Below, one piece after another: positions 1-57,307 of a stretch of DNA of 57,307 bases. The notes below the pieces were generated by a model. The model did no database searches and was not told where the DNA came from. It saw only the letters and a program-made list of their open reading frames with translations. This DNA is from an uncultured Gammaproteobacteria bacterium (lineage in GTDB: Bacteria; Patescibacteriota; Patescibacteriia; UBA9570; JBBTWU01). A program made the position numbers and the translations under genes. The stretch is from assembly GCA_964364425.1 (NCBI GenBank), contig CAYIMB010000003.1:1-57307 (forward strand). The letters run 5' to 3'. Positions within the stretch are counted from its first letter, which is position 1. Each line of letters begins with the position of its first letter.

Positions 1-27
1 GTGCCACATCATTTGTTTTGGAAATAG

Positions 28-645
28 GTGCGAGTTTGGTACAATAGAGACACCAATATCAAACCTTCCACAGCAATTAGTAACAAAACCATCCTCGCCT
101 ATGTTATTGGTGCCGCTTTAGGTGATGGCAATTTGAGTAGGCCAAACGGCCGTTGTACCAGATTACGAATCACCTGTGATCTGCAATACCCACGTTTAAT
201 ACAAAGGATTCAAGATTCAATCCAAATATTATTACCACAGAATACCTCCCAGATTGTGCAGCGGTACAGGTACAACTGTGTTGACGTATCTTCTTACTCA
301 AATTGGTGGGAGGAGTGGTTGGGGTGGAGGGTCGAACATGGATCAAAGGCGAAGCAGAAAGTCAAAGTACCGGATTGGATCAAGCTAAATAAGAAATACA
401 CAAGAGCTTGCCTCAAAGGGTTAATAGAAACTGATGGTTCAGTTTATCTTGACCGAGGTTATAAGATGGTTAATTTCACATCAACCATTCCTTACTTAGC
501 TCAGGATACGTTACACATGATTTTATCTTTAGGTTTTAGGCCACATATGTATAAAATTCGGTATCTCAAAACGCATAAATATGTTATTCGCATTTCAAAA
601 GACGTTGATCAATTTATTCAAGAGATAGGCATAGATAAATCTTGA
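28..645 (+). CDS. LAGLIDADG-family homing endonuclease (two-motif type)
   Basis: Two LAGLIDADG-like motifs, LAYVIGAALGDG and CLKGLIETDGS; basic protein; start codon uncertain. Confidence 0.85.
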   Translation: MRVWYNRDTNIKPSTAISNKTILAYVIGAALGDGNLSRPNGRCTRLRITCDLQYPRLIQRIQDSIQILLPQNTSQIVQRYRYNCVDVSSYSNWWEEWLGWRVEHGSKAKQKVKVPDWIKLNKKYTRACLKGLIETDGSVYLDRGYKMVNFTSTIPYLAQDTLHMILSLGFRPHMYKIRYLKTHKYVIRISKDVDQFIQEIGIDKS

Positions 646-681
646 TGGGGGATGTGCCTTGAGTAAATCGGACTTACAAAA

Positions 682-726
682 GAAGTAGCGCCCCATCAAT
701 TAAGACGAGGCGCTCTTCAAGGTGCA
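682..726 (-). terminator. TGCACCTTGAA motif plus terminator-like hairpin downstream of 730..1545
   Basis: Minus strand reads TGCACCTT-GAAGAGCGCC...GGCGCTACTTC-TTTT. Confidence 0.65.
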
Positions 727-729
727 AGG

Positions 730-1545
730 CTATTTTTCCTGGTGATCTTCCATGATCTTGTCCATCACGGCGAAGTGCCTGTTCAGGTCTTCAAAGCAGG
801 CAGCCTGTTCCACCCGGGGGCACCGCACGCGGTCGAAGCGGATCAGGAGTGTTGCGCCGGGGAGACGCCAGGCGTCCCACACCGTGTGCACCGGCCGGTT
901 GAACGAGACGGTGCAGCGGATCCAGCTCGCCAGGGGTAGGGCTTGCACCAGCGCGTGTGTTCCGCGCCCCCGGACCGGCATGGTGAAACGGTGTCGGCCA
1001 AACAGGTGCAGCCGACCACGATCCCCCACCTCCTTCCAGGCCGCCTTGTGGCGCGCGGGAGTGAAGCGGTTTTCGTCTGAGAAGATGGTGAGCACACTCC
1101 GGTACGGCAGGTCCTCCACGGCCTGGTGCAGTTCTTTTACCGCCACAGCACCCACCTCACGGTTGATGATGGTGCCGCCAATCCCTTTGAACCCCCGCAC
1201 CATGGGGTGTGAAGAGCGCGCCACCGGAGAGAAGAAATACCCGCTGAACACTTGGTTCACCGCGTAGACCCACTCGGACAGCGCCGGCGTGGGTGGGTGG
1301 TTGCCAAACACCACACAGACCTCGTTGGGCGCCATTCCCTCACCGTTGAACTCCATCTTGAGCCTGGCCCCCAGGATGCCCCGGTAGATCAGCCAGTGGG
1401 CCACTAAGGCCCAGCCCTTGGCCGGCCAGTTGGGTCGGTGTCCGGTCAGCAGCGGAGTCATGACCGCCAGGGTGAACCAGAAGCTGGTGTTGAGTAGCCC
1501 GACCAGGATGGCCAAGCCAGCGCGCAGGATGTTGATGATGAGCAT
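730..1545 (-). CDS. Divergent PlsC/lysophospholipid acyltransferase-like membrane protein (GC-rich solo gene)
   Basis: N-terminal TM helices; FGNH motif; IFSDENRFT resembles FPEGTRFT; GGAGGT RBS. Confidence 0.6.
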   Translation of the reverse strand: MLIINILRAGLAILVGLLNTSFWFTLAVMTPLLTGHRPNWPAKGWALVAHWLIYRGILGARLKMEFNGEGMAPNEVCVVFGNHPPTPALSEWVYAVNQVFSGYFFSPVARSSHPMVRGFKGIGGTIINREVGAVAVKELHQAVEDLPYRSVLTIFSDENRFTPARHKAAWKEVGDRGRLHLFGRHRFTMPVRGRGTHALVQALPLASWIRCTVSFNRPVHTVWDAWRLPGATLLIRFDRVRCPRVEQAACFEDLNRHFAVMDKIMEDHQEK

Positions 1546-1563
1546 GGGAAACCTCCGGAGGCT

Positions 1564-1593
1564 ATCTAAGCACTCCGTTCACGGGTATGTCAA
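1564..1593 (-). promoter_or_regulatory. Sigma70-type promoter of 730..1545
   Basis: TTGACA-18 bp-TTAGAT on the minus strand, followed by GGAGGT and ATG. Confidence 0.5.
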
Positions 1594-1718
1594 AACCCTT
1601 ATGAAAGTCGATTTTCACGTTGACTACACATTTTCATATATGGTCAGAGCACCACTACGACAGCGGCATTCCGCCGCGTGATTCGTTATCCTTGCAGGCA
1701 ACTGCACTAGGAGGTCCA

Positions 1719-2090
1719 TTGGAACCCATTCCGATTCTCAAGTCCCTGGCCAACACCCGGTCGCAGATCACGCTGTTCAGCGTGGCGTTCTTCCTCTTCT
1801 ACTTTGGTCAGAAGATGGGGAACAACTTTGAAGGGGTCAGCAAGATCCCGGTGCGCGAGACGTTCAACACCGTCTTCGGACTGTCGGCTGCGGACGCCGG
1901 CGCTCTGCTCACCTCCATCTCAGTGGGCTGGTACATCAAGGCTCTGCTGGGAACGGTGACGGACGGCCTGCTGCTGTTTGGCTACCGGCGTAAGTCCTGG
2001 CTGCTCATCTCCAACCTGGGCGCCACGGCGGCCTGGTTCTGGCTGGCGTCCGTTGACCCTTTGGGGAAGATGTCCGCTACTGTTCGTTTT
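1719..2090 (+). pseudogene. 5' fragment of a folate-biopterin (BT1/FBT) MFS transporter, open in frame into parA
   Basis: GGAGGT RBS plus TTG start; WYIKALLGTVTDGLLLFGYRRKSWL matches the FBT-family PWxIKPxxGxxSDxxxxFGYRRxxY motif; only about 3 TM helices before composition switches. Confidence 0.6.
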
Positions 2091-2123
2091 GAAAATCGAA
2101 CTAAAAATGGTAGAGTGTGGCGC

Positions 2124-2897
2124 ATGGGAAGAGTTATTGCGGTGGTCAATCAAAAAGGCGGTGTGGGGAAAACCACCACCGCGGTCAATTTAGCGAGCTG
2201 GCTGGCGCGCAAAGGAAAATTTGTCCTGATGGTAGACATGGACCCACAAGCCAACGCCACCAGTGGATTTGGGATAGAACATGAACAAGTGCCGCGTTCG
2301 GTGTATGACGTGCTAGTGGGGCAAGCGGCTATGCGTGATGCGGTTATGGATACGCTCATAGAAGGTTTGCGTCTGGTGCCAGCCAAACAAGATTTGGCCG
2401 GCGCCACGGTTGAACTAGTGCCGGTGGAACACAGAGAATATCGTTTAAAACAAGCGGTGGCAGAAGTCTCAAGCCAATATGATTATGTGTTTATAGATTG
2501 CCCGCCGTCACTGGGACTACTCACCATTAATAGCTTGGTGGCCTCCAAGGAGGTGTTAATTCCTGTGCAATGCGAGTATTATGCCTTGGAAGGATTAGGA
2601 CAGCTGTTGTCTACAGTTGAGCTAGTCCGTGAGCATCTTCATCCGGAATTACAGATTTTAGGCGCGGTGCTCACCATGTATGACCGGCGCAATAATTTAT
2701 CAGATGAGGTATTAAAACAGATTCATCAATTTTTCCCGAACAAGGTGTTTCGCTCCGTGATTCCACGCAATGTGAAATTGGCTGAAGCGCCGTCACATGG
2801 CAAACCAATTAGCGAATATGACCCAGGCTCTAAGGGCGGCCGGGCGTATGAAACTTTAGCCCAAGAAATTATTGAAGGAGAACAACCATGGTACTAG
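2124..2897 (+). CDS. parA: Chromosome partitioning ATPase ParA/Soj
   Basis: NQKGGVGKTT deviant Walker A, DMDPQAN, IDCPP, LAEAPSHG; probable start ATG 2124. Confidence 0.95.
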   Translation: MGRVIAVVNQKGGVGKTTTAVNLASWLARKGKFVLMVDMDPQANATSGFGIEHEQVPRSVYDVLVGQAAMRDAVMDTLIEGLRLVPAKQDLAGATVELVPVEHREYRLKQAVAEVSSQYDYVFIDCPPSLGLLTINSLVASKEVLIPVQCEYYALEGLGQLLSTVELVREHLHPELQILGAVLTMYDRRNNLSDEVLKQIHQFFPNKVFRSVIPRNVKLAEAPSHGKPISEYDPGSKGGRAYETLAQEIIEGEQPWY

Positions 2898-3745
2898 GCA
2901 GAGGATTAGGCTCGTTAATTCCACCCCGCTCGGGATTTGGGAATATTCGTTCCCAAGAGCTGGCCAGTCCTGCAGTCCGGGATCAAGTGAAGTTTGTCCC
3001 GGTGACGCAGATAGTTCCTAACCCGCAACAACCGCGGCATGTGTTTGTAGCGGAATCTTTAGATGAGTTGGCGGCCAGTATTAAAGCCCATGGTGTGCTG
3101 CAGCCGTTGTTGGTGACGGAAGTGAAGCCAGGCGAGTATCAGTTGATTGCTGGTGAGCGGCGTCTACGTGCTTCTAAAATAGCAGGACTGGAGTCTGTTC
3201 CGGTGATTGTCAAAGACGTGAGTGAATTGGAGAAGCTGGAGTTGGCGGTAATTGAGAACATTCAGCGGTCTGACTTAAACCCTATAGAACGAGCTGAAGC
3301 CTATAATAAACTACTTCATGAGTTTGGAGTGAGTCAGGCAGACGCAGCTAAGCGACTTGGTATCAGTCGTCCACAACTGGCCAACAGCATTCGTTTGCTG
3401 CAACTTTCGACAGAAATTCAAACAGCATTATCTGAAGGAAAAATTACGGAAGGACATGCTAAGGTGTTATTAGGCTTGGACACGGTAGAAGAACAACTCC
3501 GCCTATTTAATGCCATTTTAAATGACAGATTGACGGTGCGTGATACGGAACAGCGCGTGTCTGTCACGGTGTCCAAACCAAAGCGCAGTCAATTTGTTAG
3601 CCCACGTATCTCTGGTTTAGAAGATGCCTTGCGCGAATCTTTAGGTACCAAAGTCAAAATTCAGCACCGCGGTGGGAAAGGCACTATTTTGGTTGAATAT
3701 TATTCTGATGAGGAATTAGACCGGCTGGTGAAAAAGTTAACCTAA
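2888..3745 (+). CDS. parB: ParB/Spo0J partitioning protein
   Basis: LGRGL N-terminus, GERRLRA, ENIQR, HTH SRPQLANSIRLL. Confidence 0.95.
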   Translation: MVLGRGLGSLIPPRSGFGNIRSQELASPAVRDQVKFVPVTQIVPNPQQPRHVFVAESLDELAASIKAHGVLQPLLVTEVKPGEYQLIAGERRLRASKIAGLESVPVIVKDVSELEKLELAVIENIQRSDLNPIERAEAYNKLLHEFGVSQADAAKRLGISRPQLANSIRLLQLSTEIQTALSEGKITEGHAKVLLGLDTVEEQLRLFNAILNDRLTVRDTEQRVSVTVSKPKRSQFVSPRISGLEDALRESLGTKVKIQHRGGKGTILVEYYSDEELDRLVKKLT

Positions 3746-3748
3746 GAT

Positions 3749-5359
3749 ATGGCCAAACGGAGGGTGAAAAAAGTAGCTCGTGCATCTGTTGCGCACGCGC
3801 CTGTGGTTGGAACGAATTGGTTAAGTTGGTTTTTGTTGGTTGGAGTTGGCCTGGCCATGTTAGGGGTGACAGGCGCTAATTTTATTTCAAGTGAACTCAC
3901 AAAAACAATTCTGCTCACTTGGGTGATAGTGTTTGGGTTGGTGTCTTGGTTCAGTTTGTTGTTGTCCCGCGGGGCAGTCAGTTGGAGCTGGCATTGGTTG
4001 GATTTGGCGGTGTTGTTTTGGTTTGGAGTGAATGTGGCCGCGGCTTTGCATTCAGATTTACCCCGAGTAAGTGTCTGGGGTTTTGGTGATTTATACGGAG
4101 ATGGCTTGATGGCCGCTACAGCAGCTGTTGTGCTGTTTGTGTTGATGGTGAATATTCCAGGTCGATTTTCTCTCAAACACTGGCTGTGGTTGGTTGCCGC
4201 ACTTGGCGCCCTTGGTAGCTTAGGAGTATGGATTACCACTGTGAGTCCAGTTACCGTAAGTTTTATTTCCCGCCTGGCTAGTCAAACAGGGGTCTTTTTA
4301 GCGGTGTGTGTTCCGGTGGTTTTGTCTCTACGACTTAGCTTGCAATGGGCCTGGGAACGCTGGGTAAGTATGGGCGTGTTAGTTCTGTGTATGACCGCGC
4401 TGATTTTCTTGGACCAGTCCCAGGCTTGGTGGGTATTATTGGTGGGATTAGCCATTTGGTTACTGGGTCAACGGCTCATTACCTCAACTCAGCTAGTGCA
4501 AAAATCTATGCTGGTTGCTGGGTTGATGGCCTTTGCAGTTATTAGTTTATCCTTAGAGGTAGGGGTTTTCCAAACCGACATCTTTTTATCTACCGCTGAC
4601 ACTTGGCAACTCATTGCACAACAGTTGCATAACCCAGGACTGGGAGTTGGACAACAAAATTTTGTATTGTTATCTGCCGCACAGAACCCAACTGCTACAG
4701 CTTTTGTCACATTGGCCAGTTCATCTGTGCTGTCATGGTTGGTGGGATTGGGTATCATTGGAGTAGTTGCCTGGGGTTCCGTTGTTGGATGTATGTTGTG
4801 GTGCTTGTTGAAAGAGTGGCGTCGCACCAATCCAACTCAGGAACAATGGGGAGCTTTTTCAGCTTGGGTAGCTGTAGTTGTTGCCGCTTTTATTTTGCCT
4901 GTAGGTCTTGCTAGCCTGGTGCTGTTCTGGGTACTTCTGGCTGCCTTACACCGTTCTCTGTGGTCACCGGCTGATTGGTCTATCAAATCTGAGCGTCTGA
5001 TCACCACGTTTTCTATGCTCGCACTGGCTGTTTCAGCAGTTTTCTTACTCTTCTCACTTTGGGTTGGTGGGCGCTTACTCCTGGCTCAGTATCACTACTG
5101 GACAGCCCAAGAGTTATATGCCCAGGGGACGGACGCAGCAGAAGTAAAAATTGAGTTGCAGGCCGCGCAACGGCTGGCTCCTCAGGCAGCGGAATATAAT
5201 TTTGCTTTGGCTGAGTTGTTGTTGATTCAGGAAGAGGCTACGCCGCAAGGGCTGATAGAACCAATTCAAAATCTTATTCGTGAGGGCTTACGTACGGCGC
5301 CGTATCAACTCCAGTGGAAAAATATTTTGGAACAACTTACCCAATCAACGGAGGAGTAG
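3749..5359 (+). CDS. Polytopic membrane protein, O-antigen-ligase-like, with C-terminal TPR-like helices
   Basis: About 12 hydrophobic segments; GLGVGQQNF loop; helical C-terminus. Confidence 0.5.
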   Translation: MAKRRVKKVARASVAHAPVVGTNWLSWFLLVGVGLAMLGVTGANFISSELTKTILLTWVIVFGLVSWFSLLLSRGAVSWSWHWLDLAVLFWFGVNVAAALHSDLPRVSVWGFGDLYGDGLMAATAAVVLFVLMVNIPGRFSLKHWLWLVAALGALGSLGVWITTVSPVTVSFISRLASQTGVFLAVCVPVVLSLRLSLQWAWERWVSMGVLVLCMTALIFLDQSQAWWVLLVGLAIWLLGQRLITSTQLVQKSMLVAGLMAFAVISLSLEVGVFQTDIFLSTADTWQLIAQQLHNPGLGVGQQNFVLLSAAQNPTATAFVTLASSSVLSWLVGLGIIGVVAWGSVVGCMLWCLLKEWRRTNPTQEQWGAFSAWVAVVVAAFILPVGLASLVLFWVLLAALHRSLWSPADWSIKSERLITTFSMLALAVSAVFLLFSLWVGGRLLLAQYHYWTAQELYAQGTDAAEVKIELQAAQRLAPQAAEYNFALAELLLIQEEATPQGLIEPIQNLIREGLRTAPYQLQWKNILEQLTQSTEE

Positions 5360-6815
5360 ACGGAAGTTGACGTTTGTTCACGTACTCTTTGATTCGTTCT
5401 CGGGCTGAAGAAGTTTTGACAAATTCTAGCCAGTCAGGGTTTGGTCCTTTGCGATTTTTATCTGTGAATACTTCAACCATATCACCGCTGCGTAGTTTTG
5501 TGTTTAAACTGGCAATTTGATCATTTACTTTTGAGCCAACGCATTTGTCACCCAGGTCAGTGTGAATACGATAGGCAAAGTCCACAGGCGTAGCATCTTC
5601 TGGTAGCTCAATCACGTCGCCGATTGGTGTGAACACAAAAATTTGATTAGGAAAGATATCTATTTTCAAGGAATCCAAATAATCCTGCTCCGTCTCAGCG
5701 TGCTTTTGAATATCTAGAAGCTGTTGCAACCAGTTGTACTTTTGTCGGTCCATGTCTGACAAGGCATGCCTTTCCTTATACAGCCAATGAGCGGCAATTC
5801 CGTACTCATCTTCTTCGTGCATGTCTTTGGTTCGGATTTGTATTTCAACAATTTCTCCCTTGGGGCTGAATACCGTGGTGTGGATGGATTGGTAGCCGTT
5901 GGGTTTAGGCGAGGCAATATAATCCTTGATTCGTCCTTTCAGCGGATGACAAATTTCATGCACAATGCCTAAGGCTTCGTAACAGTCCACCACATCTTCC
6001 ACCATAATCCGAATAGCCACCAGGTCGTAGATTTTTCCTACGTCGCGGTTATGCCGTAGCAACTTTTGATACAAACTAAACAAATGCTTGGCCCGCCCGT
6101 GAATATCGGCCTTGAGCCCATGCTTGTCCATCTCTACGCGCATAATTGCAATCATTTCATCTACCACACGTTTTTTCTCTTCAAAGCGTGGTTTTACTTT
6201 TCTGATCAGCCATTTATATTCATCAGGAAAAACGTAGGGAAAAGACAAGTCTTCTATCAAACCTTTCACTTCACCCATGCCGAGCCGGTTGGCTATTGGG
6301 GCGAAAATTTCCATGGACTCCATGGCAATGCGTTTTTGTTTTTCTGGGGGGAGTGCGGCTAGCGTGCGCAAGTTGTGAATCCGGTCGCAGAATTTGATCA
6401 CAATAGTACGAATATCCTGCGCCATGGCAATAAACATTTTGCGCAGATTCTCCACGTACTGATCATTTCCACGGTATTTGAGTTTTCCTAATTTAGTGAT
6501 TCCTTCCACCATGAAACGAATCTCATGTCCAAATTCTTTTTCTATATCCTCAAGTGTTTTGTCTGTATCTTCTGGGACGTCATGCAGGAGACCGGCAGCA
6601 ATGGCTTCATCATCCATGTGTAAGTCTGCTAGTAAGTCCGCCGTAGCCATGGGATGGATAATGTAGGGATCACCGGATTTTCTGAGTTGGTCACCGTGCG
6701 CTGCGTAGGCAAATTCAAACGCCCGTTTGATTAATTCCAAATTCGCTTTAGGATTACTGCCCGCAATTTTATTGAGTAGCGGTTGAATTTCGATTTTCAT
6801 TTTCGGTGGAGTCAT
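5337..6815 (-). CDS. rel: RelA/SpoT homolog (HD, synthetase and TGS domains; no ACT)
   Basis: RKSGDPYIIHP, LLHDVPED, KPNGYQSIHT, AAHWLYK, TPVDFAYRIH. Confidence 0.93.
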   Translation of the reverse strand: MTPPKMKIEIQPLLNKIAGSNPKANLELIKRAFEFAYAAHGDQLRKSGDPYIIHPMATADLLADLHMDDEAIAAGLLHDVPEDTDKTLEDIEKEFGHEIRFMVEGITKLGKLKYRGNDQYVENLRKMFIAMAQDIRTIVIKFCDRIHNLRTLAALPPEKQKRIAMESMEIFAPIANRLGMGEVKGLIEDLSFPYVFPDEYKWLIRKVKPRFEEKKRVVDEMIAIMRVEMDKHGLKADIHGRAKHLFSLYQKLLRHNRDVGKIYDLVAIRIMVEDVVDCYEALGIVHEICHPLKGRIKDYIASPKPNGYQSIHTTVFSPKGEIVEIQIRTKDMHEEDEYGIAAHWLYKERHALSDMDRQKYNWLQQLLDIQKHAETEQDYLDSLKIDIFPNQIFVFTPIGDVIELPEDATPVDFAYRIHTDLGDKCVGSKVNDQIASLNTKLRSGDMVEVFTDKNRKGPNPDWLEFVKTSSARERIKEYVNKRQLPSTPPLIG

Positions 6816-6865
6816 GTGGGTAATTGTTAGGCCTAGTGCTGTATTCCGTCAATGGCCGTTAAACG

Positions 6866-6921
6866 GAAGCAGCGCGACGAATCTCTGTGGTTAGAGACGC
6901 GTCGCGCTGGGTGAAGGTGCG
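6866..6921 (-). terminator. CGCACCTTCAC motif plus GC-rich hairpin downstream of 6953..7291
   Basis: CAGCGCGACG...CGTCGCGCTG 10-bp stem with inner TCTCT/AGAGA stem. Confidence 0.6.
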
Positions 6922-6952
6922 GTGACGGACGGCGGGCTGGGTCCTGATCAGG

Positions 6953-7291
6953 TCACGGGGCGCCGGGCGCCTTGTGCCAGTTGATGAAGGCCTCCAGCTC
7001 GTCCGGGGCCTTGTTGTTGCCGGTCATCTGGTCGTGGATGACTTTGGACCAGTCGACCTGCTTGCCGCAGACGAGCAGGATGAAGGTGGCCGTGGCGGAG
7101 CCCAGGGTGGTGAAGTTCACCACCACCCGACCGGCGGGAAGCCAGACCGCTACCTCGCTGACGGCCTGGTCCTGGTCGTTGTAGATGGAGGGGTCTTCGC
7201 CGTGTTCGGCGGGGACCAGGGTGATGCGCGTGCCGCGGATGCGGAGCGCGAAGACGGGATCACGGGCGAGTAGAGACAGAAGCCTGGACAA
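6953..7291 (-). CDS. Hypothetical protein (GC-rich solo gene)
   Basis: High-GC3 codons, own promoter, AAGGGG RBS, TTG start, downstream hairpin. Confidence 0.65.
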   Translation of the reverse strand: MSRLLSLLARDPVFALRIRGTRITLVPAEHGEDPSIYNDQDQAVSEVAVWLPAGRVVVNFTTLGSATATFILLVCGKQVDWSKVIHDQMTGNNKAPDELEAFINWHKAPGAP

Positions 7292-7309
7292 ACCCCTTGA
7301 GGTGGCGCC

Positions 7310-7338
7310 ACTGTAAAGAAGACCGCCTGAGATGTCAA
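7310..7338 (-). promoter_or_regulatory. Sigma70-type promoter of 6953..7291
   Basis: TTGACA-17 bp-TACAGT. Confidence 0.7.
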
Positions 7339-7356
7339 TTTTATAAAAATAAGACC

Positions 7357-7392
7357 TGTGGAAAAGTTCTGCGTGCGCGGGGGTTATCCACA
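7357..7392. promoter_or_regulatory. Inverted pair of DnaA-box-like 9-mers
   Basis: TGTGGAAAA (7357-7365) and perfect TTATCCACA (7384-7392). Confidence 0.45.
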
Positions 7393-7413
7393 GACCGCGC
7401 TTCTCTATTAAAA

Positions 7414-9588
7414 CTAATCCGTAGGCGCAGCCGTTTTGTATTCACATTCCTTGTTGGAACACACCACTGTTCCTTTTGTTCCGTAGCCTAACAAAGATTG
7501 ACACCGCGGACATTTTTCACCCGTGGGTTTATTCCACATAGCAAAATCACACTTTGGATATTTGTTGCAAGCGTAAAAGTTTTTTCCGCGTTTGGAACGT
7601 TTTTCTGCCAGCTCACCTTCACTACATTTAGGACAGGGGATACCAGTCAGTTTATCTATTTTTTTAATACCTTTACATTCCGGATATTTAGTACAACCCA
7701 AGAATGTTCCAAACCGACCGCGCTTGACCGTCATGGGTGCGCCACACAAGTCGCATTTTTCATCCGTCACTGGATCTGGTGCAATATTTCCAGACTCATC
7801 CAACTGTTTAGTGTTGCGGCAGTCTGGAAACCCGGTGCAGGCCAAAAATTTTCCAAACCGTCCAAACTTAATGATCATGGGTTTGCCGCACTTTTCACAT
7901 ACTTCTGAAGTGGCCTCCTCATGTTTTTTCACTTCCTCCTGTTTTTGCATAAGATGTTGGTGGAACGGTTGATAAAATTGTTTGATGATTGGTTGCCATG
8001 GTTGTTGTCCTTCAGCCACGCGGTCTAAATCAGTTTCCATTTTAGCCGTGAAATCAAAGTCAACCACCTCAGGAAAGTGTTCCACCAACAAGTCATTCAC
8101 AATAAATCCAATCTCTTCTGGTTTGAGTTTTTTTTCTTCTTTCACTACATACCCACGGTCCACAATAGTAGAAATAGTTGGCGCGTAGGTAGAAGGACGA
8201 CCAATTCCTTTTTCTTCCAAAGCTTTAACTAAGGAAGCTTCAGTGTAGCGTGGTGGTGGCTCAGTAAAATGTTGTTCAGAGGTGATGGATTCTGTGACCA
8301 CCGCGTCACCAGCTTGCACGGCAGGGAGAGAATGTTCAGTCACGCGTTCTGGGTAGACATTCATCCAGCCTAAGAGTTTGACGCGGGACCCGTTCGCTCT
8401 GAAAATCGACTTACCTGCGTCTCCAATATCAATAGCAGTTTGTTCAATCACCGCATTTTCCATTTGTGAGGCTACGGCGCGTTTCCAAATGAGGTCGTAG
8501 AGTTTCCATTGACCGGGTTCTAAAGTCCCTTGCATGGATTCCGGAGTCTGGGCCGCTTCAGTTGGGCGCACGGCTTCATGCGCTTCTTGGGCTCCTTTTC
8601 TACCTTTGAACTGGCGAGGAGTGAACGCCTTGGCTCCAAATTTTTCTGTAATGTAGGCTCCAGCGTCCGTGCGGAATTTTTCCGCTAAGTTCACGGAGTC
8701 TGTACGCATATAGGTAATGTGTCCAACTTCATACAGCTGCTGAGCCAACACCATGGTTTGTTTAGATGAAAAACCCAAACGGTTGTTGGCTTCTTGTTGG
8801 AGTGTAGAGGTGGTGAAGGGAGCTGCGGCGGAACGTTGTTGTTCTTTAACGCGGATTTCTTTCACCGTCCATGCACCAGCCAGCATTTTTTCCACCATCT
8901 CTTTGGCTGGAGCTTCAGTGGTCACGCCAAGTTTTTCTAATTTCTTGTCTTCATATACGGCAAGCTGTGCTTCTAACTTTCCGTTGTCTTTGGTAGTGAA
9001 TACTCCCTCAATGGTCCAGTATTCTTGAGGTTTGAACGCTTGAATTTCCCGTTCGCGTTCAACTACAAAACGTACGGCAATAGATTGCACCCGTCCGGCA
9101 GATAATCCTTTATAAATTTTCTTCCATAAGAAAGGGGAGAGTTCATACCCCACCAAGCGGTCTAAAATACGGCGAGCTTGTTGAGCGTCTACTAAACGTA
9201 AGTCGATTGGCCGGGGATTTTCCAACGCGTGAGTAATGGCGTCTTTGGTAATTTCATGAAACACAATCCGCTGGACTGACTCCGGTTTCATGCCTAACAA
9301 TTCTGCCAAATGCCAGGAAATGGCTTCTCCTTCGCGGTCTTCATCTGTTGCAAACAAAACTGCGTCAGCAGTTTTGGCGATTGCCTTGAGTTCTTTTACT
9401 CTTTTCTTCGCTTTGAGCGGAACTAAGTACTGCGGAGCAAAGTCATGTTCAATATCAATCCCCATTTTGCTCTTGGGTAAATCACGCACATGACCAAACG
9501 AAGCTTCCACCACGTAGTCCTTGCCCAGAAAGCGCGAAATAGTTTTTGCTTTGGTTGGGCTTTCTACAATAACTAATTTTTTTGCCAT
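7414..9588 (-). CDS. topA: DNA topoisomerase I with C-terminal zinc ribbons
   Basis: IVESPTK, DREGE, SAGRVQ, ITYMRTDS, GIGRPSTY, CxxC repeats. Confidence 0.97.
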   Translation of the reverse strand: MAKKLVIVESPTKAKTISRFLGKDYVVEASFGHVRDLPKSKMGIDIEHDFAPQYLVPLKAKKRVKELKAIAKTADAVLFATDEDREGEAISWHLAELLGMKPESVQRIVFHEITKDAITHALENPRPIDLRLVDAQQARRILDRLVGYELSPFLWKKIYKGLSAGRVQSIAVRFVVEREREIQAFKPQEYWTIEGVFTTKDNGKLEAQLAVYEDKKLEKLGVTTEAPAKEMVEKMLAGAWTVKEIRVKEQQRSAAAPFTTSTLQQEANNRLGFSSKQTMVLAQQLYEVGHITYMRTDSVNLAEKFRTDAGAYITEKFGAKAFTPRQFKGRKGAQEAHEAVRPTEAAQTPESMQGTLEPGQWKLYDLIWKRAVASQMENAVIEQTAIDIGDAGKSIFRANGSRVKLLGWMNVYPERVTEHSLPAVQAGDAVVTESITSEQHFTEPPPRYTEASLVKALEEKGIGRPSTYAPTISTIVDRGYVVKEEKKLKPEEIGFIVNDLLVEHFPEVVDFDFTAKMETDLDRVAEGQQPWQPIIKQFYQPFHQHLMQKQEEVKKHEEATSEVCEKCGKPMIIKFGRFGKFLACTGFPDCRNTKQLDESGNIAPDPVTDEKCDLCGAPMTVKRGRFGTFLGCTKYPECKGIKKIDKLTGIPCPKCSEGELAEKRSKRGKNFYACNKYPKCDFAMWNKPTGEKCPRCQSLLGYGTKGTVVCSNKECEYKTAAPTD

Positions 9589-9621
9589 GGTCAGCGTTAT
9601 ACAACCTTCCCTCTCAGTCTG

Positions 9622-10494
9622 TCAACTTTTCTGAACTCGTGCAGTCCACTTTCCAGCCACGCGCCAGACTTGTCCTGCCAACTCTAAACTACTCAACTCA
9701 TGCAAAATCTGAGCCACAGATTTTCCACTTTTTTGGACCAACTCTTCTGTGCTTAACGCCTCCTGAAGAAGTAGTTCGATTATCCCGTGCCCCTCAGGAT
9801 TTTTTGCTAACGGTAGCGCTTGCTGTCCCGTGAGACCTAACCACTGGAGTGCGTCTTCTGGTTCACATAACACCTCAGCTCCTTGTTGCAAGAGTTGGTT
9901 TGTTCCGGCCCATGCTGCGTTGAGACTGGGACCGGGAAAAGCGGCGACTGATTTTCCTAATTGTAAGGCGTGGTCAACGGTAATTAACGCTCCTGAACCA
10001 ACCGGTGCTTGAATGACAATGAGATGGCTAACGAGGGCGGCAATAATTCGGTTGCGTGCGGGGTAGGTGTACTTGCCGGCCGGATAGGTAGGTGGGTATT
10101 CACTGAGGAGTAGACCACCATGGGCTGCAATTTGCTGGGCCAGTCCCAGGTGTTGTTGTGGAGTAATGGTGCGGTCAGCCAGTCCGCTGCCTAAGACAGC
10201 AACAGTATGGCCACCTGCTTTCAGTGCACCGTGATGTGCTTCGGCATCTATTCCCAAGGCCAGACCACTGACTACGGTGCAGCCTGCTTGGGCCAGTAGT
10301 TCGCCAACTCGCCGGCTTAACCGCCGTCCGGTAGGATCTGCCCGGCGGGTTCCCACTATGCCGACTAGCGGATGCTTGTCTTGCAGCAAATGAAACTGCC
10401 CGCGGAAAAATAATTCCTTAGGCGGATCTACTAAGTGCCACAAGTCTGCAGGGAAGAGGGGATCAGCCCGTCCAATGTGTGAAATGTCTGTCAT
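9622..10494 (-). CDS. dprA: DNA-processing protein DprA/Smf
   Basis: IVGTRR, VSGLALGID, RNRIIA, SGALIT; adjacent to topA. Confidence 0.93.
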   Translation of the reverse strand: MTDISHIGRADPLFPADLWHLVDPPKELFFRGQFHLLQDKHPLVGIVGTRRADPTGRRLSRRVGELLAQAGCTVVSGLALGIDAEAHHGALKAGGHTVAVLGSGLADRTITPQQHLGLAQQIAAHGGLLLSEYPPTYPAGKYTYPARNRIIAALVSHLIVIQAPVGSGALITVDHALQLGKSVAAFPGPSLNAAWAGTNQLLQQGAEVLCEPEDALQWLGLTGQQALPLAKNPEGHGIIELLLQEALSTEELVQKSGKSVAQILHELSSLELAGQVWRVAGKWTARVQKS

Positions 10495-10577
10495 AGTGAG
10501 TAGGCTAGCAGAGGGCTTTTTCGTGACAAGAGGGAATGGTATACTGCCTGTGGAGAACTAATTAGATAATCCAGATT

Positions 10578-10895
10578 ATGAATATTTCACTCATGAACCC
10601 AAACGTGTCTTTGTCTGAAATTCAGACCAAGCTACAAGCCCGTTTCCCAGAATACCAGTACAGTGTGAGTAAAAATGTATTTGGCGAATACTTGACCGTT
10701 AAAAAATCGACCTTAATAGGTGCTGCGGTACAAAAAAGAAAAGATAACACTTTACGAGTCTTTGGAAACATTCCCTCATTTTGGGCAAGAACGTTTTTTG
10801 GAGGTTTACTCCTCATTGCTTTCATTTACTCCAGTTTAAAAAAAGTTGAGAACGAAATTGGAGGATTTCTCCAGCAGACATACGGCAGACAATAA
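10578..10895 (+). CDS. Hypothetical protein with one TM helix
   Basis: Clean ORF, hydrophobic segment FFGGLLLIAFIY. Confidence 0.65.
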   Translation: MNISLMNPNVSLSEIQTKLQARFPEYQYSVSKNVFGEYLTVKKSTLIGAAVQKRKDNTLRVFGNIPSFWARTFFGGLLLIAFIYSSLKKVENEIGGFLQQTYGRQ

Positions 10896-10937
10896 AAAGA
10901 ATTGCTCCAGATAGGCGGTTTGCGCTATACTGTGTGC

Positions 10938-11195
10938 ATGCAAGTGAAACAAGGAGAGGTGCCTTCCGTAGGAGAAGGTAAAATCATTGGCGACGCAGCC
11001 GTGTATAACGACAATGGCAGGTTGCGCGCCATGTCCAAAGTGTGTACGCACTTGGGCTGTTCAGTCGCGTGGTCAGCTGAGGAAAAATCTTTCAACTGTC
11101 CATGTCACGGATCAAAATTTAATCCAGATGGTTCAGTCAAAAACGGCCCCGCAGAGGAGCCGTTAGAACCTATGGAAATTTCCATTGAATCTTAA
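10938..11195 (+). CDS. Rieske [2Fe-2S] ferredoxin
   Basis: CTHLGC and CPCHGS motifs. Confidence 0.9.
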   Translation: MQVKQGEVPSVGEGKIIGDAAVYNDNGRLRAMSKVCTHLGCSVAWSAEEKSFNCPCHGSKFNPDGSVKNGPAEEPLEPMEISIES

Positions 11196-11205
11196 CGCAC
11201 ATCTT

Positions 11206-11943
11206 ATGTCGTCTACATTTATTTTCCCTTTGCTCTTTTCCATGATCCCAGTTGCTGTTCTGGGAATTATCATTGCCTTGATTGTGTATACGGTGAAACG
11301 GAAGCAAGGCGTGAGTTCTGAAGTTTCATTCACCCCTCGGTTCATTTTGAAAATTTATCTGTACTTCATGATTTTGGCTTCCATCATTACTTTTGTGGGT
11401 GGGTTGTCATTCTTACTCAACGGATTTTTTGCCAACCAATTTGGCTCAGAATTTTCTTACCGGCCTGAATATGTAACTCCTGCTGTGCAAGTGGTGGATG
11501 CCAACGGCAACCCAAAAGCAGTTGAGCCGGTCTATGAAATTCCAGCTCACGGTGCTGAACGTGACATCATCCGAGGTTTGACCATGGTCATGTTTGGACT
11601 GCTCATTGGTGTGATTCATGTGTTGGTGACTCGCGCAGTTGAAACTAAAGAAGAACGCATGCATTCACCACTCTACCGCTTGTATGTGGTCATTGGACTG
11701 AGTGTGTTCACCATTGGCAGCTTGATTTCCATCCCAGTTGGTATTTACCGGGCCCTGTCTTATCAATTCATTGAACAACCAGCAACGCTTGATCCGTATC
11801 AACGCTTAGTTCCAGGTGAATCCATTGCCAGCGCTATTGCCTACCTCCCATTCTGGATTTATTTCATATGGGGCCTGTACAAACTGCAACAGATTCACAA
11901 AGCTGAGCAACCAAAAGCAGCTAAGGCCAAAGCCAAAAAGTAA
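11206..11943 (+). CDS. Multi-pass membrane protein (DUF5671-like)
   Basis: Five TM segments; repeated YLY-led helices. Confidence 0.55.
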   Translation: MSSTFIFPLLFSMIPVAVLGIIIALIVYTVKRKQGVSSEVSFTPRFILKIYLYFMILASIITFVGGLSFLLNGFFANQFGSEFSYRPEYVTPAVQVVDANGNPKAVEPVYEIPAHGAERDIIRGLTMVMFGLLIGVIHVLVTRAVETKEERMHSPLYRLYVVIGLSVFTIGSLISIPVGIYRALSYQFIEQPATLDPYQRLVPGESIASAIAYLPFWIYFIWGLYKLQQIHKAEQPKAAKAKAKK

Positions 11944-11992
11944 GTTCGATTTCCAGCTTGATTTAACTCAGTAATTGAGATAATCTAAACCT

Positions 11993-12376
11993 ATGTTGGA
12001 TTTAAACATAGGACAACTCAGACAGAAACTACAACGCTACCCATTGCAGCAAGCGTACTTATTTGGTTCGTACGCCAGAGGTACAGCCGGTCCTTTATCT
12101 GATGTTGACATTGCCTTGTTGTTTAAGTCTCGAGTTAATAAGGACAAAATCGAGTCAAAAATTTTTGCTGACATATCTCAATTGTTACATACAGATAACA
12201 TTGATATTATTGATATTGAAACAGCCTCACCTCTCTTGGCGCATCGCTCTGTTATTCAAGGAGTGCCCTTGTTGAATCATTCAAGACATGAAGAGGCTGT
12301 ATTGAAAACAAGCATCTTACATTCTTACGAAGACTCACGTTATTTACGTGAGCTTAAAGCGCGAGCTGCAGTATGA
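11993..12376 (+). CDS. mntA: MNT nucleotidyltransferase antitoxin (type VII TA)
   Basis: LFGSYARG...SDVD (GSX10DXD). Confidence 0.88.
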   Translation: MLDLNIGQLRQKLQRYPLQQAYLFGSYARGTAGPLSDVDIALLFKSRVNKDKIESKIFADISQLLHTDNIDIIDIETASPLLAHRSVIQGVPLLNHSRHEEAVLKTSILHSYEDSRYLRELKARAAV

Positions 12377-12825
12377 CACTTGATCACCAGTCTATTATTG
12401 AAAAGAAAGTGAAATTACAGCAGGCCATTCGAGTTTTGGAAGACTTAGGTGGTCGCACGTTAGAAAATTTACAGAAGGATGAGATTGAGATGGGTGCTGT
12501 GCTACATTACTTAGCTCTCGGGATAGAATCTATACTTGATATTGGATCACATATACTCACTGAGGATTTTGGAACCTCTCCTCAAACGTATGAAGAGGTC
12601 ATTCAATTGTTGGGACAAAAAAAAGTGATTTCAATGGAGTTGGCCAAACAGTCTTCCGGCATAGGAAAGTTTCGCAATAAAATGATCCATGAGTATTCTC
12701 ATATCAATTTTGAAAAAGTGTATGGGTATCTTCAGAAGACACCAAAAGAACTTAAACGATTTGACCAGGCTTTTAGTAGGTATTTGAAGAAAAGAAAAAA
12801 AAGCAAAGGAGTAAATTCTATTTAG
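12373..12825 (+). CDS. hepT: HEPN (DUF86) RNase toxin
   Basis: FRNKMIHEY = RX4HXY; ATGA overlap with the MNT gene. Confidence 0.88.
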   Translation: MTLDHQSIIEKKVKLQQAIRVLEDLGGRTLENLQKDEIEMGAVLHYLALGIESILDIGSHILTEDFGTSPQTYEEVIQLLGQKKVISMELAKQSSGIGKFRNKMIHEYSHINFEKVYGYLQKTPKELKRFDQAFSRYLKKRKKSKGVNSI

Positions 12826-12956
12826 CCCTTTTTTATTCAAAATATTATAAATTCCCACGTTCCCAAAGCTCTTGTGTGAGATGTAGCCATAAATACAGGA
12901 TAAAAGCCTAATCCTGCCTTTCCGGCTGCATCTAACCCATTCAAGGAGGTGTTGAG

Positions 12957-13406
12957 ATGACTACAGTGACTCTGTCCCCCGTGATCCTGGAGCCGCCTTC
13001 CACGGGCTTCGTACGTGACAAGCGTTCCGAAGGTTGGGACCTGCTGCAAGCGGGCTGCCAGGTCGAGGGCGAATCCGTCCTGGAGCTGGCCGGATTCCTG
13101 CTCCTGGGTGAGGAATACGTTAACGGCCGGGTCATGCGTTACCGCTCCCTGGAGATGGGTGGCCGCACGGGCCAGCATCACGCCGAGCGTATGCTCGTCC
13201 AGGTTGAGGCCATCCCCACGGAGTGGCGCGAGTTCTACCTGGCGTTCCCAGACACCCTTTGGCGGCGCCCCGGCCGCTGCCTCTTTGTCCCGTGCCTGCG
13301 CTGGCGCGACGGCAGGTGGGTGCTTAACTTCCGCTGCGTCGTCCGCGACGCCCGCTGGAACGACGACCATCGGGTCGTCCGCGTCTGCAAGCAGCCTGGG
13401 TCCTAG
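12957..13406 (+). CDS. Hypothetical protein, DGR-target/C-type-lectin-like C-terminus (GC-rich solo gene)
   Basis: AAGGAGGT RBS; C-terminus VPCLRW...WVLNF...W.DDHRVVRV. Confidence 0.65.
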   Translation: MTTVTLSPVILEPPSTGFVRDKRSEGWDLLQAGCQVEGESVLELAGFLLLGEEYVNGRVMRYRSLEMGGRTGQHHAERMLVQVEAIPTEWREFYLAFPDTLWRRPGRCLFVPCLRWRDGRWVLNFRCVVRDARWNDDHRVVRVCKQPGS

Positions 13407-13435
13407 GCGGCCACTTGGATCCGGTTCCGTGTCCC

Positions 13436-13506
13436 TGCACCTTCAACACCCCTGTTTCGGAGGAATCCCTCGCGGGATTCTACTGGACAGGGGGGGTGTT
13501 GTGTTT
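13436..13506 (+). terminator. TGCACCTTCAAC motif plus long hairpin and T-rich tail
   Basis: CAACACCCCTGT...GAATCCC-TCGC-GGGATTC...ACAGGGGGGGTGTTG-TGTTTT. Confidence 0.65.
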
Positions 13507-16500
13507 TAAGAGGTCTGTTGCAAATCGTTTAGCTGTTTTATCCAACGCATGAGAGTCTTGACCCAATCCTCACCTAAGTCCTCTTTATATACCCGCACCG
13601 TCCGTTCATCCACGCGTTCAAACGGTTGTTCAACAAATCCATACGCTATTGGATTCATGGTTTTGATGATAATTTTCTCACTCGGTAAACCATTATTCTT
13701 GTTAGGATAATTGGTATCTATAGATACAATCTGAGAGGATTGAATGAGTAAACGAATTTCAAACAGATCAAATAATTGTTTAAACTCATACGCTTTGGGT
13801 TCCCAGGTGTGCCTGGCTTTGCGTAACTCTTCTTCATCACGAATATTTGCAAATTGTTGATAGAGTAAAATTCGTTCACCTTCATCCGGCACCACATCTT
13901 CAGGGATGGTGGTGGACAGGGGAATATCAATCGGTACATCTCTAATGAGTGGCTGCATTTTCCCTTGCTTGAGTTCTGCCACAGCAGAGGAGAGGAGGCG
14001 AGAGTAGTAATTCAGACCAATGGTTTCTGCGTGTCCATGCTGATTTTTACCCAAAATAGAACCAACGCCGCGAATTTCCATATCACGCATAGCCAGTTCA
14101 AATCCCACACCAAGCTCTTGTGCTTCTTCTAAAGCCTTCAGACGCATCTTGGCTTCATCTGTCAGATCACGCGAATGGTAAAAGAAATATGCATAGGCTT
14201 GAGTTGTCCCACGACCAATCCGGCCACGCAGTTGATGCAGTTGAGCCAGACCAAAGTTGGTGGCTCGTTCCACAATTAAGGTGTTGGCCTGCGGAATATC
14301 AAGACCATTTTCTATAATAGTAGAACAGACTAGGATATCCACCTGTTGGGTATCAAAAGCATGCATGACGCCTGCCAGTTCACTTTCTGGAAGCTGTCCA
14401 TGACCCACGCCAATCCGAACCGCCGGAAACCATTGTTGTAATTCATGAGCTTTGGCTTGAATGGTGTCTACGTCATTGTGCAGGAAATACACTTGACCTT
14501 TGCGGGCAAGCTCACGGGTGATGGCTGACTTCACTAATTCAGAGTCGTACGGAGTCACAAAGGATTCAATTCCCAGACGTCCGGGTGGAGGAGTGGTGAT
14601 GGTGGAAATGCCTCGTACGCCACTGAGCGCCAAGTGCAAAGTGCGGGGGAGAGGTGTGGCACTGAGAGTCAGTACGTGTGCTTCAGAGCGGAGTTTACGC
14701 AAGACTTCTTTTTGCTTCACACCAAAGCGTTGTTCTTCATCTATGATGACTAAACCCAAGTTTTTGAATTTTACGTCTTTGGACAGAATCCGGTGTGTGC
14801 CAATGACAATATCCACATTTCCGGCGGCCAACCTCTTTACAGTGTCTTTTTGATCTGCGGCGGTACGGAAGCGGGAAAGAAGTCCTACGTTGAACCCGGT
14901 GTTGGCCAAACGACGCTCAAATGTATCAAAATGTTGCTGAACCAAAATGGTTGTTGGTGCTAGGACGGTCACCTGCATGCCTTGTGCCAACACACGCACT
15001 GCAGCCCGCAGAGCCACTTCTGTTTTTCCAAACCCCACGTCACCACATAACAAGCGGTCCATAGGTGTGTCCTTGGCTAAGTCTGCATACACCGCTTCAA
15101 GTCCAGTCTGTTGATCTTCCGTGAGTTCATACGGGAAACCAGCATTCACTTGTTCCTCAAGCTCTTGGTGTGGAGTGATGGGCCTGGCTTTGGCTAATTC
15201 CCGTTGGGCATAAATCTTGAGCAACTCCTGAGCTAGCTCAAGCGTGTGTTTTTGCACATGACGCACGGCCGTTTCCCAAGTGGCATCATGCAGTGAATGC
15301 ACTTTGGGGTGAGCTGAACCTACATATTTTTCTACGCGGTCGGCTGTTTCAGCCGGAACATACAACTTATCTTTGCCGGCGTATTCCAAAATTAAATAAT
15401 CCCGTTTCATCCCATTCACTTCCATCACTGTTGTTCCGCTAAACCGCGCCACACCGTGATACACATGCACCACATAATCTCTAGGAGTAATGGACAAGAC
15501 TAGGGGTGATCCAGCACCAGCTGTTTTTGAGATCGATTTTCTGGTGTTGGTATGTTTCTTCACCCACTCCGCACCAAACACATCCGCATCACCTATTAAA
15601 CAAAAATTTCGTTCCTGGTCAGTAAACCCTTCTAATTCCAAGGTAGTTTCCCGTACATCCAAGCTCACAGATTCGGCGAGCGGTTTGAGTTGTTTGTGTG
15701 TTGCGTCTGAAAACTGAGTGGCTACCCAACGCCGTTCAAATTGTTTGACCGTCCGAAAAAGTTCTTCTAATCCAACGCTGGAAGGTGGAAGTCGGCGTTG
15801 GTGAGTAGCCATCACCCCATCCATCACAAAATGAGACAAGGTCAGCACCGCCGCACGTTGCGTGGGAAGGGGAGTATCTTCTTCATGAATAATGAGTCGG
15901 TCTCGGACATTATCCAAGAGTGTATATGTTCCTTTTCCGGCCAAAGAGCATGGGTAGAAGGTCACCGCGCTAGTGACTGCCGCCGCATCTCCTGACTGAC
16001 TGATTCGTTCAATACTTCCAATCCGGTCATAGTCCCACTGAATGCGGAAATGATTGTTGAGTGATCCAAACACATCAACCACATCTCCAATCACAGAAAA
16101 GGTTCCTACTTGCTCTGCCTTTTTCCCCACCCGGTCATACCCAGCTAAGCTGAGTCGTTCGACCACATTACTTTGAGCCAGTTTAGTATCAACGGCTAAC
16201 TGGAAAGTCAGTTCACGCACGTCACGGGGCGAAACGGTGGAGGTATCTAAAGAGTCCGGGTAAGCCAGCAGTACATCTACCCCAAGCGCCGCACCAGGCG
16301 CCGCATTTGTCCATTCTTCTATATCTACCGAGGGTTGAAAAAACAGCAACGCTTGCCGCAACCAGTCGGCCTCCTTTTTACTCTTGGCCAAATACAAAAC
16401 CCGCCTGTATTTCAATACAGGGGGGAGGGTCTGGCTGAGAAAAAAGACGATTCCGGTCAGATGCGCGAACCCGCCAATCACCTTTTCTTGACCCACAGCC

Positions 16501-16538
16501 AGCTTTTCTATGGGCATTTCCGGTGTCACCGTAGCCAT
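13506..16538 (-). CDS. mfd: Transcription-repair coupling factor Mfd
   Basis: CarD-like VVHVYHGVARF, CGDVGFGKTEV, IIDEEQRFG, QLRGRIGRG, TRCF tail; probable start ATG 16538. Confidence 0.93.
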   Translation of the reverse strand: MATVTPEMPIEKLAVGQEKVIGGFAHLTGIVFFLSQTLPPVLKYRRVLYLAKSKKEADWLRQALLFFQPSVDIEEWTNAAPGAALGVDVLLAYPDSLDTSTVSPRDVRELTFQLAVDTKLAQSNVVERLSLAGYDRVGKKAEQVGTFSVIGDVVDVFGSLNNHFRIQWDYDRIGSIERISQSGDAAAVTSAVTFYPCSLAGKGTYTLLDNVRDRLIIHEEDTPLPTQRAAVLTLSHFVMDGVMATHQRRLPPSSVGLEELFRTVKQFERRWVATQFSDATHKQLKPLAESVSLDVRETTLELEGFTDQERNFCLIGDADVFGAEWVKKHTNTRKSISKTAGAGSPLVLSITPRDYVVHVYHGVARFSGTTVMEVNGMKRDYLILEYAGKDKLYVPAETADRVEKYVGSAHPKVHSLHDATWETAVRHVQKHTLELAQELLKIYAQRELAKARPITPHQELEEQVNAGFPYELTEDQQTGLEAVYADLAKDTPMDRLLCGDVGFGKTEVALRAAVRVLAQGMQVTVLAPTTILVQQHFDTFERRLANTGFNVGLLSRFRTAADQKDTVKRLAAGNVDIVIGTHRILSKDVKFKNLGLVIIDEEQRFGVKQKEVLRKLRSEAHVLTLSATPLPRTLHLALSGVRGISTITTPPPGRLGIESFVTPYDSELVKSAITRELARKGQVYFLHNDVDTIQAKAHELQQWFPAVRIGVGHGQLPESELAGVMHAFDTQQVDILVCSTIIENGLDIPQANTLIVERATNFGLAQLHQLRGRIGRGTTQAYAYFFYHSRDLTDEAKMRLKALEEAQELGVGFELAMRDMEIRGVGSILGKNQHGHAETIGLNYYSRLLSSAVAELKQGKMQPLIRDVPIDIPLSTTIPEDVVPDEGERILLYQQFANIRDEEELRKARHTWEPKAYEFKQLFDLFEIRLLIQSSQIVSIDTNYPNKNNGLPSEKIIIKTMNPIAYGFVEQPFERVDERTVRVYKEDLGEDWVKTLMRWIKQLNDLQQTS

Positions 16539-16611
16539 GAGTATCCTTATTTTAGTGCATTTTTCGCTGCTTGTAAATCGATTTTCATCCAATTTACCGT
16601 CCTAACGCTCA

Positions 16612-16735
16612 TTCCGTACGCACACATATTTTGCGACACTTGCACGTGCAGACTAAAAAACATTCAGATTACTTATACTTTACCCTGTGCGTACGCACAC
16701 AATCTGAGCCGAATACGTTTTGCGACACATGCCAT
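16612..16735. repeat. Palindrome cluster A (CGTACGCACACA..TTTTGCGACAC twice, TGCACGTGCA, TGTGCGTACGCACA)
   Basis: Motifs recur, inverted, at 24314-24413. Confidence 0.7.
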
Positions 16736-16765
16736 CGCACACCTCAAAACCTAACCAATTTGTCC

Positions 16766-16793
16766 TTGACAATAACTTCCTTTTTGCTACTAT
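16766..16793 (+). promoter_or_regulatory. Promoter of the candidate sRNA
   Basis: TTGACA-16 bp-TACTAT with extended -10 TG. Confidence 0.7.
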
Positions 16794-16799
16794 CTGGCG

Positions 16800-17000
16800 T
16801 CCGAGGCAGTTGCCCATACCATGTCGTGCCAAAGATTTGAGTCGTTCATTAACCCTCCTTGATGAACGATTCGTCTCTGGTGCGGCATAGTGCGGGAAAC
16901 CAATTCGTGAAATTCGCCGTTTGAAGTCCTTGTGTAAAGTGCATGAGAACCCTCCTTCTCATGTTGCCTTGCGCAGGGGCTTGAACCGGCGAATTTTTTA
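16800..17000 (+). ncRNA. Candidate sRNA: two long hairpins with identical CCCUCC loops
   Basis: Hairpins 16813-16896 and 16911-16995 with many G-U pairs on the + strand; promoter upstream, U-run downstream. Confidence 0.75.
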
Positions 17001-17001
17001 T

Positions 17002-17096
17002 TTCGATTTTCACGCACAGAGCGCAAGGACGGCTCAGAGGGGTCCGCTCATCCGGGAGCTTCAATCACCCTTCTTCGCGGACCCCTCTTCCGCCGC
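17002..17096 (-). repeat. Dispersed structured repeat, copy A
   Basis: Aligns with 24457-24551; 12-bp stem AGAGGGGTCCGC/GCGGACCCCTCT. Confidence 0.85.
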
Positions 17097-17117
17097 TCGC
17101 TTTGTATTCCTAAAAAA

Positions 17118-17423
17118 TCAAAATAAATTTTCCATGTGACAAAGTACCTTTCCACCGGTATCCTTAAGGGTTTTTTCAGCCACGCCGTAATCAATAATGG
17201 GAATACGTTCCAGGGTATAGGGAGTAATATCCAAACCAACCTCTTCCAGTACCTCGCGGGTCATGGCTTGTTCAAAAGTCTCTCCCTCATCCACACCTCC
17301 TCCGGGAGTATGCCAACAATCTAGGTACACCCCGCCTTTAGACGGATCCTTTCTCCCCAGGAGAAGTTTGTTGTCCTGACTGAAAATAAGGGCCGCTACA
17401 ATTGTTCTCTGTATTTCCCGCAT
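17118..17423 (-). CDS. NUDIX hydrolase, probably C-terminally truncated
   Basis: Nudix box GGGVDEGETFEQAMTREVLEEVG; only 101 aa. Confidence 0.75.
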   Translation of the reverse strand: MREIQRTIVAALIFSQDNKLLLGRKDPSKGGVYLDCWHTPGGGVDEGETFEQAMTREVLEEVGLDITPYTLERIPIIDYGVAEKTLKDTGGKVLCHMENLF

Positions 17424-17432
17424 GGCCTGATG

Positions 17433-18023
17433 TTATTTAGCAAACTTTGTGTTCCACTCATTCATGGTGGCGTCTATCCCTTCCAGAATAAATGTTTGGA
17501 CGGCTTGAGATGCTTTTTTGGCCAAAGACTTCACCACCTTTTGTTCTGCCGGTTTGAATTCACCCAAAATATAATCCACAATATTTTTAATCCCGCCAGC
17601 GCTCCGCGGCCCAACACCAAAGCGCAGGCGCCCAACTTCTTCTGTTTTGAGTAAGCGCAAAATTCCACCTAAACCCTTATGTCCTCCATTGGAACCCATT
17701 TTGCGTACGCGCAACGTTCCTAAGGGTAAATCCTTATCATCATACATAACCAAGATATGTTCCGGTTTTGTTTTCCCAACTACCTGAGCCACCACTTTTC
17801 CCGAGTTATTCATCATCTTCATAGGCTTCACCAACACCACGCTTTGGGACTTCACTTTGGTTTTGGCGGTCATGGCGCCGGAGTATTTGTCCAGTTTCCA
17901 ATCGTCCTTTTTTACGCCCAAGTCCTTAGCTAGCTGGTCTATGACTATAAACCCAGAACTATGTCTGGACCAAACATACTCTTCTCCTGGATTCCCTAAA
18001 CCAATGACAAATTTTGTGGCCAT
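17433..18023 (-). CDS. pth: Peptidyl-tRNA hydrolase
   Basis: GLGNPG, MNNSG, GGHKG. Confidence 0.93.
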   Translation of the reverse strand: MATKFVIGLGNPGEEYVWSRHSSGFIVIDQLAKDLGVKKDDWKLDKYSGAMTAKTKVKSQSVVLVKPMKMMNNSGKVVAQVVGKTKPEHILVMYDDKDLPLGTLRVRKMGSNGGHKGLGGILRLLKTEEVGRLRFGVGPRSAGGIKNIVDYILGEFKPAEQKVVKSLAKKASQAVQTFILEGIDATMNEWNTKFAK

Positions 18024-18035
18024 ACGTTGTGTAGG

Positions 18036-19427
18036 TTACTTATAGTCGGGCTGTGCCCGTGAAGTTATAAATATTGGAGTGCCTAAAAATTCAAATTCTT
18101 CGCGCAAGTGTTTTTCCACTAACTGCACTACGGCTGGAGCTAAGTGTCTTGGTTTTGGAGTGTAGATGACAAATGTGGGAGCTGCCATAGACACTTGAGT
18201 CATACCAACCAACTTTAACAGAGGGCGTTTCTTTCCATGTGCTACATCAACTCTGGCTTTAGGATTATATTTATTTTCCACGGTACGTAACACATTCTCA
18301 CATTCGTCATCAGTTAGGAATTTATTCCGTTCTTCCTGGACTTCCAAGACTAAATCCAGTACGTCCTTCAAGCGTTGCTTGTTCACGCTTGAGATAAACA
18401 CCATTGGTGCCCAAGACAGGAATGGTAGCTGTGAAGAGAAGTATTTAATGTATTGGTTGATAGTATCTGCAGTTTTATCTGGAACCAAGTCCCATTTGTT
18501 GACGGCAATAATCACTCCGCGACGACTTTCCTTAATCAACTCAGCTAACCGTTTGTCCTGATCAGTCACTTCTTTGTTTGCTTCTAACACCAAAACAATC
18601 ACGTCCGCAATCTTCATGGCATTCAGAGAAGAGTGGACGCTCTCGCGTTCAATCGACTTCAAATTTCCTTCTGATTGGTTAAGTAATTTGCTGCGGCGTC
18701 TGATCCCGGCGGTGTCTAACAACACCATGGGTCTTTCTTTATAGGTAAACTCAGATTGGTTGATATCTCTGGTGGTGTGAGCAACAGAAGACACAATGGC
18801 GCGTTCTTCACCCACTAAGGCGTTCAAGAAAGAACTCTTTCCCACATTTGGTCTTCCCACAATAGCAATCTTGATTTCAGGTTCAAGCGGCTTTTCTTTG
18901 CTGACCGGAAGCAGTTTAGTCATTTCATCCAATAAGTCACCAGTCCCGGATCCATTTGTTGCCGACAAAAAGATGACCGTTTTAAATCCTAATCCAAATG
19001 CCTCTGTTTGCGCTTCTTGCCTCACAGTTTGTGTATCACATTTGTTCACAGCCAAAATAACTGGCTTGCCGGACTCACGCAGCTCACGGGCAATGCGCCG
19101 GTCTTCTGGAGAAATGCCGACGCGTCCATCTACCACAAACACTAACACCTCGGAACTTTCAATGGCGCGTCTGGCGTAGTCTTCTATAGCGCGGTCCAGC
19201 TCTTCTTTGCCTAGCTGGTCCAACCCTCCGGTATCAACTAACTCAAATGTCGCTTTATTCCAACCAACCACAGAAGTATTCCAATCCCGTGTTGTCCCGG
19301 GCATGGGTGAAACAATTGCCTTCCGTTTTTCTGCTAAGCGGTTAAACAAGGTCGATTTTCCCACGTTGGCTCGCCCCACAAGGGAAACCTTAGGGAGTTT
19401 TTGAGTGATGATTTGTGATGAGTTCAT
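18036..19427 (-). CDS. der: Ribosome biogenesis GTPase Der/EngA
   Basis: Two G domains: GRANVGKST/DTGG/NKCD and GRPNVGKSS/DTAG/NKWD. Confidence 0.96.
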   Translation of the reverse strand: MNSSQIITQKLPKVSLVGRANVGKSTLFNRLAEKRKAIVSPMPGTTRDWNTSVVGWNKATFELVDTGGLDQLGKEELDRAIEDYARRAIESSEVLVFVVDGRVGISPEDRRIARELRESGKPVILAVNKCDTQTVRQEAQTEAFGLGFKTVIFLSATNGSGTGDLLDEMTKLLPVSKEKPLEPEIKIAIVGRPNVGKSSFLNALVGEERAIVSSVAHTTRDINQSEFTYKERPMVLLDTAGIRRRSKLLNQSEGNLKSIERESVHSSLNAMKIADVIVLVLEANKEVTDQDKRLAELIKESRRGVIIAVNKWDLVPDKTADTINQYIKYFSSQLPFLSWAPMVFISSVNKQRLKDVLDLVLEVQEERNKFLTDDECENVLRTVENKYNPKARVDVAHGKKRPLLKLVGMTQVSMAAPTFVIYTPKPRHLAPAVVQLVEKHLREEFEFLGTPIFITSRAQPDYK

Positions 19428-20866
19428 TCGTTTGCTTTTTCAGCCACGCTATAGTCCAGCCCCAGGACAACAATAAAGTCTGTTCCAGGCGGAACTTCTT
19501 TAGTGTTGACTACGGCCGGATCTAATGCAGTTTCAGTGACCGTTTTGATGTGTTGTGTCCCTACGTGCAACAGGCTGGCTAACTCATCTAAGGCCACTGG
19601 CTTTTCTCCAGCGCTCAGATCAAAAATCAAAGTAGTGGCGTTATCTCGTACCTCTGCATTGGCAATGGTCGTTACATCAAAATGGCTGTTGCGTAACACT
19701 TCGGCTGTCCGCGCACCTAAACCCGTGACCTTTGATCCGTTTTGAATAACTACGGTCGGCTCCTCTTTCACTAACTCCGGTTGATCAAACACGGTACTGG
19801 CCATTTGTTGAATTTCTGAGAAGTCACCCAAACCTACTTTGGGCAACAACACATATGCGCCGGTTTCCGGAACAATTTCAGACGTTAAAAATCCACCCTC
19901 ACCTTGATCAATGACTCGACTCACCATATTTTCAGACGGAATATCTCTTGCCAAGGCGCCAAGGTGGGCAAGCTCCCAGATTTCCGCATTGGTGCGCACA
20001 TGGTCGCCTAAACTGGTGAAGATTGACAAAATTTTGGTGGGATTTAAGAGAGTTCCGGCGGACAACAAGTCTTCCCGTACGGCGTTGATAATAATTTGTT
20101 GCCGGGCTGACCGGGCGAAGTCGGAGTTTTCTCCGTGGTTGCCGTGACGGGAGCGGGCAAACTGCAAGGCTTGTTCACCTGTGAAATGACGCCAGCCTTG
20201 TTCAAAGCTAACGGTTTGGTAGCCGTAATTATAGTCTGGGTACTGGCTGTCCGTGAAAGAATTTTCCACATACACATCCACGCCACCCATGTCATCAATG
20301 ATTTGGCGGAACCCGTCAAAATCTACGCTGACATAATAGTGGAGAGGCAACCCCAAGACCTCTTCCACCTTTTCTTGCGCAAACTCCACGCCGCCGTAGT
20401 CCAAGGCGTAGTTTATTTTCCGCCATTCTTGCTCTGCTGGTTTTTTTCCACCAAAGTTCACCACCAAATCACGCGGAATGGAAATCATGACCACCTCGTC
20501 TGTTGAGGGTTTAATGGACGCCACCATAATGGTGTCCGTCAGCCCCCCGCCCGGGTGTCCGTCTCCGCCATAGCCTAAAATCAAAATATTGATGCGGTCA
20601 GCCTTTTCACCTTTTACCGGTTCTTCTTTGGTGGCAGATAAAATTCCCAATTGCTTCCACAAGCTGTCAGTATTGCTGTCAATAATTTTATCTTGAGCTG
20701 ATAACACCACACTAGACACTGCTCCTCCAATCATACCCCACAAGATCAAAGCCACCCCCACCAGGCCGGTGAGGACCATACGGGCGTGGGTAGGAACGGC
20801 GGTTTCTGAGGGTATGGCAGGTTCTACGGGTTCTGTTGGACCATCAAAAGGCAAGTCATACTTCAT
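19424..20866 (-). CDS. LCP (LytR-CpsA-Psr) family protein with LytR C-terminal domain
   Basis: TDTIMV, SIPRD, FARSR, SDFARSARQ, IQNGS..GLG; probable start ATG 20866. Confidence 0.9.
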   Translation of the reverse strand: MKYDLPFDGPTEPVEPAIPSETAVPTHARMVLTGLVGVALILWGMIGGAVSSVVLSAQDKIIDSNTDSLWKQLGILSATKEEPVKGEKADRINILILGYGGDGHPGGGLTDTIMVASIKPSTDEVVMISIPRDLVVNFGGKKPAEQEWRKINYALDYGGVEFAQEKVEEVLGLPLHYYVSVDFDGFRQIIDDMGGVDVYVENSFTDSQYPDYNYGYQTVSFEQGWRHFTGEQALQFARSRHGNHGENSDFARSARQQIIINAVREDLLSAGTLLNPTKILSIFTSLGDHVRTNAEIWELAHLGALARDIPSENMVSRVIDQGEGGFLTSEIVPETGAYVLLPKVGLGDFSEIQQMASTVFDQPELVKEEPTVVIQNGSKVTGLGARTAEVLRNSHFDVTTIANAEVRDNATTLIFDLSAGEKPVALDELASLLHVGTQHIKTVTETALDPAVVNTKEVPPGTDFIVVLGLDYSVAEKANE

Positions 20867-20920
20867 GCAACGATTATATTGATTTTTTATGCCTTTCGTC
20901 AACTGTGCTATACTTTTTTC

Positions 20921-21802
20921 ATGACCAATTTCACGCGATCTGTTTTGTGGTCTATCAGTAGCCTAGCCTTGGCTGTTTTTTTGGTCTGGAGTGTGAGCCC
21001 GCAACCAGTCGTGGCTTTAGTTGTGGTCCCCAACCGGGTGACCCAGGCCGTTGATTTGGGAGAAACATTCAACAAAAAAATTCGGATCACAAATGAAACA
21101 ACGACTGACCAAAGCTACACGCTCAGCCTTCAGCCGTTTGAGTTTGGTTTGCGCGGAGAATTACTATTGAACCAGGGGTCTACTGCGGCAGTTTCCTGGT
21201 TGAGCTTGGATCAGACACAAGTGAGCGTGGTCCCGGGACAAACCGCAGAGGTCAGTCTAACGGTGATTGTTCCCGCAGACGCTCAATCAGGTGGGTATGC
21301 TGCCGCAGTGGTGGTGAGTCCGGCCACTGGATCCACAGAAGTAGTGACCAGTACGCAAATCATGCTGAACGTCAAAGGCGGGTTGCAGCAGGCGGCTAAA
21401 TTTTCTGTGTTTTCTGTAGACGATACGGTTTATACACCCGGACAACAGATTCAGTTTCAGGTGGAATTTGAAAATACCGGGAACGCCAACCTAACGCCCA
21501 TTGGGCAGATTGACCTGTATAGAGGAGAGGACTGGATAGGCGATATTCCACTCAACCCCAAAAAACAACTGGTATTAGCAGGGGCGACACGAAATTTTGA
21601 TGTTACTTGGAATTCCACGTTGGGTTTTGGGAAGTACACGGCGCAAGCCACGGTGAATGCCGAAAACGATTTGCAGGCAGAGTCTCAACCGGTCAGTTTC
21701 TGGATCCTGAGTTGGGAACGAGTGATCCCGGTGGTAGTGGCCTTGATCACTTTTTTGATTGCCGCTTCAGTCCTGTTGCGCCACCCAGCCAAACAGAATT
21801 GA
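20921..21802 (+). CDS. Exported Ig-like protein (DUF916/WxL-interacting-like), C-terminal TM anchor
   Basis: Signal peptide, VPADAQSGGY, FENTGN motifs. Confidence 0.6.
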   Translation: MTNFTRSVLWSISSLALAVFLVWSVSPQPVVALVVVPNRVTQAVDLGETFNKKIRITNETTTDQSYTLSLQPFEFGLRGELLLNQGSTAAVSWLSLDQTQVSVVPGQTAEVSLTVIVPADAQSGGYAAAVVVSPATGSTEVVTSTQIMLNVKGGLQQAAKFSVFSVDDTVYTPGQQIQFQVEFENTGNANLTPIGQIDLYRGEDWIGDIPLNPKKQLVLAGATRNFDVTWNSTLGFGKYTAQATVNAENDLQAESQPVSFWILSWERVIPVVVALITFLIAASVLLRHPAKQN

Positions 21803-21852
21803 CCAAAGCCAAAAAATGGCATATACTTGGCCTAATTTGATAAATTTTGGGT

Positions 21853-22434
21853 ATGTTCATGAATGAATCACAACGTTCTGCTGTGCGCAGGACAGTCAGA
21901 AATTCCTTAGAGTTTCTCTGGGAGGTACTAAAAGTAGTGATTGTGGTGTTTGCCATTATCATTCCTGTTCGGCATTACCTGATTAAGCCCTTTTATGTCC
22001 GGGGGGCCTCTATGGAACCTAACTTTCATGATTATGAATATTTGGTAGTGGATGAGCTGTCGTATAGGCTACGTGCACCGGAGAGAGGAGAAGTGGTCGT
22101 GTTGAAAGATCCCTTAGACCCCAGCCAGTATTTTATCAAACGTATAGTTGGTCTGCCGGGAGAACATATTGTAGTGAGAGACGGCACCGTACGGATTAAT
22201 GGAAAGAAGTTAGATGAAACTCAATACCTAGACGACTCTGTTCGCACCACCGGACATGATGATGTGACTCTTCAGGAGGGCGAATATTACCTCATGGGAG
22301 ATAATCGAACAGCCAGTTTGGATTCACGCGTGTTTGGACCGTTAGACAAAAGTGAGTTTGTTGGCCGAACATGGATTAGAGCCTGGCCACTGACGGAGAT
22401 CGAATTATTTTCCCCTTTTACTTATCCAGAATAA
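21853..22434 (+). CDS. lepB: Signal peptidase I
   Basis: GASMEPN, FIKRIVGLPG, GDNRTASLDSR. Confidence 0.95.
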   Translation: MFMNESQRSAVRRTVRNSLEFLWEVLKVVIVVFAIIIPVRHYLIKPFYVRGASMEPNFHDYEYLVVDELSYRLRAPERGEVVVLKDPLDPSQYFIKRIVGLPGEHIVVRDGTVRINGKKLDETQYLDDSVRTTGHDDVTLQEGEYYLMGDNRTASLDSRVFGPLDKSEFVGRTWIRAWPLTEIELFSPFTYPE

Positions 22435-22439
22435 AGCTT

Positions 22440-23924
22440 ATGCCAAAGACAACTAAAAAAGCTGCCCCTAAGACAGCCGTTGCAGAACAGGTCGTCAAAC
22501 TGAAAATTCCTAAAACCAAAGGACAGCTCCAGTTGGTCAGAGGGATGAGAGATATTTTGCCTAATGAACAGCCATATTGGCAGTTTGTGGTGCGCAAGTG
22601 CGAACACATGGCTGAGGTGTATGGGTACGACCGGATTGATACGCCTATAGTAGAACACACTTCGTTGTTTGTCCGGGCTGTGGGTGAAGCCACTGACATT
22701 GTAGAAAAGGAAATGTACGCCTTTCAGGATAAAAGCGGCGAGTACATTGCCTTACGTCCGGAGTTGACGGCCGGTATTGCCCGGGCCTATGTAGAACACG
22801 GTATGGTGAACCAGCCACAACCGGTGAAGTTGTTTAGCTGGGGTCCGTTTTTCCGGCATGACCGACCGCAAGCCGGACGGTACCGCCAAGCACACCACTT
22901 TGGTGCGGAAATTATTGGGTCAGCTGAACCTATTTTGGATGCTGAACTGATTAGTATTGCGTATCACTTGTACCAAGAGCTAGGTTTAGATGTGGTGGTG
23001 CAAGTCAACAGTATTGGTGATGCCGCTTGCCGGCCGGCCTACCGCGGTCAACTTATGGAGTATTATAAGAAACATAAACGCGAGTTGTGTGAGGACTGTA
23101 AACGTCGTTTGGCTAAGAATCCATTGCGTTTGTTGGACTGTAAAGTAGACCACTGCAAAGAGCTGGCTCAAAACGCACCCCAGACCATAGACCATTTATG
23201 TGAGGAATGTAAAACGCACTTTACGCAAGTTTTGGAATATTTGGATAGTGCTGAAATTGTGTATCAACTGAATCCACGGATTGTGCGCGGTTTGGATTAC
23301 TATACGCGGACAGCCTTTGAGTTTGCTTTGCCAGGTGAGAACGGTGAGCCGGGCATGGCCTTAGGAGGCGGCGGACGGTATGACGGATTGTTGGCCAGTT
23401 TGGGTGCGCGGGAGGCCACCCCGGCGGTTGGCTTTGGATTGGGGATAGAGCGGATCATTCTGGCCATGAAGGAACGGAATGTGCCTATGTTGTTGCCTCC
23501 ACGGCCGGACGTGTTTTTTGCTCAGATAGGAGCCAGCGCACGGAAGCGTTCACTCAAGATATTAGAAGACTTGCGCAAAGCTGGATTCCGTGTCCGGGCT
23601 AACCTGACTAGAGAAGCACTTGGTCCCCAGCTTGGTTTGGCTGATAGATATGGTGCACGCTTTGCTTTGATTTTAGGACAAAAAGAAATTATTGATGAGA
23701 CTATTCTGTTGCGTGAAATGCTGACTGGCTCACAAGAAGTGATTGATATTGAAAAAATGATTCCTGAATTGAAGAAGCGTTTGGACAAACTTGGCCCAGA
23801 TACTGAACAGCGCATGGTGACCCCCATGCAAGAGGCTGGCGATCCAAATGCTCAACCCGGAGAAGATGGGGAGGGTTTCAAACCGCCGGTTGAAGATGTA
23901 GCCGATGAGAAAAAGGGAAAATAG
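22440..23924 (+). CDS. hisS: Histidyl-tRNA synthetase
   Basis: LRPELTA, RHDRPQAGRYRQ, RGLDYY, GGGRYDGL. Confidence 0.97.
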   Translation: MPKTTKKAAPKTAVAEQVVKLKIPKTKGQLQLVRGMRDILPNEQPYWQFVVRKCEHMAEVYGYDRIDTPIVEHTSLFVRAVGEATDIVEKEMYAFQDKSGEYIALRPELTAGIARAYVEHGMVNQPQPVKLFSWGPFFRHDRPQAGRYRQAHHFGAEIIGSAEPILDAELISIAYHLYQELGLDVVVQVNSIGDAACRPAYRGQLMEYYKKHKRELCEDCKRRLAKNPLRLLDCKVDHCKELAQNAPQTIDHLCEECKTHFTQVLEYLDSAEIVYQLNPRIVRGLDYYTRTAFEFALPGENGEPGMALGGGGRYDGLLASLGAREATPAVGFGLGIERIILAMKERNVPMLLPPRPDVFFAQIGASARKRSLKILEDLRKAGFRVRANLTREALGPQLGLADRYGARFALILGQKEIIDETILLREMLTGSQEVIDIEKMIPELKKRLDKLGPDTEQRMVTPMQEAGDPNAQPGEDGEGFKPPVEDVADEKKGK

Positions 23925-23926
23925 GT

Positions 23927-24277
23927 ATGGAAGACTGCATCTTTTGTAAAATAGTGGCCAAGCAAATTCCGGCTGACATTAAGTTTGAGGATAATGAGAT
24001 TCTAGTTTTCAAAGACATTGCCCCAAAAGCTAAAATCCATTGGTTGGTTGTGCCTAAGAAACACATCCCTTCACTACAAGCATTGACTAGCGAGGATTCC
24101 AAGTTAGCCGGACATCTCATCATGAACATTCCAACCATTGCTTTTAAGGCAGGAGTAAATGAAACCGGCTATAAAGTATTTATGAATACAGGTCCTCATG
24201 GAGAACAAGTTGTTCCACATATCCACATGCACTTAATGGGCGGAGAGCCGCTGCATGGACCAACTCGAGTAAGCTAA
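23927..24277 (+). CDS. hinT: HIT-family nucleotide-binding protein
   Basis: DCIFCKI; HIHMH histidine triad. Confidence 0.9.
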   Translation: MEDCIFCKIVAKQIPADIKFEDNEILVFKDIAPKAKIHWLVVPKKHIPSLQALTSEDSKLAGHLIMNIPTIAFKAGVNETGYKVFMNTGPHGEQVVPHIHMHLMGGEPLHGPTRVS

Positions 24278-24313
24278 ATCAAAATGGGGATTTCTTCTAG
24301 TAGAGTGTGCACA

Positions 24314-24413
24314 TTGTATGTGTCGTAAAAGATGCGTGCGTACGCACGCCTGAATCTTTAGGATTTGTCATCTTTTTCTGCCCGGGCAGAAATAGGGGTC
24401 TGCACGTGCAGAC
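24314..24413. repeat. Palindrome cluster B, with perfect 16-mers GCGTGCGTACGCACGC and GTCTGCACGTGCAGAC
   Basis: Palindromes at 24334-24349 and 24398-24413; homologous to cluster A. Confidence 0.7.
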
Positions 24414-24456
24414 TTTTGTCGCCTTAGCTGAATGATGGCGGTAGAGGGTCGATACG

Positions 24457-24551
24457 GCGGCGTAAGAGGGGTCTGCGAAGAAGGGTGTTTGAAGCTCCCG
24501 GATGAGCAGACCCCTCTGAGCCGTCTTTGTCGTTCTCTGCTGAAAATCGAA
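24457..24551 (+). repeat. Dispersed structured repeat, copy B
   Basis: Stem AGAGGGGTCTGC/GCAGACCCCTCT; aligns with the reverse complement of 17002-17096. Confidence 0.85.
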
Positions 24552-24626
24552 TTTGACCTAGTTCCAAAAAAATTGTAGAATTTTGGTACCTATGAACAGG
24601 ATTTATTTTGCAAAGGAGGTGGCACT

Positions 24627-24911
24627 ATTTCAGTAATAGATGTAAACAAAAAAGAGGGCGAATCAAATGAAAGTTTGATGCGTCGTTTTACCCGTAGGGT
24701 TCAGTCCACGGGAATGATTAACCGTGTCAAAAAACGTCAGTTTATGGCTAAAAAGCCTAATAAGCGCGCCGTGCGTTTGAAGGCTATTCGCCGAACCAAA
24801 ATGGCTGATGAGCGCGAATATTTACGTAAAATTGGAAAACTAGACGAAGTGCTGGAACGTGGCCGCGGCCGCAAAGGCAAACCAACCCGTCCGTCAGCCC
24901 CTAGACCATAA
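24627..24911 (+). CDS. rpsU: 30S ribosomal protein bS21, probable non-canonical ATT start
   Basis: IDVNKKEGESNESLMRRFTRRV is a bS21-type N-terminus; AAGGAGGT 6 nt upstream of ATT; followed by yqeY. Confidence 0.75.
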   Translation: MSVIDVNKKEGESNESLMRRFTRRVQSTGMINRVKKRQFMAKKPNKRAVRLKAIRRTKMADEREYLRKIGKLDEVLERGRGRKGKPTRPSAPRP

Positions 24912-24932
24912 CCTATTTAACCTTACAGGAGC

Positions 24933-25376
24933 ATGACTGCAGCAGCATTGTTCACTCAAATCAATACCGATTTGAAACAGGCCATGAAGCAATCTCAAGC
25001 AGAGGCCACCAACACCTTGCGGATGTTAGTTTCCGCCGTTCGCAACGAACAGATTGCCAAACAAAAAGACTTGTCTGATGAAGATGTGGTTGCAGTTGTG
25101 TCCCGTGAAGTGAAAAAACGGCGTGATTCCGTGACTCAGTATACGGCGGCCGGCCGCGCGGATTTGGCCGACAAGGAAAAGGCGGAAATTTCCATTTTGC
25201 AAAAATACTTGCCCGAGCAATTGAGTGAAGATCAAATTCGGGAGCAAGTGAAAATGGTTATAGGAGAAAATGCCGGTGCGCCGTTTGGGAAAGTCATGGG
25301 CGCGGCCATGGCCAAGCTCAAAGGTCAGGCAGATGGAAACGTGGTTCAACGACTAGTCAAAGAACAATTAGGGTAA
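24933..25376 (+). CDS. yqeY: GatB/YqeY domain protein
   Basis: DLKQAMK, KKRRDS, YLPEQLS, KGQADG. Confidence 0.9.
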   Translation: MTAAALFTQINTDLKQAMKQSQAEATNTLRMLVSAVRNEQIAKQKDLSDEDVVAVVSREVKKRRDSVTQYTAAGRADLADKEKAEISILQKYLPEQLSEDQIREQVKMVIGENAGAPFGKVMGAAMAKLKGQADGNVVQRLVKEQLG

Positions 25377-25384
25377 AAACGATT

Positions 25385-28300
25385 ATGCGGAGGACAGCAT
25401 CATCATACGTAACCTGGGGCAGCTTACTTGGAGTGGCCAGCGTGATTGGGTTAGTGGCCATAGCCTGGGCGGATCCGGCCTCAGCCCAAATTTCTACTGC
25501 GTTTGACATCACCGGACTAGGTACGCGTTCTCCCGTTGAGATCGCGCTGTCCTTAATTAACTGGATGTTGGGCATTCTGGCTCTGGTGGCTGTGGTATTT
25601 ATTTTGTACGGCGGATTTTTATGGCTGACCAGTGCGGGGAGTGAAGAGAAGATTGAGCAGGCCAAGCGGGTACTGATTAATGCCGGTATTGGGCTGCTGA
25701 TCATTTTGGCCGCATGGGGGATAGTGTTATACATACTCTCGGTCCTTTTAGCGGCAACCGGCACAGGCAATGTGAATGGCGGAGGTGGATGTACCACTGA
25801 CTGTTATGGTGGTGGGCTCCCTCCGAGCGGTTCCACTTTTTATGTTCGCAGCACTGATCCAAGGGATACAGAGACTGATGTAGTGTTGTGTACAGATATC
25901 TATATCCTGCTGTCTAAAGATATTGATACTATCACGGCCACTGCTGCAACCTTAGCCAGTGCCAATCCGACGTTTTATGTAAGAGCAGTTGATTCATCTA
26001 CTCTCCAAGACAAAGCTGGTAATGGAGGGGCTTGTGCGGCCAATGCGGACTGTGCTTCCACTCTATGTGACACAACTAGCTTCACTTGTACGGGTGACAA
26101 TCTAGCCGGAAGTATAGAACTTGATGTTTTAGATGCCGGTGAAACCACTGACCATTTTTCATTTTTACCTTCCTCTGATTTTGAATCTGATACTACTTAT
26201 ACGGCCACCGTGGCCGGGGGATCAAGCGGTATCTTATCTGAGATCTCTACTGGTGCGCTAACCATGGATGAGGATCACACCTTCACCTTTACAACCGGCA
26301 CTTCTACTGATACCACTTCTCCGTATGTGTCGGAAATTTCCGGAAGTTCTCCCTTCCCCTCTGAAGGAGAAACAGACGTGTGTTTGAATACCCCAATCAA
26401 CTACCAATTCTCTGAAGCCATTAGAACCTACACCGTGGATGATGACACCTCTTTTCTAGTCTCCTCAGACTCAACTTTGCCCAGCACCAACTTAGTCGAT
26501 CTGCGCTCGTTTGACTTTGGTGGTGACCGGAACTATGCCATGACTCGTCCTTCCGCCGCTCTGACGGCAAACTCTACATATTACTCTGAACTGTACGGTG
26601 GTGATATTGACGCAACGACCAGCGCATTTTCTCATGTGATTACGGATGCTTGCGGAAATCCTCTAGATGGTGACTTTGACGGAACACCTGCAGGAAATGT
26701 GGGGGGAGACGATTATTTTTCACCCGCTTACGACTTTAATGGCGACGGAACAGCGGATGATCCATTGGACTGGCAAACCGGAGATAATGCCTCGTGTATT
26801 CCGTTGATTGAAGCTATCAGCCCGACCAATGAGTACTATGGGTATGGAGATGATCCAACCACCACCGGAGATGATAGTGATGCCACCAGTATTTCCATCA
26901 CAGGTGAATACCTGACTCCTAACCCAGAAGTCATTTTTAATGACACTATTTACTCTTCTACCGGAGATTTATCCTGCTTTGACCAAGAACTTCCACCAAA
27001 CGAGGAAACGGTCTGTTTCTTGTCAGCCTCCTTATCTGAGGACCTGACTAAGCTACCGGTTGGTTCTCAAGACGGAGATGTGCGTGTGGTGGTGGCGGGT
27101 GAAGGAAGTCAATGTTTGTTTGATGAAGATGCAGACGGTACGGTGAGTTGTGCTTTTACGGTAGATAGCCCGTACATTGATTACATGGATCCGCATGATT
27201 CGGCACCAGGTGATTATGTCACCGTGGGCGGAGAGAATTTTGGTGATACTGAAGGGTTCGTGTATTTCCGAGCGGATGAAGAGACAGTAAAGGCTGGATA
27301 CCCGGAATATGTGGTGGCTGATCTGCCAGATTCGTGTGGAGATACCTGGAGCGACACGCAAGTAGTTGTGGTTGTGCCAGATGACTATCCTGTGGGCACG
27401 GACTTGGATATTCAGCTTGAAACAAAAGATGGCTACTGGTCAAATTTTACTTACTTCACTATTTCAGATACAGACCGACCGTCTTTGTGTGCCATGGCTC
27501 CTGAGTGTAATGATGCTGGCGCTCAGTCAAGCACTCTTACCGGGAAGAAGTTGGGAAGTTCAGGCACGGTGTTTTATGGAACCGGAGTGGGAACCAGTAC
27601 CAGTTGGAGCACTAATTCTATCAACGTTGTCTCACCTGGAGATATTACGGACGGTGAATACTATGTAAAAGTAGAAGTGGACGGGAATACCTCAAATGGA
27701 CTGGAGTATAACATTCCGTGTCCGGCAGGGAGTACATCTGGAACGCCGCCGGGTGGCTCTACCTTTTATGTGCGGGCCACTGATCCTGAGGATGGTGAAA
27801 CAGATGTAACGCTGTGTACGGATGTGTATGCCGTGTTCTCAGATGATATAACTGTGAGTAGTGCAATCAAGAGTAATTTTTACCTTCAAATTCAAGGGGG
27901 TTTAGGCGCCAGGACTAGCTGCTCAGCCAACACGGACTGCGCGTCTGCTTCCTGTTCCGGTGGGACCTGTCAGAAAAATGTGGTCAGCGGCAGCATAGAG
28001 CTTGATTCAGATGCCTCCAGTAACGGTACAGATCACGCCTCTTTCCTGCCTTCAACGGACTTTGAGGCCAATACCACCTATCTTGGCACTATTGTGGGTG
28101 GAACAAGCGGTCTTTTGGGGAGTGACGGTACAGCCCTGGATAATGACCATACTTTTACCTTTACCACCGGAACAACTACAGACACTGTCCCTCCGTACGT
28201 AGCAGAAAGCTCCTCATCTCCCTATCCAGCAGACGGGGCGACTGACGTGTGTTTGAACACGGCCGTAGCCTTTGGTTTTTCAGAAGCCATGCGGACATAT

Positions 28301-31300
28301 ACCTTTGATGATTCAAATTCAGTCCTGATTTCTTCCGCCTCAGACTTTAGCACAGCCAGCTTGGAGAACTTGCAAAGCTTTGACTTTGGAACAGATAGAG
28401 ATTCAGCCACCACACGGGTGTTCAATACTTTAAATTCTGAATTTGACTATTACTCACGGTTGTATGGAGGCGACTTACAATCAGATGGTACCTACGACAA
28501 CGTGGTGACTGACGCCTGCGGTAATCCTCTGGACGGTGACTTTGACGGAGCTAGCGAAGGTGCGCACGTGGATGATTATTTAGGCAGTGCTGACACTGAT
28601 CAACCTATTAATTGGACGACCGGCACAACGGCCGAATGTGCTCCCATCATCACTTCTATCTCACCAACCAACGAATATTACGGCGTAGCCGGAGAGACTG
28701 ACGATTATTTGAGCATAGCAGGATTCTACCTGACCCCAAACCCTGATGTTGTCTTTTTTCAAAACCAGTATTCTTCTGACGGCGAAGAAACCTGTTTTGA
28801 TACAGATTCACCTCCAGATGTGGAAGCGGAATGTTATGATTCCATTAACTCTGAAGAACATGAATTGTTCAGCAAGATTCCAGTTGGCTCAGAAGACGGA
28901 TCAGTCTCCGTCACAGTGGCTGGCTTGAGTTCCAGTTGTTCGTTTGATGAAGACGGTGACGGTTCCACTAGCTGTCAAATTTCTATTGATAGTCCTCATA
29001 TTGATTATGTCTCTCCCAGTGATGCAGCGGCCGGTGATTACGTGACTATTGGAGGCACTAATTTTGGCAGTTCCACCGGAACAGTCTATTTTAGGTCTTC
29101 AGACGGTACAGACGTGACAGCAGAGTTGCCTCCTTCGTCTTGTGGTGATACCTGGACGGATACTCAGATTGTGGTAGTGGTGCCCAGCGACTTTGCCTCG
29201 GGGACGGCCTTGGATGTTCAGGTGCAAATGAATTCCTCGCTTGGCGGGTACTATTCAAATCTGGAAGACTTTGATGTGTCTGATGCAAATCGACCTTCTG
29301 TGTGTTCTGTGAGCCCGTCTTGTCATGATTCCGCAGGACAAGCAGCCACCATCACCGGGAAGAAGTTTGGATCAAGCGGAACGGTCAACTACGGGGAGAC
29401 GGCAGGGAGCAGTACCTCTTGGGCAGACACCAGCATTGCCGCGGTGGCTCCAAGCAGTTTAGTGCAGGATGAATATTATCTTACTGTCACTGACGTCAGC
29501 GGAAATGAATCAAATGGAGTGAGTTATGATATTCCATGTAACAACGCTCCTGAAGTTGTTGAGGTTAGTTTATGTGAGGAGAGTTCAGAAATTTATCCTC
29601 TGCCTAACCCCACGCCGAATGAGGATGAGGCTTGTGTCAACTCAGATATTGAGGTGATGTTTGATCTGGATATGGACGACACCACATTCACGACTACTAA
29701 CTTGACTTTGGTGGAATGTAATACAGTTCCCAACACTGACGGTACTGACACGTTTTCCTCTTCCGACTGTTCCACTACAAACTTAATCCAGTCAGGGTTT
29801 ATAGACCAAACTGAAACCGTCACCTATGACACCACCACCTATTACGGATTCCGTGTAGACCCAGATGATTTTGATGCCAATACATGGTATCAGATGACCA
29901 TAGAGTCTGACGTGCAAAGCGCGGCCGGGGTTGGTTTGGCGGAAGACTACACCTACCACTTTAAGGTGAGAGATTCAGATGAGCCATGTGCCTTGTCTAG
30001 TATTGCCATCCAGCCGTCCTCTATTACCCATAATGCGTATTGTGCAGATGCAAATGATGATGGAGACACGGCAGATAGCGGAGAATGTCCGCGCACGGAT
30101 GGTGAGTATTCAGGAAGCGCCTATTCAGGTGAATGTTTGCTCCTAGATTCAGATGCATATAGCTGGAGCTGGGCTCTGACTAACCCGACCGGAGCGGATT
30201 GTACAGACGTGGATAATGATGGGTTGTCTTCTTCTCAGGAAACGACTCAGGGGACAGATGCCAGCAATAAAGATTCAGACGGTGATACCTATGAAGATGG
30301 TTGGGAGGTTGAACAAGGCACAGATCCTCTTGTTGCAACTTCTGTCCCTACCACATCCGGAGATCTCACGGCTGATGATATCTGTGAAGATACAGAAGCT
30401 TGTGTTGATACGGCCGGAGTTGGCACATGTACCAGTGTGGTGGGAGATTTTAGTGACTCAGGTTCGGGAGATTTCAGCTCATCCGGTGCGAAAGTGACGG
30501 TCTACCCAGGCGGAAGTGACAATGATAACCAAGGGACCGCTGACGTAGATGCTGAGGCTTCCGGTCTCACGGATGACGCTGTGTATAAAGTTGATTTTGG
30601 ATACTGTGAATCAGATCGGGATTGCGAATTGTCCTGCGCTGGTTCAACCTGCGACGACAGTATTAACCGTTGCACCCCCGTGGTCACTGACTTCTCTCCA
30701 ACCAGTGGAGAGTTGGGTACTTGGGTGACTATTAATGGTTGTATGTTTGGGCCAAGCAAAGGGAATGTGCAGTGGGAAGACGGCTCAACGGTTATAGATA
30801 CTGACTGGCCGGATGAGGTATTGTGCGGGGACACCTGGACTGATACCCAAATTGTGACTGCATTTCCTACCTTGTATGCTGCGGGTTCAGACGGAGTGGC
30901 GGATGATACTGTTCCTACCAGTTCTTACGCTGTTAATGTTATGAATACCTATGATCTGGAGGATACCACTTCCACTGAATTCCAGGTGAATACAGATGTG
31001 CACGCGGGACTCTGCCGTATCTCACCTGATGCGCAGACAATAGGGGAAAGTGTGAATTTTTATGGTCAGAATTTTGATGTTACAGAAGGAACGGTTTCTT
31101 TTAATCCAGCCAGCGGTTCCACTACACCTTCTGCTCGTGTGTCTGCAGATGTGGATGAGACCACTTGGGCTGATACACAAATCAGCACCATTCTTCCGGA
31201 CGGTGCGCAAACTGGTTTATCCGCTTCCGGTGAAGAAGGGGTGAAAGTAGTCTTGTCAGATGGCAGTACAGAGTCAAATGCACTTGATTTTACTGTGACC

Positions 31301-33883
31301 TACGAGGCACCTACGATTGAATCAAGTGACCCAGCAGACGGAGATGTGGACATTTGTCCTAATGCGGCTTTGAGCGTAGATTTCTCTGAAGACATGACTG
31401 GATTTAGTTTTGGATCTAGCGCGTCAGTCCGCTTGTATACAGTCATTACGGATAGCAGCGGAACTGAGACTTTGACCAGTGTTCCAATACGACCGGTTTC
31501 TACTAGCGGCAGTTCTATAACCATTACTCCACGGACATCATTAGACGTATCTTCTGTTTATCGGATTGTGTTGATCAGTGAAACTTCAAGTCAAATTGTG
31601 GGTGTGAATTCCGGTTTGAATTTAGCAGACGGTACAGCCTTAATAGAATTTACTACCAGTAGTGTTATTTGTACCCCTGACCATATTGAAGTCACCGTGA
31701 GCGCAAATGAGCTGGAAGAAAACTTAGACCTTGACGCCAGTGGTGTGATTGAAGACGAAGACGTCAATCTGTCCAGTTGGACTTACACTGAGGCGGATGA
31801 AGCGCGCGAATGGACGGCGCGTATGTATGATAGTAATGATAACGAATTGGCTAATGTAGCGGATCTCTCCTGGACTTGGAGTTGGTCTCCCTTGTATGAC
31901 GAAACCGCTTGTGTGAATGCGGTTTGGGTCAGCTCAATTGAAGGTGACACGGATTTAGATCTGTTGGAAGATGAGTACGAAGATGTGATTGGGACTGATC
32001 CGGAGGATTACGACACTGATGGTGACGGCTTTGGTGACGGGTGGGAGCTAGAAGTTGATACAGACCCGTTAGATCAGAACTCTTTTCCAAATGCGACTGA
32101 TGTGGCTGATAATGATGGTCTGCTTATTTCAGAAGAAACCCAATACGGAACAGACTACACTGAATACGACACTGATGGTGACGGCTTTGGTGACGGGTGG
32201 GAAGTCTTAAATGGCTCTGATCCACTAGATGTAATTGAATTTCCAACCGTGGCTGACCCAACCACCACGGCTGATGCAGATGCAGATGGCTTGTTTGAAG
32301 TCACTGGGGCAACTGAAGAGACTACCTATGGGACAAATTCTTCTGATAACGACACAGATGGTGACACCTGGTTGGACGGATGGGAAGTCCTGTACGGCAC
32401 TGATCCAAATGACTCGGCTTCCGTTCCTGCATTGGCTGACCCCGGTACAGATAATGATGGAGATGGTTTAGGCTCTGTTGAGGAAGGGGTTGAGGGTACC
32501 AGTAATAGTGACTATGACTCAGATGATGATGGTTTTGGAGATGGTTGGGAAGTTGATAAGGCAACTGACCCAACGGATGACGCTAGTTACCCCACGGAAG
32601 CTGAAACACTCACTGGTCTGGATGAATCCCAAACAGTAGTGTCTGGAGATGAGGACAATGAAACCTCATCTGTGGCTGTGACCGCCAACGCGCACACCGG
32701 TTGGTCAGGTTCCTTTTCTACTACTTCCAGTGTGGCTGTCCAATTCTGTGAGGGGGACAGTTGGCAGTATTCAGATACCATTCAACACATGATGTTATGG
32801 TACTGTGATGAAAATCATACCTTGCCTGATTTGGACGGCCCGGTTGTGACCGCTGGCACCAGCAGCACAGAGTACTTCCGCCAGTATTTATTCCCATCAG
32901 AAGATGACGACAATGACACCATTGGTATCAGGGTGTATGCCAATAGCACGGATTTTCTGACCCCGGAAGAATGGGTCTTAGCTAACGTTCCTAACGCTGG
33001 AGACCTGAGCCTGAGTTCTACCACGGTTGATGGCTACCCGGCGGTCAGAAGCACCAACGCCATCTACGTTGACGCTTCTTATGTGGCCGACTCTTCTGGC
33101 GGATACCGTTTGTACAACAACATATATCTGATTACCTGGACACAAGGCGGAGATGCTGAAACCATAGCAGCAGAATTATTAGATAACTGGCAGTTCAACA
33201 CTAACGTGGATGATTCTGCAGCCACGGATACAATCAGCGGACCAGATCAGGGTTGTGTGTACAGTTCTAAATCAAAACTACAGAGGGATACTGAGCGGTT
33301 GATTGAAGTCTACACGGTGTCAGACCTGCTTGAAGACCAATACACGGCAGACAGTGAGTATCCTTTGCCTAAGAGCGACACCTTAAGTTCTTATATTGAA
33401 CATATTACCAACTCCGTTTGGCCCAGCTGGCAAGGAGCCTTAGGGAATGTCTTAGGCGAAGCTTTAGGTGAGGATCCAATCAACGAGTTCCTGGATGCAA
33501 CAGATGCAAATGGGGATGCTATCACCGACTATCTGAATGCAGATGCAACTAATGAGTGTCCTTATTCGCCTGACACCAACGAATTCTATGATATCAGCGG
33601 TACCTGTTGGGATAATGTCAACCTTGATTTCTACTGTCCAGATAACTCTTATGTGTATCTGTACAAACGTGATGAAACGGATTCAACCGACGCTTGGTTG
33701 TACGGTCATATGGAATACACCTCTGATAACGCAAGCGTAGACAGATACTATCCAACTGGTCAGTACAATACCTACGCTTCCAGCTCTACTAACTACAGTC
33801 CATGTGGGTCTTCCTATGACTGCAGTTGTTTCAACTTTGCCGTCAACAGTGAAAACGGAGATGTCTTTACTGGAGGAGAATAG
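25385..33883 (+). CDS. Giant acidic surface protein: N-terminal TrbC/VirB2-like pilin, Ig-like and IPT/TIG domains, Cys-rich modules, Ca-binding DxDxDG repeats
   Basis: YGGFLWLTSAG...KIEQAK...GLLII pilin motif; repeated G.NFG/WSDTQ IPT motifs; DTDGDG..DGWE repeats. Confidence 0.85.
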   Translation: MRRTASSYVTWGSLLGVASVIGLVAIAWADPASAQISTAFDITGLGTRSPVEIALSLINWMLGILALVAVVFILYGGFLWLTSAGSEEKIEQAKRVLINAGIGLLIILAAWGIVLYILSVLLAATGTGNVNGGGGCTTDCYGGGLPPSGSTFYVRSTDPRDTETDVVLCTDIYILLSKDIDTITATAATLASANPTFYVRAVDSSTLQDKAGNGGACAANADCASTLCDTTSFTCTGDNLAGSIELDVLDAGETTDHFSFLPSSDFESDTTYTATVAGGSSGILSEISTGALTMDEDHTFTFTTGTSTDTTSPYVSEISGSSPFPSEGETDVCLNTPINYQFSEAIRTYTVDDDTSFLVSSDSTLPSTNLVDLRSFDFGGDRNYAMTRPSAALTANSTYYSELYGGDIDATTSAFSHVITDACGNPLDGDFDGTPAGNVGGDDYFSPAYDFNGDGTADDPLDWQTGDNASCIPLIEAISPTNEYYGYGDDPTTTGDDSDATSISITGEYLTPNPEVIFNDTIYSSTGDLSCFDQELPPNEETVCFLSASLSEDLTKLPVGSQDGDVRVVVAGEGSQCLFDEDADGTVSCAFTVDSPYIDYMDPHDSAPGDYVTVGGENFGDTEGFVYFRADEETVKAGYPEYVVADLPDSCGDTWSDTQVVVVVPDDYPVGTDLDIQLETKDGYWSNFTYFTISDTDRPSLCAMAPECNDAGAQSSTLTGKKLGSSGTVFYGTGVGTSTSWSTNSINVVSPGDITDGEYYVKVEVDGNTSNGLEYNIPCPAGSTSGTPPGGSTFYVRATDPEDGETDVTLCTDVYAVFSDDITVSSAIKSNFYLQIQGGLGARTSCSANTDCASASCSGGTCQKNVVSGSIELDSDASSNGTDHASFLPSTDFEANTTYLGTIVGGTSGLLGSDGTALDNDHTFTFTTGTTTDTVPPYVAESSSSPYPADGATDVCLNTAVAFGFSEAMRTYTFDDSNSVLISSASDFSTASLENLQSFDFGTDRDSATTRVFNTLNSEFDYYSRLYGGDLQSDGTYDNVVTDACGNPLDGDFDGASEGAHVDDYLGSADTDQPINWTTGTTAECAPIITSISPTNEYYGVAGETDDYLSIAGFYLTPNPDVVFFQNQYSSDGEETCFDTDSPPDVEAECYDSINSEEHELFSKIPVGSEDGSVSVTVAGLSSSCSFDEDGDGSTSCQISIDSPHIDYVSPSDAAAGDYVTIGGTNFGSSTGTVYFRSSDGTDVTAELPPSSCGDTWTDTQIVVVVPSDFASGTALDVQVQMNSSLGGYYSNLEDFDVSDANRPSVCSVSPSCHDSAGQAATITGKKFGSSGTVNYGETAGSSTSWADTSIAAVAPSSLVQDEYYLTVTDVSGNESNGVSYDIPCNNAPEVVEVSLCEESSEIYPLPNPTPNEDEACVNSDIEVMFDLDMDDTTFTTTNLTLVECNTVPNTDGTDTFSSSDCSTTNLIQSGFIDQTETVTYDTTTYYGFRVDPDDFDANTWYQMTIESDVQSAAGVGLAEDYTYHFKVRDSDEPCALSSIAIQPSSITHNAYCADANDDGDTADSGECPRTDGEYSGSAYSGECLLLDSDAYSWSWALTNPTGADCTDVDNDGLSSSQETTQGTDASNKDSDGDTYEDGWEVEQGTDPLVATSVPTTSGDLTADDICEDTEACVDTAGVGTCTSVVGDFSDSGSGDFSSSGAKVTVYPGGSDNDNQGTADVDAEASGLTDDAVYKVDFGYCESDRDCELSCAGSTCDDSINRCTPVVTDFSPTSGELGTWVTINGCMFGPSKGNVQWEDGSTVIDTDWPDEVLCGDTWTDTQIVTAFPTLYAAGSDGVADDTVPTSSYAVNVMNTYDLEDTTSTEFQVNTDVHAGLCRISPDAQTIGESVNFYGQNFDVTEGTVSFNPASGSTTPSARVSADVDETTWADTQISTILPDGAQTGLSASGEEGVKVVLSDGSTESNALDFTVTYEAPTIESSDPADGDVDICPNAALSVDFSEDMTGFSFGSSASVRLYTVITDSSGTETLTSVPIRPVSTSGSSITITPRTSLDVSSVYRIVLISETSSQIVGVNSGLNLADGTALIEFTTSSVICTPDHIEVTVSANELEENLDLDASGVIEDEDVNLSSWTYTEADEAREWTARMYDSNDNELANVADLSWTWSWSPLYDETACVNAVWVSSIEGDTDLDLLEDEYEDVIGTDPEDYDTDGDGFGDGWELEVDTDPLDQNSFPNATDVADNDGLLISEETQYGTDYTEYDTDGDGFGDGWEVLNGSDPLDVIEFPTVADPTTTADADADGLFEVTGATEETTYGTNSSDNDTDGDTWLDGWEVLYGTDPNDSASVPALADPGTDNDGDGLGSVEEGVEGTSNSDYDSDDDGFGDGWEVDKATDPTDDASYPTEAETLTGLDESQTVVSGDEDNETSSVAVTANAHTGWSGSFSTTSSVAVQFCEGDSWQYSDTIQHMMLWYCDENHTLPDLDGPVVTAGTSSTEYFRQYLFPSEDDDNDTIGIRVYANSTDFLTPEEWVLANVPNAGDLSLSSTTVDGYPAVRSTNAIYVDASYVADSSGGYRLYNNIYLITWTQGGDAETIAAELLDNWQFNTNVDDSAATDTISGPDQGCVYSSKSKLQRDTERLIEVYTVSDLLEDQYTADSEYPLPKSDTLSSYIEHITNSVWPSWQGALGNVLGEALGEDPINEFLDATDANGDAITDYLNADATNECPYSPDTNEFYDISGTCWDNVNLDFYCPDNSYVYLYKRDETDSTDAWLYGHMEYTSDNASVDRYYPTGQYNTYASSSTNYSPCGSSYDCSCFNFAVNSENGDVFTGGE
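32009..32202 (+). repeat. Exact 38-bp direct repeat in the DxDxDG repeat region
   Basis: TACGACACTGATGGTGACGGCTTTGGTGACGGGTGGGA at 32009-32046 and 32165-32202. Confidence 0.9.
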
Positions 33884-33886
33884 CCT

Positions 33887-34459
33887 ATGGCAGTAGAGGA
33901 TATCTTTGCAGAACCGGGCACCTCTCCCACACCCCAGCCTCCGGTACAGAGGCCCGTGGCCCCTGTGGTTACACCACCACCTGAAGATAAATTTGCTTTC
34001 GAGGAAAAACCCAAAAAACGTGGTATACTATGGGTGTTGTTTAGTGTTGTGGTTTTACTGCTAGGCTTGGGTGCGTTTTTAGCCTGGAGGTATGTGTGGT
34101 CTGAACCTCAGGCGAACACAACCTCACTCACTCCAGTTGATCTCAACCTCTTGCCTGAAGAAGAGGAATCCGAGGTGCCAACCAATACCTCAACATTGAT
34201 CAACCAAGCCCCGGCCTCGCCTGATGCAGACAGGGACGGTTTGACTCAGGAGGAGGAGCTGGCTTTTGGGACGTCTGATCAAGACCCAGATTCAGATGAT
34301 GATGGGTTGAATGATAAGGAAGAGGTTAAGCTCTATACAACGGATCCTAATGACCCAGACACGGACGGAGACACTTTTCCCGACGGGGAAGAGGTCAGGA
34401 ATTTATACAACCCAAATGGTCCAGGGAAATTGTTTAGCCTAGAAAATATTCAACTTTAA
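33887..34459 (+). CDS. Membrane-anchored protein with thrombospondin type 3-like Ca-binding repeats
   Basis: One TM helix; DADRDGL, DSDDDGL, DTDGD. Confidence 0.75.
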   Translation: MAVEDIFAEPGTSPTPQPPVQRPVAPVVTPPPEDKFAFEEKPKKRGILWVLFSVVVLLLGLGAFLAWRYVWSEPQANTTSLTPVDLNLLPEEEESEVPTNTSTLINQAPASPDADRDGLTQEEELAFGTSDQDPDSDDDGLNDKEEVKLYTTDPNDPDTDGDTFPDGEEVRNLYNPNGPGKLFSLENIQL

Positions 34460-34463
34460 ACGC

Positions 34464-35780
34464 ATGGCCAATAACCCACCCAATCTCCCTCCCCCACCAG
34501 CTCCCGGCGGATTTGCACCTCCCGGCGGAACGCCTCTGAATAATGCACCAGCTCCCGTCTCTGGCGGACCAGCCTTATCTTATGGTGCACCGGTGGCCGG
34601 CTCTGGAGGCGCCACGCAAGCCCCACCAGCTCCCCCTCAGGCCGTCCAACCTGTAGCCCCCAGTTCAGCCGTACCAAAATTGAACCAGCAGCCTATTCCT
34701 CCTGCTCGAGGGAGTGCCGTGCTCAGCCAACCAGCCACGGCGTATGGGGCTCAAGCTCGGAGTATGCAGCCAACTCCTCCCGGACAGAATATCAGCGCCG
34801 AGCCGGAGGTTCATACCATGCCTGAAAAGTTTTTACCTCAAGCCCAGACCAAAAAACCAATGGGATCACTTAAGAGGATGTTACTGATTGGAGGAACCAT
34901 TGTGGCTGTGATGTTGATTGTTACGGCTGCGGTGGTGTTAATTTTTTCACGCCAGCAGCAGGCGGCTAATCAAAATGTGACTGTAGTCAATACCTCAAAC
35001 GTAAATCGAACTAATACGAATGTGGTCAATGTGAACGTTAATCAGAATGTAAATGGTGTGAACGCGAATGCAAACGTTAACACAAATATAAATGCTAACG
35101 CAAACGGTAATACCAACACCAACACGAATACTAATACCAACAGCACCATTAATACCAACACCGGAGAAACTCCGGAAATCAGCTCAACCAAAGACACAGA
35201 TAAAGATAACTTGACGGATAATGAAGAAATCATCTGGGGTTCTGGTCAGTCCAAGCCTGATACTGACGGTGACGGGTTCCTGGACGGTGAAGAGATTCTC
35301 AACGGGTATAGCCCAACCTCTACCACCACCTTGGCTCTAGATCCCAACGCGGCCTCCTTTGAGAATGAAACGTACGGCTATACCATATTGTACCCGGCTC
35401 GTTGGGTAGCTGGTCAGCTAGATGAATCAGACGTGGATATTCTGTTTACCGCTGAGACAGGGGAGTTTGTAGAAGTAACTGTAGGTTCAAACCCAAAACT
35501 GCAAACGGCCAAGCAGTGGTACTTGGAACAATTTCCGGAGATTAACGGGAAGGATTTAGAGTCCTTTGAGCTTACTGGCGTGGTTGGAGTGAAGAGTATT
35601 GATGGGCTGACCGGGTATGTTGCTTCCGGTGATACCATTTTGGTGGTGACCTACAATATTGGAACTCGCTCCCAAGCCAATTTCTTGACCACATTTGAGA
35701 TGATGTTACATACTTTTAGCTTGAGCACCAATGGCGCTACATCTAGCAATCAGAACAACAACCAAAACGCCAATCAGTAA
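34464..35780 (+). CDS. Membrane-anchored protein: Pro-rich N-terminus, Asn/Thr-rich stalk, DxDxDG repeats, PsbP-like C-terminal domain
   Basis: Composition; single TM helix; N.TYGYTILYP..W motif. Confidence 0.7.
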   Translation: MANNPPNLPPPPAPGGFAPPGGTPLNNAPAPVSGGPALSYGAPVAGSGGATQAPPAPPQAVQPVAPSSAVPKLNQQPIPPARGSAVLSQPATAYGAQARSMQPTPPGQNISAEPEVHTMPEKFLPQAQTKKPMGSLKRMLLIGGTIVAVMLIVTAAVVLIFSRQQQAANQNVTVVNTSNVNRTNTNVVNVNVNQNVNGVNANANVNTNINANANGNTNTNTNTNTNSTINTNTGETPEISSTKDTDKDNLTDNEEIIWGSGQSKPDTDGDGFLDGEEILNGYSPTSTTTLALDPNAASFENETYGYTILYPARWVAGQLDESDVDILFTAETGEFVEVTVGSNPKLQTAKQWYLEQFPEINGKDLESFELTGVVGVKSIDGLTGYVASGDTILVVTYNIGTRSQANFLTTFEMMLHTFSLSTNGATSSNQNNNQNANQ

Positions 35781-36147
35781 GGTCCAGATAAAACGATTTA
35801 TCCGGTGTACACAGAAGCTCGTGGCGTTTCCTACAGATTATGACTTGTCCGTGGTATGTGTAGGTGAAACGGCCATGCGGAACTTGCAACGGCGTTACAG
35901 GAATAAGCTCACAGCAACCAACGTCCTATCCTTCCCGTATGATGAGACCAGCGGAGAGGTGGTCCTGTGTATCCCGGTGATTCAGCGACAAGCCAAAGCC
36001 AAACAGGTGAAATTCCCCGCAGAGTTGCTATACTTACTGAGTCATGGTCTACTTCATTTAGTGGGTTTTGATCATGTCGGGTCAAACCAACAAGCCGAGC
36101 GTATGGAACGCCTTGAACAACGCATGTTGCAGCAATGTTATCGTTAA
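35731..36147 (+). CDS. ybeY: rRNA maturation endoribonuclease YbeY
   Basis: TNVLSF; HGLLHLVGFDH. Confidence 0.9.
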   Translation: MALHLAIRTTTKTPISKVQIKRFIRCTQKLVAFPTDYDLSVVCVGETAMRNLQRRYRNKLTATNVLSFPYDETSGEVVLCIPVIQRQAKAKQVKFPAELLYLLSHGLLHLVGFDHVGSNQQAERMERLEQRMLQQCYR

Positions 36148-36515
36148 AACAGCTCAGCCATTCGCTCAAATACGCTTTTAAGGGATTCAGGTTTGTATTT
36201 GTGCATGAACAGAACTTTCGAATCCAGATCTTTGTTGCCCTACTTGTTTTAATTGCCATGTTGTACTTCCGCATTACCGGCATCCGTGCCGTCATGTTAA
36301 TTTTTAGCATTGTGTCAGTCTTGGTGTTAGAGGTGATCAATTCCATTTTTGAACACCTAGTGGATTTACTCAAACCACGCCTGCATTATGTTGTGGGGGA
36401 AATAAAGAACATGATGGCCGCTTCCGTCCTTTTGGCCTCGGTTTCAGCTGGGATAGTGGGGGTGATCATTTTTTGGCCGTACCTCCTTGGTATAATTCAA
36501 CGTTTTAGTCTATAA
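36135..36515 (+). CDS. dgkA: Diacylglycerol/undecaprenol kinase family protein
   Basis: YAFKG...EQNFR; LEVINSIFEHLVD; follows ybeY. Confidence 0.85.
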   Translation: MLSLKQLSHSLKYAFKGFRFVFVHEQNFRIQIFVALLVLIAMLYFRITGIRAVMLIFSIVSVLVLEVINSIFEHLVDLLKPRLHYVVGEIKNMMAASVLLASVSAGIVGVIIFWPYLLGIIQRFSL

Positions 36516-36525
36516 TATCCAGCGT

Positions 36526-37776
36526 ATGGCACGAGAGGGTATCATTACAGGATTAGATATTGGGTCAACGACCATTCGCGTGGCTGTAGGCCAAATGAAG
36601 CCGGAAGACCGTTCCGTGCATATTATTGGTTGTGCTGAAGCACCTTCCGAGGGGATCAGCAAAGGCGTAGTCACTTCCATTGAGGACGCTGTGGCCTCCG
36701 TGAGTCAAGCACTTGAGAAGGCTGAACGTATGACCGGAATCCCGGTAGAACATGCGTATGTGTCTCTCAACGGTTCGCATGTTTTGTCTCAGGACAGTCA
36801 TGGAGTGGTGGCCGTAGCAAAAGCGAACGGCGAAATAGGTGAGGACGATGTGAAACGGGTGATTGAAGCGGCTCAAACCGTGGCCACCCCGCCCAACTAT
36901 GAGATTTTACACGTGATTCCGCGCCAATTTACCGTAGATAACCAAACCGGGATCAAAGACCCTTTGGGCATGACCGGGATTAAACTGGAGGTAGACGCTC
37001 AGATTATTTTGGGCCTCACCAGCCAGGTCAAGAATCTGACTAAAGTCATTTACCGCACTGGTGTGGATATTGATGAATTGGTGATAGGTGTGCTGGCCGC
37101 TTCTGAGTCTGTATTGACTAAAAGACAAAAAGATCTAGGTGTGGCTTTGCTCAACCTTGGGGGATTAACCTCTGGCTTGATGGTGTTTGAAGAGGGTGAG
37201 GTGCTACACACTAAGATTCTTCCAGTCGGAGCTGGGCATATCACTAACGACATTGCCATTGGTTTGCGTACCTCAGTTGATTTGGCTGAACGGATTAAGA
37301 CGGAGTTTGGGACAGTTATTCCAGATGACGTGGGTAAGCATGAGGAAATAGACCTGGCCAAGATGGATCCAAATGAAGCGGTGCGTGTGTCACGCCGGGA
37401 GGTGGCGGAGATTATTCAAGCGCGCTTGGAAGAAATTTTTTCAATGGTGAATGCAGAGTTAAAACAGATTGAGCGCCAAGGGAGCTTGCCGGCAGGTATA
37501 GTCATTACCGGCGGGGGTGCTAAGTTGCAAGGATTGGTAGAGATGGCAAAAGCCACATTTGCCTTACCGGCCAGCGTAGGTGCTCCGGCTCAATTTCAAA
37601 CGGCTATAGATAAAGTCTATGATCCGGTCTTTGCTACGGCTGTAGGGTTGGTTATGTGGGGAGCAGCTCAGCAACGGAGTGGAAACGCCGGTGATAAGGT
37701 ATTTATTCCCAGCTTTTCAGCCGTAGCGGATGTAACGGACAAAATGAAGAAGTGGTTCAAAAATTTGATGCCCTGA
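36526..37776 (+). CDS. ftsA: Cell division protein FtsA
   Basis: GLDIGST, ITNDIA, ITGGGAK. Confidence 0.96.
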   Translation: MAREGIITGLDIGSTTIRVAVGQMKPEDRSVHIIGCAEAPSEGISKGVVTSIEDAVASVSQALEKAERMTGIPVEHAYVSLNGSHVLSQDSHGVVAVAKANGEIGEDDVKRVIEAAQTVATPPNYEILHVIPRQFTVDNQTGIKDPLGMTGIKLEVDAQIILGLTSQVKNLTKVIYRTGVDIDELVIGVLAASESVLTKRQKDLGVALLNLGGLTSGLMVFEEGEVLHTKILPVGAGHITNDIAIGLRTSVDLAERIKTEFGTVIPDDVGKHEEIDLAKMDPNEAVRVSRREVAEIIQARLEEIFSMVNAELKQIERQGSLPAGIVITGGGAKLQGLVEMAKATFALPASVGAPAQFQTAIDKVYDPVFATAVGLVMWGAAQQRSGNAGDKVFIPSFSAVADVTDKMKKWFKNLMP

Positions 37777-37884
37777 ATACAAATTATACTCAGACTCCCT
37801 TGTCGAATTAAAAAGGCCTTGATATAGTCCTTTTGTAAGTATTATGGTCGAATTAATTTAGTGTTCAGGCAGACGAGTAACCAA

Positions 37885-39066
37885 ATGTCTAAAAAATCAT
37901 CCTCTCAATTTATGGAAATAAAACCAGCCATTGAGACCTTTGCCAAAATTAAAGTGGTCGGTGTGGGCGGATCCGGAGGCTCAGCCTTGTCTCGCATGAT
38001 GGATGCGGGTTTGCGCGGTGTAGATTTTGTCGCCATCAACACAGATGCTCAAGCTCTGCAACAGAATCCGTCTCCCATCAAAATTCATATTGGGAAGCAA
38101 ACCACTCGGGGTTTAGGAGCTGGAATGAATCCAGAGTTAGGTCTCAAAGCTTCTGAAGAAAGTTCAGAAGAAATCCACCAAGCTTTACTTGGTTCAGACA
38201 TGGTGTTTATCACTTGTGGTTTGGGTGGAGGAACTGGTTCCGGTGCGGGTCCTGATGTAGCGCGTGTGGCTAAAGAAGTTGGAGCTCTGACGGTGGCCAT
38301 TGTCACCAAACCATTTTCTTTTGAAGGTGAACAACGTCGGACCATTGCTGATCAGGCCTTGAACAAAATGATGGAGCATGTAGACACCATCATCACCATT
38401 CCTAATGACCGCTTACTTCAGGTGATTGATAAGAAGACTTCTTTGCTAGATGCATTTAAAGTAGTAGACGAAGTGTTGAAACAGGGTGTGCAAGGGATTT
38501 CTGAAATTATCACCATCCCAGGCTTAATCAACGTTGACTTTGCTGATGTCAAAGCGGTCATGGCTGATTCTGGCAGTGCCTTAATGGGCATTGGAACAGC
38601 AACCGGTGAAAACAGGGCTATTGAGGCCGCTAAAGCCGCGGTTGATTCTCCTTTGCTTGAAATGTCTATTGAGGGAGCTAAAGGTATCCTGTTTACCATT
38701 GCCGGCGGACCAAATTTGGGTATGTATGAAGTGAATGAAGCTGCCCGTGTGATTACTGAATCTGCTGATCCAAACGCCAAGATCATCTTTGGTTCTATCA
38801 TTGATGAGGCTTTAGGTGACGCCGTGAAGATCACCGTGGTGGCTACCGGCTTTGGAAATGTCCGCAGCAAAAAGGTGAAAGCTGCCACCAACCCGTTCCG
38901 CGACGTAACCTCTTCCAGCAACTTGGCTGATTCCGCCGTGTCGGATGCCGGTATGACTCCCATCAGATCTCAGCCCCGTCCAGTAGCGTCTGCTGTAAAG
39001 GATGATCAATCAAAAGAAGACTCAGATTTAGAAATTCCCGCCTTCATTCGGAAAAAAATGATGTAA
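37885..39066 (+). CDS. ftsZ: Cell division protein FtsZ
   Basis: GGGTGSG tubulin motif, INVDFAD, C-terminal IPAFIR; start 37885 or 37912. Confidence 0.97.
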   Translation: MSKKSSSQFMEIKPAIETFAKIKVVGVGGSGGSALSRMMDAGLRGVDFVAINTDAQALQQNPSPIKIHIGKQTTRGLGAGMNPELGLKASEESSEEIHQALLGSDMVFITCGLGGGTGSGAGPDVARVAKEVGALTVAIVTKPFSFEGEQRRTIADQALNKMMEHVDTIITIPNDRLLQVIDKKTSLLDAFKVVDEVLKQGVQGISEIITIPGLINVDFADVKAVMADSGSALMGIGTATGENRAIEAAKAAVDSPLLEMSIEGAKGILFTIAGGPNLGMYEVNEAARVITESADPNAKIIFGSIIDEALGDAVKITVVATGFGNVRSKKVKAATNPFRDVTSSSNLADSAVSDAGMTPIRSQPRPVASAVKDDQSKEDSDLEIPAFIRKKMM

Positions 39067-39138
39067 CTGGTCCGGGCGAACCTAGCCGTTTCCCTTTTCC
39101 TTTGCTATAGTTCAGGCAAGATTATTTAGATTGATCAT

Positions 39139-39615
39139 ATGTCTAACCTATCTAAATTCGTTGCCAGCCTGGTACTTGGGGCAAGCCTGCTTGTCCCGTC
39201 AATTGCTTTGGCCAAAATTTATACAAAAGTAGAGGTGCTGGAGATTTTGCTCAACAATTTCTACACAGAGGGCTATGACATTGAAACACTGGATTGTGAT
39301 TTTGATTTTAGCACTTCTGACCTGAAGTTGGCTCTCAATTCAGCGTATTCAGATGGGTATGTTGAAGATGCGCAAGTTCGGTACTTGGGACATAAGTATA
39401 CCGGCCTGACTGGTTGGCTGACTAAAAAAGATGATACCTACTACCTTTTGACCTTGAAGGGGCCAAAAAGTGCCGGGGAGAAAGAATATGGACGCATCAC
39501 CTTCAAAGCTAAAATCAAACGCCGGAACCCATACGGTGACATGAAAGGGACCATTACGGTAAAACGTACAGACAGCAACTCATTCTCAGCCTGCTCCGCT
39601 AAATCGTCATTTTGA
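39139..39615 (+). CDS. Hypothetical exported protein
   Basis: Signal peptide ending ALA-K. Confidence 0.65.
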   Translation: MSNLSKFVASLVLGASLLVPSIALAKIYTKVEVLEILLNNFYTEGYDIETLDCDFDFSTSDLKLALNSAYSDGYVEDAQVRYLGHKYTGLTGWLTKKDDTYYLLTLKGPKSAGEKEYGRITFKAKIKRRNPYGDMKGTITVKRTDSNSFSACSAKSSF

Positions 39616-39678
39616 GCCTTGTTCCTCCCATGATATACTAGAACCAGGAGTTATTTTAAGTTTTTTTTGGGAGGATAT

Positions 39679-41661
39679 ATGAAAATTCGACTTTCACTGA
39701 TCAGTCTGGCCACAGGTTCGGCATTTGTCTTGTTGTTTGGCTTGGTCCAACCAAGTTGGGCTTCAGGTGATTATTACGTCAATGCCAATTCAGCTGATAA
39801 AAGTGATGATAACTCTTGTCGGTCAACATCAGCTCCGTGCGCCAGTCTGAACGGTGTGATAAGTAAAATTTTGGAATCGGCCACTCCCCAAAATTCAACC
39901 GTGTATGCTCAAGGGACATTCACGGAAAGCGTCTTAATTGGTGATACTGAATTGGAAGGTTTGACCCTCACTTGGATGAACAAAGGCACACGGCCAGTGG
40001 TGAATGCCGCAGGTGAACAAATGGTGATTATCATTTCTTTCGTAGATAATGTGAGCATTAAGCATTTTGATCTTCAGGGCAGTCAAAATTACGGTATCTA
40101 TGCCTATGGCAGTTCAGACACGCATATTCAGAATTTGACCATTCAAGACTGTATCATCCATGACCTGGATGCAGACACAACTGCACATTACGGAATTTTG
40201 ATCAATAGCGTAGATGATGCCCTCATTAAAGAGAATACAATTCACTCGATTGGAAGTACCAACACAAATGCAGATATATATGCTACTGCATATGCAATTT
40301 ACGTTCAACGCTCTGACCGACCACACGTGATTAATAACATGATTCGAGACTTCACTGTAGATGTTACTTTTACAGAAGAGAATAGCTACGTGTACCCCTT
40401 GGTGAGCGGGGTGTATGTGTATGAAGCGGATGGTGCACTGATCAAGAATAATGAAATTAAAGACATTGTTTCCAAAGCAACTCAATCGTACGCTTCTGGG
40501 TATCTGTATAGCTTTACCTACGGAATATTTCTGCAGAACTCACTTCATTCCACTATATCCAGGAATACCTTGCGCCGACCAAAGATTCGGGCTGTGTCTA
40601 ACGCAGATGGGACAACCCCGTATGCCTACTTATACGGTATATATGCAATCTTAACTGATGATACGGTGATCAGTCGGAATAAAATTTTGAACCCGTCGGT
40701 GAGTGCACAAGTCTTGGATGATGAAGGAAGCCAAGCATATTTTTATGGAATTTTTACCGACAGTATTGGTCAAGTGAACGTAACGCGGAATACCATTCGG
40801 GACGCTTCAGCTAAAGCTATAAATGGATCAGGTAGTCCTGTCCTGTATGGGTTATATATTAATGATGTTGAACAGCCTTACGTTGCCAACAACAGGTTAA
40901 TTGATCTGGAAACTTCTGCTGAGGGGACCGGCGGTGCCACTACCTATGCCATGAGAATCTCAGATTCCCCAATGACGGATATAGTGCATAACCGAATAGA
41001 AAATTTCACCGCAGCAGTTACTGCAGATGACGCAAATAATGATTCCTTGGGTATCTACATAGATTACAACTCCAGTGCAGACATCTTAAACAACCTGATC
41101 TATTTCACAGAGTCCGCTACCCAACACAATATTGACGGAATTGTAGTAGATTCAGCTCAGGCTGATCCAGTACGTATTTTTCACAATACCATGCTTAATA
41201 TGCGCACTTGTCTGCAAGTAGAGAATGGTGCGGTGCTGGAATTTGAAAACAATCTGTGCGCTTTGAGCACCAGCGGGGCTTACGGTGTACAGATAGATGG
41301 TGATGCCTATGATCTTGCCAGCGGGTTTATCAGTAATTACAACTTGTTTTACAACTCGGCTGAAGAAGTTCTCATGAATGACTTGGCTGTTGGTATTCTC
41401 AGTTGGTCTGATTGGAGGTCAGGTGAATACAAACAAGATAAGAAGAGTGTCAAACAAAATCCGCAACTCAACGTCAGCGATCCAACCAAGAAAGGATACT
41501 TACATCTCAAAGCGGACTCACCCGCTATGAATGCTGGTGACGCGGATGTTAATTTTGGAACTGATGCTGTTATGAACGGACTACTGGGCGCGGATTGGGA
41601 CAACCAAGTCAGACCTAAAGGCGCAACCTATGATATTGGTGCAGATGAATTTACCCTATGA
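39679..41661 (+). CDS. Secreted right-handed parallel beta-helix protein
   Basis: Signal peptide; repeated I.NN.I / YGI.. units; C-terminal SPAMNAG...YDIGADE. Confidence 0.8.
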   Translation: MKIRLSLISLATGSAFVLLFGLVQPSWASGDYYVNANSADKSDDNSCRSTSAPCASLNGVISKILESATPQNSTVYAQGTFTESVLIGDTELEGLTLTWMNKGTRPVVNAAGEQMVIIISFVDNVSIKHFDLQGSQNYGIYAYGSSDTHIQNLTIQDCIIHDLDADTTAHYGILINSVDDALIKENTIHSIGSTNTNADIYATAYAIYVQRSDRPHVINNMIRDFTVDVTFTEENSYVYPLVSGVYVYEADGALIKNNEIKDIVSKATQSYASGYLYSFTYGIFLQNSLHSTISRNTLRRPKIRAVSNADGTTPYAYLYGIYAILTDDTVISRNKILNPSVSAQVLDDEGSQAYFYGIFTDSIGQVNVTRNTIRDASAKAINGSGSPVLYGLYINDVEQPYVANNRLIDLETSAEGTGGATTYAMRISDSPMTDIVHNRIENFTAAVTADDANNDSLGIYIDYNSSADILNNLIYFTESATQHNIDGIVVDSAQADPVRIFHNTMLNMRTCLQVENGAVLEFENNLCALSTSGAYGVQIDGDAYDLASGFISNYNLFYNSAEEVLMNDLAVGILSWSDWRSGEYKQDKKSVKQNPQLNVSDPTKKGYLHLKADSPAMNAGDADVNFGTDAVMNGLLGADWDNQVRPKGATYDIGADEFTL

Positions 41662-42119
41662 AATGTCCCAGTTGTGGAAATGAAGACACTCGGGTGGTAG
41701 ATTCCCGCGCCTTAAGTGAAGGCATGGCCATCCGCCGCAGACGGGAATGTGAACAATGTGGTTTCAGGTTTTCCACGCACGAGGAAATCGAATTATTAAA
41801 CTTAAAAGTGAAGAAGCGGGATTCCGAAGAAGAATTGTACGACCGTTTGAAATTGGAACGGGGGATTAGTCGGGCTTTGGAGAAGCGTCCGGTGGATCCG
41901 GAAGTGACGAGTCAGTTGATCACGGCTGTTGAGAGAGATATTCAACTGAAGGCTAAGGGAGATTTGATTAGCTCTGAGGATATTGGTGAAATTGTTATGC
42001 GTCACCTGAAACGACTGGACAAAGTGGCGTTTATACGCTTTGCTTCCGTCTACAGACAGTTTGAAGACTTGGAAGAATTCAGGGAAGAATTGGATAAATT
42101 ATTGAAGAAAAAACGCTAA
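41658..42119 (+). CDS. nrdR: Transcriptional repressor NrdR
   Basis: MKCPSC, VVDSR, RRRREC..C, RFASVY. Confidence 0.96.
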   Translation: MKCPSCGNEDTRVVDSRALSEGMAIRRRRECEQCGFRFSTHEEIELLNLKVKKRDSEEELYDRLKLERGISRALEKRPVDPEVTSQLITAVERDIQLKAKGDLISSEDIGEIVMRHLKRLDKVAFIRFASVYRQFEDLEEFREELDKLLKKKR

Positions 42120-42685
42120 TGTATTGGAAGCCAGAACAAGCTGACATGCCTGACCAGAAGTCTTACGGGAAGGTGCATGTGTATACCGGGGAAGGGAAGG
42201 GAAAGACCACGGCCGCTTTAGGCTTGGCCTTGCGGGCTGTGGGTCATGGGAAGCGCGTGCTGATTGTTCAGTTTTTGCATGGCAATAAACAAGCTGGTGA
42301 GTTTTTAGCCCAGAACAGATTGGCTCCACATGTGGAGATTGTACAATTTGGAACACCAGAAGGAGCAAACGTTCTGAACCCTAGTGATATAGATTTGTAT
42401 ATTGCTCAGCAAGCCATGGAGTACATTCGTAAGGAAATGGTCAGGCGCCGGCCCGACATTCTGATTTTGGATGAAATTCTTCCGGCCATTCACTTTGGTC
42501 TGTTGGATGTAAAAGATGTAGTCGATTTTCTGGAGAACAAACATGCCCAGTTAGAAGTGGTGTTGACCGGACGTTACGCTCATCCGGAAATTTTAAACAG
42601 GGCGGATTTGATTACCGTAATGCAGTCCGTGAAATCCTACCTTACCGCAGAGGGCTTTGAGGGTCGTCAGGGGATAGAGCATTAA
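42119..42685 (+). CDS. cobO: Cob(I)alamin adenosyltransferase CobO/BtuR, copy 1
   Basis: YTGEGKGKTTAA, ILDE, VLTGR, GIEH. Confidence 0.9.
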   Translation: MYWKPEQADMPDQKSYGKVHVYTGEGKGKTTAALGLALRAVGHGKRVLIVQFLHGNKQAGEFLAQNRLAPHVEIVQFGTPEGANVLNPSDIDLYIAQQAMEYIRKEMVRRRPDILILDEILPAIHFGLLDVKDVVDFLENKHAQLEVVLTGRYAHPEILNRADLITVMQSVKSYLTAEGFEGRQGIEH

Positions 42686-42696
42686 ACTTTTGACCC

Positions 42697-43416
42697 GTGA
42701 CGCAATTTGACTACCAAGGCGTGCTAACGTCTAAAAAATACATTGCCCCGGATACGGTGGAGCTGAAAATTCGTCTTGTGCAGCCAACTGAAATACACTT
42801 TACAGCCGGTCAGTTTGTGAATATTCAAGCCGGAGATAAGTTGTTCCGTCCCTATTCCATTGCTTCTGCTCCAAGCCAAAAGAGTGAGTTACATTTTGCT
42901 ATTAAATTAGTGAAAGGCGGTAAAGCTTCCGCGGTATTTGAACACATTCAGGTGGGATCAAAGGTGAATGTCAAGGGTCCGTTTGGAAAGTTCGTGGTGA
43001 GTGATGAGGCGGACAGACCTGACCGGAGAAATCGATTTATATTTGTTGCTAGCGGGACGGGATTGGCACCTGTCTTGTCACAACTTAAAGCGTTATTTGA
43101 ACAAAAAAATCATTTACCTAAGACGTTATACTTTGGGTTTTATGACTCAGCTCGGTATTTATACCGTGAGATGTTGGAAACTTGGGAGAAGGAACATTTG
43201 GAGTTTAGAGTGGTGCCTGTGGTGTCTGACCAACCAGTGGACGTGCCGTGGGAGGGTGAACGGGGATTTGTGACTGCACTCTTGGAAAAAGATATTACGG
43301 ATGTGAACGGACTGGACGTATACGTCTGCGGGAATCCGTTAATGGTTCAGGCAGTGAAGCCGATTCTGTTGGTCAAAGGAGTTGATCCAAAACATGTGCA
43401 TGAAGAACGTTTCTAA
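42697..43416 (+). CDS. FAD/NAD(P)-binding oxidoreductase (FNR family)
   Basis: RPYSIAS, GPFG, ASGTGLAP, YVCG, C-terminal ERF. Confidence 0.9.
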   Translation: MTQFDYQGVLTSKKYIAPDTVELKIRLVQPTEIHFTAGQFVNIQAGDKLFRPYSIASAPSQKSELHFAIKLVKGGKASAVFEHIQVGSKVNVKGPFGKFVVSDEADRPDRRNRFIFVASGTGLAPVLSQLKALFEQKNHLPKTLYFGFYDSARYLYREMLETWEKEHLEFRVVPVVSDQPVDVPWEGERGFVTALLEKDITDVNGLDVYVCGNPLMVQAVKPILLVKGVDPKHVHEERF

Positions 43417-44557
43417 ATTACTATATTTTGATCATGCCGCAATTTCTCCCGTGCGGCCGGAAGTGTTGCAAGAACTGGAGCGGGTCAGCCAGGAAGCTTG
43501 GGGCAATCCCAGCTCCCTGCATGGTGTTGGCCGGACGGCCAAAGCAGTGTTGGATAACTCGCGGGAGGTGTTGACACACACCCTGTTTGGTGCCCGGCCT
43601 GGCCAAGTTATTTTTACCAGCGGGGGAACGGAAGGAAATAACTTGGTGCTCAGAGGTGTAGTTGAGGCCAAGGGGGTGAAAGGTGTGCATATTATTTCTC
43701 AACCTACAGAACACACCTCTGTGTTAGAGGTCTTGCGTGCGTTAGAACAAGAAGGCGCGGAGGTTACTTGGTTGCCGGTGGATGAATTTGGGTTGGTGAA
43801 TGTAGACGATTTGAAACGGGCGGTCCGTCCAAATACGGCCCTCATTTCCATCATGTCCGCCAATAATGAAATTGGAACAGTTCAGCCCATCAAGACACTA
43901 GCAGAAGCGGCCAAAGCCGACGCACCCACAGCAGTATTTCACACGGATGCTTGCCAAACGGCTGGCTGGCTAAATTTGAAAGACCTGGGTCCGTTAGATG
44001 CCATCACCATCACCGGTACAAAGTTCGGCGGACCTCGTGCCGGAGCCGTATGGGTGAGGCGCGGACTACGGCTGGAACCTCTTCAGTTGGGAGGTGGCCA
44101 AGAGTCCGGGTTGCGCAGTGGCACTGAGGCGGTGCCGGAGATTGCTGGATTAGCCAAAGCGGTAGAATTAGCCGGCCAAGAACGGGAAAATCGAACCAGA
44201 CAACTAATTATTTGGAGAGATCAACTGATCCGGGCCTTCTTGGAGTTGCCTCAGAGCAGACTCAACGGCCATGCTACCCAACGCCTCCCCCAAAACGTCC
44301 ACCTCAGTTTTGCCGGAGTTTCCGGGGAAACTCTCTTGGTCGCCTTGGACCAAGCCGGCCTAGCCGCCTCTACCGGATCAGCTTGCGCAGCCGGTTCTAT
44401 AGGGGAATCTCACGTTTTCAAGGCCATTGGATTGCCAAAACGGTACATCCGTGGCAGTCTAAGGCTCACTTTGGGTTGGTCAACCACTGAACAAGAGGTC
44501 AAGGCCGGACTGAAACTCATCCCCAAAGTCATTAAGGACTTACGTACAAAACCATGA
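43400..44557 (+). CDS. iscS: Cysteine desulfurase (IscS/NifS type)
   Basis: FTSGGTEGNN, NNEIG, HTDACQ, STGSAC; PLP lysine in variant TGTK motif. Confidence 0.88.
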   Translation: MKNVSKLLYFDHAAISPVRPEVLQELERVSQEAWGNPSSLHGVGRTAKAVLDNSREVLTHTLFGARPGQVIFTSGGTEGNNLVLRGVVEAKGVKGVHIISQPTEHTSVLEVLRALEQEGAEVTWLPVDEFGLVNVDDLKRAVRPNTALISIMSANNEIGTVQPIKTLAEAAKADAPTAVFHTDACQTAGWLNLKDLGPLDAITITGTKFGGPRAGAVWVRRGLRLEPLQLGGGQESGLRSGTEAVPEIAGLAKAVELAGQERENRTRQLIIWRDQLIRAFLELPQSRLNGHATQRLPQNVHLSFAGVSGETLLVALDQAGLAASTGSACAAGSIGESHVFKAIGLPKRYIRGSLRLTLGWSTTEQEVKAGLKLIPKVIKDLRTKP

Positions 44558-44880
44558 ATTTAGATAGTATTGCCGTGTGCCACGGTGGGCGCTGCTCACT
44601 CAAAGGCTCAGACCATATGAAACGGTCTATAGAGGATTTATGGCGCCATAAATATGCGGACAAATATCCTCAAGTGAAGATTGTGGCCACTGGCTGCAAC
44701 GGCGGCTGCGACCAGGGAATTATTGTGATTGTAAACGGAACGGTAGTGGGTAAACACGCGGACACCAAATTTATTGAAGCCTTGTTTGAAAATCCAGACG
44801 CCACGGTCACGGCCATTGTAGAAGCGGAAAGTAAAGACACAGCTACGCTTGAGCGGATTGTGGCCGGAGAATTATTCTGA
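44554..44880 (+). CDS. Thioredoxin-like [2Fe-2S] ferredoxin
   Basis: CX4C...CX3C. Confidence 0.75.
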   Translation: MNLDSIAVCHGGRCSLKGSDHMKRSIEDLWRHKYADKYPQVKIVATGCNGGCDQGIIVIVNGTVVGKHADTKFIEALFENPDATVTAIVEAESKDTATLERIVAGELF

Positions 44881-44961
44881 AATAAAATAACCCTAGTTTT
44901 AATTGAAGTCACCTGAGGCTTATGTTAAGCTTCGTCTGGATAAAAATCTAAAATTTTTAGA

Positions 44962-45576
44962 ATGGCTATGGATACAAAACTCCCATTTGATCCGGGAACA
45001 CTCACCGGAATCAGTGACAAGACCATCATGATTCACGCTGATAAGCTGTATCAGGGGTATGTCAAAAAGAAAAAAGAGATCCAAGATAAGTTAGCGGGAT
45101 TAAGTGCGGATGACCTGACTAGTGCCAATCAAAGCTTTAGCGCTTTACGTGCGTTGAAAGACGGCGAAACTTTCTCAGTCAATGGCGTCTACTTGCATGA
45201 GTTTTATTTTTCAGCCTTGGGTGGAGCTGGTGAGCCAACAGGTGCGCTGGTAGAAGAGATCAAAAAAGTCTACGGTTGGGATCAGTTTGTAGCTGCTTTT
45301 TCTGCTTGCGGCATGGCCGCCCGCGGTTGGGTGATTTTGGCGTGGGACACACGTGAAGGACGTCTACGGATCTATACTGCTGATGTGCACAACCAAGGCG
45401 GGGTCTGGGGTTGTATCCCACTCCTGGTTCTGGATGTGTATGAACACGCTTATTTTATTGATTATGGTGCTGACCGCAAAGCCTATATCACTGACTGGTG
45501 GAAAAACCTGAACTGGAGCGCGGCAGATGCTATCTATACCAAAGTTCAAGGCATGAAATTCGATTTACCCATGTAA
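44962..45576 (+). CDS. Fe/Mn superoxide dismutase family protein
   Basis: DVYEHAY; LHEFYF. Confidence 0.9.
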   Translation: MAMDTKLPFDPGTLTGISDKTIMIHADKLYQGYVKKKKEIQDKLAGLSADDLTSANQSFSALRALKDGETFSVNGVYLHEFYFSALGGAGEPTGALVEEIKKVYGWDQFVAAFSACGMAARGWVILAWDTREGRLRIYTADVHNQGGVWGCIPLLVLDVYEHAYFIDYGADRKAYITDWWKNLNWSAADAIYTKVQGMKFDLPM

Positions 45577-45593
45577 TTAATGATACTCAACAT

Positions 45594-46112
45594 ATGATCA
45601 AAGTAGGAAAACTAGCTCCGGAGTTCCGCGTGGAAGCTCTGGTGGGTACAGAGTTCAAAGACGTAGCTTTACGCGACTATAAAGGGAAATGGGTGGTGTT
45701 GTATTTCTACCCCCTGGATTTCACCTTCATCTGTCCAACTGAAATTACCGAGTTTAACGACCGGTATGAAGAGTTCACCAAGCTGAAGGCTGAGGTGTTG
45801 GGTTGTTCCACAGACTCCGTACACAGCCACAAAGCTTGGATGCAACAGTTAGGCGGACTGAAATACCCATTATTGTCAGATAATACGCATGAAGTCAGCC
45901 GGTCGTATGATGTGTTGATTGAAGAAAAGGGGATTGCTTTGCGTGGAGTGTTCATTATTGATTCAGATGGGATGCTGCGCTATGCCGCGGTGCATGATTT
46001 GTCGGTGGGTCGGAGCGTAGATGAGGTGTTACGAGTCTTGAACGGTCTTCAGTCCGGCCAACTCTGCCCAGTCGGCTGGAAACCGGGGCAGAAGACCTTG
46101 GGCCAGGCCTAA
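45594..46112 (+). CDS. ahpC: 2-Cys peroxiredoxin (AhpC/TSA)
   Basis: FYPLDFTFICPTE; LCPVGW; probable start ATG 45594. Confidence 0.92.
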   Translation: MIKVGKLAPEFRVEALVGTEFKDVALRDYKGKWVVLYFYPLDFTFICPTEITEFNDRYEEFTKLKAEVLGCSTDSVHSHKAWMQQLGGLKYPLLSDNTHEVSRSYDVLIEEKGIALRGVFIIDSDGMLRYAAVHDLSVGRSVDEVLRVLNGLQSGQLCPVGWKPGQKTLGQA

Positions 46113-46168
46113 AGTTCAAAAAGTTTTCCACACCAGGTAAATTTTGGCTAATCTGAGGCAATTTCGCA

Positions 46169-46217
46169 AAACAATATATTGTGTTATGATATTAGCCAAG
46201 TACACAACATATAGTAT
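46169..46217 (+). promoter_or_regulatory. Tandem NrdR boxes upstream of nrdJ
   Basis: AAACAATATATTGTGT and ACACAACATATAGTAT match acaCwAtATaTwGtgt; 33-bp period. Confidence 0.8.
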
Positions 46218-46238
46218 TAATTAACCAAATGGTCCCCT

Positions 46239-48626
46239 ATGACCAAACTCTCTGACCTGGCGCAAAAGGTCTTCTTTGACCGGTACGCGCTCAAAAACTC
46301 CGAAGGCAAGCGCGTAGAAGACACACCAGAAGAAATGTGGCACCGCGTGGCCAAATCCATTTCAACCGTTGAATCTACTCCAGATAAACAGGAACATTGG
46401 GAAAAGGAATTTTATTCCATTCTGGATGGGTTTAAGTTTGTGCCGGCTGGTCGTATTTTGACCGGTGCTGGTTCAGGTGTGCCGCTCACCTATTATAACT
46501 GTTTTGTTATCCCATCTCCGGAGGATTCTCGTGGTGGTATTTTTGACTCAGTCAAAATGATGGTAGAAATTATGGCTCGTGGCGGTGGCGTGGGTGTGAA
46601 CTTGTCTTCCTTGCGACCTCGCGGTACGTACGTCAAAGGCGTGAACGGTACAGCTTCTGGTTCTGTGTCTTTTGGTGGTCTGTATAGCTTTGCCACCGGT
46701 TTGGTGATTCAAGGTGGATCTCGCCGTGGAGCCCTCATGCTCATGTTGAATGATCATCACCCAGACGTGGAAGAATTCATTACCGTCAAACGGACCATGG
46801 GCTTGGTCACCAACGCTAACTTGTCTGTGTGTTTATCTGATGCCTTTATGGACGCGGTTAAAGCGGACGCTGATTGGGATCTGCATTACGGCGGAAAGGT
46901 GTATAAGACCATCAAAGCTAAAAGTTTGTGGAATCTGATTTCTGAATCTGCTTGGGCTTCTGGTGAGCCAGGACTTATGTTCATTGACCGTTATAACAAA
47001 CAATCCAACTCTTGGTACTTTGAGAAAATCATTGCTACCAACCCATGTGGTGAACAAGGTCTTCCAGCCTGGGGCGTATGTAACTTAGGCGCCATCAACT
47101 TAGGCAACTTCGTTCAAGATGAAAAAATTGCTTGGGATGACCTGCGCCGCACCGTACGTATCTCTATGCGTTTCTTGGACAACGTAGTGGATTCAACCTA
47201 TTACTTTTTTGATGAAAACAAGAAACAACAGAAATCCATTCGCCGCACTGGTTTAGGGACCATGGGTTTGGCCGACCTGTTGATCAAAATGAAAGTACGC
47301 TACGGTTCAGCCAGAGCGATTGAGATTTGTGACGAGGTATACCAGTTCGTTCGAGATGAAGGGTACCGCATGTCCATGGAGATTGCTCAGGAAAAAGGAC
47401 CGTTCCCTATGTTTGATAAAGAGAAATTTGCGCAAGGTGTGTTCATCAAACGCTTGCCAGAAGATCTGCAAAAATCGATCTACAAGCACGGTATCCGCAA
47501 TGGTGTTATTTTGACCCAAGCTCCCACCGGTACCACCTCTATCTTAGCCAACGCTTCTTCCGGAATTGAACCAGTGTATGATTTTGCCTTTAAACGCAAA
47601 GACCGGTTGGGTGAACATGTGGTGTACTACCCCATGTATAAGGATTGGTTAGATGCAAATCCAAATGCTGTGAAGCCAGACTACTTCACCACAGCTAAAG
47701 AGTTGACTCCAGAGGAACATGTCAACATGCAAGCCATCATCCAGAAGTACACTGACTCTTCCATCTCTAAGACGGTGAACGCTCCAGAAAGTCACACCAC
47801 AGAACAAGTACAAAGCCTGTACATGAAAGCGTATGATTTAGGCTGTAAAGGGATTGCCTATTTTCGGGATAACTCTCGTGATGTGTCGGTGTTGGAGTCT
47901 TTGGATAAAAAAGGAAAAGGGGAGGGAGAGAAAAGCGCAACACCGGTTGCGGCTCAAACTCAGCAACCGGTGTTGCGTCCACAACCAAAACCACGTCCAG
48001 AAGTGGTATACGGCGCAACGTACAAAGTGAAAACCGGATATGGAACGTTGTTTGTTACAGTCAACCATGATGAAGTTGGGCAACCGTTTGAAGTTTTTGC
48101 GACCATTGGCAAGGCCGGTGGATTCTTCCAAGCCAAATCTGAAGCTATCTGTCGTTTGATCTCCTTGGCTTTGCGATCCGGTTTAGATCCACGCACAGTG
48201 ATTGATCAAATCAAAGGTATCCGTGGGCCTATGCCAGCCTGGACCAGCAAAGGACAAATCCTTTCCATTCCTGATGCTATTGCACATGTCTTAGAGGAGC
48301 ACTTGCAAGGACCACAGTCTAAACTAGCCCTCAAGTTTGCGGAAGAAGCAAAGCTACAGGCTACTTCACAAGCTGACTTACTCAAAGAAGCCCACTTAGA
48401 ACCAGTGAAAGACATGACCGCTGGCCAAGAGGTTCCAAGCATGACCCAAGTCCAAGAAGCGCTAGTGGCCGGTGTGTCCGCAAAACCATCCGCCTCACTC
48501 AGTCGGTCTGGTGGATCCATAGCAGATCACGGCCTTGCCCCTGAATGTCCAGATTGTGGTGGTGTGTTGGCCTTACAAGAAGGTTGTCTCACTTGTCACG
48601 GTTGCGGATTCAGTAAGTGTACATAA
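46239..48626 (+). CDS. nrdJ: Class II (AdoCbl-dependent) ribonucleotide reductase with TSCPD domain and Zn ribbon
   Basis: NCFV, TNPCGEQ, CNLG, APTGT, SISKTVN; SIPD; C-terminal CxxC pairs. Confidence 0.93.
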   Translation: MTKLSDLAQKVFFDRYALKNSEGKRVEDTPEEMWHRVAKSISTVESTPDKQEHWEKEFYSILDGFKFVPAGRILTGAGSGVPLTYYNCFVIPSPEDSRGGIFDSVKMMVEIMARGGGVGVNLSSLRPRGTYVKGVNGTASGSVSFGGLYSFATGLVIQGGSRRGALMLMLNDHHPDVEEFITVKRTMGLVTNANLSVCLSDAFMDAVKADADWDLHYGGKVYKTIKAKSLWNLISESAWASGEPGLMFIDRYNKQSNSWYFEKIIATNPCGEQGLPAWGVCNLGAINLGNFVQDEKIAWDDLRRTVRISMRFLDNVVDSTYYFFDENKKQQKSIRRTGLGTMGLADLLIKMKVRYGSARAIEICDEVYQFVRDEGYRMSMEIAQEKGPFPMFDKEKFAQGVFIKRLPEDLQKSIYKHGIRNGVILTQAPTGTTSILANASSGIEPVYDFAFKRKDRLGEHVVYYPMYKDWLDANPNAVKPDYFTTAKELTPEEHVNMQAIIQKYTDSSISKTVNAPESHTTEQVQSLYMKAYDLGCKGIAYFRDNSRDVSVLESLDKKGKGEGEKSATPVAAQTQQPVLRPQPKPRPEVVYGATYKVKTGYGTLFVTVNHDEVGQPFEVFATIGKAGGFFQAKSEAICRLISLALRSGLDPRTVIDQIKGIRGPMPAWTSKGQILSIPDAIAHVLEEHLQGPQSKLALKFAEEAKLQATSQADLLKEAHLEPVKDMTAGQEVPSMTQVQEALVAGVSAKPSASLSRSGGSIADHGLAPECPDCGGVLALQEGCLTCHGCGFSKCT

Positions 48627-48652
48627 GCTAGAGAAAATCGAACTCAACAGGA

Positions 48653-48675
48653 AAGTGGGTGCAAAACGCCCACTT
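48653..48675 (+). terminator. Hairpin downstream of nrdJ
   Basis: AAGTGGGTG-CAAAA-CGCCCACTT (ends approximate). Confidence 0.45.
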
Positions 48676-48731
48676 ATCATGTTTGAAACAAATCTGTGGA
48701 CGGAAAGGGTTGGTGGGCGTAAACTGTCCTC

Positions 48732-49286
48732 ATGTGGGAGGAAGGTAAAATTCAAATTTATACCGGAGACGGCAAGGGCAAGACCACTGCCTCATTAGGT
48801 GCAGCCATTCGGGTGGCCGGTGCAGGGCTCAAGGCGGCCATTGTCTATTTTGATAAAGGTGGGAAGCATTACTCTGAGCGCAACATTTTAGATCAACTCA
48901 AGGCCAGTGGAGTTCCCATAGAATACGTGGCCACCGGAACTGACCGGATTAATCCGGAGACCGGGGTGTTTAGATTTGAAAATTTGCCAGAAGATGTGAC
49001 TGAAGCCAAGCGTGGTTTGGAAGTGGCTTTTAATTTTTTGCACCGCCAAGACCCGCCACGGCTGTTAGTCTTGGATGAAATTCTGAACGCCATTCGGGTG
49101 AAGTTACTCACGGTTGAAGATGTCTTGAGTTTGTTAGACCAAAAACCCAAATCTATGGAACTCATCCTCACCGGCCGAGAAATTCCTAAAAAAATCAAAG
49201 ACCACGCTGACTTGATCACAGAAATGAAGTTGCACAAACATTACTTTTACTCTGGGGTGAAGTCTCGGGAGGGGATTGAGTGGTGA
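48732..49286 (+). CDS. cobO: Cob(I)alamin adenosyltransferase CobO/BtuR, copy 2
   Basis: YTGDGKGKTTAS, VLDE, ILTGR, GIEW. Confidence 0.9.
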   Translation: MWEEGKIQIYTGDGKGKTTASLGAAIRVAGAGLKAAIVYFDKGGKHYSERNILDQLKASGVPIEYVATGTDRINPETGVFRFENLPEDVTEAKRGLEVAFNFLHRQDPPRLLVLDEILNAIRVKLLTVEDVLSLLDQKPKSMELILTGREIPKKIKDHADLITEMKLHKHYFYSGVKSREGIEW

Positions 49287-49768
49287 GCGGCAAGTCGATC
49301 TACACCGTACTGGATGACTTAGGCATTCGGTATACCGAGGTCAAACATCCCGCCCTGTTTACTAGTGCGGAGGGTGAGGCGTATTGGAAAGATATTCCGG
49401 GGATCAAAACCAAAAATTTGTTTTTGCGTAACCGCAAAGGGGATGTACATTATTTGGCCATTGTCCCGGTAGACAAGCGCGTTGATTTGAAACGGCTAGC
49501 CAAGGCACTTGGCGAGGTTCAACTCAGCTTTGCTTCGCCTGAGCGTTTACTCAAACATTTGGGACTCACGCCCGGTTCGGTTACGCCGTTTGGGTTGATG
49601 AATGATGCAGACCATTGCGTGCGGGTGTTACTAGACACGCAGGTTGCTCAAGCGGAAGAACAAGGATTTCATCCCAACATCAATACCGCTACTTTAAGCC
49701 TAAAAACAAAAGATCTGCACAAGTTTTTAGATTGGACCGGTTGTTCAGTCCAAATAATAGAACTGTAG
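49280..49768 (+). CDS. YbaK/ProX aminoacyl-tRNA editing protein
   Basis: KNLFL, LSFAS, PGSVTPFGL, FHPN.N. Confidence 0.88.
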   Translation: MVSGKSIYTVLDDLGIRYTEVKHPALFTSAEGEAYWKDIPGIKTKNLFLRNRKGDVHYLAIVPVDKRVDLKRLAKALGEVQLSFASPERLLKHLGLTPGSVTPFGLMNDADHCVRVLLDTQVAQAEEQGFHPNINTATLSLKTKDLHKFLDWTGCSVQIIEL

Positions 49769-49808
49769 ACCAGTTGTGCGGCTTTTAAGTTTGCGGTAAA
49801 CTACACTT

Positions 49809-51470
49809 ATGCGAAAGATTTTTTCATCTGTTGGAGTGATACTCATCACCTGCACGTTTGTGTCTCCGGTTGCGGCGGCTGGCAAGTATAACAGTTATGA
49901 CTATGAAAATAAGGTTCATAATTACCATTTGACCGAAACGGAAGTGTCATTTGATGGTTCGGTGGTGGTGGAAGTTTCAGATATTGATTCCAACACGCCA
50001 GACATTCTGACGGTGTTTACCCCAGATCAACAGAAGCCTGCCTGGACTTATGAGGACGCTGATCCAGAGGCTCCTATGTTTGATGTGGACATATCCAAAG
50101 ATAGTTCCACTATTGTGGTCTGTGGTGGAAAAATTTGGGTGTTTGACGTAGCTACGGAATCCCTGATCTGGGATTTAGAAGATGAAGCGAATGTGTGGGA
50201 TGCCTGTACCCTGTCAGAAGACGGGTCGGAGATTTACGTTGCAAACAGAGCTTCCAGCGTTGCTCACTTCACCCGCACCTCAAATGAGATTCAAGACTAC
50301 TGGACCATGGATGATGGTGGCTTTGTGACTGAGTTGAGTTTGTCGGAAGACGGAACGCATGTGTTAGCGGCGAATGACTATGCCTATACCTTGATAGACT
50401 TAACCAGTGGCGAGGTCATCTGGGAAGAGCCAAGTGATGATCAGATAGTGGGCGTTGGTTTGAATGAAGATGGTACCAAAGGGTTTATACTCACGGATGA
50501 ACATCTCGATTTTCTCAAGACCACATCCGGAAGTCCAGTCTGGAGCCGCTCCTTTGATCCAGACACCAACACCCCGCGAGCATCTATTTCTAACGACGGT
50601 TCACGTATAGTGTTGACCACGAATGATGAATACTTGGGGTTGAAGACGGCTAAGCATAGTGTTGCCTGGCGTTTTAAACGCAACGGCTCTGATACTACTT
50701 TAGGCATGTCTCAAAACGGAAAGTTTGCCGTGATCACGGAAGGGTTGGATTACATCTACTTGTTTGACTGGGATTTTAAGAAAAAACAACGGCCCATGCA
50801 TATTCGGACCGCTGTGTTTCCCCGCGGAGCTGGTTTGAGTGGTGACGGGTCGGCCCTGGCTTATACTCATGGGGATTTTCACTTTGAACAAATTCCCCCG
50901 GGTGTCTTGGTCACCAACCAGGATATTCCAGTCTATTCCGCCGGTATGAGTATGGACGTACAGTATTTTGTGTCTAACCCAGGAAAAAAAGCGGACTTGA
51001 AACTTAAAACGTCTTTAAGTTTGCCCCAGTTTTCTTTCCTGGATGATTTAGGCGCCTCTGTAGACGGAGAACCAGCGGGTGTAAAAATGAAACTGCTGGA
51101 ATACGCCAACAAAACCTTGCCTGGGTATGAGGTGGTAGATGAACAAGCTGTGACTTTGAAAGCACACACCTCAAAGGCTATAGAAACTTCCTTTACGGTT
51201 CCAGATATGATCACTCCGGATTGGTTAGGCGACCTATTGGACCTCCTAGGGTTGGACAACGTATTTGATGACTTGATGGGTGAGTTGGCGGCACCGTTAT
51301 CTGGCTTAGTGAATAGTGGTTTGTCAGATGCCATGACTGAACAAGCCAACTCAAGCAAAGCAGAAGGCGTTTTCCCACTCTTAGGTCTAGCCAAAATTCA
51401 ACTCTATGATCCGGACAATAATGAAGTGTATAGTCAGGATTCGTTTATGTTCTTGTATTTAGCTTATTAG
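49809..51470 (+). CDS. Secreted beta-propeller (PQQ/WD40-like) protein
   Basis: Signal peptide; repeated S.DG and W motifs. Confidence 0.75.
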   Translation: MRKIFSSVGVILITCTFVSPVAAAGKYNSYDYENKVHNYHLTETEVSFDGSVVVEVSDIDSNTPDILTVFTPDQQKPAWTYEDADPEAPMFDVDISKDSSTIVVCGGKIWVFDVATESLIWDLEDEANVWDACTLSEDGSEIYVANRASSVAHFTRTSNEIQDYWTMDDGGFVTELSLSEDGTHVLAANDYAYTLIDLTSGEVIWEEPSDDQIVGVGLNEDGTKGFILTDEHLDFLKTTSGSPVWSRSFDPDTNTPRASISNDGSRIVLTTNDEYLGLKTAKHSVAWRFKRNGSDTTLGMSQNGKFAVITEGLDYIYLFDWDFKKKQRPMHIRTAVFPRGAGLSGDGSALAYTHGDFHFEQIPPGVLVTNQDIPVYSAGMSMDVQYFVSNPGKKADLKLKTSLSLPQFSFLDDLGASVDGEPAGVKMKLLEYANKTLPGYEVVDEQAVTLKAHTSKAIETSFTVPDMITPDWLGDLLDLLGLDNVFDDLMGELAAPLSGLVNSGLSDAMTEQANSSKAEGVFPLLGLAKIQLYDPDNNEVYSQDSFMFLYLAY

Positions 51471-51472
51471 GT

Positions 51473-53035
51473 ATGCTGCATCAAATCGCAAAGGGGATAT
51501 ACGGGTTAGCTTTACTCTCCTTAGTAGGTTTGTTTGCGGTTCCGGTTGATGCCGCAGTATCAACCATTACCACTGAATTTTCTGGCTCGGGGGACGAGCT
51601 GGTGTATGCCGCACGGATACGCGGCAGCAGCACAGATCCAGGTGGAGAAATGGCCATTGCCTACCCCAGCGAGGATCAATAGACCATATTTGTAACTGCG
51701 TATGATTCGTTGGAAACTTGGAGCGAAGTTACTTCTATTGATAATGAACCAGTGAGCGGGGCTTCCCAGGTATCCATGCGGCAACTTGGGATTTTGCCAG
51801 TCCGGACATATTGGATTGTGCACTGGGTGACTGATCATTTTGCATCTGACGGCACATTCGTACGTTCTACGTATCATGTGTGGGAAGTCGAGAGGGACGG
51901 TTCTCTAAATGACAGTGGAGTAACCACGGGGACTTGGGATGAAGAGAAAATTAAGAGTCATGCTACTGAAGCGGGGGAAGCTGTATTAGAAATAATTCCT
52001 GTTTCGCAACCGGATTATAATGGATATATTGTCATGTGGAGGGATGAGAATAAGATATATGCTAACGATTGGTGGATAGATTGGTATGAAGGGGATACAA
52101 AATTTCAACTTGATCATGGTGATATAACCGCAGGTTTGTTTCGGCAATCTTACTCAATCATTCCTTATACAACATCTCAATACGGTTATGCTCGTATTCC
52201 GTTTTTTGTTGCCTCACAAAACGAAGGTCAACTCCGTTATTCAAAATTTTCAGAAGGAACGAATGAAGTGGAAGCTGATTTTACAAAGACTTGGAATTTA
52301 GAAAATGCAGAAGGAGAAATTCTTGCCCCTTTGTTAGGCAGTGGAAAGCAATCTCATATATTTTTTAAGGATGGTGATACATTAGAATGGAAACAATTTG
52401 CTTCAAATGGAGATAAGTTGGATCAAGAGACAATCGCAGCGATAGATGGCCTAAGTGCGGAACAAATGAACGCTGTGTACAACCCTTATGGGGACGGTCA
52501 ATTGGTTGTTTCCTGGATCACGGGAGAAGGAGAGGATGCTTCCATCTATTATCGGTATTGGACTCCAAACACAGGGTGGAATGATGTGACTCTACTGGAT
52601 CAAAATATTGCTACGGGTTTGAAACCTTTGGTTCAAGGGTTTAAAAATGGGCGACTGCAAATCAGCTGGAAAGACCAAACTAATGCCGTATATGAGGTAA
52701 CGTATACTCCTTCGACCAAGACTTGGAGTGAAGCGCAGCAGGTGTTTTCCAATTCTTCCAATGTGCAGATAAAAAAACTGGAAAATCGATCTCTGGTTTC
52801 TGGCTCAGGAAAAAAATCTCTGATGTACATTCAAAAAAAGAATCGGCGTTATGTGAGACGTTGGAATATGGGATTAGGTCACCAGTTTGAGGATTATGCC
52901 TTACCTGAAGGATTTAATTTGCTTGAGCACACTGTTGTGAAACGGAAGGATTTCACCCCCTGGTATTTTGCCCTGGTGAAAGATGGTAAAACTCTTAAAA
53001 GTGTGATAGCAGAGGAAAACAGTCTGTTTGAGTAG
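51473..53035 (+). pseudogene. Secreted propeller-like protein interrupted by one in-frame TAG (51680-51682)
   Basis: ORFs 51473..51682 and 51710..53035 share a frame; signal peptide is in the first part. Confidence 0.7.
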
Positions 53036-53097
53036 ATATTTTGGTGTGGACTTGCGGGGTTCAGTGTGAGTGCTAGTATGTCTGGGCACTTGAACAA

Positions 53098-53170
53098 GTT
53101 CGTTTGGGAGGCAATGAGGTGTGAATCCTCAACAGTGCCGCTACCGTAAAGTCGGAAAACTCCAACGGAC
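53098..53170 (+). ncRNA. Compact cobalamin riboswitch
   Basis: GGGAG..GAGGTGTGAATCCTC-AACAGTGCCGCTACCGTAA-AGTCGGAAAA resembles the Cbl core and B12 box; closing stem GTTCGTTTGGGAG/CTCCAACGGAC. Confidence 0.75.
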
Positions 53171-53354
53171 AACATCAACTCATCTCCCGAGCAGGAGAGT
53201 GGAGGTCATATACCAAGAAGCCAGAGCTGTCTTGGTTCGCAGATCGAATTGCCCCAGATTTGCCGACCCCATAGCTGTGGTTTTTTGATTTCTATCCTCC
53301 TGCTCGTGAGAGAGCCTGTTGTCCCTGTCCCTGAACCCTGTCCCGAGGTCTGTC

Positions 53355-53960
53355 ATGTTCCGTTTTCTGTTTTTGGACCTGCTTCGCCCCTTGCGCCTGT
53401 TCCGGGCGCGTCTCCTGGTTCCGGAGGCTCACGCCCCCAGCTGCACCCCGCGCCAGGACTTTTACGTCCAGGCCCAGGTCCAGCCGGACGGCCGCCCCAA
53501 AGACCCCACCCGCCGCGACTCCTTCCGGGCCACGCTGGGCGGCTTCCCGCTGGTGTTGTTCGCCCTGAGCGCGGCCGCTGCTTCCACGCCCGGCTGCGTT
53601 CCCGGCCAGTCCAGCAGCCTCGCCGTGACCGAGGTGGACTCCTTCACCGTGGGCCAGACCAGCCAGGACGGGATGACCTTGGAGCTGGCGCTGATGAAGC
53701 GCGCCGACTCTCTGGGCGTCCAGCTCCGTTGGCATGACTCCGTGGCGCCGGATGCCGTGGACTGCGAACAGTCTATTGGCGGCCCGCGCCTGGTCCGCTG
53801 GGACTACCGCGAGGGCTCGTCCACGGACGCGCGGCACTACCTGTTTGAGGTGTACCAGGAGGACGGCGAGCCAATTGGCAACGAGCCCCAGCTCACGACC
53901 GTGCTTCGCGCCGGCTACACCGTGGTGGTGCTGGAGGTCAGCTCCGCCTCGTCCGTCTGA
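53355..53960 (+). CDS. Putative exported/lipoprotein, transcobalamin-like (DUF4430-like) C-terminus (GC-rich)
   Basis: GAGGT RBS; TRRDSF, hydrophobic stretch and PGC; downstream of the Cbl riboswitch. Confidence 0.55.
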   Translation: MFRFLFLDLLRPLRLFRARLLVPEAHAPSCTPRQDFYVQAQVQPDGRPKDPTRRDSFRATLGGFPLVLFALSAAAASTPGCVPGQSSSLAVTEVDSFTVGQTSQDGMTLELALMKRADSLGVQLRWHDSVAPDAVDCEQSIGGPRLVRWDYREGSSTDARHYLFEVYQEDGEPIGNEPQLTTVLRAGYTVVVLEVSSASSV

Positions 53961-53976
53961 GCCTGCCCGGCTCGTC

Positions 53977-54030
53977 TGCACCTTCAACCCCTGCTTGCTC
54001 CGTACTATCCAAGTGAAGTACGGAGCAAGC
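53977..54030 (+). terminator. TGCACCTTCAAC motif plus 14-bp perfect hairpin
   Basis: GCTTGCTCCGTACT...AGTACGGAGCAAGC. Confidence 0.6.
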
Positions 54031-54073
54031 TTCCCCCCGCATCTATTTTTTTATGCTAGAATAGTTTTGCTCT

Positions 54074-54628
54074 ATGAATCAAAAAATACTTCGTCTGATT
54101 TTTGCCTTCCTACTCATTTCTATTGGAATTAGCGGTCGGTTATTTATAGATATTCCCAACGTAGAAACCGTCACGGCCGTGACTTTGTTGGCCGGCGTGC
54201 TGTTGGGCGGGTCTTACCTCTGGCTCATTCCACTCTTGGTAGTGGGTTTGTCAGATATGGTGATAGGCAATGACCTGATTTTACTCTATACCTGGACTGG
54301 TTGGGTGATGATTGGCTTGATGAGCAAATGGATTCCTAAAGCCAGCAAATCGATTTTCACCCAGACCGCCTACCTGACCGGTGCTGGTGTAGTCTCAACG
54401 TTTTTTTTCTTTTTGTGGAGTAACTTTGGCGTGTGGCATTTGTCTGGCATGTATCCACACACTGCTATGGGTTTAGTGGCCAGCTACGTGATGGGATTAC
54501 CCTTCTTGAAATTCCAAATCCTGGGCAACCTGATGTTGGTTCCAGCAGTTAGCGTAGTGGTGTTGGGTGTGATGAAAGCGGTGAACGCAGTCCAACCAGT
54601 TAAGCAAACTCAATTAGAACGAATATGA
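54074..54628 (+). CDS. ECF S-component-like transporter (DUF6580/BtuM-like), probable cobalamin uptake
   Basis: R...PN motif, SNFGVW, Y..GLPF; about 6 TM helices; B12 context. Confidence 0.7.
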   Translation: MNQKILRLIFAFLLISIGISGRLFIDIPNVETVTAVTLLAGVLLGGSYLWLIPLLVVGLSDMVIGNDLILLYTWTGWVMIGLMSKWIPKASKSIFTQTAYLTGAGVVSTFFFFLWSNFGVWHLSGMYPHTAMGLVASYVMGLPFLKFQILGNLMLVPAVSVVVLGVMKAVNAVQPVKQTQLERI

Positions 54629-55551
54629 TTCAACCTGGCAAGGTCGTAGTGATAGGAGCCGGATTTGTGGGTTCCACGGCGGCCTACGCCATGTTGATAG
54701 AAGGGGTGGCGAGGGAGATTGTTATTCTTGATATTCATAAAGAAAAGGCAGAGGGTGAGGCCTTGGACCTGGAACATGGCATGCAATTTGTACCCGGAGC
54801 CAAAATGAGTTTTGGTACGGATTACAAATTAGTCAAAGGAGCACAGATTGTAGTCATTACTGCCGGGGCAAACCAAAAGCCGGGGCAAAGCCGGAGAGAT
54901 TTGTTTGTGATCAACGCCAATATAGTGAAATCTATTGTGAAGAGTGTGGTGGCGGTGAATAAGGAATGTATTATTCTCATGGTAACCAATCCGGTTGACG
55001 CGTTGACCTATGTGGCGTGGAAGGCCAGCGGTTTGCCGCGTGAACGTGTGTTTGGAAGTGGTACCACTTTGGACACTGCTCGCTTACGGTTTTATTTGGG
55101 CGAAATGATGGGTGTTTACCCTCAAGGTATTCATGCCTATATGCTAGGAGAACATGGAGACAGTGAATTCCCCGGCTGGTCTGCGGCCAGCGTTGGGGGT
55201 GTGGATTTACAAAAATCCAAAGTCTGGAATACAGCCAAGATGGAACAGGCGGCGCTAAAAACTAAACGGGCAGCGTATGAAATTATTTCCCGCAAAGGCG
55301 CAACATACTACGCTATTGGGTTGGTGATTGCCCGTTTGGTCAGAGATATGCTAGATGATACGCGTTCTATTATGCCTTTGTCTATGGTACTAAAAGGTGA
55401 GTATGGGTTGAACGGAGTTTCCCTTGGCGTACCAGCTGTTTTAGGAGCTTCCGGTGCCCAGATCAAACAAGAACTTCCCCTAAATGCGGAGGAAAAAAAG
55501 AAACTCCGCATTTCCGCCAAGATTATTAAAGATCTCATTGACAAGCTCTAG
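54625..55551 (+). CDS. ldh: L-lactate dehydrogenase
   Basis: GAGFVG; GANQKPG (Gln specificity residue); LDTARL; GEHGDS. Confidence 0.92.
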   Translation: MIQPGKVVVIGAGFVGSTAAYAMLIEGVAREIVILDIHKEKAEGEALDLEHGMQFVPGAKMSFGTDYKLVKGAQIVVITAGANQKPGQSRRDLFVINANIVKSIVKSVVAVNKECIILMVTNPVDALTYVAWKASGLPRERVFGSGTTLDTARLRFYLGEMMGVYPQGIHAYMLGEHGDSEFPGWSAASVGGVDLQKSKVWNTAKMEQAALKTKRAAYEIISRKGATYYAIGLVIARLVRDMLDDTRSIMPLSMVLKGEYGLNGVSLGVPAVLGASGAQIKQELPLNAEEKKKLRISAKIIKDLIDKL

Positions 55552-55586
55552 TCTAGGGGTAGAATGTCTACTACACGGAGTCGTAT

Positions 55587-55799
55587 ATGAACATCACCAA
55601 AGACACATTAATTGGCGAATTACTAGAGGAGCATCCGGAGGCGGAGGCAGTTATTCGTGAACACTTGGGAGATGTGGGTTGCTTGAATTGCCCCGGAAAA
55701 TATTTTGATACCTTGGAGGCGGGTGCCGCTTTGCACGGCATGAGCCCAGAGCAGATTGAAAGTATGATCAAAGCCATTAAGAAAAAAATAACTCCATAA
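55587..55799 (+). CDS. DUF1858-like small protein
   Basis: ITKD..IGE...HPE; GCLNC; HG. Confidence 0.75.
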   Translation: MNITKDTLIGELLEEHPEAEAVIREHLGDVGCLNCPGKYFDTLEAGAALHGMSPEQIESMIKAIKKKITP

Positions 55800-55802
55800 T
55801 CT

Positions 55803-55997
55803 ATGCGGATTTCAGCCCATCAACTATTCTGGGGCCTGCTTCTGATTATTTTGGGCTCTTTGCTCCTACTTTCCAATCTAGGGGTGATTAGCCAAGATAT
55901 TTGGAACTATTGGCCGCTCATTCTTATTCTCGTTGGATTGAAGTTACTTTTTCATGCCTATGGACACGCACACCACACCCCTCTTGATCACCAATAA
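55803..55997 (+). CDS. Small membrane protein (LiaI/LiaF, DUF5668-like)
   Basis: FWGLLLI..G..LLL.NLG...YWPLILI..G. Confidence 0.7.
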   Translation: MRISAHQLFWGLLLIILGSLLLLSNLGVISQDIWNYWPLILILVGLKLLFHAYGHAHHTPLDHQ

Positions 55998-57186
55998 CAC
56001 CACACTCCCGGTGCGGTATCATTCAGTCTGGCCGGGCATACTTGTTGGCTTAGTCAGTGGGTTTGTATTCAGTCTTGCCGGAGTATATTTTTTCCTCCTG
56101 GGACCAGGATTTGTTTGGCTGAACGCGGCACCTCAAACAGCCCAGTCTCTTTCACAAACGTTGGCTGTGCAGGAAGAATCAGCCACCATTGATGTGGTTA
56201 AAAAGGTAACGCCAGCGGTGGTGAGTATTGTTATTTCAAAAGAAATCAGTCAACGCAAATTTCCCTACGGACCAACTCCGTATGATGAATTTCAATCAGA
56301 TGGTTCTGGTTCGACTGAAAAAGTAGAAGTTGGTGGCGGGACAGGGTTTATTATTTCTTCTGATGGTTTGATTTTAACTAATCGGCATGTGGTGTCAGAT
56401 GAAACCGCAGAGTATACCGTTGTGTTGGATGACGGAACTGAGTATTCAGCTACAGTGCTAGGGCGTGACACATTTAATGATATAGCCGTGGTGAAGATTG
56501 AAGCTTCGGGATTGCCAACACTAGAGTTGGGTGATTCTGATTCTTTGCAACAAGGGCAAACGGTGATTGCCGTAGGAAACGTGTTGGCTTTGTATCAAAA
56601 TACGGTAACTAAAGGCATTGTATCTGGGTTGTCTAGAACCTTAGGCGGTGGAGTATTGTCAGATTTGATTCAAACTGACGCCGCTATTAATGAGGGCAAC
56701 TCCGGAGGTCCCATGATCAACTTACTTGGTCAGGTTGTGGGGATAAATACGGCAGTGGACCGGGCCGGTGAAGGGATTGGCTTTGCTATCCCCATTAATG
56801 AAGCTCGGGTGGTAGTGGAAACAGTCAAAGAGTTTGGTCATATTGTCAGGCCATACTTGGGCGTGCGCTACGTGATGATTGATGAAGAGTTGGCAGCCCA
56901 AAATAATCTGGCTTATAGTTATGGAGCGTTAGTCCAGTCTGATCCGTCCAAACCTAAACAACCCGCGGTCATTCCAGGCTCCCCGGCTGATTTAGCTGGT
57001 CTGGAAGCCAACGATATTATTTTAGAAATTAACGGAGTGAAAGTGGAAGGCGCTATAGGCTTGCCGAAAGCTCTGGAACAGTTCAAGGTGGGAGATACAG
57101 TGACCTTGAAGGTCTACCATGATGGCCAAGAAGTAGAGAAAACCGCCACTTTGGTTGAACGACCTCAGGACGCTGACAAAGAATGA
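55954..57186 (+). CDS. htrA: HtrA/DegP-like serine protease with PDZ domain
   Basis: TNRHVV, DIAVVK, QTDAAINEGNSGGP, GSPA..AG. Confidence 0.93.
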   Translation: MPMDTHTTPLLITNNTTLPVRYHSVWPGILVGLVSGFVFSLAGVYFFLLGPGFVWLNAAPQTAQSLSQTLAVQEESATIDVVKKVTPAVVSIVISKEISQRKFPYGPTPYDEFQSDGSGSTEKVEVGGGTGFIISSDGLILTNRHVVSDETAEYTVVLDDGTEYSATVLGRDTFNDIAVVKIEASGLPTLELGDSDSLQQGQTVIAVGNVLALYQNTVTKGIVSGLSRTLGGGVLSDLIQTDAAINEGNSGGPMINLLGQVVGINTAVDRAGEGIGFAIPINEARVVVETVKEFGHIVRPYLGVRYVMIDEELAAQNNLAYSYGALVQSDPSKPKQPAVIPGSPADLAGLEANDIILEINGVKVEGAIGLPKALEQFKVGDTVTLKVYHDGQEVEKTATLVERPQDADKE

Positions 57187-57307
57187 AGGAATATCTGCAA
57201 CAATTAAACGAGCTGAAAGTTCGGATTGATCACACTTGGCAGTTGATTCATGTGGATCAACTTGAGGCTCGCGTATCCGAAGTAGAAGGACTCATGGCAG
57301 CTCCTGA
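57183..57307 (+). CDS. prfB: Probable peptide chain release factor 2, 5' end (runs off the window)
   Basis: MKEYLQQLNELKVRIDHTWQLIHVDQLEARVSEVEGLMAAP resembles the RF2 N-terminus leading to P-D-F-W. Confidence 0.55.
   Translation, partial: MKEYLQQLNELKVRIDHTWQLIHVDQLEARVSEVEGLMAAP

Follow-up and report, generated by a model that had tools for sequence, protein, structure and literature searches.

GC-rich genes of a groundwater bacterium, represented by a 1.17-Mb Patescibacteria MAG with 47% GC, share a dedicated 3' signature: the heptamer GCACMTT lies within 100 nt past the stop codon in 30 of 64 GC-rich genes, compared with 10 of 1035 other genes (Fisher p = 2e-32), with the gene set and starts taken from a crude ORF-based call rather than an annotation. 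We tentatively propose, with a probability of roughly 45%, that this tag marks the 5' boundary of terminator modules specific to the lineage, which have been copied among the ends of GC-rich genes and are read by some factor. What was observed directly is where the tag sits, which structures follow it, exactly where the modules begin and end, that unrelated genes carry a common module, and that the tag is confined to this lineage.

The window, i.e. the whole stretch of 57,307 nucleotides that was analyzed, contains four such genes, and their features are listed here.

682..718, minus strand: terminator-like hairpin of gene 1, related to hairpin family A (see below), with a T-rich tail at 677-681
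717..725, minus strand: tag GCACCTTGA of gene 1, 4 nt past the stop
730..1545, minus strand: GC-rich gene 1, 271 aa, GC 0.63, GC3 0.82, without a Pfam or PHROGs family
6870..6909, minus strand: hairpin of gene 2, with a second small hairpin at 6844-6868
6912..6920, minus strand: tag GCACCTTCA of gene 2, 32 nt past the stop
6953..7291, minus strand: GC-rich gene 2, 112 aa, GC 0.66, GC3 0.89
7310..7338, minus strand: predicted sigma-70-like promoter of gene 2, 10 of 12 consensus matches
12957..13406, plus strand: GC-rich gene 3, 149 aa, one of seven clustered paralogs
13437..13445, plus strand: tag GCACCTTCA of gene 3, 30 nt past the stop
13444..13507, plus strand: hairpin and T-rich tail of gene 3
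53098..53170, plus strand: AdoCbl-II (B12) riboswitch aptamer, Rfam RF01689, 40.7 bits against a gathering score of 36.5
53355..53960, plus strand: GC-rich gene 4, 201 aa from the ATG, GC 0.68, GC3 0.88
53978..53986, plus strand: tag GCACCTTCA of gene 4, 17 nt past the stop
53993..54030, plus strand: hairpin of gene 4, with a T-run only about 17 nt further on

The first-pass annotation had described these four as unrelated GC-rich genes with SD-like sites, each followed soon after the stop by the same motif and a strong hairpin, and had seen the motif nowhere else. All of this is borne out. GCACCTTSA occurs four times in the window, solely at the four listed sites and at the short distances from the stop given above. 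The genes have a GC content of 0.63-0.68 and a GC3 of 0.82-0.89, SD-like sites were found at GC-rich genes, none of the four proteins matches another, and comparison with Pfam and PHROGs returned no family for any of them. The hairpins behind genes 1 to 4 have minimum free energies of -30.9, -34.7, -35.8 and -25.7 kcal/mol, with z-scores of -7.1, -5.8, -2.9 and -6.5. Taken alone, the count of GCACCTTSA is only marginal, because 3 of 100 shuffles of the window reach four or more copies (mean 1.19), and GCACMTT is not over-represented across the window, with 14 copies found against 19.2 expected. The signal in the window is thus the placement of the motif, not its abundance. The window neighbors of the GC-rich genes are core genes.

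The stem of gene 1, the top terminator-like site in positions 1-14000, begins 7 nt past the G of GCAC. Homologs of this gene in other assemblies form a graded series from 83% down to 43% identity, with those of closer relatives at 64-83%. Gene 2, whose promoter is the top promoter-like site in 1-14000, is flanked by topA (7414-9588, minus strand) and relA/spoT (5337-6815, minus strand); it fills a gap that measures 598 nt here versus 96-240 nt in at least seven relatives' loci. Gene 3 sits between an MNT/HepT pair and mfd, and further partial DNA copies of it were found at contig ends. In all six aligned paralog copies of gene 3 the tag is kept as GCACCTT or GCACATT and similarity stops precisely where the terminator tail ends; two copies are 5'-truncated. 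Gene 4, which lies directly 3' of the AdoCbl-II aptamer, had no match in 31 other genomes of the order and is an ORFan at that level.

Across the genome, the scan that the first-pass annotation had proposed was strongly positive and revealed a class of GC-rich solo genes with a common 3' signature; the initial observation is therefore real, but it captured only part of the pattern. The exact 9-mer GCACCTTSA is found in the 3' flanks of 8 of 64 GC-rich genes and 2 of 1035 others. In a de novo screen of 7-mers in 3' flanks, GCACCTT ranked first (21/64, versus 7/1035 in other flanks and 3/429 in coding chunks matched for GC) and GCACATT second (9/64 versus 3/1035, and 0/429). The tag is restricted to the sense strand, as its reverse complement occurs in only 1 of 64 GC-rich and 28 of 1035 other 3' flanks, and enrichment in 5' flanks is weak (6/62 versus 25/1019). 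The strict heptamer is missing from 34 of the 64 GC-rich genes; a relaxed pattern recovers 48 of them, yet also 189 of the 1035 others. The class itself comprises about 64-76 genes, mostly ORFans (57 of 76 have no Pfam family), with a GC3 of about 0.84 and third positions poor in A (0.06) and T (0.10). GGAG precedes the start in 46 of 63 members versus 343 of 1024 other genes, and the units, scattered singly in the genome, have their own predicted promoters. The class thus has a wider grammar of its own in SD, codons and promoters, and its codon usage, SD strength and terminator style look foreign.

A strict scan detected 105 terminator-like sites in the genome. Of the 22 sites behind GC-rich DNA, 13 have GCACNT no more than 14 nt ahead of the stem, compared with 1 of the 83 others (p = 5e-10); the ordinary host terminators are of the plain A-tract, hairpin, T-tract type. 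The tag is unpaired, and the stem begins 7-8 nt past its G in 16 of 32 instances, whose best folds have a median of -41 kcal/mol. These 32 instances precede at least 20 unrelated stem sequences, indicating that the tag is kept where the hairpin is not. The hairpins span 28-120 nt and are mostly single-copy, the largest family having about 9-10 copies. All four window sites have a stable GC-rich stem-loop at the end of the transcription unit. An interrupted T-tract follows the stem at gene 1, at gene 3 and across family A; a direct T-run is missing at two of the four window hairpins, those of genes 2 (no clean run directly behind the stem) and 4. No inverted partner of the tag was found 3' of the hairpins, where T-rich tails follow instead.

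Family A comprises nine copies of one hairpin on unrelated genes, including those for malate synthase, ProRS, a LuxR-type regulator and ORFans. In an alignment of seven of the nine copies with two related modules, similarity begins exactly at GCAC and stops at the T-rich tail. The fifth base of the tag toggles between A and C within families, and a few copies carry degenerate tags. Conservation of the tag could be due in part to shared descent of the modules. The family-A pattern had no match in GTDB species genomes or in metagenome contigs; viral matches lacked hairpins and were dismissed as chance.

Comparison with relatives separates the tag from the gene class. In G019, a genome of the same order, the GC-rich class is present, none of its 19 members carries the tag, and they end in plain hairpin-plus-T7 terminators; another Patescibacteria MAG likewise has the class without the tag. 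Judged from G019, the class can thus exist without the tag. The G019 ortholog of ProRS is 66% identical, shares the upstream neighbor and is also GC-rich, but it has a different terminator, implying that the family-A module on ProRS is a recent replacement in the lineage. At least one carrier of the tag, ProRS, is thus an old resident, syntenic and persistently GC-rich, and since its bias is kept at 66% identity, its composition is maintained rather than ameliorating.

Considering these findings together, Y-GCAC-(C/A)-TT may be the unpaired 5' tag of long, lineage-specific intrinsic-terminator modules, ordered as tag, GC-rich hairpin of 28-120 nt and interrupted T-tract, that would close the transcription units of the GC-rich class. 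RNA polymerase would read through the ORF, the tag and the hairpin in turn, the hairpin and U-rich tail would halt transcription, and the 3' stem-loop left behind would protect the mRNA. A trans-acting factor would recognize the tag, single-stranded at the base of the stem. This factor might govern what becomes of hairpin-capped mRNAs, as an RNA-binding protein or an endonuclease, or it might be the apparatus by which tag-plus-hairpin modules are copied between GC-rich gene ends. Termination, mRNA protection, the reader and the mode of spread are what we infer from the sequences; neither a mobilizing enzyme nor a candidate for the reader protein emerged from the analysis.

Rho-independent terminators consist of a GC-rich stem-loop and a T-rich tail that end a transcription unit, and some copies of terminator-like repeat elements of the SPRITE type have spread to unrelated gene ends. 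The modules resemble both in their stem-loops, in part in the T-rich tail, and in having copies on unrelated gene ends, but to our knowledge no sequence is conserved ahead of the stem in ordinary terminators, whereas here the tag outlasts the hairpin sequence and the host's own ordinary terminators are tagged in 1 of 83 cases. Phage morons and horizontally acquired genomic islets bring their own promoter and terminator along with the gene, are atypical in base composition and are inserted between conserved genes. The GC-rich units are likewise autonomous and atypical in composition, but they lack a phage context (none of 47 proteins matched PHROGs), their neighbors are core genes, ProRS is old and syntenic, and the gene 1 homologs grade from 83% to 43%. 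In integrons, attC is a structure-defined hairpin with a short conserved core behind promoterless ORFan cassettes, and thus likewise resembles a short tag joined to a structure-conserved hairpin downstream of ORFans; however, we found no integron integrase, array or inverted core pair, and the units lie apart from one another, with promoters of their own. The closest parallel in architecture, and in architecture only, is with the tagged REPs (GTAG, CGTC), which are described by Di Nocera et al. (2013, PMC3733652) as carrying a short conserved unpaired tag at one palindrome end, falling into several hairpin families per genome, lying mostly downstream of coding regions and probably being transcribed as RNA elements, with no known dedicated transposase for the CGTC super-family. 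The elements found here also have an unpaired tag at a palindrome end, mostly behind ORFs. They differ from that description in their heptamer, GCACMTT rather than GTAG or CGTC, and in their hairpins, which are 28-120 rather than 20-40 nt long and mostly single-copy rather than high-copy; they also occur only behind GC-rich genes, and, unlike for the GTAG REPs, no RAYT (Y1 transposase) was found in the MAG.

The first-pass annotation had offered two functional readings, and the one that likened the motif to a NusB/NusE boxA modulating termination can hardly be right. It is favored by no more than a loose likeness to the quoted consensus and by NusB being encoded in the genome, by an ordinary gene outside the GC-rich class. 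The organism's own 3267-nt rRNA locus, spanning leader, 16S and spacer, contains no GCACMTT; boxA is expected in a promoter-proximal position, ahead of the terminators that it overrides, but the tag is found at 3' ends directly before terminator-like hairpins (30/64, versus 6/62 at 5' ends), and G019 of the same order has the gene class with 0 tags in 19. A further suggestion is that the tag is the cleavage or binding site of a sequence-specific endoribonuclease or RNA-binding protein and that the GC-rich genes form a post-transcriptional regulon, in which cleavage just ahead of the protective hairpin would open the mRNA to degradation or free a 3'-derived small RNA. This overlaps with our preferred reading and claims function without module mobility. 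The unpaired, sense-strand tag at a fixed 7-8 nt from the stem, its retention over at least 20 unrelated hairpins, the codon and SD grammar of the class and the HepT-type RNase gene adjoining gene 3 all speak for it, and we regard it as somewhat unlikely rather than remote, given that no factor was found, that G019 has the same gene class without the tag, and that near-identical modules on unrelated genes require copying beyond selection. Import of all tagged genes from one GC-rich donor (bacterium, plasmid or phage) whose terminators carry the tag would account for the class-wide foreign look of codon usage, SD strength and terminator style, and malate synthase has its nearest relatives among GC-rich phyla, Acidobacteriota included. 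Yet these best homologs are just 55-58% identical, the family-A pattern is absent from the GTDB and metagenome collections searched and viral matches are spurious, PHROGs returned nothing, ProRS is old and syntenic, and the class occurs untagged in G019 and in the other Patescibacteria MAG, which makes a single donor highly improbable.

The second reading had taken the signature for the scar of an undescribed system that captures single-gene cassettes. In the form considered here, tag and hairpin would be a recombination site or its scar, resembling attC or tagged REPs, by which GC-rich genes or their 3' ends are captured or shuffled. Part of this stands, as gene 2 fills a gap that is short in relatives and hairpin modules recur on unrelated genes; carriers are mostly ORFans, module ends are sharp, and the short unpaired tag with a hairpin of variable sequence but conserved structure is reminiscent of tagged REPs (PMC3733652). 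The recombinase and partner site did not materialize. A PF00589 search of the MAG gave no integron-type integrase and two matches in all, a 154-aa fragment and an open frame of 332 aa that was taken to be XerC/D-like only on account of its length; PF01797 (Y1/RAYT) had no match at E <= 0.01, and no relaxase or Rep/Rep_trans was found. Markers put the completeness of the MAG at 99.8%, but its collapsed repeats are absent, and an enzyme could be missing for that reason. With no inverted tag partner, only weak 5'-side enrichment, dispersed units with their own promoters, a ProRS syntenic with its 66% identical relative and a gene 1 homolog series that fits long residence, we consider cassette capture quite doubtful. 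Copying of modules or whole transcripts via RNA by the genome's reverse transcriptase, with tag and hairpin as a 3' cis element comparable to the IMH-plus-hairpin of DGRs, appears slightly less probable still. The only RT of the genome lies on contig C11 inside a DGR, whose 119-nt VR/TR pair (85% identity; the search covered the C11 locus only) differs mostly at TR adenines. The DGR target and the six aligned gene 3 paralogs all have the tag plus hairpin, paralog copies stop at the terminator tail end, and G019, in a single comparison, lacks both an RT match and the tag. According to Guo et al. (2011, PMC3240598), the DGR target site is a hairpin/cruciform downstream of the gene 3' end whose structure, not stem sequence, matters, and in phage BPP-1 a foreign gene can be targeted with no more than the IMH and a hairpin of variable stem sequence. 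In that system the VR is followed at once by the hairpin; here, in the DGR target and the paralog family, the hairpin is 70-90 nt off, past the stop. Moreover, most tag carriers are enzymes or ORFans with no visible VR sign (malate synthase, ProRS, an oxidoreductase), the truncated copies are just two, and third positions are depleted in both A and T, leaving no adenine-specific trace.

Beside the terminator-module reading that we prefer, we consider it unlikely, though worth stating, that the tag and hairpin are the cis handle of an undescribed copy-and-paste system, acting via a DGR-type RT or via attC/REP-like single-strand recombination, that moves 3' modules, and perhaps entire transcription units, within a GC-rich gene set under separate control. 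If this were true, the tag, the strong SD and the GC-rich codons would constitute a second grammar of gene expression and exchange within a 1.17-Mb episymbiont genome.

The four copies of the nonamer GCACCTTSA that the first-pass annotation had seen behind GC-rich genes, each followed by a hairpin, were borne out: exactly these four occur in the window, all on the sense strand and 4–32 nt past a stop codon. The hairpins directly after the sites have energies of −25.7 to −35.8 kcal/mol, and three of the four are far better than shuffled controls. The genes have a GC content of 63–68% and a GC3 of 0.82–0.89 against a background of 47% GC, and the encoded proteins match neither one another nor any Pfam or PHROGs family.

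GC-rich genes of the window and elements beside them
28–645 (+): LAGLIDADG-like ORF, adjoining gene 1
730–1545 (−): gene 1
6953–7291 (−): gene 2
11993–12825 (+): MNT/HepT nucleotidyltransferase–RNase pair, directly upstream of gene 3
12957–13406 (+): gene 3
53098–53170 (+): AdoCbl-II (B12) riboswitch, directly upstream of gene 4
53355–53960 (+): gene 4, an ORFan
54074–54628: DUF6580 gene, 3' of gene 4

By itself the nonamer count is weak (shuffle mean of 1.19, with 3 of 100 shuffles reaching four), and the shorter form GCACMTT is slightly below chance in the window, with 14 copies versus 19 expected; the strength of the observation lies in the position of the sites, not in their number. Weaker matches to the riboswitch model were noted in four genomes of the same order ahead of DUF4430 (B12-binding-type) genes, which show no similarity to gene 4.

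The association with GC-rich genes held when the whole genome was scanned, as the first-pass annotation had proposed, and the test named there as refuting came out in its favour. The assembly, of which the window is contig C3, comprises 1.17 Mb in 41 contigs and is rated 99.8% complete, and about 8% of its DNA consists of genes with foreign-looking codon usage. A crude ORF-based set of 1107 genes was divided at GC ≥0.58 and GC3 ≥0.72, yielding 64 GC-rich genes (76 with a looser filter).

Motif counts within 100 nt 3' of the stop codon
GCACMTT: 30/64 GC-rich genes; 10/1035 other genes; p = 2e-32
Reverse complement of this heptamer: 1/64 GC-rich genes; 28/1035 other genes
GCACCTTSA: 8/64 GC-rich genes; 2/1035 other genes

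When all 7-mers of the 3' flanks were screened de novo, with 429 pieces of GC-rich coding sequence of matched composition as an additional control, GCACCTT ranked at the top (21/64 GC-rich flanks, 7/1035 other flanks and 3/429 coding chunks), followed by GCACATT (9/64, 3/1035 and 0/429, respectively). The consensus of 32 instances is Y-GCAC-(C21/A9/T2)-TT-(C/G/T)-(G/A)-A, then purines; the nonamer is the commonest variant of a broader tag. We rejected the idea that the tag is a direct repeat flanking the ORF, as it occurs in the 5' UTRs of only 6/62 GC-rich versus 25/1019 other genes and is no general feature there. In a search for an anti-tag small RNA, no convincing cluster of complementary sites was seen.

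The structure that follows the tag is terminator-like. The stem starts 7–8 nt past the G of GCAC in 16 of the 32 instances, the median of the best folds is −41 kcal/mol, and a 5' arm mostly opened by purines is paired with a 3' arm closed by pyrimidines and followed by an interrupted T-tract; in the window, genes 2 and 4 have no T-run directly after the hairpin. Because more than 20 distinct stem sequences among the 32 stand behind one tag, the tag is more constant than its hairpin. A strict scan, for which the basal stem had to be perfect over 8 bp and five or more of the next seven bases had to be T, found 105 terminator-like sites in the genome; of the 22 sites with GC-rich sequence in the upstream 300 nt, 13 have GCACNT no more than 14 nt before the stem, compared to 1 of the 83 others, the sole exception being located at a contig start. 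Ordinary genes in this genome end in plain terminators composed of an A-tract, a hairpin and a T-tract, often two-way and without the tag.

Several hairpins form families. One alignment was built from seven of the nine copies of one module family (family A) together with two related modules, and the genes ahead of the family-A modules are unrelated, encoding malate synthase, ProRS, a LuxR-type regulator, an inositol-phosphatase-like protein and ORFans. The likeness begins at the first base of GCAC and ends with the T-rich tail, the flanks being unrelated, and the loops contain nested extra hairpins. A similar boundary is found in the paralog family of gene 3 (seven clustered members, two copies 5'-truncated), where the likeness among six aligned copies stops at the last T of the tail. 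Scanning for the family-A pattern gave no match in the 31 other genomes of the order, in genome_contigs or in metagenome_contigs; viral matches (four and three) are without a hairpin and were dismissed as chance. Near the 3' end of gene 3, at window positions 13178–13285, one contig in each of two sequencing runs (X2 and X3) shows at least 17 differences over about 110 nt while matching elsewhere, which may reflect paralog copies or variable-region diversity.

The GC-rich class differs at its 5' end as well. GGAG precedes the best start in 46/63 GC-rich genes (73%) versus 343/1024 others (about a third), and GGAGG in 23/63 versus 83/1024, where one start-picking rule was applied to both sets and G-rich sequence may inflate the GC-rich figures. 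Clear sigma-70-like promoters precede several of the genes, whereas gene 4 follows the riboswitch instead. In the 16S gene, the 3' end (contig C34, rRNA locus L173, 2960–2990) reads ...GGATCATCTCCTTT, which places a T in the anti-SD where a C is usual among bacteria.

A supposed 5' promoter module shared by contig starts was discarded, as the 53–55-mers in question mark assembly junctions where an IS-like repeat begins or ends. Thirteen contig ends (e.g. C10, C11, C13, C21, C25, C31, C35 and C41; and C6, C10, C12, C25 and C34) carry one of two related 53–55-nt terminal sequences, which represent either end of an IS-like repeat absent from the MAG. The repeat is flanked by 8-bp target duplications, matching in three end pairs, and 10 of 13 flanks have at least 59% GC, so GC-rich genes have been the main targets of this element. 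Eight further contig ends are joined by a second IS-like end pair. At C25:1–150, the IS-like end is followed by a short GC-rich stretch and a family-A-type tag–hairpin module with no ORF ahead, probably a gene end severed by insertion.

Several readings of the tag had to be weighed. The genome encodes NusB; the proposal that the tag is a NusB/NusE boxA-like site is contradicted by its placement at 3' ends, by the lack of any copy in the rRNA leader, 16S gene and spacer, and by its absence in G019, a relative from the same order. The other proposal, that the tag is the scar of single-gene cassette capture, fits in part. Gene 2 lies between topA and relA/spoT, which are 598 nt apart here versus 96–240 nt in at least seven relatives' loci, and it is therefore an insertion at the level of the order, the comparison being one of order-level synteny in which TopA identity does not exceed 67% even for the best metagenome loci. 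Neither the expected machinery nor a second tag site was found. No integron-type integrase turned up in the MAG, where the recombinase matches are a 332-aa frame, assigned as XerC/D-like solely on length, and a fragment; a search of the MAG for Y1 transposase, relaxase and Rep_trans found none. As to a second site, the inverted tag is present in 1/64 of the 3' flanks, and there is only a weak excess of the tag in 5' UTRs. Among Logan contigs at 5–7× depth, one spans cassette 1 unchanged and none joins across any cassette; the listed Logan joints have short sides and are probably from other organisms.

It is also conceivable, as a minority reading, that the modules spread through RNA by way of reverse transcription. 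The MAG has one RT, which is part of a DGR (L178):

C11:17743–20600: GC-rich target gene, VR/TR pair, then the sole RT of the MAG

The VR/TR pair spans 119 nt at 85% identity with differences mostly at TR adenines, and the 3' end of the target gene has a spacer of about 70 nt, then tag and hairpin. Precedent comes from phage BPP-1, where retrohoming needs a hairpin of variable stem sequence beside the VR, and this hairpin together with the IMH suffices to retarget a foreign gene (PMC3240598). G019, in line with such a route but as a single comparison, has neither an RT match nor the tag. Most carriers, however, show no sign of a VR, the spacing is unlike that of BPP-1, and codon third positions are poor in A and T alike, the same composition on which we rejected adenine-specific mutagenesis as the source of the GC richness.

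The palindrome AAATCGATTT was tried as a cassette boundary and set aside as a genome-wide element, enriched 2–3 times beside GC-rich genes (17/64 vs 105/1035). This perfect 10-bp palindrome has 98 exact copies (1.5 expected) and 364 with at most one mismatch; window copies are at 16575, 43029 and 54347. Half of the exact copies fall in the intergenic 8% of the genome, often just 3' of terminators or 17–30 nt upstream of −35 boxes. Relatives' loci totalling 830 kb contain only three. The palindrome may be a regulator site or an uptake-signal-like element.

The age of the genes can be separated from that of the tag by ProRS, which is short in most genomes of the order:

C5:33914–35755: ProRS, long GC-rich form with editing domain, also in G019

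Among the 29 other genomes of the order with a match, the frame is 409–428 aa in 14 (35–42% identity); in four more of them it is 553–571 aa at 34–36% identity. The ortholog in G019, which belongs to another family, has 66% identity and the same upstream neighbour, and is likewise a GC-rich island (GC3 of 0.86 in about 45% GC). At least one foreign-looking gene has kept its composition since before the split of the two families; therefore recent import followed by amelioration, the usual explanation, does not fit. The G019 terminator differs: it has seven T in a row, and no more than a bare GCAC comes after the stop. In the 243 kb sampled from that genome GCACMTT is present in the 3' flank of 0/19 GC-rich ORFs, most of which end in plain hairpin-plus-T-run terminators. 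In another Patescibacteria MAG, a GC-rich island with malate synthase ends in an ordinary terminator, and the homolog of gene 1 in G003, another genome, is mildly GC-elevated at 30% identity and carries no tag; nine homologs of gene 1 in other assemblies (P0002–P0010) have identities of 83, 82, 78, 72, 72, 69, 64, 47 and 43%. The GC-rich class is therefore old and persists across the order, and the tag with its modules is a trait of this lineage; in the case of ProRS at least, an older terminator has given way to the module. One ORF of G019 whose 3' UTR looks alike proved not homologous to gene 3. Within the GC-rich class, C35:5998–8838 is a glyoxylate-shunt-like two-gene block of an isocitrate-lyase/PEP-mutase-family protein and malate synthase, a pair that to our knowledge is unusual in Patescibacteria; the closest malate synthase homologs (55–58%) come from Acidobacteriota, Gemmatimonadota, Dehalococcoidia and two Patescibacteria MAGs.

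In our preferred reading, held at a confidence of 0.45, the tag forms the 5' edge of terminator modules. Such modules would end and protect the mRNAs of GC-rich genes and would be copied from one GC-rich gene end to others, and a putative trans factor would read the tag, as RNA or DNA. The nearest described architecture is the tagged REP, a palindrome that carries a short unpaired tag on one side, lies mostly 3' of ORFs and occurs in several families per genome (PMC3733652). The present elements are unlike tagged REPs in the features that define that family, namely tag sequence, size, copy number and RAYT. We file them as terminator-like tagged hairpin elements, limited to a persistently GC-rich class and to one lineage.

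Genomes of Patescibacteria (CPR) are minimal, yet this one retains its genes of foreign-looking codon usage. A tag that marks the ends of the GC-rich class gives the first tangible lead to whatever treats these genes as a class, and tag–hairpin RNA or DNA is a testable ligand for finding the factor. The tag is also a marker for tracing the exchange of terminator modules between unrelated genes. Should it prove to be a mobility recognition site, gene ends would be shuffled by a new kind of process; an RNA fate signal would instead make these genes a rare example of a 3'-UTR regulon, in a bacterium for which next to no regulation is known.

What the first reader, a model, noticed from the sequence alone, without database searches (positions are those of the whole stretch)
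16766..17000. Candidate sRNA with twin anti-Shine-Dalgarno loops (AA-CCCUCC-UU twice)
Seen: a promoter (TTGACA-16-TACTAT, extended -10), two ~85-nt hairpins (16813-16896, 16911-16995) and a U-run. The stems differ in sequence, yet both present the identical hexaloop CCCUCC (16853-16858, 16950-16955) closed by AA/UU. Numerous G-U pairs form only on the + strand, which fixes orientation. Each loop is preceded by CAU, so the RNA is complementary to AAGGAGG-N4/6-AUG, a generic initiation region. Hairpin 1 (CCUCCUUGA) pairs 9/9 with the RBS of the GC-rich gene at 12941-12949 (TCAAGGAGG), and the loops can also pair with the rpsU SD. Known: C-rich anti-SD loops are the seed regions of sRNAs such as RsaE, RNAIII and alphaproteobacterial cuckoo RNAs; I know of none from CPR. 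Inference: a global repressor or sponge for SD-led, largely accessory mRNAs in a cell whose core genes are often leaderless.
Basis: partly seen in the sequence, partly recalled or inferred. Interest (0 to 1): 0.85.

Follow-up and report, generated by a model that had tools for sequence, protein, structure and literature searches.

The report
Phylum-wide small RNA with anti-Shine-Dalgarno loop
The twin hairpins are a real small-RNA gene, a local two-hairpin version of a previously unlisted RNA family found across this small-genome bacterial phylum, whose one unchanging feature is a hairpin loop carrying the same CCUCCU letters that ribosomes use to find genes.

Summary
On the + strand lie a promoter (16766-16793), two ~85-nt hairpins with identical AACCCUCCUU tips, and a U-run. 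The fold has z = -12.3.

Related groundwater strains keep exactly this unit, 16764-17011, while the flanks diverge or differ.

It is not an isolated sRNA. By synteny with pth I found an unannotated structured RNA family:
- a long closing stem P1;
- a hairpin P2 with an invariant A-N-Y-CCUCCU loop;
- usually a third hairpin P3;
- a consensus promoter and a U-run.

Covariation is strong: 37 of 45 pairs change on both sides, and 0 of 500 shuffles reach that. G-U pairs fix the strand, 61 against 12.

A model built without the window ranks H2 and H1 as the window's two best matches.

The family appears in 80 of 151 class genomes and 19 of 150 other phylum genomes, nearly always tail-to-tail with pth. 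Rfam 15 has no match, and SRP and 6S were tested and excluded.

Function is not shown. The best guess is a trans-acting copy of the ribosome's anti-SD that pairs with AGGAGG tracts, in a largely leaderless, SD-poor genome.

The parts
16766..16793 (+). sigma-70-type promoter: -35 TTGACA (16766-16771), 16-nt T-rich spacer, extended -10 TG-C-TACTAT (16785-16793). The predicted start of the RNA is near 16800.
   Evidence: It is one of only 30 such sites in the genome. The block conserved in related strains begins at 16764/16765. The same promoter type stands before the RNA in relatives.
16813..16896 (+). Hairpin H1: 35 pairs, 7 of them G-U, with hexaloop CCCUCC at 16853-16858 closed by two A-U pairs.
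   Evidence: It is the second-best match of model R2 in the window (16805-16902, 22.3 bits, E 3.6e-4). In strains X4 and X5, 16893 C>T turns the A16816 x C16893 mismatch into A-U.
16897..16908 (+). Unpaired linker between the two hairpins. It varies among strains.
   Evidence: Strain changes are A>G at 16903, an inserted C after 16907, and a 9-nt deletion at 16902 in X5.
16909..16996 (+). Hairpin H2: 37 pairs, 6 of them G-U, with hexaloop CCCUCC at 16950-16955 closed by two A-U pairs. It is the counterpart of the family's P1+P2 and also serves as the terminator stem.
   Evidence: It is the best match of R2 in the window (16907-16997, 32 bits, E 4.4e-7) and scores 28.5 bits with R3. In X4, 16910 A>G gives G-U on the + strand only, and single-base deletions at 16911 and 16994 lie on opposite sides of the basal stem.
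16994..17003 (+). U-run (TTTTTTATTT) after H2: an intrinsic terminator.
   Evidence: The block conserved in strain X5 ends at 17011. A U-run ends the RNA in relatives too.
17020..17100 (.). Neighbouring REP-like palindromic repeat. It is not part of the RNA. It lies between the RNA and the NUDIX/pth genes.
   Evidence: 15 copies in the genome. Many unrelated contigs pile up on it in four metagenome runs.
17433..18023 (-). pth (peptidyl-tRNA hydrolase), the gene whose 3' end faces the RNA's 3' end throughout the family. Here a NUDIX gene (17118-17423) and the repeat are inserted between them.
   Evidence: Pfam PF01195, E 1.5e-51. Synteny is shown.

Best explanation
The window encodes a ~200-nt + strand non-coding RNA, from about 16800 to about 17003. 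It is the local, derived form of a structured RNA family that is conserved across the window's phylum. That phylum has small genomes and looks CPR-like, but the tools gave no names.

The usual family member is ~125-160 nt and is transcribed from a consensus promoter. It has a long closing stem P1, a hairpin P2 and a further hairpin P3. In most lineages outside the window's order, P2 sits on a GCGAA/AGUAGC internal loop. The P2 loop always reads A-N-Y-CCUCCU. A U-run follows.

In the window's lineage P3 is gone, P1 and P2 are fused into one 37-pair hairpin (H2), and a second hairpin with the same loop (H1) stands in front. The nearest families also have such a 5' hairpin.

Shown: the gene unit, its strand, its structure by covariation, its conservation and distribution, and its link to pth.

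Inferred: the mechanism. The invariant loop is the same six letters as the core of the 16S rRNA 3' tail (the anti-SD). I therefore think the RNA most likely acts in translation as an anti-SD offered in trans. Its loop or loops would pair with AGGAGG-type purine tracts (SD sequences) on mRNAs and so keep them from, or compete with, the 30S subunit. This would happen in cells where most genes start without an SD.

My odds: real RNA gene and family member about 0.9; this mechanism about 0.35-0.4. The confidence figure given for this explanation is that of the whole statement, mechanism included.
For: Gene unit:
- Promoter, two hairpins and a U-run are present.
- In strain run X4 the RNA body 16808-16965 differs at 3 bases plus 2 indels. 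The flanking mfd piece differs at 17-26 of ~180-194 bases, the NUDIX piece at 18 of 121, and the upstream spacer is replaced.
- In X5 only 16764-17011 is alike and both flanks are unlike.
- All listed changes sit in the linker or keep or improve pairing.

Family:
- 13 of 29 pth loci of order relatives have promoter plus a CCTCC motif downstream of pth on the opposite strand.
- In alignment A3 (11 sequences, window excluded), 45 pairs are predicted and 37 have changes on both sides. 93% of cells are paired, against 34-45% when partners are slid. 0 of 500 shuffles reach this.
- The P1 of A6 (23 sequences, 13 families) has 26 pairs, 25 with double changes.
- The only invariant columns are A..CCUCCU. 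The closing A-U is present in 23 of 23.

Strand: G-U 61 against A/C 12 in A3, and 90 against 14 in A6.

Membership of the window RNA:
- R2, built without it, gives H2 32 bits and H1 22.3 bits as ranks 1 and 2 of the window. The minus strand scores 13.9 bits.
- The place next to pth is the same.
- Two-hairpin forms occur in G001, G004 and G016.

Distribution:
- R2 finds it in 20 of 31 other genomes of the order. By family: f4 13/13, f5 4/5, f2 1/1, f3 2/12, the last two weak.
- A promoter-gap-loop pattern hits 99 of 401 class genomes, against 3 for the backwards control.
- R3 finds it in 80 of 151 class genomes and 19 of 150 other phylum genomes. The top 12 phylum loci all carry the plan and the loop, 12 of 12.

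Translation context:
- pth lies convergent to the RNA in 5 of 5 class loci and 9 of 9 tested phylum loci.
- In the genome, -10-like hexamers are 8-13x enriched right before start codons, while GGAGG is only 1.9x enriched. GGAGG or AGGAG is seen before 91 of 761 ORFs, against 71 of 760 at internal control sites.
- The likely own 16S 3' end reads GGATCACCTCCTTTCT.
Against: - No transcript evidence. No RNA run holds the sequence, so expression, ends and abundance are unshown.
- No specific target. Complementarity to the genome is at chance level beyond the 6-10 nt of the loop. AAGGAGG is not enriched in the genome: 76 seen, 78 expected.
- Phylum-wide conservation, one copy per genome and conserved junction motifs are more typical of a protein-bound housekeeping RNA than of a base-pairing regulator.
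- A hexaloop on a 37-pair stem is a small pairing surface.
- The bin holds a second, different 16S (contig C34) whose tail reads ATCTCC, so the organism's own anti-SD is not fully certain.
- In whole-genome mode, R2 and R3 did not pick the window locus. It scores only with filters off on the window or locus.
- R3 models P1 only and also scores a long hairpin without the loop (G000:C27). The figure of 80 of 151 is therefore an upper bound. 24 loci were found by both R3 and the independent pattern, by my comparison.
Confidence: 0.4

Rival explanations
1. Protein decoy or RNP. The loop copies the 16S rRNA 3' tail in order to bind a protein that normally recognises that tail, such as a 30S maturation or platform factor. 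Alternatively, the RNA is the scaffold of an unknown housekeeping particle. The twin loops in the window would then suit a dimer.
For: - The family is phylum-wide, usually one copy per genome, and has a consensus promoter.
- The junction motif GCGAA / AGUAGC flanking P2 is conserved, and P3 is conserved, in class and phylum members. I recall that AGUA/GAA is the loop-E or S-turn type of protein-binding motif. That is recalled, not tested.
- The loop shares CCUCCU with the 16S tail.
- No Hfq was found.
Against: - No candidate partner was identified.
- The letters before CCUCCU (A-N-Y) differ from those of the 16S tail (TCA), so the mimicry is limited to 6-7 nt.
- The window's form has lost the junction motif and P3 but kept, and doubled, the loop. 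This points to the loop alone as the working part.
Confidence: 0.25
2. Cis-antisense partner of pth. The RNA gene abuts the 3' end of pth tail-to-tail, so pth transcripts must run into the antisense of the RNA. The RNA, or the act of transcribing it, would then control pth mRNA ends or stability, for example through RNase III. P1 with its A-run and U-run would be a two-way terminator.
For: - pth is convergent in 5 of 5 class loci and 9 of 9 tested phylum loci.
- In order relatives the U-run ends 0-40 nt from, or overlaps, the pth stop.
- The R3 consensus begins with an A-run paired to the final U-run.
- RNase III is present.
Against: - In the window, a NUDIX gene and a repeat separate the RNA from pth by 430 nt. 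In G009 and G012 the RNA lies 6-10 kb from pth, and in G010 on another contig. Yet the RNA is kept.
- An antisense role does not explain an invariant loop with freely covarying stems, nor the G-U bias for the RNA's own strand.
Confidence: 0.18
3. The minus strand is the functional one. It would carry two tiny ORFs, of 31 aa (ATG at 16944) and 19 aa (ATG at 16849, overlapping as TAATG). Each is preceded by a perfect AAGGAGG that sits in a hairpin loop. Alternatively, the GGA-containing loops on that strand would sponge CsrA.
For: - The window sequence shows AAGGAGGG-N4/6-ATG twice on the minus strand (ORF frames).
- That is 2 of only 15 AAGGAGGG in the genome.
- The 9-nt linker deletion in X5 would keep the frame.
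Against: - Of 33 family members with AGGAGG on that strand, only the window's H2 has an ATG 4-10 nt downstream. 4 others have TTG or GTG opening 2-13 codons.
- G-U against A/C counts favour the other strand: 13 to 4 in the window, 61 to 12 and 90 to 14 in the family.
- No minus-strand promoter was found in the conserved block.
- Two of the three substitutions in strain X4 would change the 31-aa peptide (my reading).
- No CsrA was found in a 99.8% complete genome.
Confidence: 0.03
4. It is a very divergent copy of a known housekeeping RNA, either SRP RNA or 6S RNA. Neither could be found in this genome.
For: - No 6S, small SRP or large SRP RNA was found in the genome. No small SRP RNA was found in 151 class genomes.
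- A ~150-nt three-helix RNA with one copy per genome is the right size class.
Against: - Rfam SRP and 6S models give no match at E up to 1-10 on the window, 6 order loci or 20 class loci.
- R2 and R3 do not touch E. coli ffs at E up to 10 with filters off.
- The SRP proteins themselves are not detectable. SRP_SPB is in 0 of 32 order and 0 of 151 class genomes. The SRP54 GTPase domain is absent from the genome, and no open frame carries the recalled GTPase motifs.
- The junction leaves no large central bubble as 6S has.
Confidence: 0.04

Closest known systems
Cuckoo RNAs of alphaproteobacteria (RSs0680/CcsR, alpha-r14, NfeR1)
   Same: Both have 2-4 adjacent hairpins, each loop carrying the same C-rich anti-SD-like motif, while the stems vary freely. 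Both are independent genes with a terminator (PMC4615179: abstract and passages read).
   Different: - Motif: CCUCCUCCC there; CCCUCC in the window and A-N-Y-CCUCCU in the family.
- Size: hairpins of 24-50 nt with loops of 9-27 nt there, against 84-87-nt hairpins with 6-nt loops here.
- Copy number: several copies per genome in many species there (table seen), as a rule one here.
- Taxon and shape: the taxon differs, and the usual family member here is a three-helix junction rather than a row of hairpins.
- Hfq: RSs0680a is Hfq-bound, while no Hfq was found here.
- No Rfam model matched.
C-rich-loop sRNAs of Firmicutes (RNAIII, RsaE and relatives)
   Same: C-rich hairpin loops are thought to seed pairing with ribosome binding sites (passage on RNAIII and UCCC loops in PMC4615179; RsaE is recalled).
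   Different: Those are genus- or order-level regulators with known targets. This family spans a phylum, has a conserved three-way architecture and has no identified target.
3' tail of 16S rRNA (anti-Shine-Dalgarno)
   Same: Both carry the six letters CCUCCU followed by U or A. The 16S end on contig C12 of this genome reads GGATCACCTCCTTTCT.
   Different: Here the letters sit in a closed hairpin loop of a separate small RNA, not at a free 3' end. The preceding letters differ.
SD-poor Bacteroidetes with a sequestered anti-SD
   Same: The lineage makes little use of SD although the ribosome keeps the anti-SD (abstract of PMC7797042 seen in the listing). Here too SD use is near background, while rpsU keeps a strong AAAGGAGG.
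   Different: There the anti-SD is hidden by ribosomal proteins. A trans RNA carrying the anti-SD letters has not been described there. I read only the abstract.
SRP RNA and 6S RNA
   Same: Similar size, one copy per genome, a strong promoter and a long closing helix.
   Different: Tested by covariance models in both directions, with no match.

Membership tests
New family (CCUCCU-loop RNA next to pth) | Hairpin loop reading A-N-Y-CCUCCU, closed by an A-U pair | tested here: met
   Window loops read AAC-CCUCCU-U twice. The family columns are invariant in 23 of 23 sequences and the A-U closing pair is present in 23 of 23.
New family (CCUCCU-loop RNA next to pth) | Match to a covariance model built without the window sequence | tested here: met
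   With R2, H2 scores 32 bits (E 4.4e-7) and H1 22.3 bits (E 3.6e-4), ranks 1 and 2 of the window with filters off. With R3, H2 scores 28.5 bits. Not met in whole-genome mode with speed filters.
New family (CCUCCU-loop RNA next to pth) | Own consensus promoter upstream and U-run downstream, on the strand opposite to pth, at the 3' side of pth | tested here: met
   In the window a NUDIX gene and a repeat are inserted between the RNA and pth.
New family (CCUCCU-loop RNA next to pth) | Three-way junction with a P3 hairpin and the GCGAA/AGUAGC motif | tested here: not met
   Window H1 and H2 are plain hairpins. G001's second module, G141 and G143 likewise lack P3, so this feature varies within the family.
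Cuckoo RNA (alpha-r14/CcsR) | Loop motif CCUCCUCCC in every hairpin | tested here: not met
   The loops are CCCUCC. The definition is taken from PMC4615179.
Cuckoo RNA (alpha-r14/CcsR) | Hairpins of 24-50 nt with loops of 9-27 nt | tested here: not met
   The hairpins are 84 and 87 nt with 6-nt loops.
Cuckoo RNA (alpha-r14/CcsR) | 2-4 adjacent hairpins with variable stems | tested here: met
Bacterial SRP RNA | Match to Rfam RF00169 or RF01854, and reciprocal match of the family models to a known ffs gene | tested here: not met
   R2 and R3 on E. coli ffs give no hit at E up to 10.
Bacterial SRP RNA | Presence of the partner protein Ffh (M domain) | tested here: not met
   PF02978 is in 0 of 32 order and 0 of 151 class genomes. 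PF00448 is absent from the genome.
6S RNA | Match to Rfam RF00013; long hairpin with a large central bubble | tested here: not met
   The junction is tight in the consensus structure.
CsrB/RsmZ-type sponge (minus strand) | GGA loops together with a CsrA protein in the genome | tested here: not met
   No CsrA was found. The strand evidence is against it.
Trans-acting anti-SD riboregulator (functional class) | Binding to SD regions of mRNAs and block of initiation | not testable with these tools
   Only the complementarity of CCUCCU to AGGAGG is shown. No RNA data exist.

The most novel reading that the evidence does not exclude
Bacteria of this small-genome phylum carry a so far unrecognised housekeeping RNA. 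It is as widespread within the phylum as 6S or SRP RNA are elsewhere. It displays a copy of the ribosome's anti-Shine-Dalgarno sequence on a rigid stem and is genetically locked to pth. It would set, in trans, how SD-bearing messages are read, or would titrate a factor that reads the 16S tail. The cells concerned initiate mostly without SD and, in the window's class, appear to lack the SRP pathway altogether.
Probability: 0.35. Interest if true: 0.92.

Novelty: new variant of a known kind. Interest (0 to 1): 0.85.

Why it matters
Very few non-coding RNAs are known from CPR-like bacteria beyond rRNA, tRNA and RNase P.

This is a structured RNA with strong covariation, one invariant loop, a phylum-level spread and a fixed neighbour (pth). 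It is a ready-made new RNA family for databases and a concrete handle on how translation starts in these organisms.

The loop is the anti-SD core, and the genome barely uses SD. This makes an old question testable: what happens to SD/anti-SD recognition in leaderless or SD-poor lineages? One RNA and one six-letter mutation would address it.

Tried and rejected
- DNA similarity. blastn-type search of 16760-17005 in 40 relatives gave only 14-29-nt chance matches, best E 0.006. Phage records gave none.
- Single-sequence model R1. It found 0 of 31 other order genomes, 0 of 150 other class genomes, and 0 in 26 loci. Its failure was due to stem divergence, not absence.
- Exact twin-loop pattern AACCCTCCTT-N72-102-AACCCTCCTT.
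  - 109 stretches in genome contigs. None has both loops on long stems; the best had 11 pairs, in a repeat array.
None is a twin long hairpin.
  - 19 viral stretches, none.
- MAFFT of H1 against H2 gave no meaningful alignment.
- RNA evidence: no RNA holder listed, so expression could not be examined.
- Extended target complementarity is at the chance level.
- A scan for hairpins with CCTCC loops in the genome, using a loose stem rule, was uninformative because it was too permissive.
- Minus-strand ORFs, a CsrA sponge, SRP RNA and 6S: see rivals.
- R3 whole-genome hit G000:C27:8616-8749. It is a long hairpin with a P1-like sequence but no CCUCCU loop, lying between an AbiEii-like gene and ruvB. 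It is not syntenic and remains unexplained.
- RNAalifold on the broad alignment A6 recovered P1 only, because MAFFT does not keep P2 and P3 in register across classes. R3 is therefore a P1-plus-sequence model.
- Alignment A4 mixed both strands and was not used. In A5 the window row was misaligned by 2-3 columns and G031 lacks the loop. A5 was used only as a source of sequences.
- Literature searches (and a find in one preprint) turned up no description of such an RNA in CPR/Patescibacteria. Supplements were not seen. These searches cover only the held library.
Full report
**1. What is in the window**

The 525-bp gap between mfd (13506-16592, minus strand) and a NUDIX gene (17118-17423, minus strand) is followed by pth and der, both on the minus strand. 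On the + strand this gap holds a complete small transcription unit:
- TTGACA-16-TG-C-TACTAT at 16766-16793;
- two hairpins, H1 16813-16896 and H2 16909-16996;
- a T-run at 16994-17003.

The + strand fold has -101.4 kcal/mol and z = -12.3. The minus strand has -71.9 kcal/mol and z = -5.6. H1 has 35 pairs, 7 of them G-U. H2 has 37 pairs, 6 of them G-U. Only 4 oppositions are A/C, which would be G-U on the other strand.

The stems are unrelated in sequence, yet the ten apical letters AACCCUCCUU are identical. The promoter type is rare in this genome: 30 sites, about 9 expected by my arithmetic, and 20 of them sit before ORFs.

**2. Close relatives keep the unit**

No RNA run holds the sequence. 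DNA contigs of four groundwater runs from four studies were laid on 16450-17250.
- In X4 the RNA body 16808-16965 shows 3 substitutions and 2 single-base indels.
- In X4 the mfd start region shows 17-26 differences in ~180-194 bases, and the NUDIX piece 18 in 121.
- In X4 the spacer upstream of the promoter (16627/16643-16764) is replaced by other letters.
- In X5 a contig is alike only from 16764 to 17011, that is from two bases before the -35 box to just past the U-run. Both flanks are unlike.

The listed changes fit the fold:
- 16893 C>T repairs the A16816 x C16893 mismatch;
- 16910 A>G gives a G-U pair that exists on the + strand only;
- deletions at 16911 and 16994 lie on opposite arms of the basal stem;
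- the remaining changes, including a 9-nt deletion, fall in the linker.

Some differences of these contigs were not listed by the tool ('9 more are not shown'). For X5 I therefore cannot vouch for every base of the loops. For X4 record 18, all three substitutions are accounted for and lie outside the loops.

**3. First searches failed, for an instructive reason**

All of the following found nothing:
- sequence search in 40 relatives;
- a single-sequence covariance model R1 in 31 order genomes and 150 class genomes;
- exact twin-loop pattern scans of three public collections.

The genome is the only held member of its family, and Pth is only 34-42% identical to that of order relatives. Stems would thus be expected to have turned over completely.

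**4. Synteny reveals a family**

I fetched the pth loci of 29 order relatives and folded what lies downstream of pth. In 13 of the 29 the same arrangement appeared, on the strand opposite to pth:
- a TTGACA-N17-(TG)nTAnnnT promoter;
- 50-100 nt later, a hairpin loop with CCUCCU;
- a U-run that ends within 0-40 nt of, or overlaps, the pth stop.

Family f4 has one module. G001 (f2), G004 and G016 (f5) have two hairpins with such loops, like the window.

An 11-sequence alignment without the window (A3) folds into a three-way junction:
- P1 with 28 pairs;
- P2 with 12 pairs and a 12-nt loop holding invariant A-Y-UCCUCCU;
- P3 with 5 pairs.

Of the 45 pairs, 37 show changes on both sides. 93% of cells are paired, against 34-45% when partners are slid by 1-3 columns, and no shuffle out of 500 reaches the observed values. 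G-U cells outnumber A/C cells 61 to 12. Together with the promoters and U-runs, this fixes the strand.

**5. The window RNA belongs to it**

Model R2, built from A3, was run over the whole window with filters off. Its two best matches are 16907-16997 + (32 bits, E 4.4e-7) and 16805-16902 + (22.3 bits, E 3.6e-4). The next is the minus strand of H2 at 13.9 bits.

In whole-genome mode with speed filters the locus is missed, so the window form is a distant member. It lacks P3 and the junction. H2 corresponds to P1 and P2 fused into one stem, and H1 is an added second copy of the loop-bearing hairpin.

**6. Distribution**

- R2 finds the RNA in 20 of 31 other order genomes: f4 13/13, f5 4/5 (the fifth, G013, scores 28 bits with filters off), f2 1/1, and f3 only 2/12 at E 0.03 and 0.26. 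There is one locus per genome.
- A pattern that ignores the stems (promoter, 50-80 nt, AMYCCTCCT) hits 99 of 401 class genomes. The same pattern read backwards hits 3.
- Of 30 such loci folded, I judged 17 by eye to have the plan. 15 of them, plus G143 and 7 order members, gave alignment A6 (23 sequences, 13 families). I dropped L345 and L354 for ragged ends.
- In A6 the only invariant columns are A and CCUCCU of the loop. The A-U pair closing the loop holds in 23 of 23. P1 has 26 pairs, 25 with double changes.
- Model R3 from A6 (P1 plus sequence) matches 80 of 151 class genomes and 19 of 150 other genomes in a phylum-wide sample that is almost entirely other classes.
- All 12 fetched phylum loci show P1, GCGAA...AGUAGC around P2, a loop reading (C/A)AUCCCUCCUA, and P3.

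R3 can also score a long hairpin lacking the loop (G000:C27), so 80 of 151 is an upper bound. By my comparison, 24 genomes have the same locus found by both methods. Some genomes carry two modules in tandem (G046, G113, G162).

**7. Neighbourhood**

pth is the convergent neighbour in 5 of 5 class loci, with dprA divergent on the other side. It is also the convergent neighbour in 9 of 9 tested phylum loci from six families. Those nine were chosen from 11 loci as the ORFs of pth-like size and orientation; L376 and L378 had none and were not tested.

The link is not absolute. In G009 and G012 the RNA lies 6-10 kb from pth, and in the window a NUDIX gene and a repeat intervene.

**8. What it is not**

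- Rfam 15 gives no match at the gathering threshold, nor at E up to 1-10, on the window, 6 order loci and 20 class loci.
- 6S, small SRP RNA and large SRP RNA are not found anywhere in the genome.
- R2 and R3 do not touch E. coli ffs.
- The minus-strand reading (two tiny ORFs behind perfect SDs) is particular to this genome. Only 1 of 33 members has an ATG in place.
- No CsrA and no Hfq were found. RNase III is present.
- Cuckoo RNAs share the design principle but not the motif, the sizes or the taxon.

**9. How it may work**

Shown: the one thing selection never lets change is CCUCCU in a loop closed by A-U. These are also the core letters of the 16S 3' tail. The 16S end on contig C12 reads GGATCACCTCCTTTCT. 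C12 carries the genome's own repeat family, unlike contig C34, whose 16S differs by 18% and ends ATCTCC.

Also shown: the genome hardly uses SD.
- GGAGG or AGGAG precedes 91 of 761 long ORFs, against 71 of 760 at internal control sites.
- Extended -10 boxes abut 91 of 761 starts, against 23 of 760 at control sites.
- TATACT is 12.9-fold enriched in the 20 nt before starts.
- The few strong SDs include rpsU and a six-member paralogue family of ~145 aa.

Inferred: the RNA offers an anti-SD in trans and pairs with AGGAGG tracts. The window's lineage doubled the loop and, uniquely, extended complementarity to the start codon.

Equally open is a decoy for a protein that reads the 16S tail. The conserved tail-to-tail pth arrangement suggests at least an added antisense or terminator relation. 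No computation available here can decide between these.

**10. Verdict**

This is a real RNA gene and a new RNA family with phylum-level spread. The mechanism is unproven. It is the same kind of device as anti-SD-loop sRNAs, in a new and far more conserved form.

Noticed in passing
whole genome G000; order and class samples: The SRP pathway is not detectable. There is no small or large SRP RNA, no SRP_SPB domain and no SRP54 GTPase domain in the genome. No open frame carries the recalled GTPase motifs. SRP_SPB is in 0 of 32 order and 0 of 151 class genomes, and RF00169 in 0 of 151. The literature search showed no report of this. It needs an independent annotation.
   Followed up: partly
window 17020-17100: A ~75-nt GC-rich palindromic repeat (REP-like) has 15 copies in the genome at 79-95% identity, including one at window 24457-24529 just upstream of rpsU. 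Dozens of unrelated contigs pile up on it in four groundwater runs.
   Followed up: partly
whole genome G000: Leaderless signature. -10-like words (TATACT 12.9x, TATAAT 7.9x, TGCTA 4.8x) are the most enriched words in the 20 nt before the first start codon of 761 long ORFs. SD words are near background.
   Followed up: partly
window 24612-24911: rpsU (S21, weak Pfam match) has a strong AAAGGAGG. It has no ATG, GTG or TTG before the conserved N-terminus, so the frame probably starts at ATT 24627, 7 nt after the SD.
   Followed up: partly
window 12957-13406; G000 C2:72, C2:56070, C2:68388, C15:73, C10:34686: A paralogue family of ~142-149-aa proteins has no Pfam match. Two copies are truncated. 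All sit behind a strong AAGGAGGTG in an SD-poor genome, and the window copy lies in a GC-richer patch.
   Followed up: partly
G000 C34:7872-9360 and C12:1-1310: The bin holds two different 16S genes that are ~82% alike over 240 nt. C34 is complete, and its 3' end has ATCTCC instead of ACCTCC. C12 is partial, has about 1 kb of extra sequence between model position 1325 and the 3' end (an insertion), and has a canonical tail. One of the two is probably foreign.
   Followed up: partly
G000 C27:8616-8749 (minus strand): A 134-nt long hairpin with A-run and U-run flanks has stem letters resembling the family's P1 (R3 36 bits) but no CCUCCU loop. It lies between an AbiEii-like gene and ruvB. It could be a relative, a remnant or a look-alike terminator.
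   Followed up: partly
window 16614-16730: Upstream of the RNA promoter, the words GTACGCACACA and TTTTGCGACAC each occur twice, ~75-90 nt apart. This spacer is replaced by other letters in related strains. A 35-nt piece (16626-16660) recurs on other contigs.
   Followed up: no
window 16538-16592: The listed TTG start of mfd (16592) probably overshoots. A TTTACA-17-TAAAAT promoter lies at 16577-16549, inside that frame, and an ATG at 16538 follows it by ~10 nt.
   Followed up: no
whole genome G000: ARAGORN finds no tmRNA, and Rfam 6S finds nothing. RNase P was not looked for.
   Followed up: no
window 11993-12825: A nucleotidyltransferase (MNT-like) and HepT ribonuclease pair, a toxin-antitoxin-type module.
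   Followed up: no
window 53098-53170: An AdoCbl-II (cobalamin) riboswitch, the only Rfam match at the gathering threshold in the window.
   Followed up: no
G046 C8:48387-48633; G113 C6:49830-50092; G162 C40:1352-1612; L324 1501-1741: Head-to-tail pairs of family modules occur in other genomes, so doubling of the loop-bearing unit has happened more than once.
   Followed up: no

Follow-up and report, generated by a model that had tools for sequence, protein, structure and literature searches.

A family of imperfect hairpin repeats in a groundwater bacterium and the changing occupants of a loop in its ATP synthase gamma

Results

Two copies in the window

The stretch of DNA analysed here, called the window, is 57,307 nucleotides long and contains two copies of a repeat, A and B, on opposite strands (Table 1). 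Copy A lies near genes for EngA/Der, Pth and a NUDIX protein, and copy B near genes for HisS and a HIT protein; both are in sense orientation downstream of these genes, as a preliminary description of the sequence had it. The copies are 90.6% identical over 96 nt (E 1.7e-30), and as a pair they form the longest inverted repeat of the window, 73 nt at 93%.

The repeat was initially given as a unit of about 95 bp: the alignment of A and B at that length is real, but the conserved part covers about 62 nt. Its 12-bp stem has the strands AGAGGGGTCCGC/GCGGACCCCTCT in copy A and AGAGGGGTCTGC/GCAGACCCCTCT in copy B. The double change reported between them, C-G versus U-A (T-A in DNA), is present, and the length of 12 bp holds, although the sequences first quoted for the stem cover just nine of the 12 pairs. 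The loop letters, GC-GAAGAA opposite GGATGA-GC, are as stated for both copies. Both copies do end in the letters TGAAAATCGAA, but these are not part of the repeat: they belong to a separate 3' decamer with 199 copies in the genome. Folded as RNA, copies A and B have z-scores of -5.1 and -4.6, with none of 200 shuffles equally stable; folded as DNA, -4.5 and -4.2. A scan for sigma-70-like promoters at copy B gives one match, versus 0.7 expected in shuffles.

Table 1. Positions of the repeat copies, their parts and neighbouring features in the window
Feature	Position	Strand	Basis or remark
Copy A as first placed	17002-17096	-	aligns with copy B
Copy B as first placed	24457-24551	+	aligns with copy A
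Copy A, conserved ~62-nt core (family F1)	17031..17092	-	E 3.5e-26
Copy B, conserved ~62-nt core (family F1)	24461..24522	+	E 2.1e-26
Copy A, 12-bp stem	17036..17088 (17088-17077 with 17047-17036)	-	folding, covariation
Copy A, predicted symmetric 6x6 G·A loop	17076-17071 / 17053-17048	-	inside the 12-bp stem
Copy A, GGG/CCC and 11-nt apical loop	17067-17057 (apical loop)	-	inside the 12-bp stem
Copy A, outer GNA/GA internal loop	17034..17091 (GGA 17091-17089 opposite GA 17035-17034)	-	
Copy B, 12-bp stem	24465..24517 (24465-24476 with 24506-24517)	+	folding, covariation
Copy B, predicted symmetric loop	24477-24482 / 24500-24505	+	
Copy B, apical loop	24486-24496	+	
Copy B with locus-specific outer arms	24438..24542	+	arms add ~20 pairs, G·T among them
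TGAAAATCGA beside copy A, outside the core	17003..17012	-	genome-wide over-represented motif
TGAAAATCGA beside copy B	24541..24550	+	motif scan
Sigma-70-like promoter match TTGACC-17-TAGAAT, directly after copy B	24553..24581	+	consensus match only
Cluster of small palindrome families Pa, Pb	16615..16760		~270 nt from copy A
Cluster of small palindromes	24304..24420		directly upstream of copy B

A family of 19 copies

The search for further copies, suggested when A and B were described, was run with iterated nhmmer and then with a covariance model. The former finds 17 copies at E<1e-3 in the host genome, and nothing comparable in the reversed genome; the latter, built on 18 copies, finds 19 in the 1.17-Mb genome, with a core of about 62 nt and E-values from 1e-27 to 2e-9. 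We call this family F1. The host assembly (1.17 Mb, 99.8% complete) has no fellow member of its family among the genomes compared, and the host is found in groundwater sequencing runs; its genome size and habitat make Patescibacteria the likely affiliation.

The F1 model matches none of 31 other genomes of the order and none of 150 of the class, two overlapping sets. In Rfam 15 there is no match at the gathering threshold, and chance matches only at E<=10. Exact-pattern scans of genome, viral and metagenome contig collections give zero matches each, in collections that possibly lack the near relatives, and a search of metagenome contigs for a relative, through the Ig-like protein of the window, found none. 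Contigs of relatives stack on the F1 core, 6 to 10 per run in three runs of one study: close kin thus carry many copies. In the open-access literature we found no description of such repeats, or of uptake sequences, in Patescibacteria. F1 is a real, uncatalogued family, without match in Rfam or in scans outside the lineage, and found only in the host groundwater bacterium and its close kin. In this sense, the evidence bears out the early proposal that the repeat is a non-autonomous mobile element and that its family is undescribed.

Structure of the hairpin

From the outside in, the unit consists of an outer GC stem, a GNA/GA loop, the 12-bp stem, a 6x6 loop, GGG/CCC, and the apical loop TGATTGAAGCT, which is near-invariant across copies. 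In the F1 alignment, 86.6% of the cells pair, and double changes occur in 18 of 22 pairs. The covariation score is 0.47, versus 0.19 for shuffled alignments, a test that the kinship of the copies inflates, and at most 0.18 for slid ones. The proposed check by covariation therefore came out strongly for the stem: stems of different copies differ by perfect double changes, and in three copies the outer loop is closed to plain pairs.

Mismatches are biased as well. On the element strand, the core contains 95 A·G versus 2 C·T, and the outer arms 61 G·T versus 30 A·C (p=0.0015), in alignments that extend too far in places; the outer arms of the four antisense copies alone give 12 G·T versus 8 A·C (p=0.50). 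Read from the sequences, this bias favours folding of the element strand in both core and outer arms, the antisense copies taken alone being not clear.

A genome scan for stable hairpins with a GNA/GA loop returns 19 matches (12 in F1, four of F2-type, two in F3 and one unrelated coding match), versus one in the reversed genome: this junction is common to F1 and to its sister families F2 and F3. Other small palindrome families, of 8, 15, 10 and 9 copies, nest within one another, and for 5 of the 19 F1 copies another palindrome family is found no more than 250 nt away, versus a background of 10%, a weak enrichment; copy A falls just outside that distance.

The outer arms are locus-specific. Copies fold at -59.2 kcal/mol with their own flanks versus -51.3 (sd 5.1) with swapped ones, a difference of 8 kcal/mol, and for 9 of the 19 copies no swapped partner folds as well. 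Target-site duplications, whose presence was to be checked, were not found: direct repeats come to 5.6 nt versus 5.3 nt in the background. The ends vary by locus, with neither conserved terminal inverted repeats nor target-site duplication, and we rejected the idea of an IS-derived MITE. As to the constant GTAG/CGTC tag of REPs, GT[A/G]G occurs within 25 nt upstream of 6 copies and CGTC of none of the 19, and the aligned flanks hold no fixed tag. An integron attC reading was also set aside, since the alignment has no end motifs of the attC type.

The inner loop

From copies A and B, the inner loop had been described as a Kt-7-like kink-turn. In the account of PMC4316175, a standard K-turn has a 3-nt bulge followed by G·A and A·G pairs and an NC helix, and its L3 nucleotide faces the solvent. 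The Kt-7 pattern GAA-GA/GA (the bulge, then G·A at 1b·1n and A·G at 2b·2n) is present in 9 of the 18 aligned copies, A and B included. The NC helix is absent in all of them, with at most two of four pairs at positions 3-6, and in 17 of 18 copies the would-be L3 base is paired with the opposite side of the loop (A-T in 12, G-C in 5; columns 29-54). A symmetric tandem G·A fits 16 of the 18, and in three copies the next G·A is replaced by C-G. Half of the copies thus fit Kt-7, none has the NC helix and "L3" covaries in a Watson-Crick pair; as far as the aligned copies tell, the inner loop is therefore a symmetric 6x6 G·A loop and not a K-turn, with a tandem G·A, a Watson-Crick pair, then GNA/GNA.

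Two further observations argue in the same direction. The 3b-3n pair of copies A and B would be Watson-Crick, which, according to PMC4382518, blocks ion-induced folding of the K-turn, and no gene with an L7Ae-family or Nop domain was found in the 99.8% complete assembly. The likeness to Kt-7 as presented in PMC4316175 comes down to the letters GAA-GA opposite GA in half of the F1 copies; the differences are the missing NC helix, the symmetry of the loop, the covarying "L3" and the lack of an L7Ae match. The K-turn reading is largely refuted, and the case makes plain that what looks like a K-turn in two copies may prove to be a symmetric G·A loop. We also discarded a TIGR array or box C/D guide RNA: no Nop domain was found, and the copies are dispersed and self-complementary.

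Sheared G·A loops form, and are stable, in RNA too, so that a likeness to a DNA structure leaves the choice between DNA and RNA undecided. Such a likeness exists with the sheared G·A "zipper" of HSat3 DNA, where PMC11014236 shows GNA/GNA bracketed by G·A beside an A-T pair; it is a resemblance of sequence only, and the middle bases of F1 vary.

Gene context and the 3' decamer

Relative to genes, the 19 copies divide into 10 in sense orientation, 5 located between convergent genes and 4 in antisense only, as read by eye from crude ORF calls and Rfam. Most copies are within about 190 nt of a gene 3' end. Apart from atpG, names of neighbouring genes are those that we take their translations to suggest. 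The antisense-only copies are found after what is presumably groEL, after a presumed rpoC, between two plus-strand genes (C1:64680), and inside atpG. The mixture of orientations (sense versus antisense, p=0.18) speaks for the reading as a cassette given below, and the larger number of sense copies against it. Orientation follows no strict rule relative to GC skew or replication strand. The view of F1 as a sense-oriented RNA element, which fits the orientation of A and B, does not extend to the family: 4 of 19 copies are antisense only, and relatives have the atpG copy in one orientation or the other.

The heptamer AAATCGA occurs 680 times in the genome, versus 57 expected under a third-order model, equally on both strands, and 438 of the 680 are in ORFs; TGHAAATCGA occurs 199 times, versus 0-24 in 40 relatives. 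The motif lies within 45 nt after 7 of the 19 F1 copies versus a background of 4% (p=7e-6). The 3' decamer TGAAAATCGA is a separate genome signature that is associated with F1. AAATCGA would resemble an uptake sequence or a highly iterated palindrome, and the host has ComEC and DprA.

One loop, several occupants

Only one of the 19 copies is coding: it lies in frame and antisense in atpG (C1:41923-41984), in the variable loop of ATP synthase gamma. At 135 nt, the segment of the gene that encodes this loop exceeds its counterparts in 24 other genomes of the order and class (48-123 nt), and its folding energy is -50 kcal/mol, theirs -4 to -27.

A set of 10 AtpG proteins of the lineage, including the one of the window's genome, is 60-100% identical to the query region; the remaining proteins reach at most 50%. 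The occupants of the loop were read from peptides, by comparing loops with six-frame translations of the copies, where background scores go up to about 34. F1 is antisense in P0001, P0004 and P0006 (scores 116, 71 and 94) and sense in P0003 and P0008 (79 and 66). P0009 has a partial form, with F1-like arms around another centre (56); the loops of P0002 and P0005 match, by eye, a translation of family F3; and P0007 and P0010 have a short loop without insert. F1 here resembles Rickettsia RPE elements: it sits in frame in a conserved protein, and some relatives have the site empty.

In a tree computed without the loop, a clade (support 95/96) with branches of 0.01-0.05 unites P0001, P0002, P0003 and P0005, and its sister (83/93) is the short-loop P0007; P0004 groups with P0009 (99/96), and five of the nine inner branches are unresolved. 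One shallow clade thus holds three different occupants, as read from peptides, and repeated insertion, inversion or replacement is needed to account for them. Within a group of very close relatives, this one loop is read as empty, as holding F1 in sense or in antisense, or as holding another family, and it can be seen as a compact natural experiment on insertion, inversion and replacement. Protein searches with the insert peptide in each orientation recovered the query alone; they missed known carriers and are too insensitive to bear on coding insertions elsewhere. A loose contig end at atpG in sequencing run X7, considered as a flipped copy, was rejected: its match is to the outer arm, which several relatives retain no matter what occupies their loop.

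Discussion

Known repeat systems

Stem-loop repeat families are common in bacteria, according to PMC2267715. F1 is a multi-copy imperfect extragenic palindrome, and it shares with REP/BIME elements, as portrayed in PMC8266576, PMC3733652 and PMC2817692, a strand-specific imperfect hairpin with conserved mismatches, an extragenic and occasionally intragenic location, and mosaics of palindromes. REPs are 20-40 bp, versus about 62 nt for the F1 core; F1 also differs by the lack of a constant GTAG/CGTC tag, by the lack of a Y1 transposase in the assembly, and by a conserved centre with varying ends. The Rickettsia RPE, as described in PMC10969869, is a palindromic repeat found in frame in a housekeeping protein and also between genes. 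At about 150 bp it is longer than F1, of which just one copy in 19 is coding; at one F1 site, moreover, relatives have the element in either orientation or a second family in its place. SPRITE of Streptococcus pneumoniae, as described in PMC3049150, recalls F1 in several ways: it has a few tens of copies, located near gene 3' ends or between convergent genes, and a long stem, with neither a clear target duplication nor a cognate IS. Unlike SPRITE, F1 is rich in GC, conserves its G·A internal loops and its apical loop, lacks a constant U-tract, and has one coding insertion. F1 works like REP or RPE elements, yet falls outside both REPs and MITEs, lacking the constant tag of the former and the conserved ends and target-site duplication of the latter. 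As host biology, this is modest: a lineage-restricted repeat of a familiar kind.

How the copies may have spread

The reading that we favour, with some reserve, is that F1 is a lineage-restricted hairpin repeat of the REP/RPE type, which has probably spread as a cassette of DNA, folded as a single strand. At the tips of existing hairpins, a copy would be newly inserted, turned round or replaced by a sister hairpin. The purine-rich strand would fold, the GNA/GA junction of F1, F2 and F3 and the apical loop may serve as recognition features, and the cassette could be moved by a nuclease or recombinase acting in trans, or by recombination that uses the inverted arms while DNA is taken up. Precedents exist: the treatment of REPs in PMC8266576 has them recognised as folded single strands by TnpA(REP), and REP dimers inserted inside longer palindromes, described by Di Nocera et al. 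(PMC3733652), are a precedent for tip exchange.

The suggested check for a cognate transposase of the HUH/IS200 type was run. The assembly yielded no Y1/RAYT transposase, IS110, TnpB or HUH-motif protein, although its repeated contig ends suggest that collapsed multi-copy elements, such as IS, are missing from it. Other candidates, namely a DGR reverse transcriptase with Avd (C11:19160-20586), two tyrosine recombinases, a 73-aa GIY-YIG match and a 9-copy family without Pfam or NCBIfam match, were rejected as mobilisers, having no link to any F1 copy.

F1 could instead be primarily a structured RNA: an intrinsic terminator of unusual size, or an element that stabilises 3' ends, whose apical loop binds a protein. 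It would have been copied from one gene end to another and retained through selection on mRNA, as in the terminator role proposed for SPRITE in PMC3049150. The positions near gene 3' ends, with 5 of 19 copies between convergent genes, agree with it, as do the excess of G·T over A·C in the outer arms, the failure to find Rho in the host, and the T-rich tails of 6 of 19 copies, with at least six T in the 8 nt that follow the core, a raw count without background, to be compared with 8 of 19 on the other strand. However, the in-frame atpG copy occurs in either orientation, four copies are antisense only, and A and B, with 3 and 5 T in these 8 nt, are not terminator-like in a scan of loops of 3-8 nt. 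We consider this explanation unlikely. Under the cassette reading, copies would persist at the 3' ends of genes, some of them serving in addition to terminate transcription or to stabilise 3' ends: given the T-rich tails of some copies and that Rho was not found, termination is a plausible secondary role, not evident for A and B.

A bolder form of the cassette reading, which we hold to be unlikely, is one where the unrelated modules F1, F2 and F3 share the GNA/GA junction, and a novel single-strand recombinase, or the DNA-uptake machinery, would insert, invert and replace them at the tips of resident hairpins, even in atpG, without target duplication or terminal repeats, the lineage-specific motif AAATCGA being the uptake signal.

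It is also conceivable, but rather improbable, that no dedicated enzyme is involved: template switching at quasi-palindromes, with recombination through short inverted arms assisted by RecA and DprA, would flip, correct and swap centres in a competent cell. No transposase was found, ComEC and DprA are present, the outer arms mirror the local sequence, and the perfect double changes and the closed outer loops noted above are in line with such correction. Arms of about 10-20 bp are short for RecA, however, and the spread to 19 unrelated loci with a near-invariant apical loop is not readily explained. That the inner loop is a Kt-7-like K-turn RNA bound by an L7Ae-family protein, as first proposed, is very improbable in view of its pairing across copies.

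The preferred reading, of a cassette exchanged at hairpin tips, has a weak hint at the locus of copy A itself. In run X7, one contig of a relative links the pth end to the element in the opposite strand, at a depth of 16 and with a shorter side of 39 nt, which may reflect flipping; another contig keeps the orientation of copy A.

The AAATCGA motif

The heptamer AAATCGA occurs 680 times in the whole genome assembly containing the window, against 57 expected, a 12-fold over-representation. It is specific to the lineage, is carried symmetrically by both strands, frequently overlaps stop codons, and builds 98 palindromes of the form AAATCGATTT. In the window, a motif bearing it is found at 17003-17012, at 24541-24550 and at eight other sites. 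The genome, which likely belongs to the Patescibacteria, encodes both ComEC and DprA, and AAATCGA is a candidate for either a DNA uptake sequence or a motif of the HIP type.

Hairpin and palindrome families

The GNA/GA junction, the outer internal loop of the main 19-copy hairpin repeat, is common to two further hairpin families of the genome, its sisters F2 and F3; the peptide found in the variable loop of ATP synthase gamma (atpG) in two relatives matches F3. A REPIN-like family of 10 copies combines conserved outer arms (GAAGAGCG...CGCTCTTC) with a variable centre, within which other palindrome families often sit. Immediately past copy A of the main repeat, a long imperfect hairpin, present in a single copy, spans positions 16906-16999 of the window.

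Coding repeats and possible mobile elements

A family of proteins of about 310 amino acids has nine copies in the genome, some of which contain the palindrome TGCACGTGCA. No match over the cut-off was obtained when five members were scanned against Pfam and four against NCBIfam; its C-terminal part, we presume, resembles HNH. In a repeat with six copies in the window and genome, a small ORF without match in Pfam or NCBIfam is preceded by conserved sequence that has the character of an inverted repeat.

The locus that holds a reverse transcriptase and Avd is a putative, DGR-like one. Two recurring 55-nucleotide sequences with related termini, located at contig ends, are likely the ends of a collapsed IS absent from the assembly, which we take to be IS256-like. 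An ORF inside a 23S rRNA match, starting with what is presumably a LAGLIDADG-like motif, likely encodes an intron-borne endonuclease. The window itself also contains a riboswitch match, and encodes a long protein whose N-terminus is that of a T4SS pilin and which carries Ig-like domains as well as TSP3 repeats.

Coordinates of the features in the window and in contigs (C) of the genome
Feature	Position	Remark
F2/F3, first set	C6:17907-17956, C20:1444-1494, C7:11952-12002, C7:35750	
F2/F3, second set	C2:24585-24656, C14:16436-16506, C14:11429-11484	
REPIN-like family	C10:465-543, C29:4597-4696, C29:3182-3280, C35:5898-5976, C38:2981-3024	and others
Single-copy hairpin, arms	window 16910-16937, 16969-16996	beyond copy A
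~310-aa family	C11:30261-31262, C27:13538-14533, C14:3533-4468, C6:3409-4338, C21:632-1549	and 4 more
Six-copy repeat	window 12829-13514, C2:1-673, C2:55935-56674, C7:45767-46258, C10:34559-34848, C15:1-287	
Its small ORF	window 12837-13370	177 aa
Reverse transcriptase and Avd	C11:19160-20586	347 aa (reverse transcriptase); Avd gene on opposite strand
55-nt sequences	ends of C6, C10, C11, C12, C13, C21, C25, C31, C34, C35, C41	
ORF inside 23S rRNA match	C22:144-626	
AdoCbl-II riboswitch match	window 53098-53170	40.7 bits (gathering score 36.5)
Long protein	window 25385-33883	2832 aa

Follow-up and report, generated by a model that had tools for sequence, protein, structure and literature searches.

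A ribonucleotide reductase locus with a probable route for cobalamin uptake and adenosylation in a 1.17-Mb Patescibacteria genome

The conserved ribonucleotide-reductase site of this Patescibacteria lineage appears to join the acquisition of vitamin B12 to its use: the membrane protein DUF6580 likely imports cobalamin, CobO is predicted to adenosylate it and NrdJ uses it, while a lipoprotein likely captures the vitamin, a reading that we hold with fairly good confidence. The site lies in a 57,307-nucleotide stretch of DNA, here called the window, from a 1.17-Mb genome (99.8% complete, 47% GC), and its conserved core consists of nrdR, cobO, nrdJ and DUF6580. A preliminary description of the window had proposed that B12 is taken up, adenosylated and spent on dNTP synthesis, which is now well supported by co-occurrence, synteny, riboswitch placement and the failure to find nrdB or nrdD; its further proposal of a complete module is supported for the uptake-adenosylation-use core and likely does not extend to the redox genes that lie within it.

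Results

Layout of the locus

Each element named in the preliminary description (nrdR, two cobO copies, FNR, desulfurase, ferredoxin, SOD, peroxiredoxin, nrdJ, NrdR boxes, riboswitch, lipoprotein and transporter) is present, all on the + strand, and three genes that it had passed over put 3.8 kb between cobO2 and the riboswitch. The features are:

41658..42119, +, nrdR, encoding the ribonucleotide reductase repressor; conserved core (TIGR00244 at 168 bits, exceeding the cut-off)
42119..42685, +, cobO1, adenosyltransferase of the CobA/CobO/BtuR type, the copy native to the order; conserved core (PF02572, E 1e-50)
42697..43416, +, FNR/Fre-like FAD/NAD(P) reductase; family-level insertion (PF00970 and PF00175)
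43382..44557, +, NifS/IscS-like cysteine desulfurase, true start maybe a few codons downstream; inserted block
44554..44880, +, thioredoxin-like [2Fe-2S] ferredoxin; inserted block (PF01257, E 5e-6)
44962..45576, +, Fe/Mn superoxide dismutase (SOD); inserted block
45594..46112, +, AhpC/TSA peroxiredoxin; inserted block
46169..46217, unstranded, tandem NrdR boxes ahead of nrdJ (14 of 15 consensus positions each)
46239..48626, +, nrdJ, class II ribonucleotide reductase that depends on adenosylcobalamin and ends in a TSCPD domain; conserved core (TIGR02504)
48732..49286, +, cobO2, second adenosyltransferase, of a different clade (PF02572)
49280-49768, ProX/YbaK-like gene, newly added
49809-51470, secreted beta-propeller gene, newly added
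51473-53035, secreted gene with an in-frame TAG, newly added
53071..53079, +, promoter box resembling an extended -10 element, TGnTAGTAT, preceding the riboswitch (from sequence; putative function)
53098..53170, +, AdoCbl-II cobalamin riboswitch aptamer (RF01689, 40.7 bits)
53355..53960, +, predicted lipoprotein, GC-rich (69%, GC3 0.88), candidate B12 binder (homolog family, structure model)
53993..54030, unstranded, perfect 14-bp inverted repeat 3' of the lipoprotein gene, possible terminator
54074..54628, +, DUF6580 membrane protein, likely solitary cobalamin S-component; conserved core (PF20221)

A conserved core for strict B12 dependence

Among 301 genomes of the class, nrdJ and DUF6580 occur together in 116, nrdJ alone in 45, DUF6580 alone in 18 and neither in 122, so that DUF6580 is found in 116 of 161 nrdJ genomes as against 18 of the 140 others (134 of 301 overall); these counts rest on an nrdJ threshold of E<=1e-130, set after the scores had been seen, and become 118, 84, 16 and 83 at the looser E<=1e-90. 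Because the class genomes are related, such tallies overstate independence, as do those for nrdJ and cobO (123 with both, 38 with nrdJ only, 14 with cobO only and 126 with neither). The arrangement is conserved as well: all 20 same-order loci have nrdJ upstream of DUF6580, no more than about 1.5 kb away, and 16 of them have nrdR, three of the misses falling at contig ends. With nrdJ and DUF6580 together in about four in ten class genomes, the module is not rare. A literature search, with most subscription papers outside its scope, returned nothing on class II ribonucleotide reductase and B12 in the candidate phyla radiation, on Patescibacteria cobalamin riboswitches or on DUF6580.

The nrdJ product scores well above its family cut-off (TIGR02504, 573 versus 400 bits), and its best PDB match is a B12-dependent reductase (1XJE/1XJK, E 2e-87). 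Neither the class I beta subunit gene nrdB nor the class III gene nrdD was found in the 99.8% complete genome; NrdJ is thus the sole ribonucleotide reductase found, and the genome is strictly dependent on B12. Upstream of nrdJ, two NrdR-box-like palindromes (46169-46184 and 46202-46217, 33 bp apart) stand out: a genome-wide scan with the NrdR box consensus gave 15 hits scoring 13/15 or better, and no other two of them form such a pair. At least one box precedes nrdJ in 17 of 18 same-order loci, in tandem in 12.

Both cobO copies, which are 39% identical to each other, combine a PF02572 domain with a P-loop (GxGKGKT) and match Salmonella CobA (PDB 1G5R, 4HUT; E about 1e-21 each), with scores under the TIGR00708 cut-off. 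cobO1 clusters with 17 same-order copies (tree support 95/86) and cobO2 joins 12 copies from other orders to form a clade of 13 rows (100/100); cobO2 was likely acquired sideways from another clade, and a genome scan with it as query returned 21 loci at 36-53%, one of them a short piece at 69%. Where Salmonella CobA has its aromatic pair Phe91/Trp93, aromatic residues are missing from cobO1 and from 18 copies of its order; the cobO2 clade has a different loop in this region, with two Phe.

A riboswitch-led lipoprotein of a new family

The AdoCbl-II riboswitch covers the full length of its model and exceeds the gathering score of 36.5 bits. Positions 53085-53237 show at most three differences in a related organism, versus 23 listed across the next 117 bases, and the promoter-like box upstream recurs with identical letters in a loose contig end of a related strain. 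The riboswitch-lipoprotein and lipoprotein-DUF6580 joins are likewise conserved in a related organism from a different study. No riboswitch was detected at 19 and at 7 same-order loci scanned; at six of seven wider loci scanned, a cobalamin riboswitch precedes the DUF4430 gene. Of the 23 wider loci that bear DUF6580, 17 have a DUF4430 gene immediately before it, in the slot that the lipoprotein occupies here. The inverted repeat behind the lipoprotein gene is followed by a TGnTAGAAT box, putatively a promoter, 11 bases ahead of the DUF6580 start, and the two may uncouple DUF6580 from the riboswitch.

With its homologs, the lipoprotein makes up a new and very small family of 11 sequences: all 10 homologs retain the core motifs, the twin-Arg and Gly-Cys motifs are invariant in 9/9 aligned sequences, and seven of the 10 homologs appear linked to a close DUF6580 homolog, judged by contigs of equal length. 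Its identity is 46-72% where the neighbouring DUF6580 keeps 90-95%. A hydrophobic stretch with the invariant Gly-Cys, and the presence of Lgt and LspA in the genome, predict a secreted or surface-anchored lipoprotein; TatC was not found despite the twin-Arg motif. Two long repeat proteins among the family-search matches were set aside as unrelated. A chimeric assembly of this GC-rich gene was rejected, since contigs of other runs bridge both junctions, and transfer from a distant GC-rich phylum was not demonstrable, all homologs appearing tied to DUF6580.

In a structure model (pLDDT 73), the 201-residue lipoprotein, whose predicted mature domain starts at residue 82, adopts a beta-grasp fold nearest the transcobalamin beta domain. 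When it was compared with 48,161 chains by VIA, four of the five chains with Z>=5 were transcobalamin, its beta domain, haptocorrin and intrinsic factor; the top scores (Z 5.7, with rmsd 3.3 over 86 residues, 5.7 and 5.5) and the transcobalamin-family range of 5.0-5.7 are modest, all under Z 8, since an unrelated chain scored Z 5.1 and beta-grasp proteins of other kinds came within about 1 of the top (4.1-4.6). Foldseek, run on the same model, placed transcobalamin in seven of the top 18 ranks (best E 0.05). The putative B12 binding of the preliminary description has thereby gained structural support, and the lipoprotein is a candidate binder, likely to capture the vitamin outside the membrane, at the surface of the cell.

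We regard it as rather unlikely that the lipoprotein is instead an unrelated GC-rich orphan, lodged between riboswitch and DUF6580 and binding something else or nothing. Such an origin would fit its place among as many as 67 GC-rich ORFs, most of them unknown, that are spread over the genome, the canonical DUF4430 and toroid pair already encoded on another contig (C32), the lack of a Pfam family for it, and the failure to find it in 400 other genomes of the phylum. Searches by sequence in the PDB and for lipoprotein loci in genome contigs and JGI metagenomes also came back empty, and no ESM Atlas entry reached 0.8. Kinship with DUF4430 (PF14478) is likewise without a significant match: the family model had no hit for the lipoprotein or six homologs, an initial profile comparison with DUF4430-like proteins (full-length, poor alignment) gave no match, a local 50-sequence profile gave E 2.3, and HHalign reached a probability of 3.6% (P 0.012; 1/100 column shuffles reached the score), which is not significant. 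Against the orphan reading, vitamin B12 carriers ranked first in both fold searches without prior hint, albeit on a shared model, and the protein combines the DUF4430 slot with retained core motifs and an apparent DUF6580 linkage.

DUF6580 as a likely S-component

By sequence, the 184-residue DUF6580 protein is likely an S-component-type B12 transporter. At E<0.01 the PDB offers a single match, CbrT (6FNP), weak and confined to the N-terminal half (E 0.004 with the single sequence, 0.0003 with a profile); a single-sequence model, made with no alignment, is poor (pLDDT 58, pTM 0.29). CbrT is a proven B12 S-component from an nrdJ-cbrS-cbrT-pduO cluster (PMC5997447). The preliminary description had likened the transporter to the solitary S-component BtuM, which agrees with the lack of an ECF module: neither EcfT (PF02361) nor BtuF was found in the 99.8% complete genome. 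The likeness stops at the sequence, which resembles that of CbrT: BtuM is defined by an invariant cysteine needed for function (PMC6072759), whereas the DUF6580 protein contains no Cys, and none of the columns in 15 aligned copies has a conserved one.

These features could also point to a membrane-bound B12 receptor or modifier that needs some other energising partner or direct host-cell contact, a reading that we judge unlikely. The absent cysteine would suit it, as would the rarity of EcfT, found in 2/301 class genomes, neither with DUF6580, and the report that solitary CbrT failed to support B12 uptake in E. coli (PMC5997447). Solitary BtuM and BioY do transport, however (PMC6072759), and with the window and C32 proteins as queries the only consistently linked genes were those for DUF4430, the toroid protein and HtrA.

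The redox genes are a local addition

In this family, FNR, IscS and ferredoxin form an insertion that follows cobO1. SOD and peroxiredoxin belong to the general response to oxidative stress, and the redox genes as a whole are a local addition that likely falls outside the core of the B12 system. None of the five occurs at any of the 20 same-order loci, and the 40 wider loci hold FNR once, IscS and peroxiredoxin three times each, and ferredoxin and SOD never. Hence the complete-module reading is only partly supported, and the five genes, counted as module members in the preliminary description, are missing from nearly all of the related loci beyond this family.

That all five genes are dedicated to the B12 module, and that CobO receives cob(II)alamin reduced by FNR and ferredoxin, seems improbable to us. 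In favour of this, nrdR, cobO1, FNR, IscS and ferredoxin overlap or almost touch (gaps -1, +11, -35 and -4) and likely form a single transcript; yet the run begins behind an unrelated beta-helix gene, again with a gap of -4, which makes tight spacing commonplace here. Full-length FNR homologs at 63-85% identity occur in 12 relatives, three of them on contigs that match those of DUF6580 homologs in length, and one wider locus (L109), whose cobO is nearest to cobO2, also has FNR and IscS alongside; but most relatives carry the core without FNR at the locus, FNR matches reach just 25-31% in 20 of 40 relatives, and a metagenome scan with FNR as query returned no loci. Ferredoxin orthologs lie on other contigs or 62-94 kb from nrdJ in 12/12 genomes of sister family f3 and were not found in 13/13 genomes of sister family f4, which retain the core. 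Flavodoxin was not found in the genome, which favours a dedicated role for FNR, and PMC2982820 describes how corrins can be reduced by way of flavin as well as flavodoxin. FNR is a possible corrinoid (cobalt) reductant in this organism.

Discussion

In the mechanism that we propose, low B12 would lead the riboswitch to permit synthesis of the lipoprotein, whose transcobalamin-beta-like domain would bind cobalamin, perhaps with the alpha/alpha-toroid protein of contig C32, and hand it to DUF6580. The latter would bring it into the cell with no ECF motor, pulled by trapping via adenosylation; CobO would adenosylate the cobalamin for NrdJ, NrdR would govern nrdJ separately, and FNR may act as the cobalt reductant here.

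Among the closest known designs is the Lactobacillus delbrueckii nrdJ-cbrS-cbrT-pduO cluster (PMC5997447; PDB 6FNP), which likewise gathers a class II reductase, an adenosyltransferase, a surface protein and an S-component (here a likely one) in one locus. The present locus differs in its CobO-type adenosyltransferase in place of PduO (not found in the genome), in the lack of EcfT, in a DUF6580 that is only distantly CbrT-like, in its two cobO copies, and in the riboswitch and new lipoprotein family. Thiobacillus denitrificans BtuM (PMC6072759) is likewise S-component-like and comes from a genome that has no ECF module, but DUF6580 lacks its invariant cysteine and does not match it by sequence. 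The transcobalamin-like SLBB (DUF4430) surface proteins, for which a role in scavenging B12 is predicted (PMC1796856), resemble the lipoprotein in a predicted secreted beta-grasp domain, which in the lipoprotein has modest best matches to transcobalamin-family beta domains, and in the DUF4430 slot. Unlike them, the lipoprotein gives no significant sequence match, has longer loops, a lipid anchor and a long N-terminal extension, and is neither fused to nor beside a toroid; their operons also carry CbiO/CbiQ, which this genome lacks.

More speculatively, and with considerable doubt, the family may have swapped DUF4430 for a fast-diverging transcobalamin-beta-like lipoprotein that takes corrinoids from the host surface or medium and passes them to a cysteine-free S-component without an ATPase motor; the binder would vary as it tracks hosts or cobamides, and FNR would be the missing cobalt reductant where flavodoxin is lacking.

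The overall design parallels that of lactobacilli and was already known, which limits the surprise; what is new is the substituted, fast-diverging candidate binder. The lipoprotein adds a new candidate B12-binding protein family, and DUF6580, present in 134/301 class genomes and accompanied by no ECF motor, gains a testable function and becomes a test case for solitary S-component transport without BtuM's cysteine. For the organism, strict B12 dependence in a 1.17-Mb genome comes with a concrete possible route for cofactor uptake from hosts or groundwater, and B12 supply could matter for cultivating these organisms.

Locus content and B12 dependence

All the genes and the riboswitch named in the preliminary description were recovered on the forward strand of a genome of 1.17 Mb and 99.8% completeness, as follows:

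Elements of the locus (41658-54628)
within 41658-54628, +, nrdR
42119-42685, +, cobO1, adenosyltransferase
within 41658-54628, +, FNR-like reductase, IscS-like desulfurase, thioredoxin-like ferredoxin
within 41658-54628, +, SOD, peroxiredoxin, nrdJ
48732-49286, +, cobO2, second adenosyltransferase
within 41658-54628, +, ProX/YbaK-like gene, two secreted proteins
53098-53170, +, AdoCbl-II riboswitch
53355-53960, +, GC-rich ORF, candidate B12-binding lipoprotein
54074-54628, +, DUF6580 membrane protein, putative B12 S-component

NrdJ requires adenosylcobalamin and is the sole ribonucleotide reductase found in the genome, since whole-genome family searches recovered neither nrdB nor nrdD of the class I/III reductases. 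The same searches returned no EcfT, BtuF-type binding protein, PduO, flavodoxin or TatC, a single sub-threshold B12-binding domain match on another contig (C14), and both Lgt and LspA. Upstream of nrdJ lie two NrdR-box-like palindromes, 33 bp apart, the sole such pair genome-wide as judged against an NrdR-box consensus. A secreted protein gene (51473-53035) is split by an in-frame TAG at 51680, where two runs of another study carry CAG, and the TAG is therefore a recent strain-level nonsense change.

A conserved core split by two insertions

We compared the surroundings of DUF6580 in 20 of the 25 DUF6580-positive genomes of the same order with 40 further loci selected around cobO matches. In the same-order loci the gene order is ftsZ, nrdR, cobO, nrdJ, DUF6580, DUF1858, HtrA, with nrdJ just 5' of DUF6580 in 20/20, a single cobO per locus (17/20) and nrdR in 16/20, three misses being contig ends. 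The wider loci usually read ftsZ, nrdR, nrdJ, cobO, toroid, DUF4430, DUF6580, HtrA, and 39 of the 40 carry nrdJ, 23 DUF6580, 19 DUF4430 and seven the toroid gene. From these contents and orders, the window represents the ancestral core split by two insertions. ProX, the secreted genes, the lipoprotein and an L-lactate dehydrogenase gene overlapping the DUF6580 stop (window 54625-55551) are found in 0/20 same-order loci. As separate observations, ~1.1 kb of sequence, possibly an intein or intron, interrupts nrdJ near residue 270 in two same-order genomes (L070, L071), and several class genomes (L109, L123, L126) have one or two long ORFs with three NrdJ-like barrel domains in tandem.

Redox genes and the second adenosyltransferase

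The initial reading of a complete scavenging, activation and use module had included the FNR, IscS, ferredoxin, SOD and peroxiredoxin genes, whose membership is weak: all are absent from the 20 same-order loci and occur in 1, 3, 0, 0 and 3 of the 40 wider loci, respectively. FNR is likely a family-level addition, as relatives yield matches of only 25-31% identity (in 20/40) versus 12 full-length homologues at 63-85%, three of which lie on contigs equal in length to those of DUF6580 homologues. One sister family has the ferredoxin in 12/12 genomes, well away from nrdJ and, in 5/5 checked, lacking IscS and FNR within 1.5 kb; the other has it in 0/13. Corrin reduction by flavin or flavodoxin has been described (PMC2982820), and the tight spacing across cobO1, FNR, IscS and ferredoxin, together with the missing flavodoxin, makes a local reductant role possible, albeit not as a conserved trait.

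In an unrooted cobO tree of 59 rows, cobO1 groups with the order's own copies (support 95/86) and cobO2 with 12 copies from other orders (100/100), its nearest neighbour coming from a locus that also carries FNR and IscS. Copies of the cobO1 type lack aromatic residues at the positions of CobA's Phe91 and Trp93, which might explain why a second copy is retained. cobO1 also has His in the QFxK motif where most copies have Lys.

A riboswitch-led candidate binder

The AdoCbl-II element scores over the Rfam gathering threshold, is the only Rfam element in the whole window and lies 185 bases 5' of the lipoprotein gene. Between the latter and DUF6580 stand a hairpin of 14 bp and a box resembling a -10 element, so that DUF6580 may be transcribed from its own promoter. 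No riboswitch was found at the locus in two sister families of the order (0/19 short and 0/7 long loci). RF01689 matches occur in 16/151 class genomes, four above the cut-off, mostly 5' of DUF4430, toroid or DUF6580 genes. In three class genomes AdoCbl-II-like matches precede B12-independent reductase genes (nrdB, nrdD, nrdA-like), which suggests B12-controlled isozyme switching. In further loci, small secreted proteins that lack a Pfam match are likewise riboswitch-led, are encoded 5' of toroid genes and may be additional divergent DUF4430 substitutes.

Riboswitch-led genes in related genomes
L021 1615-2964, B12-independent reductase
L024 1678-3081, B12-independent reductase
L030 1-1397, -, B12-independent reductase, match below cut-off
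L022 990-1409, -, secreted protein
L025 1714-2127, secreted protein
L029 928-1323, -, secreted protein
L032 1721-2221, secreted protein

DUF4430, the transcobalamin C-terminal domain (PMC4350170), lies directly 5' of DUF6580 in 17 of the 23 DUF6580-bearing wider loci, and a cobalamin riboswitch precedes it in 6/7 loci hand-picked for scanning; transcobalamin-like SLBB proteins are predicted B12 scavengers (PMC1796856). The lipoprotein occupies this DUF4430 gene slot, and such context is stronger support for the parallel than sequence likeness: against 50 local DUF4430 domains the match, although colinear across 59 columns, is weak (P 0.012; 1/100 shuffles equally high). In a Foldseek search with an AlphaFold model of the mature part (10 sequences, pLDDT 73), ranks 1, 2, 3, 6, 11, 14 and 18 were taken by transcobalamin chains (best E 0.05). 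VIA-align against 48,161 chains placed bovine transcobalamin first (Z 5.7, rmsd 3.3, 86 aligned), then the human beta domain (Z 5.7) and haptocorrin (5.5). A mitoribosome factor, which is unrelated, came fourth (5.1), ahead of intrinsic factor (5.0) and, below it, other beta-grasp proteins. The proposed B12-binding function gains from gene slot and top fold matches to the transcobalamin family, although the model-based scores are modest and the DUF4430 sequence likeness is weak.

The 10 homologues found, one with a tandemly duplicated domain, keep the twin-Arg, hydrophobic stretch and Gly-Cys, and 7/10 lie on a contig equal in length to that of a close DUF6580 homologue, which points indirectly to linkage. 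Across four of these lipoprotein/DUF6580 pairs compared with the window, DUF6580 is 90-95% identical and the lipoprotein domain 46-72%. In a related organism from another study, riboswitch and lipoprotein share one contig and lipoprotein and DUF6580 another, with at most three changes across the riboswitch region against 23 listed changes over the 117 bases that follow. Elsewhere in the window organism's genome, contig C32 encodes a transcobalamin-like pair in split form (L094 1961-4091, -): first a canonical DUF4430 protein, then one that combines DUF4430 with an alpha/alpha-toroid. No riboswitch match was obtained there.

The ORF from 53355 has 69% GC (GC3 0.88) versus 43-53% for adjoining genes. 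Genome-wide, 67 ORFs of at least 110 aa (~46 kb, some shadow frames) with GC of at least 60% and GC3 of at least 0.78 sit singly, scattered through a genome of 47% GC. Many appear by eye to code for small proteins, either unknown or resembling lipoproteins; several look like paralogs. That accessory genes are GC-richer than the core is unexpected.

GC-rich ORFs in the window
730-1545, -
6953-7291, -
12957-13406, +
53355-53960, +, the candidate lipoprotein

The transporter and its co-occurrence with nrdJ

CbrT (6FNP) is the only PDB match below E 0.1 for DUF6580 (E 0.004 with a single sequence, 0.0003 with a 15-sequence profile); its homologues with a named source, at 44-52% identity, belong to Candidatus Kerfeldbacteria and Patescibacteria, consistent with a CPR organism. 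CbrT, whose gene lies in the cluster nrdJ-cbrS-cbrT-pduO, is an established B12 S-component that failed to function in the absence of its ECF module (PMC5997447); the genome that carries the present DUF6580 has no EcfT by family search. BtuM functions alone yet requires an invariant cysteine (PMC6072759), and DUF6580, unlike BtuM, has no conserved cysteine. We infer that DUF6580 works like CbrT and BtuM but belongs to neither family.

Among 301 class genomes, 134 carry DUF6580, 137 cobO and 161 nrdJ (E<=1e-130, a threshold picked after a score gap had been seen), with all three together in 91. Counted over these related, non-independent genomes, nrdJ and DUF6580 are both present in 116, nrdJ only in 45, DUF6580 only in 18 and neither in 122; the corresponding values for nrdJ and cobO are 123, 38, 14 and 126. 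At the looser E<=1e-90 the nrdJ/DUF6580 values become 118, 84, 16 and 83. The nrdJ scores of 36 genomes fall in the interval from 1e-100 to 1e-129; these matches are probably to class I or partial genes, and one of the 36 carries DUF6580. EcfT occurs in 2/301, neither with DUF6580.

The locus is predicted to serve B12 capture, import, activation and use and is a variant of a known design, whose novel element is the substituted binder, the candidate lipoprotein.
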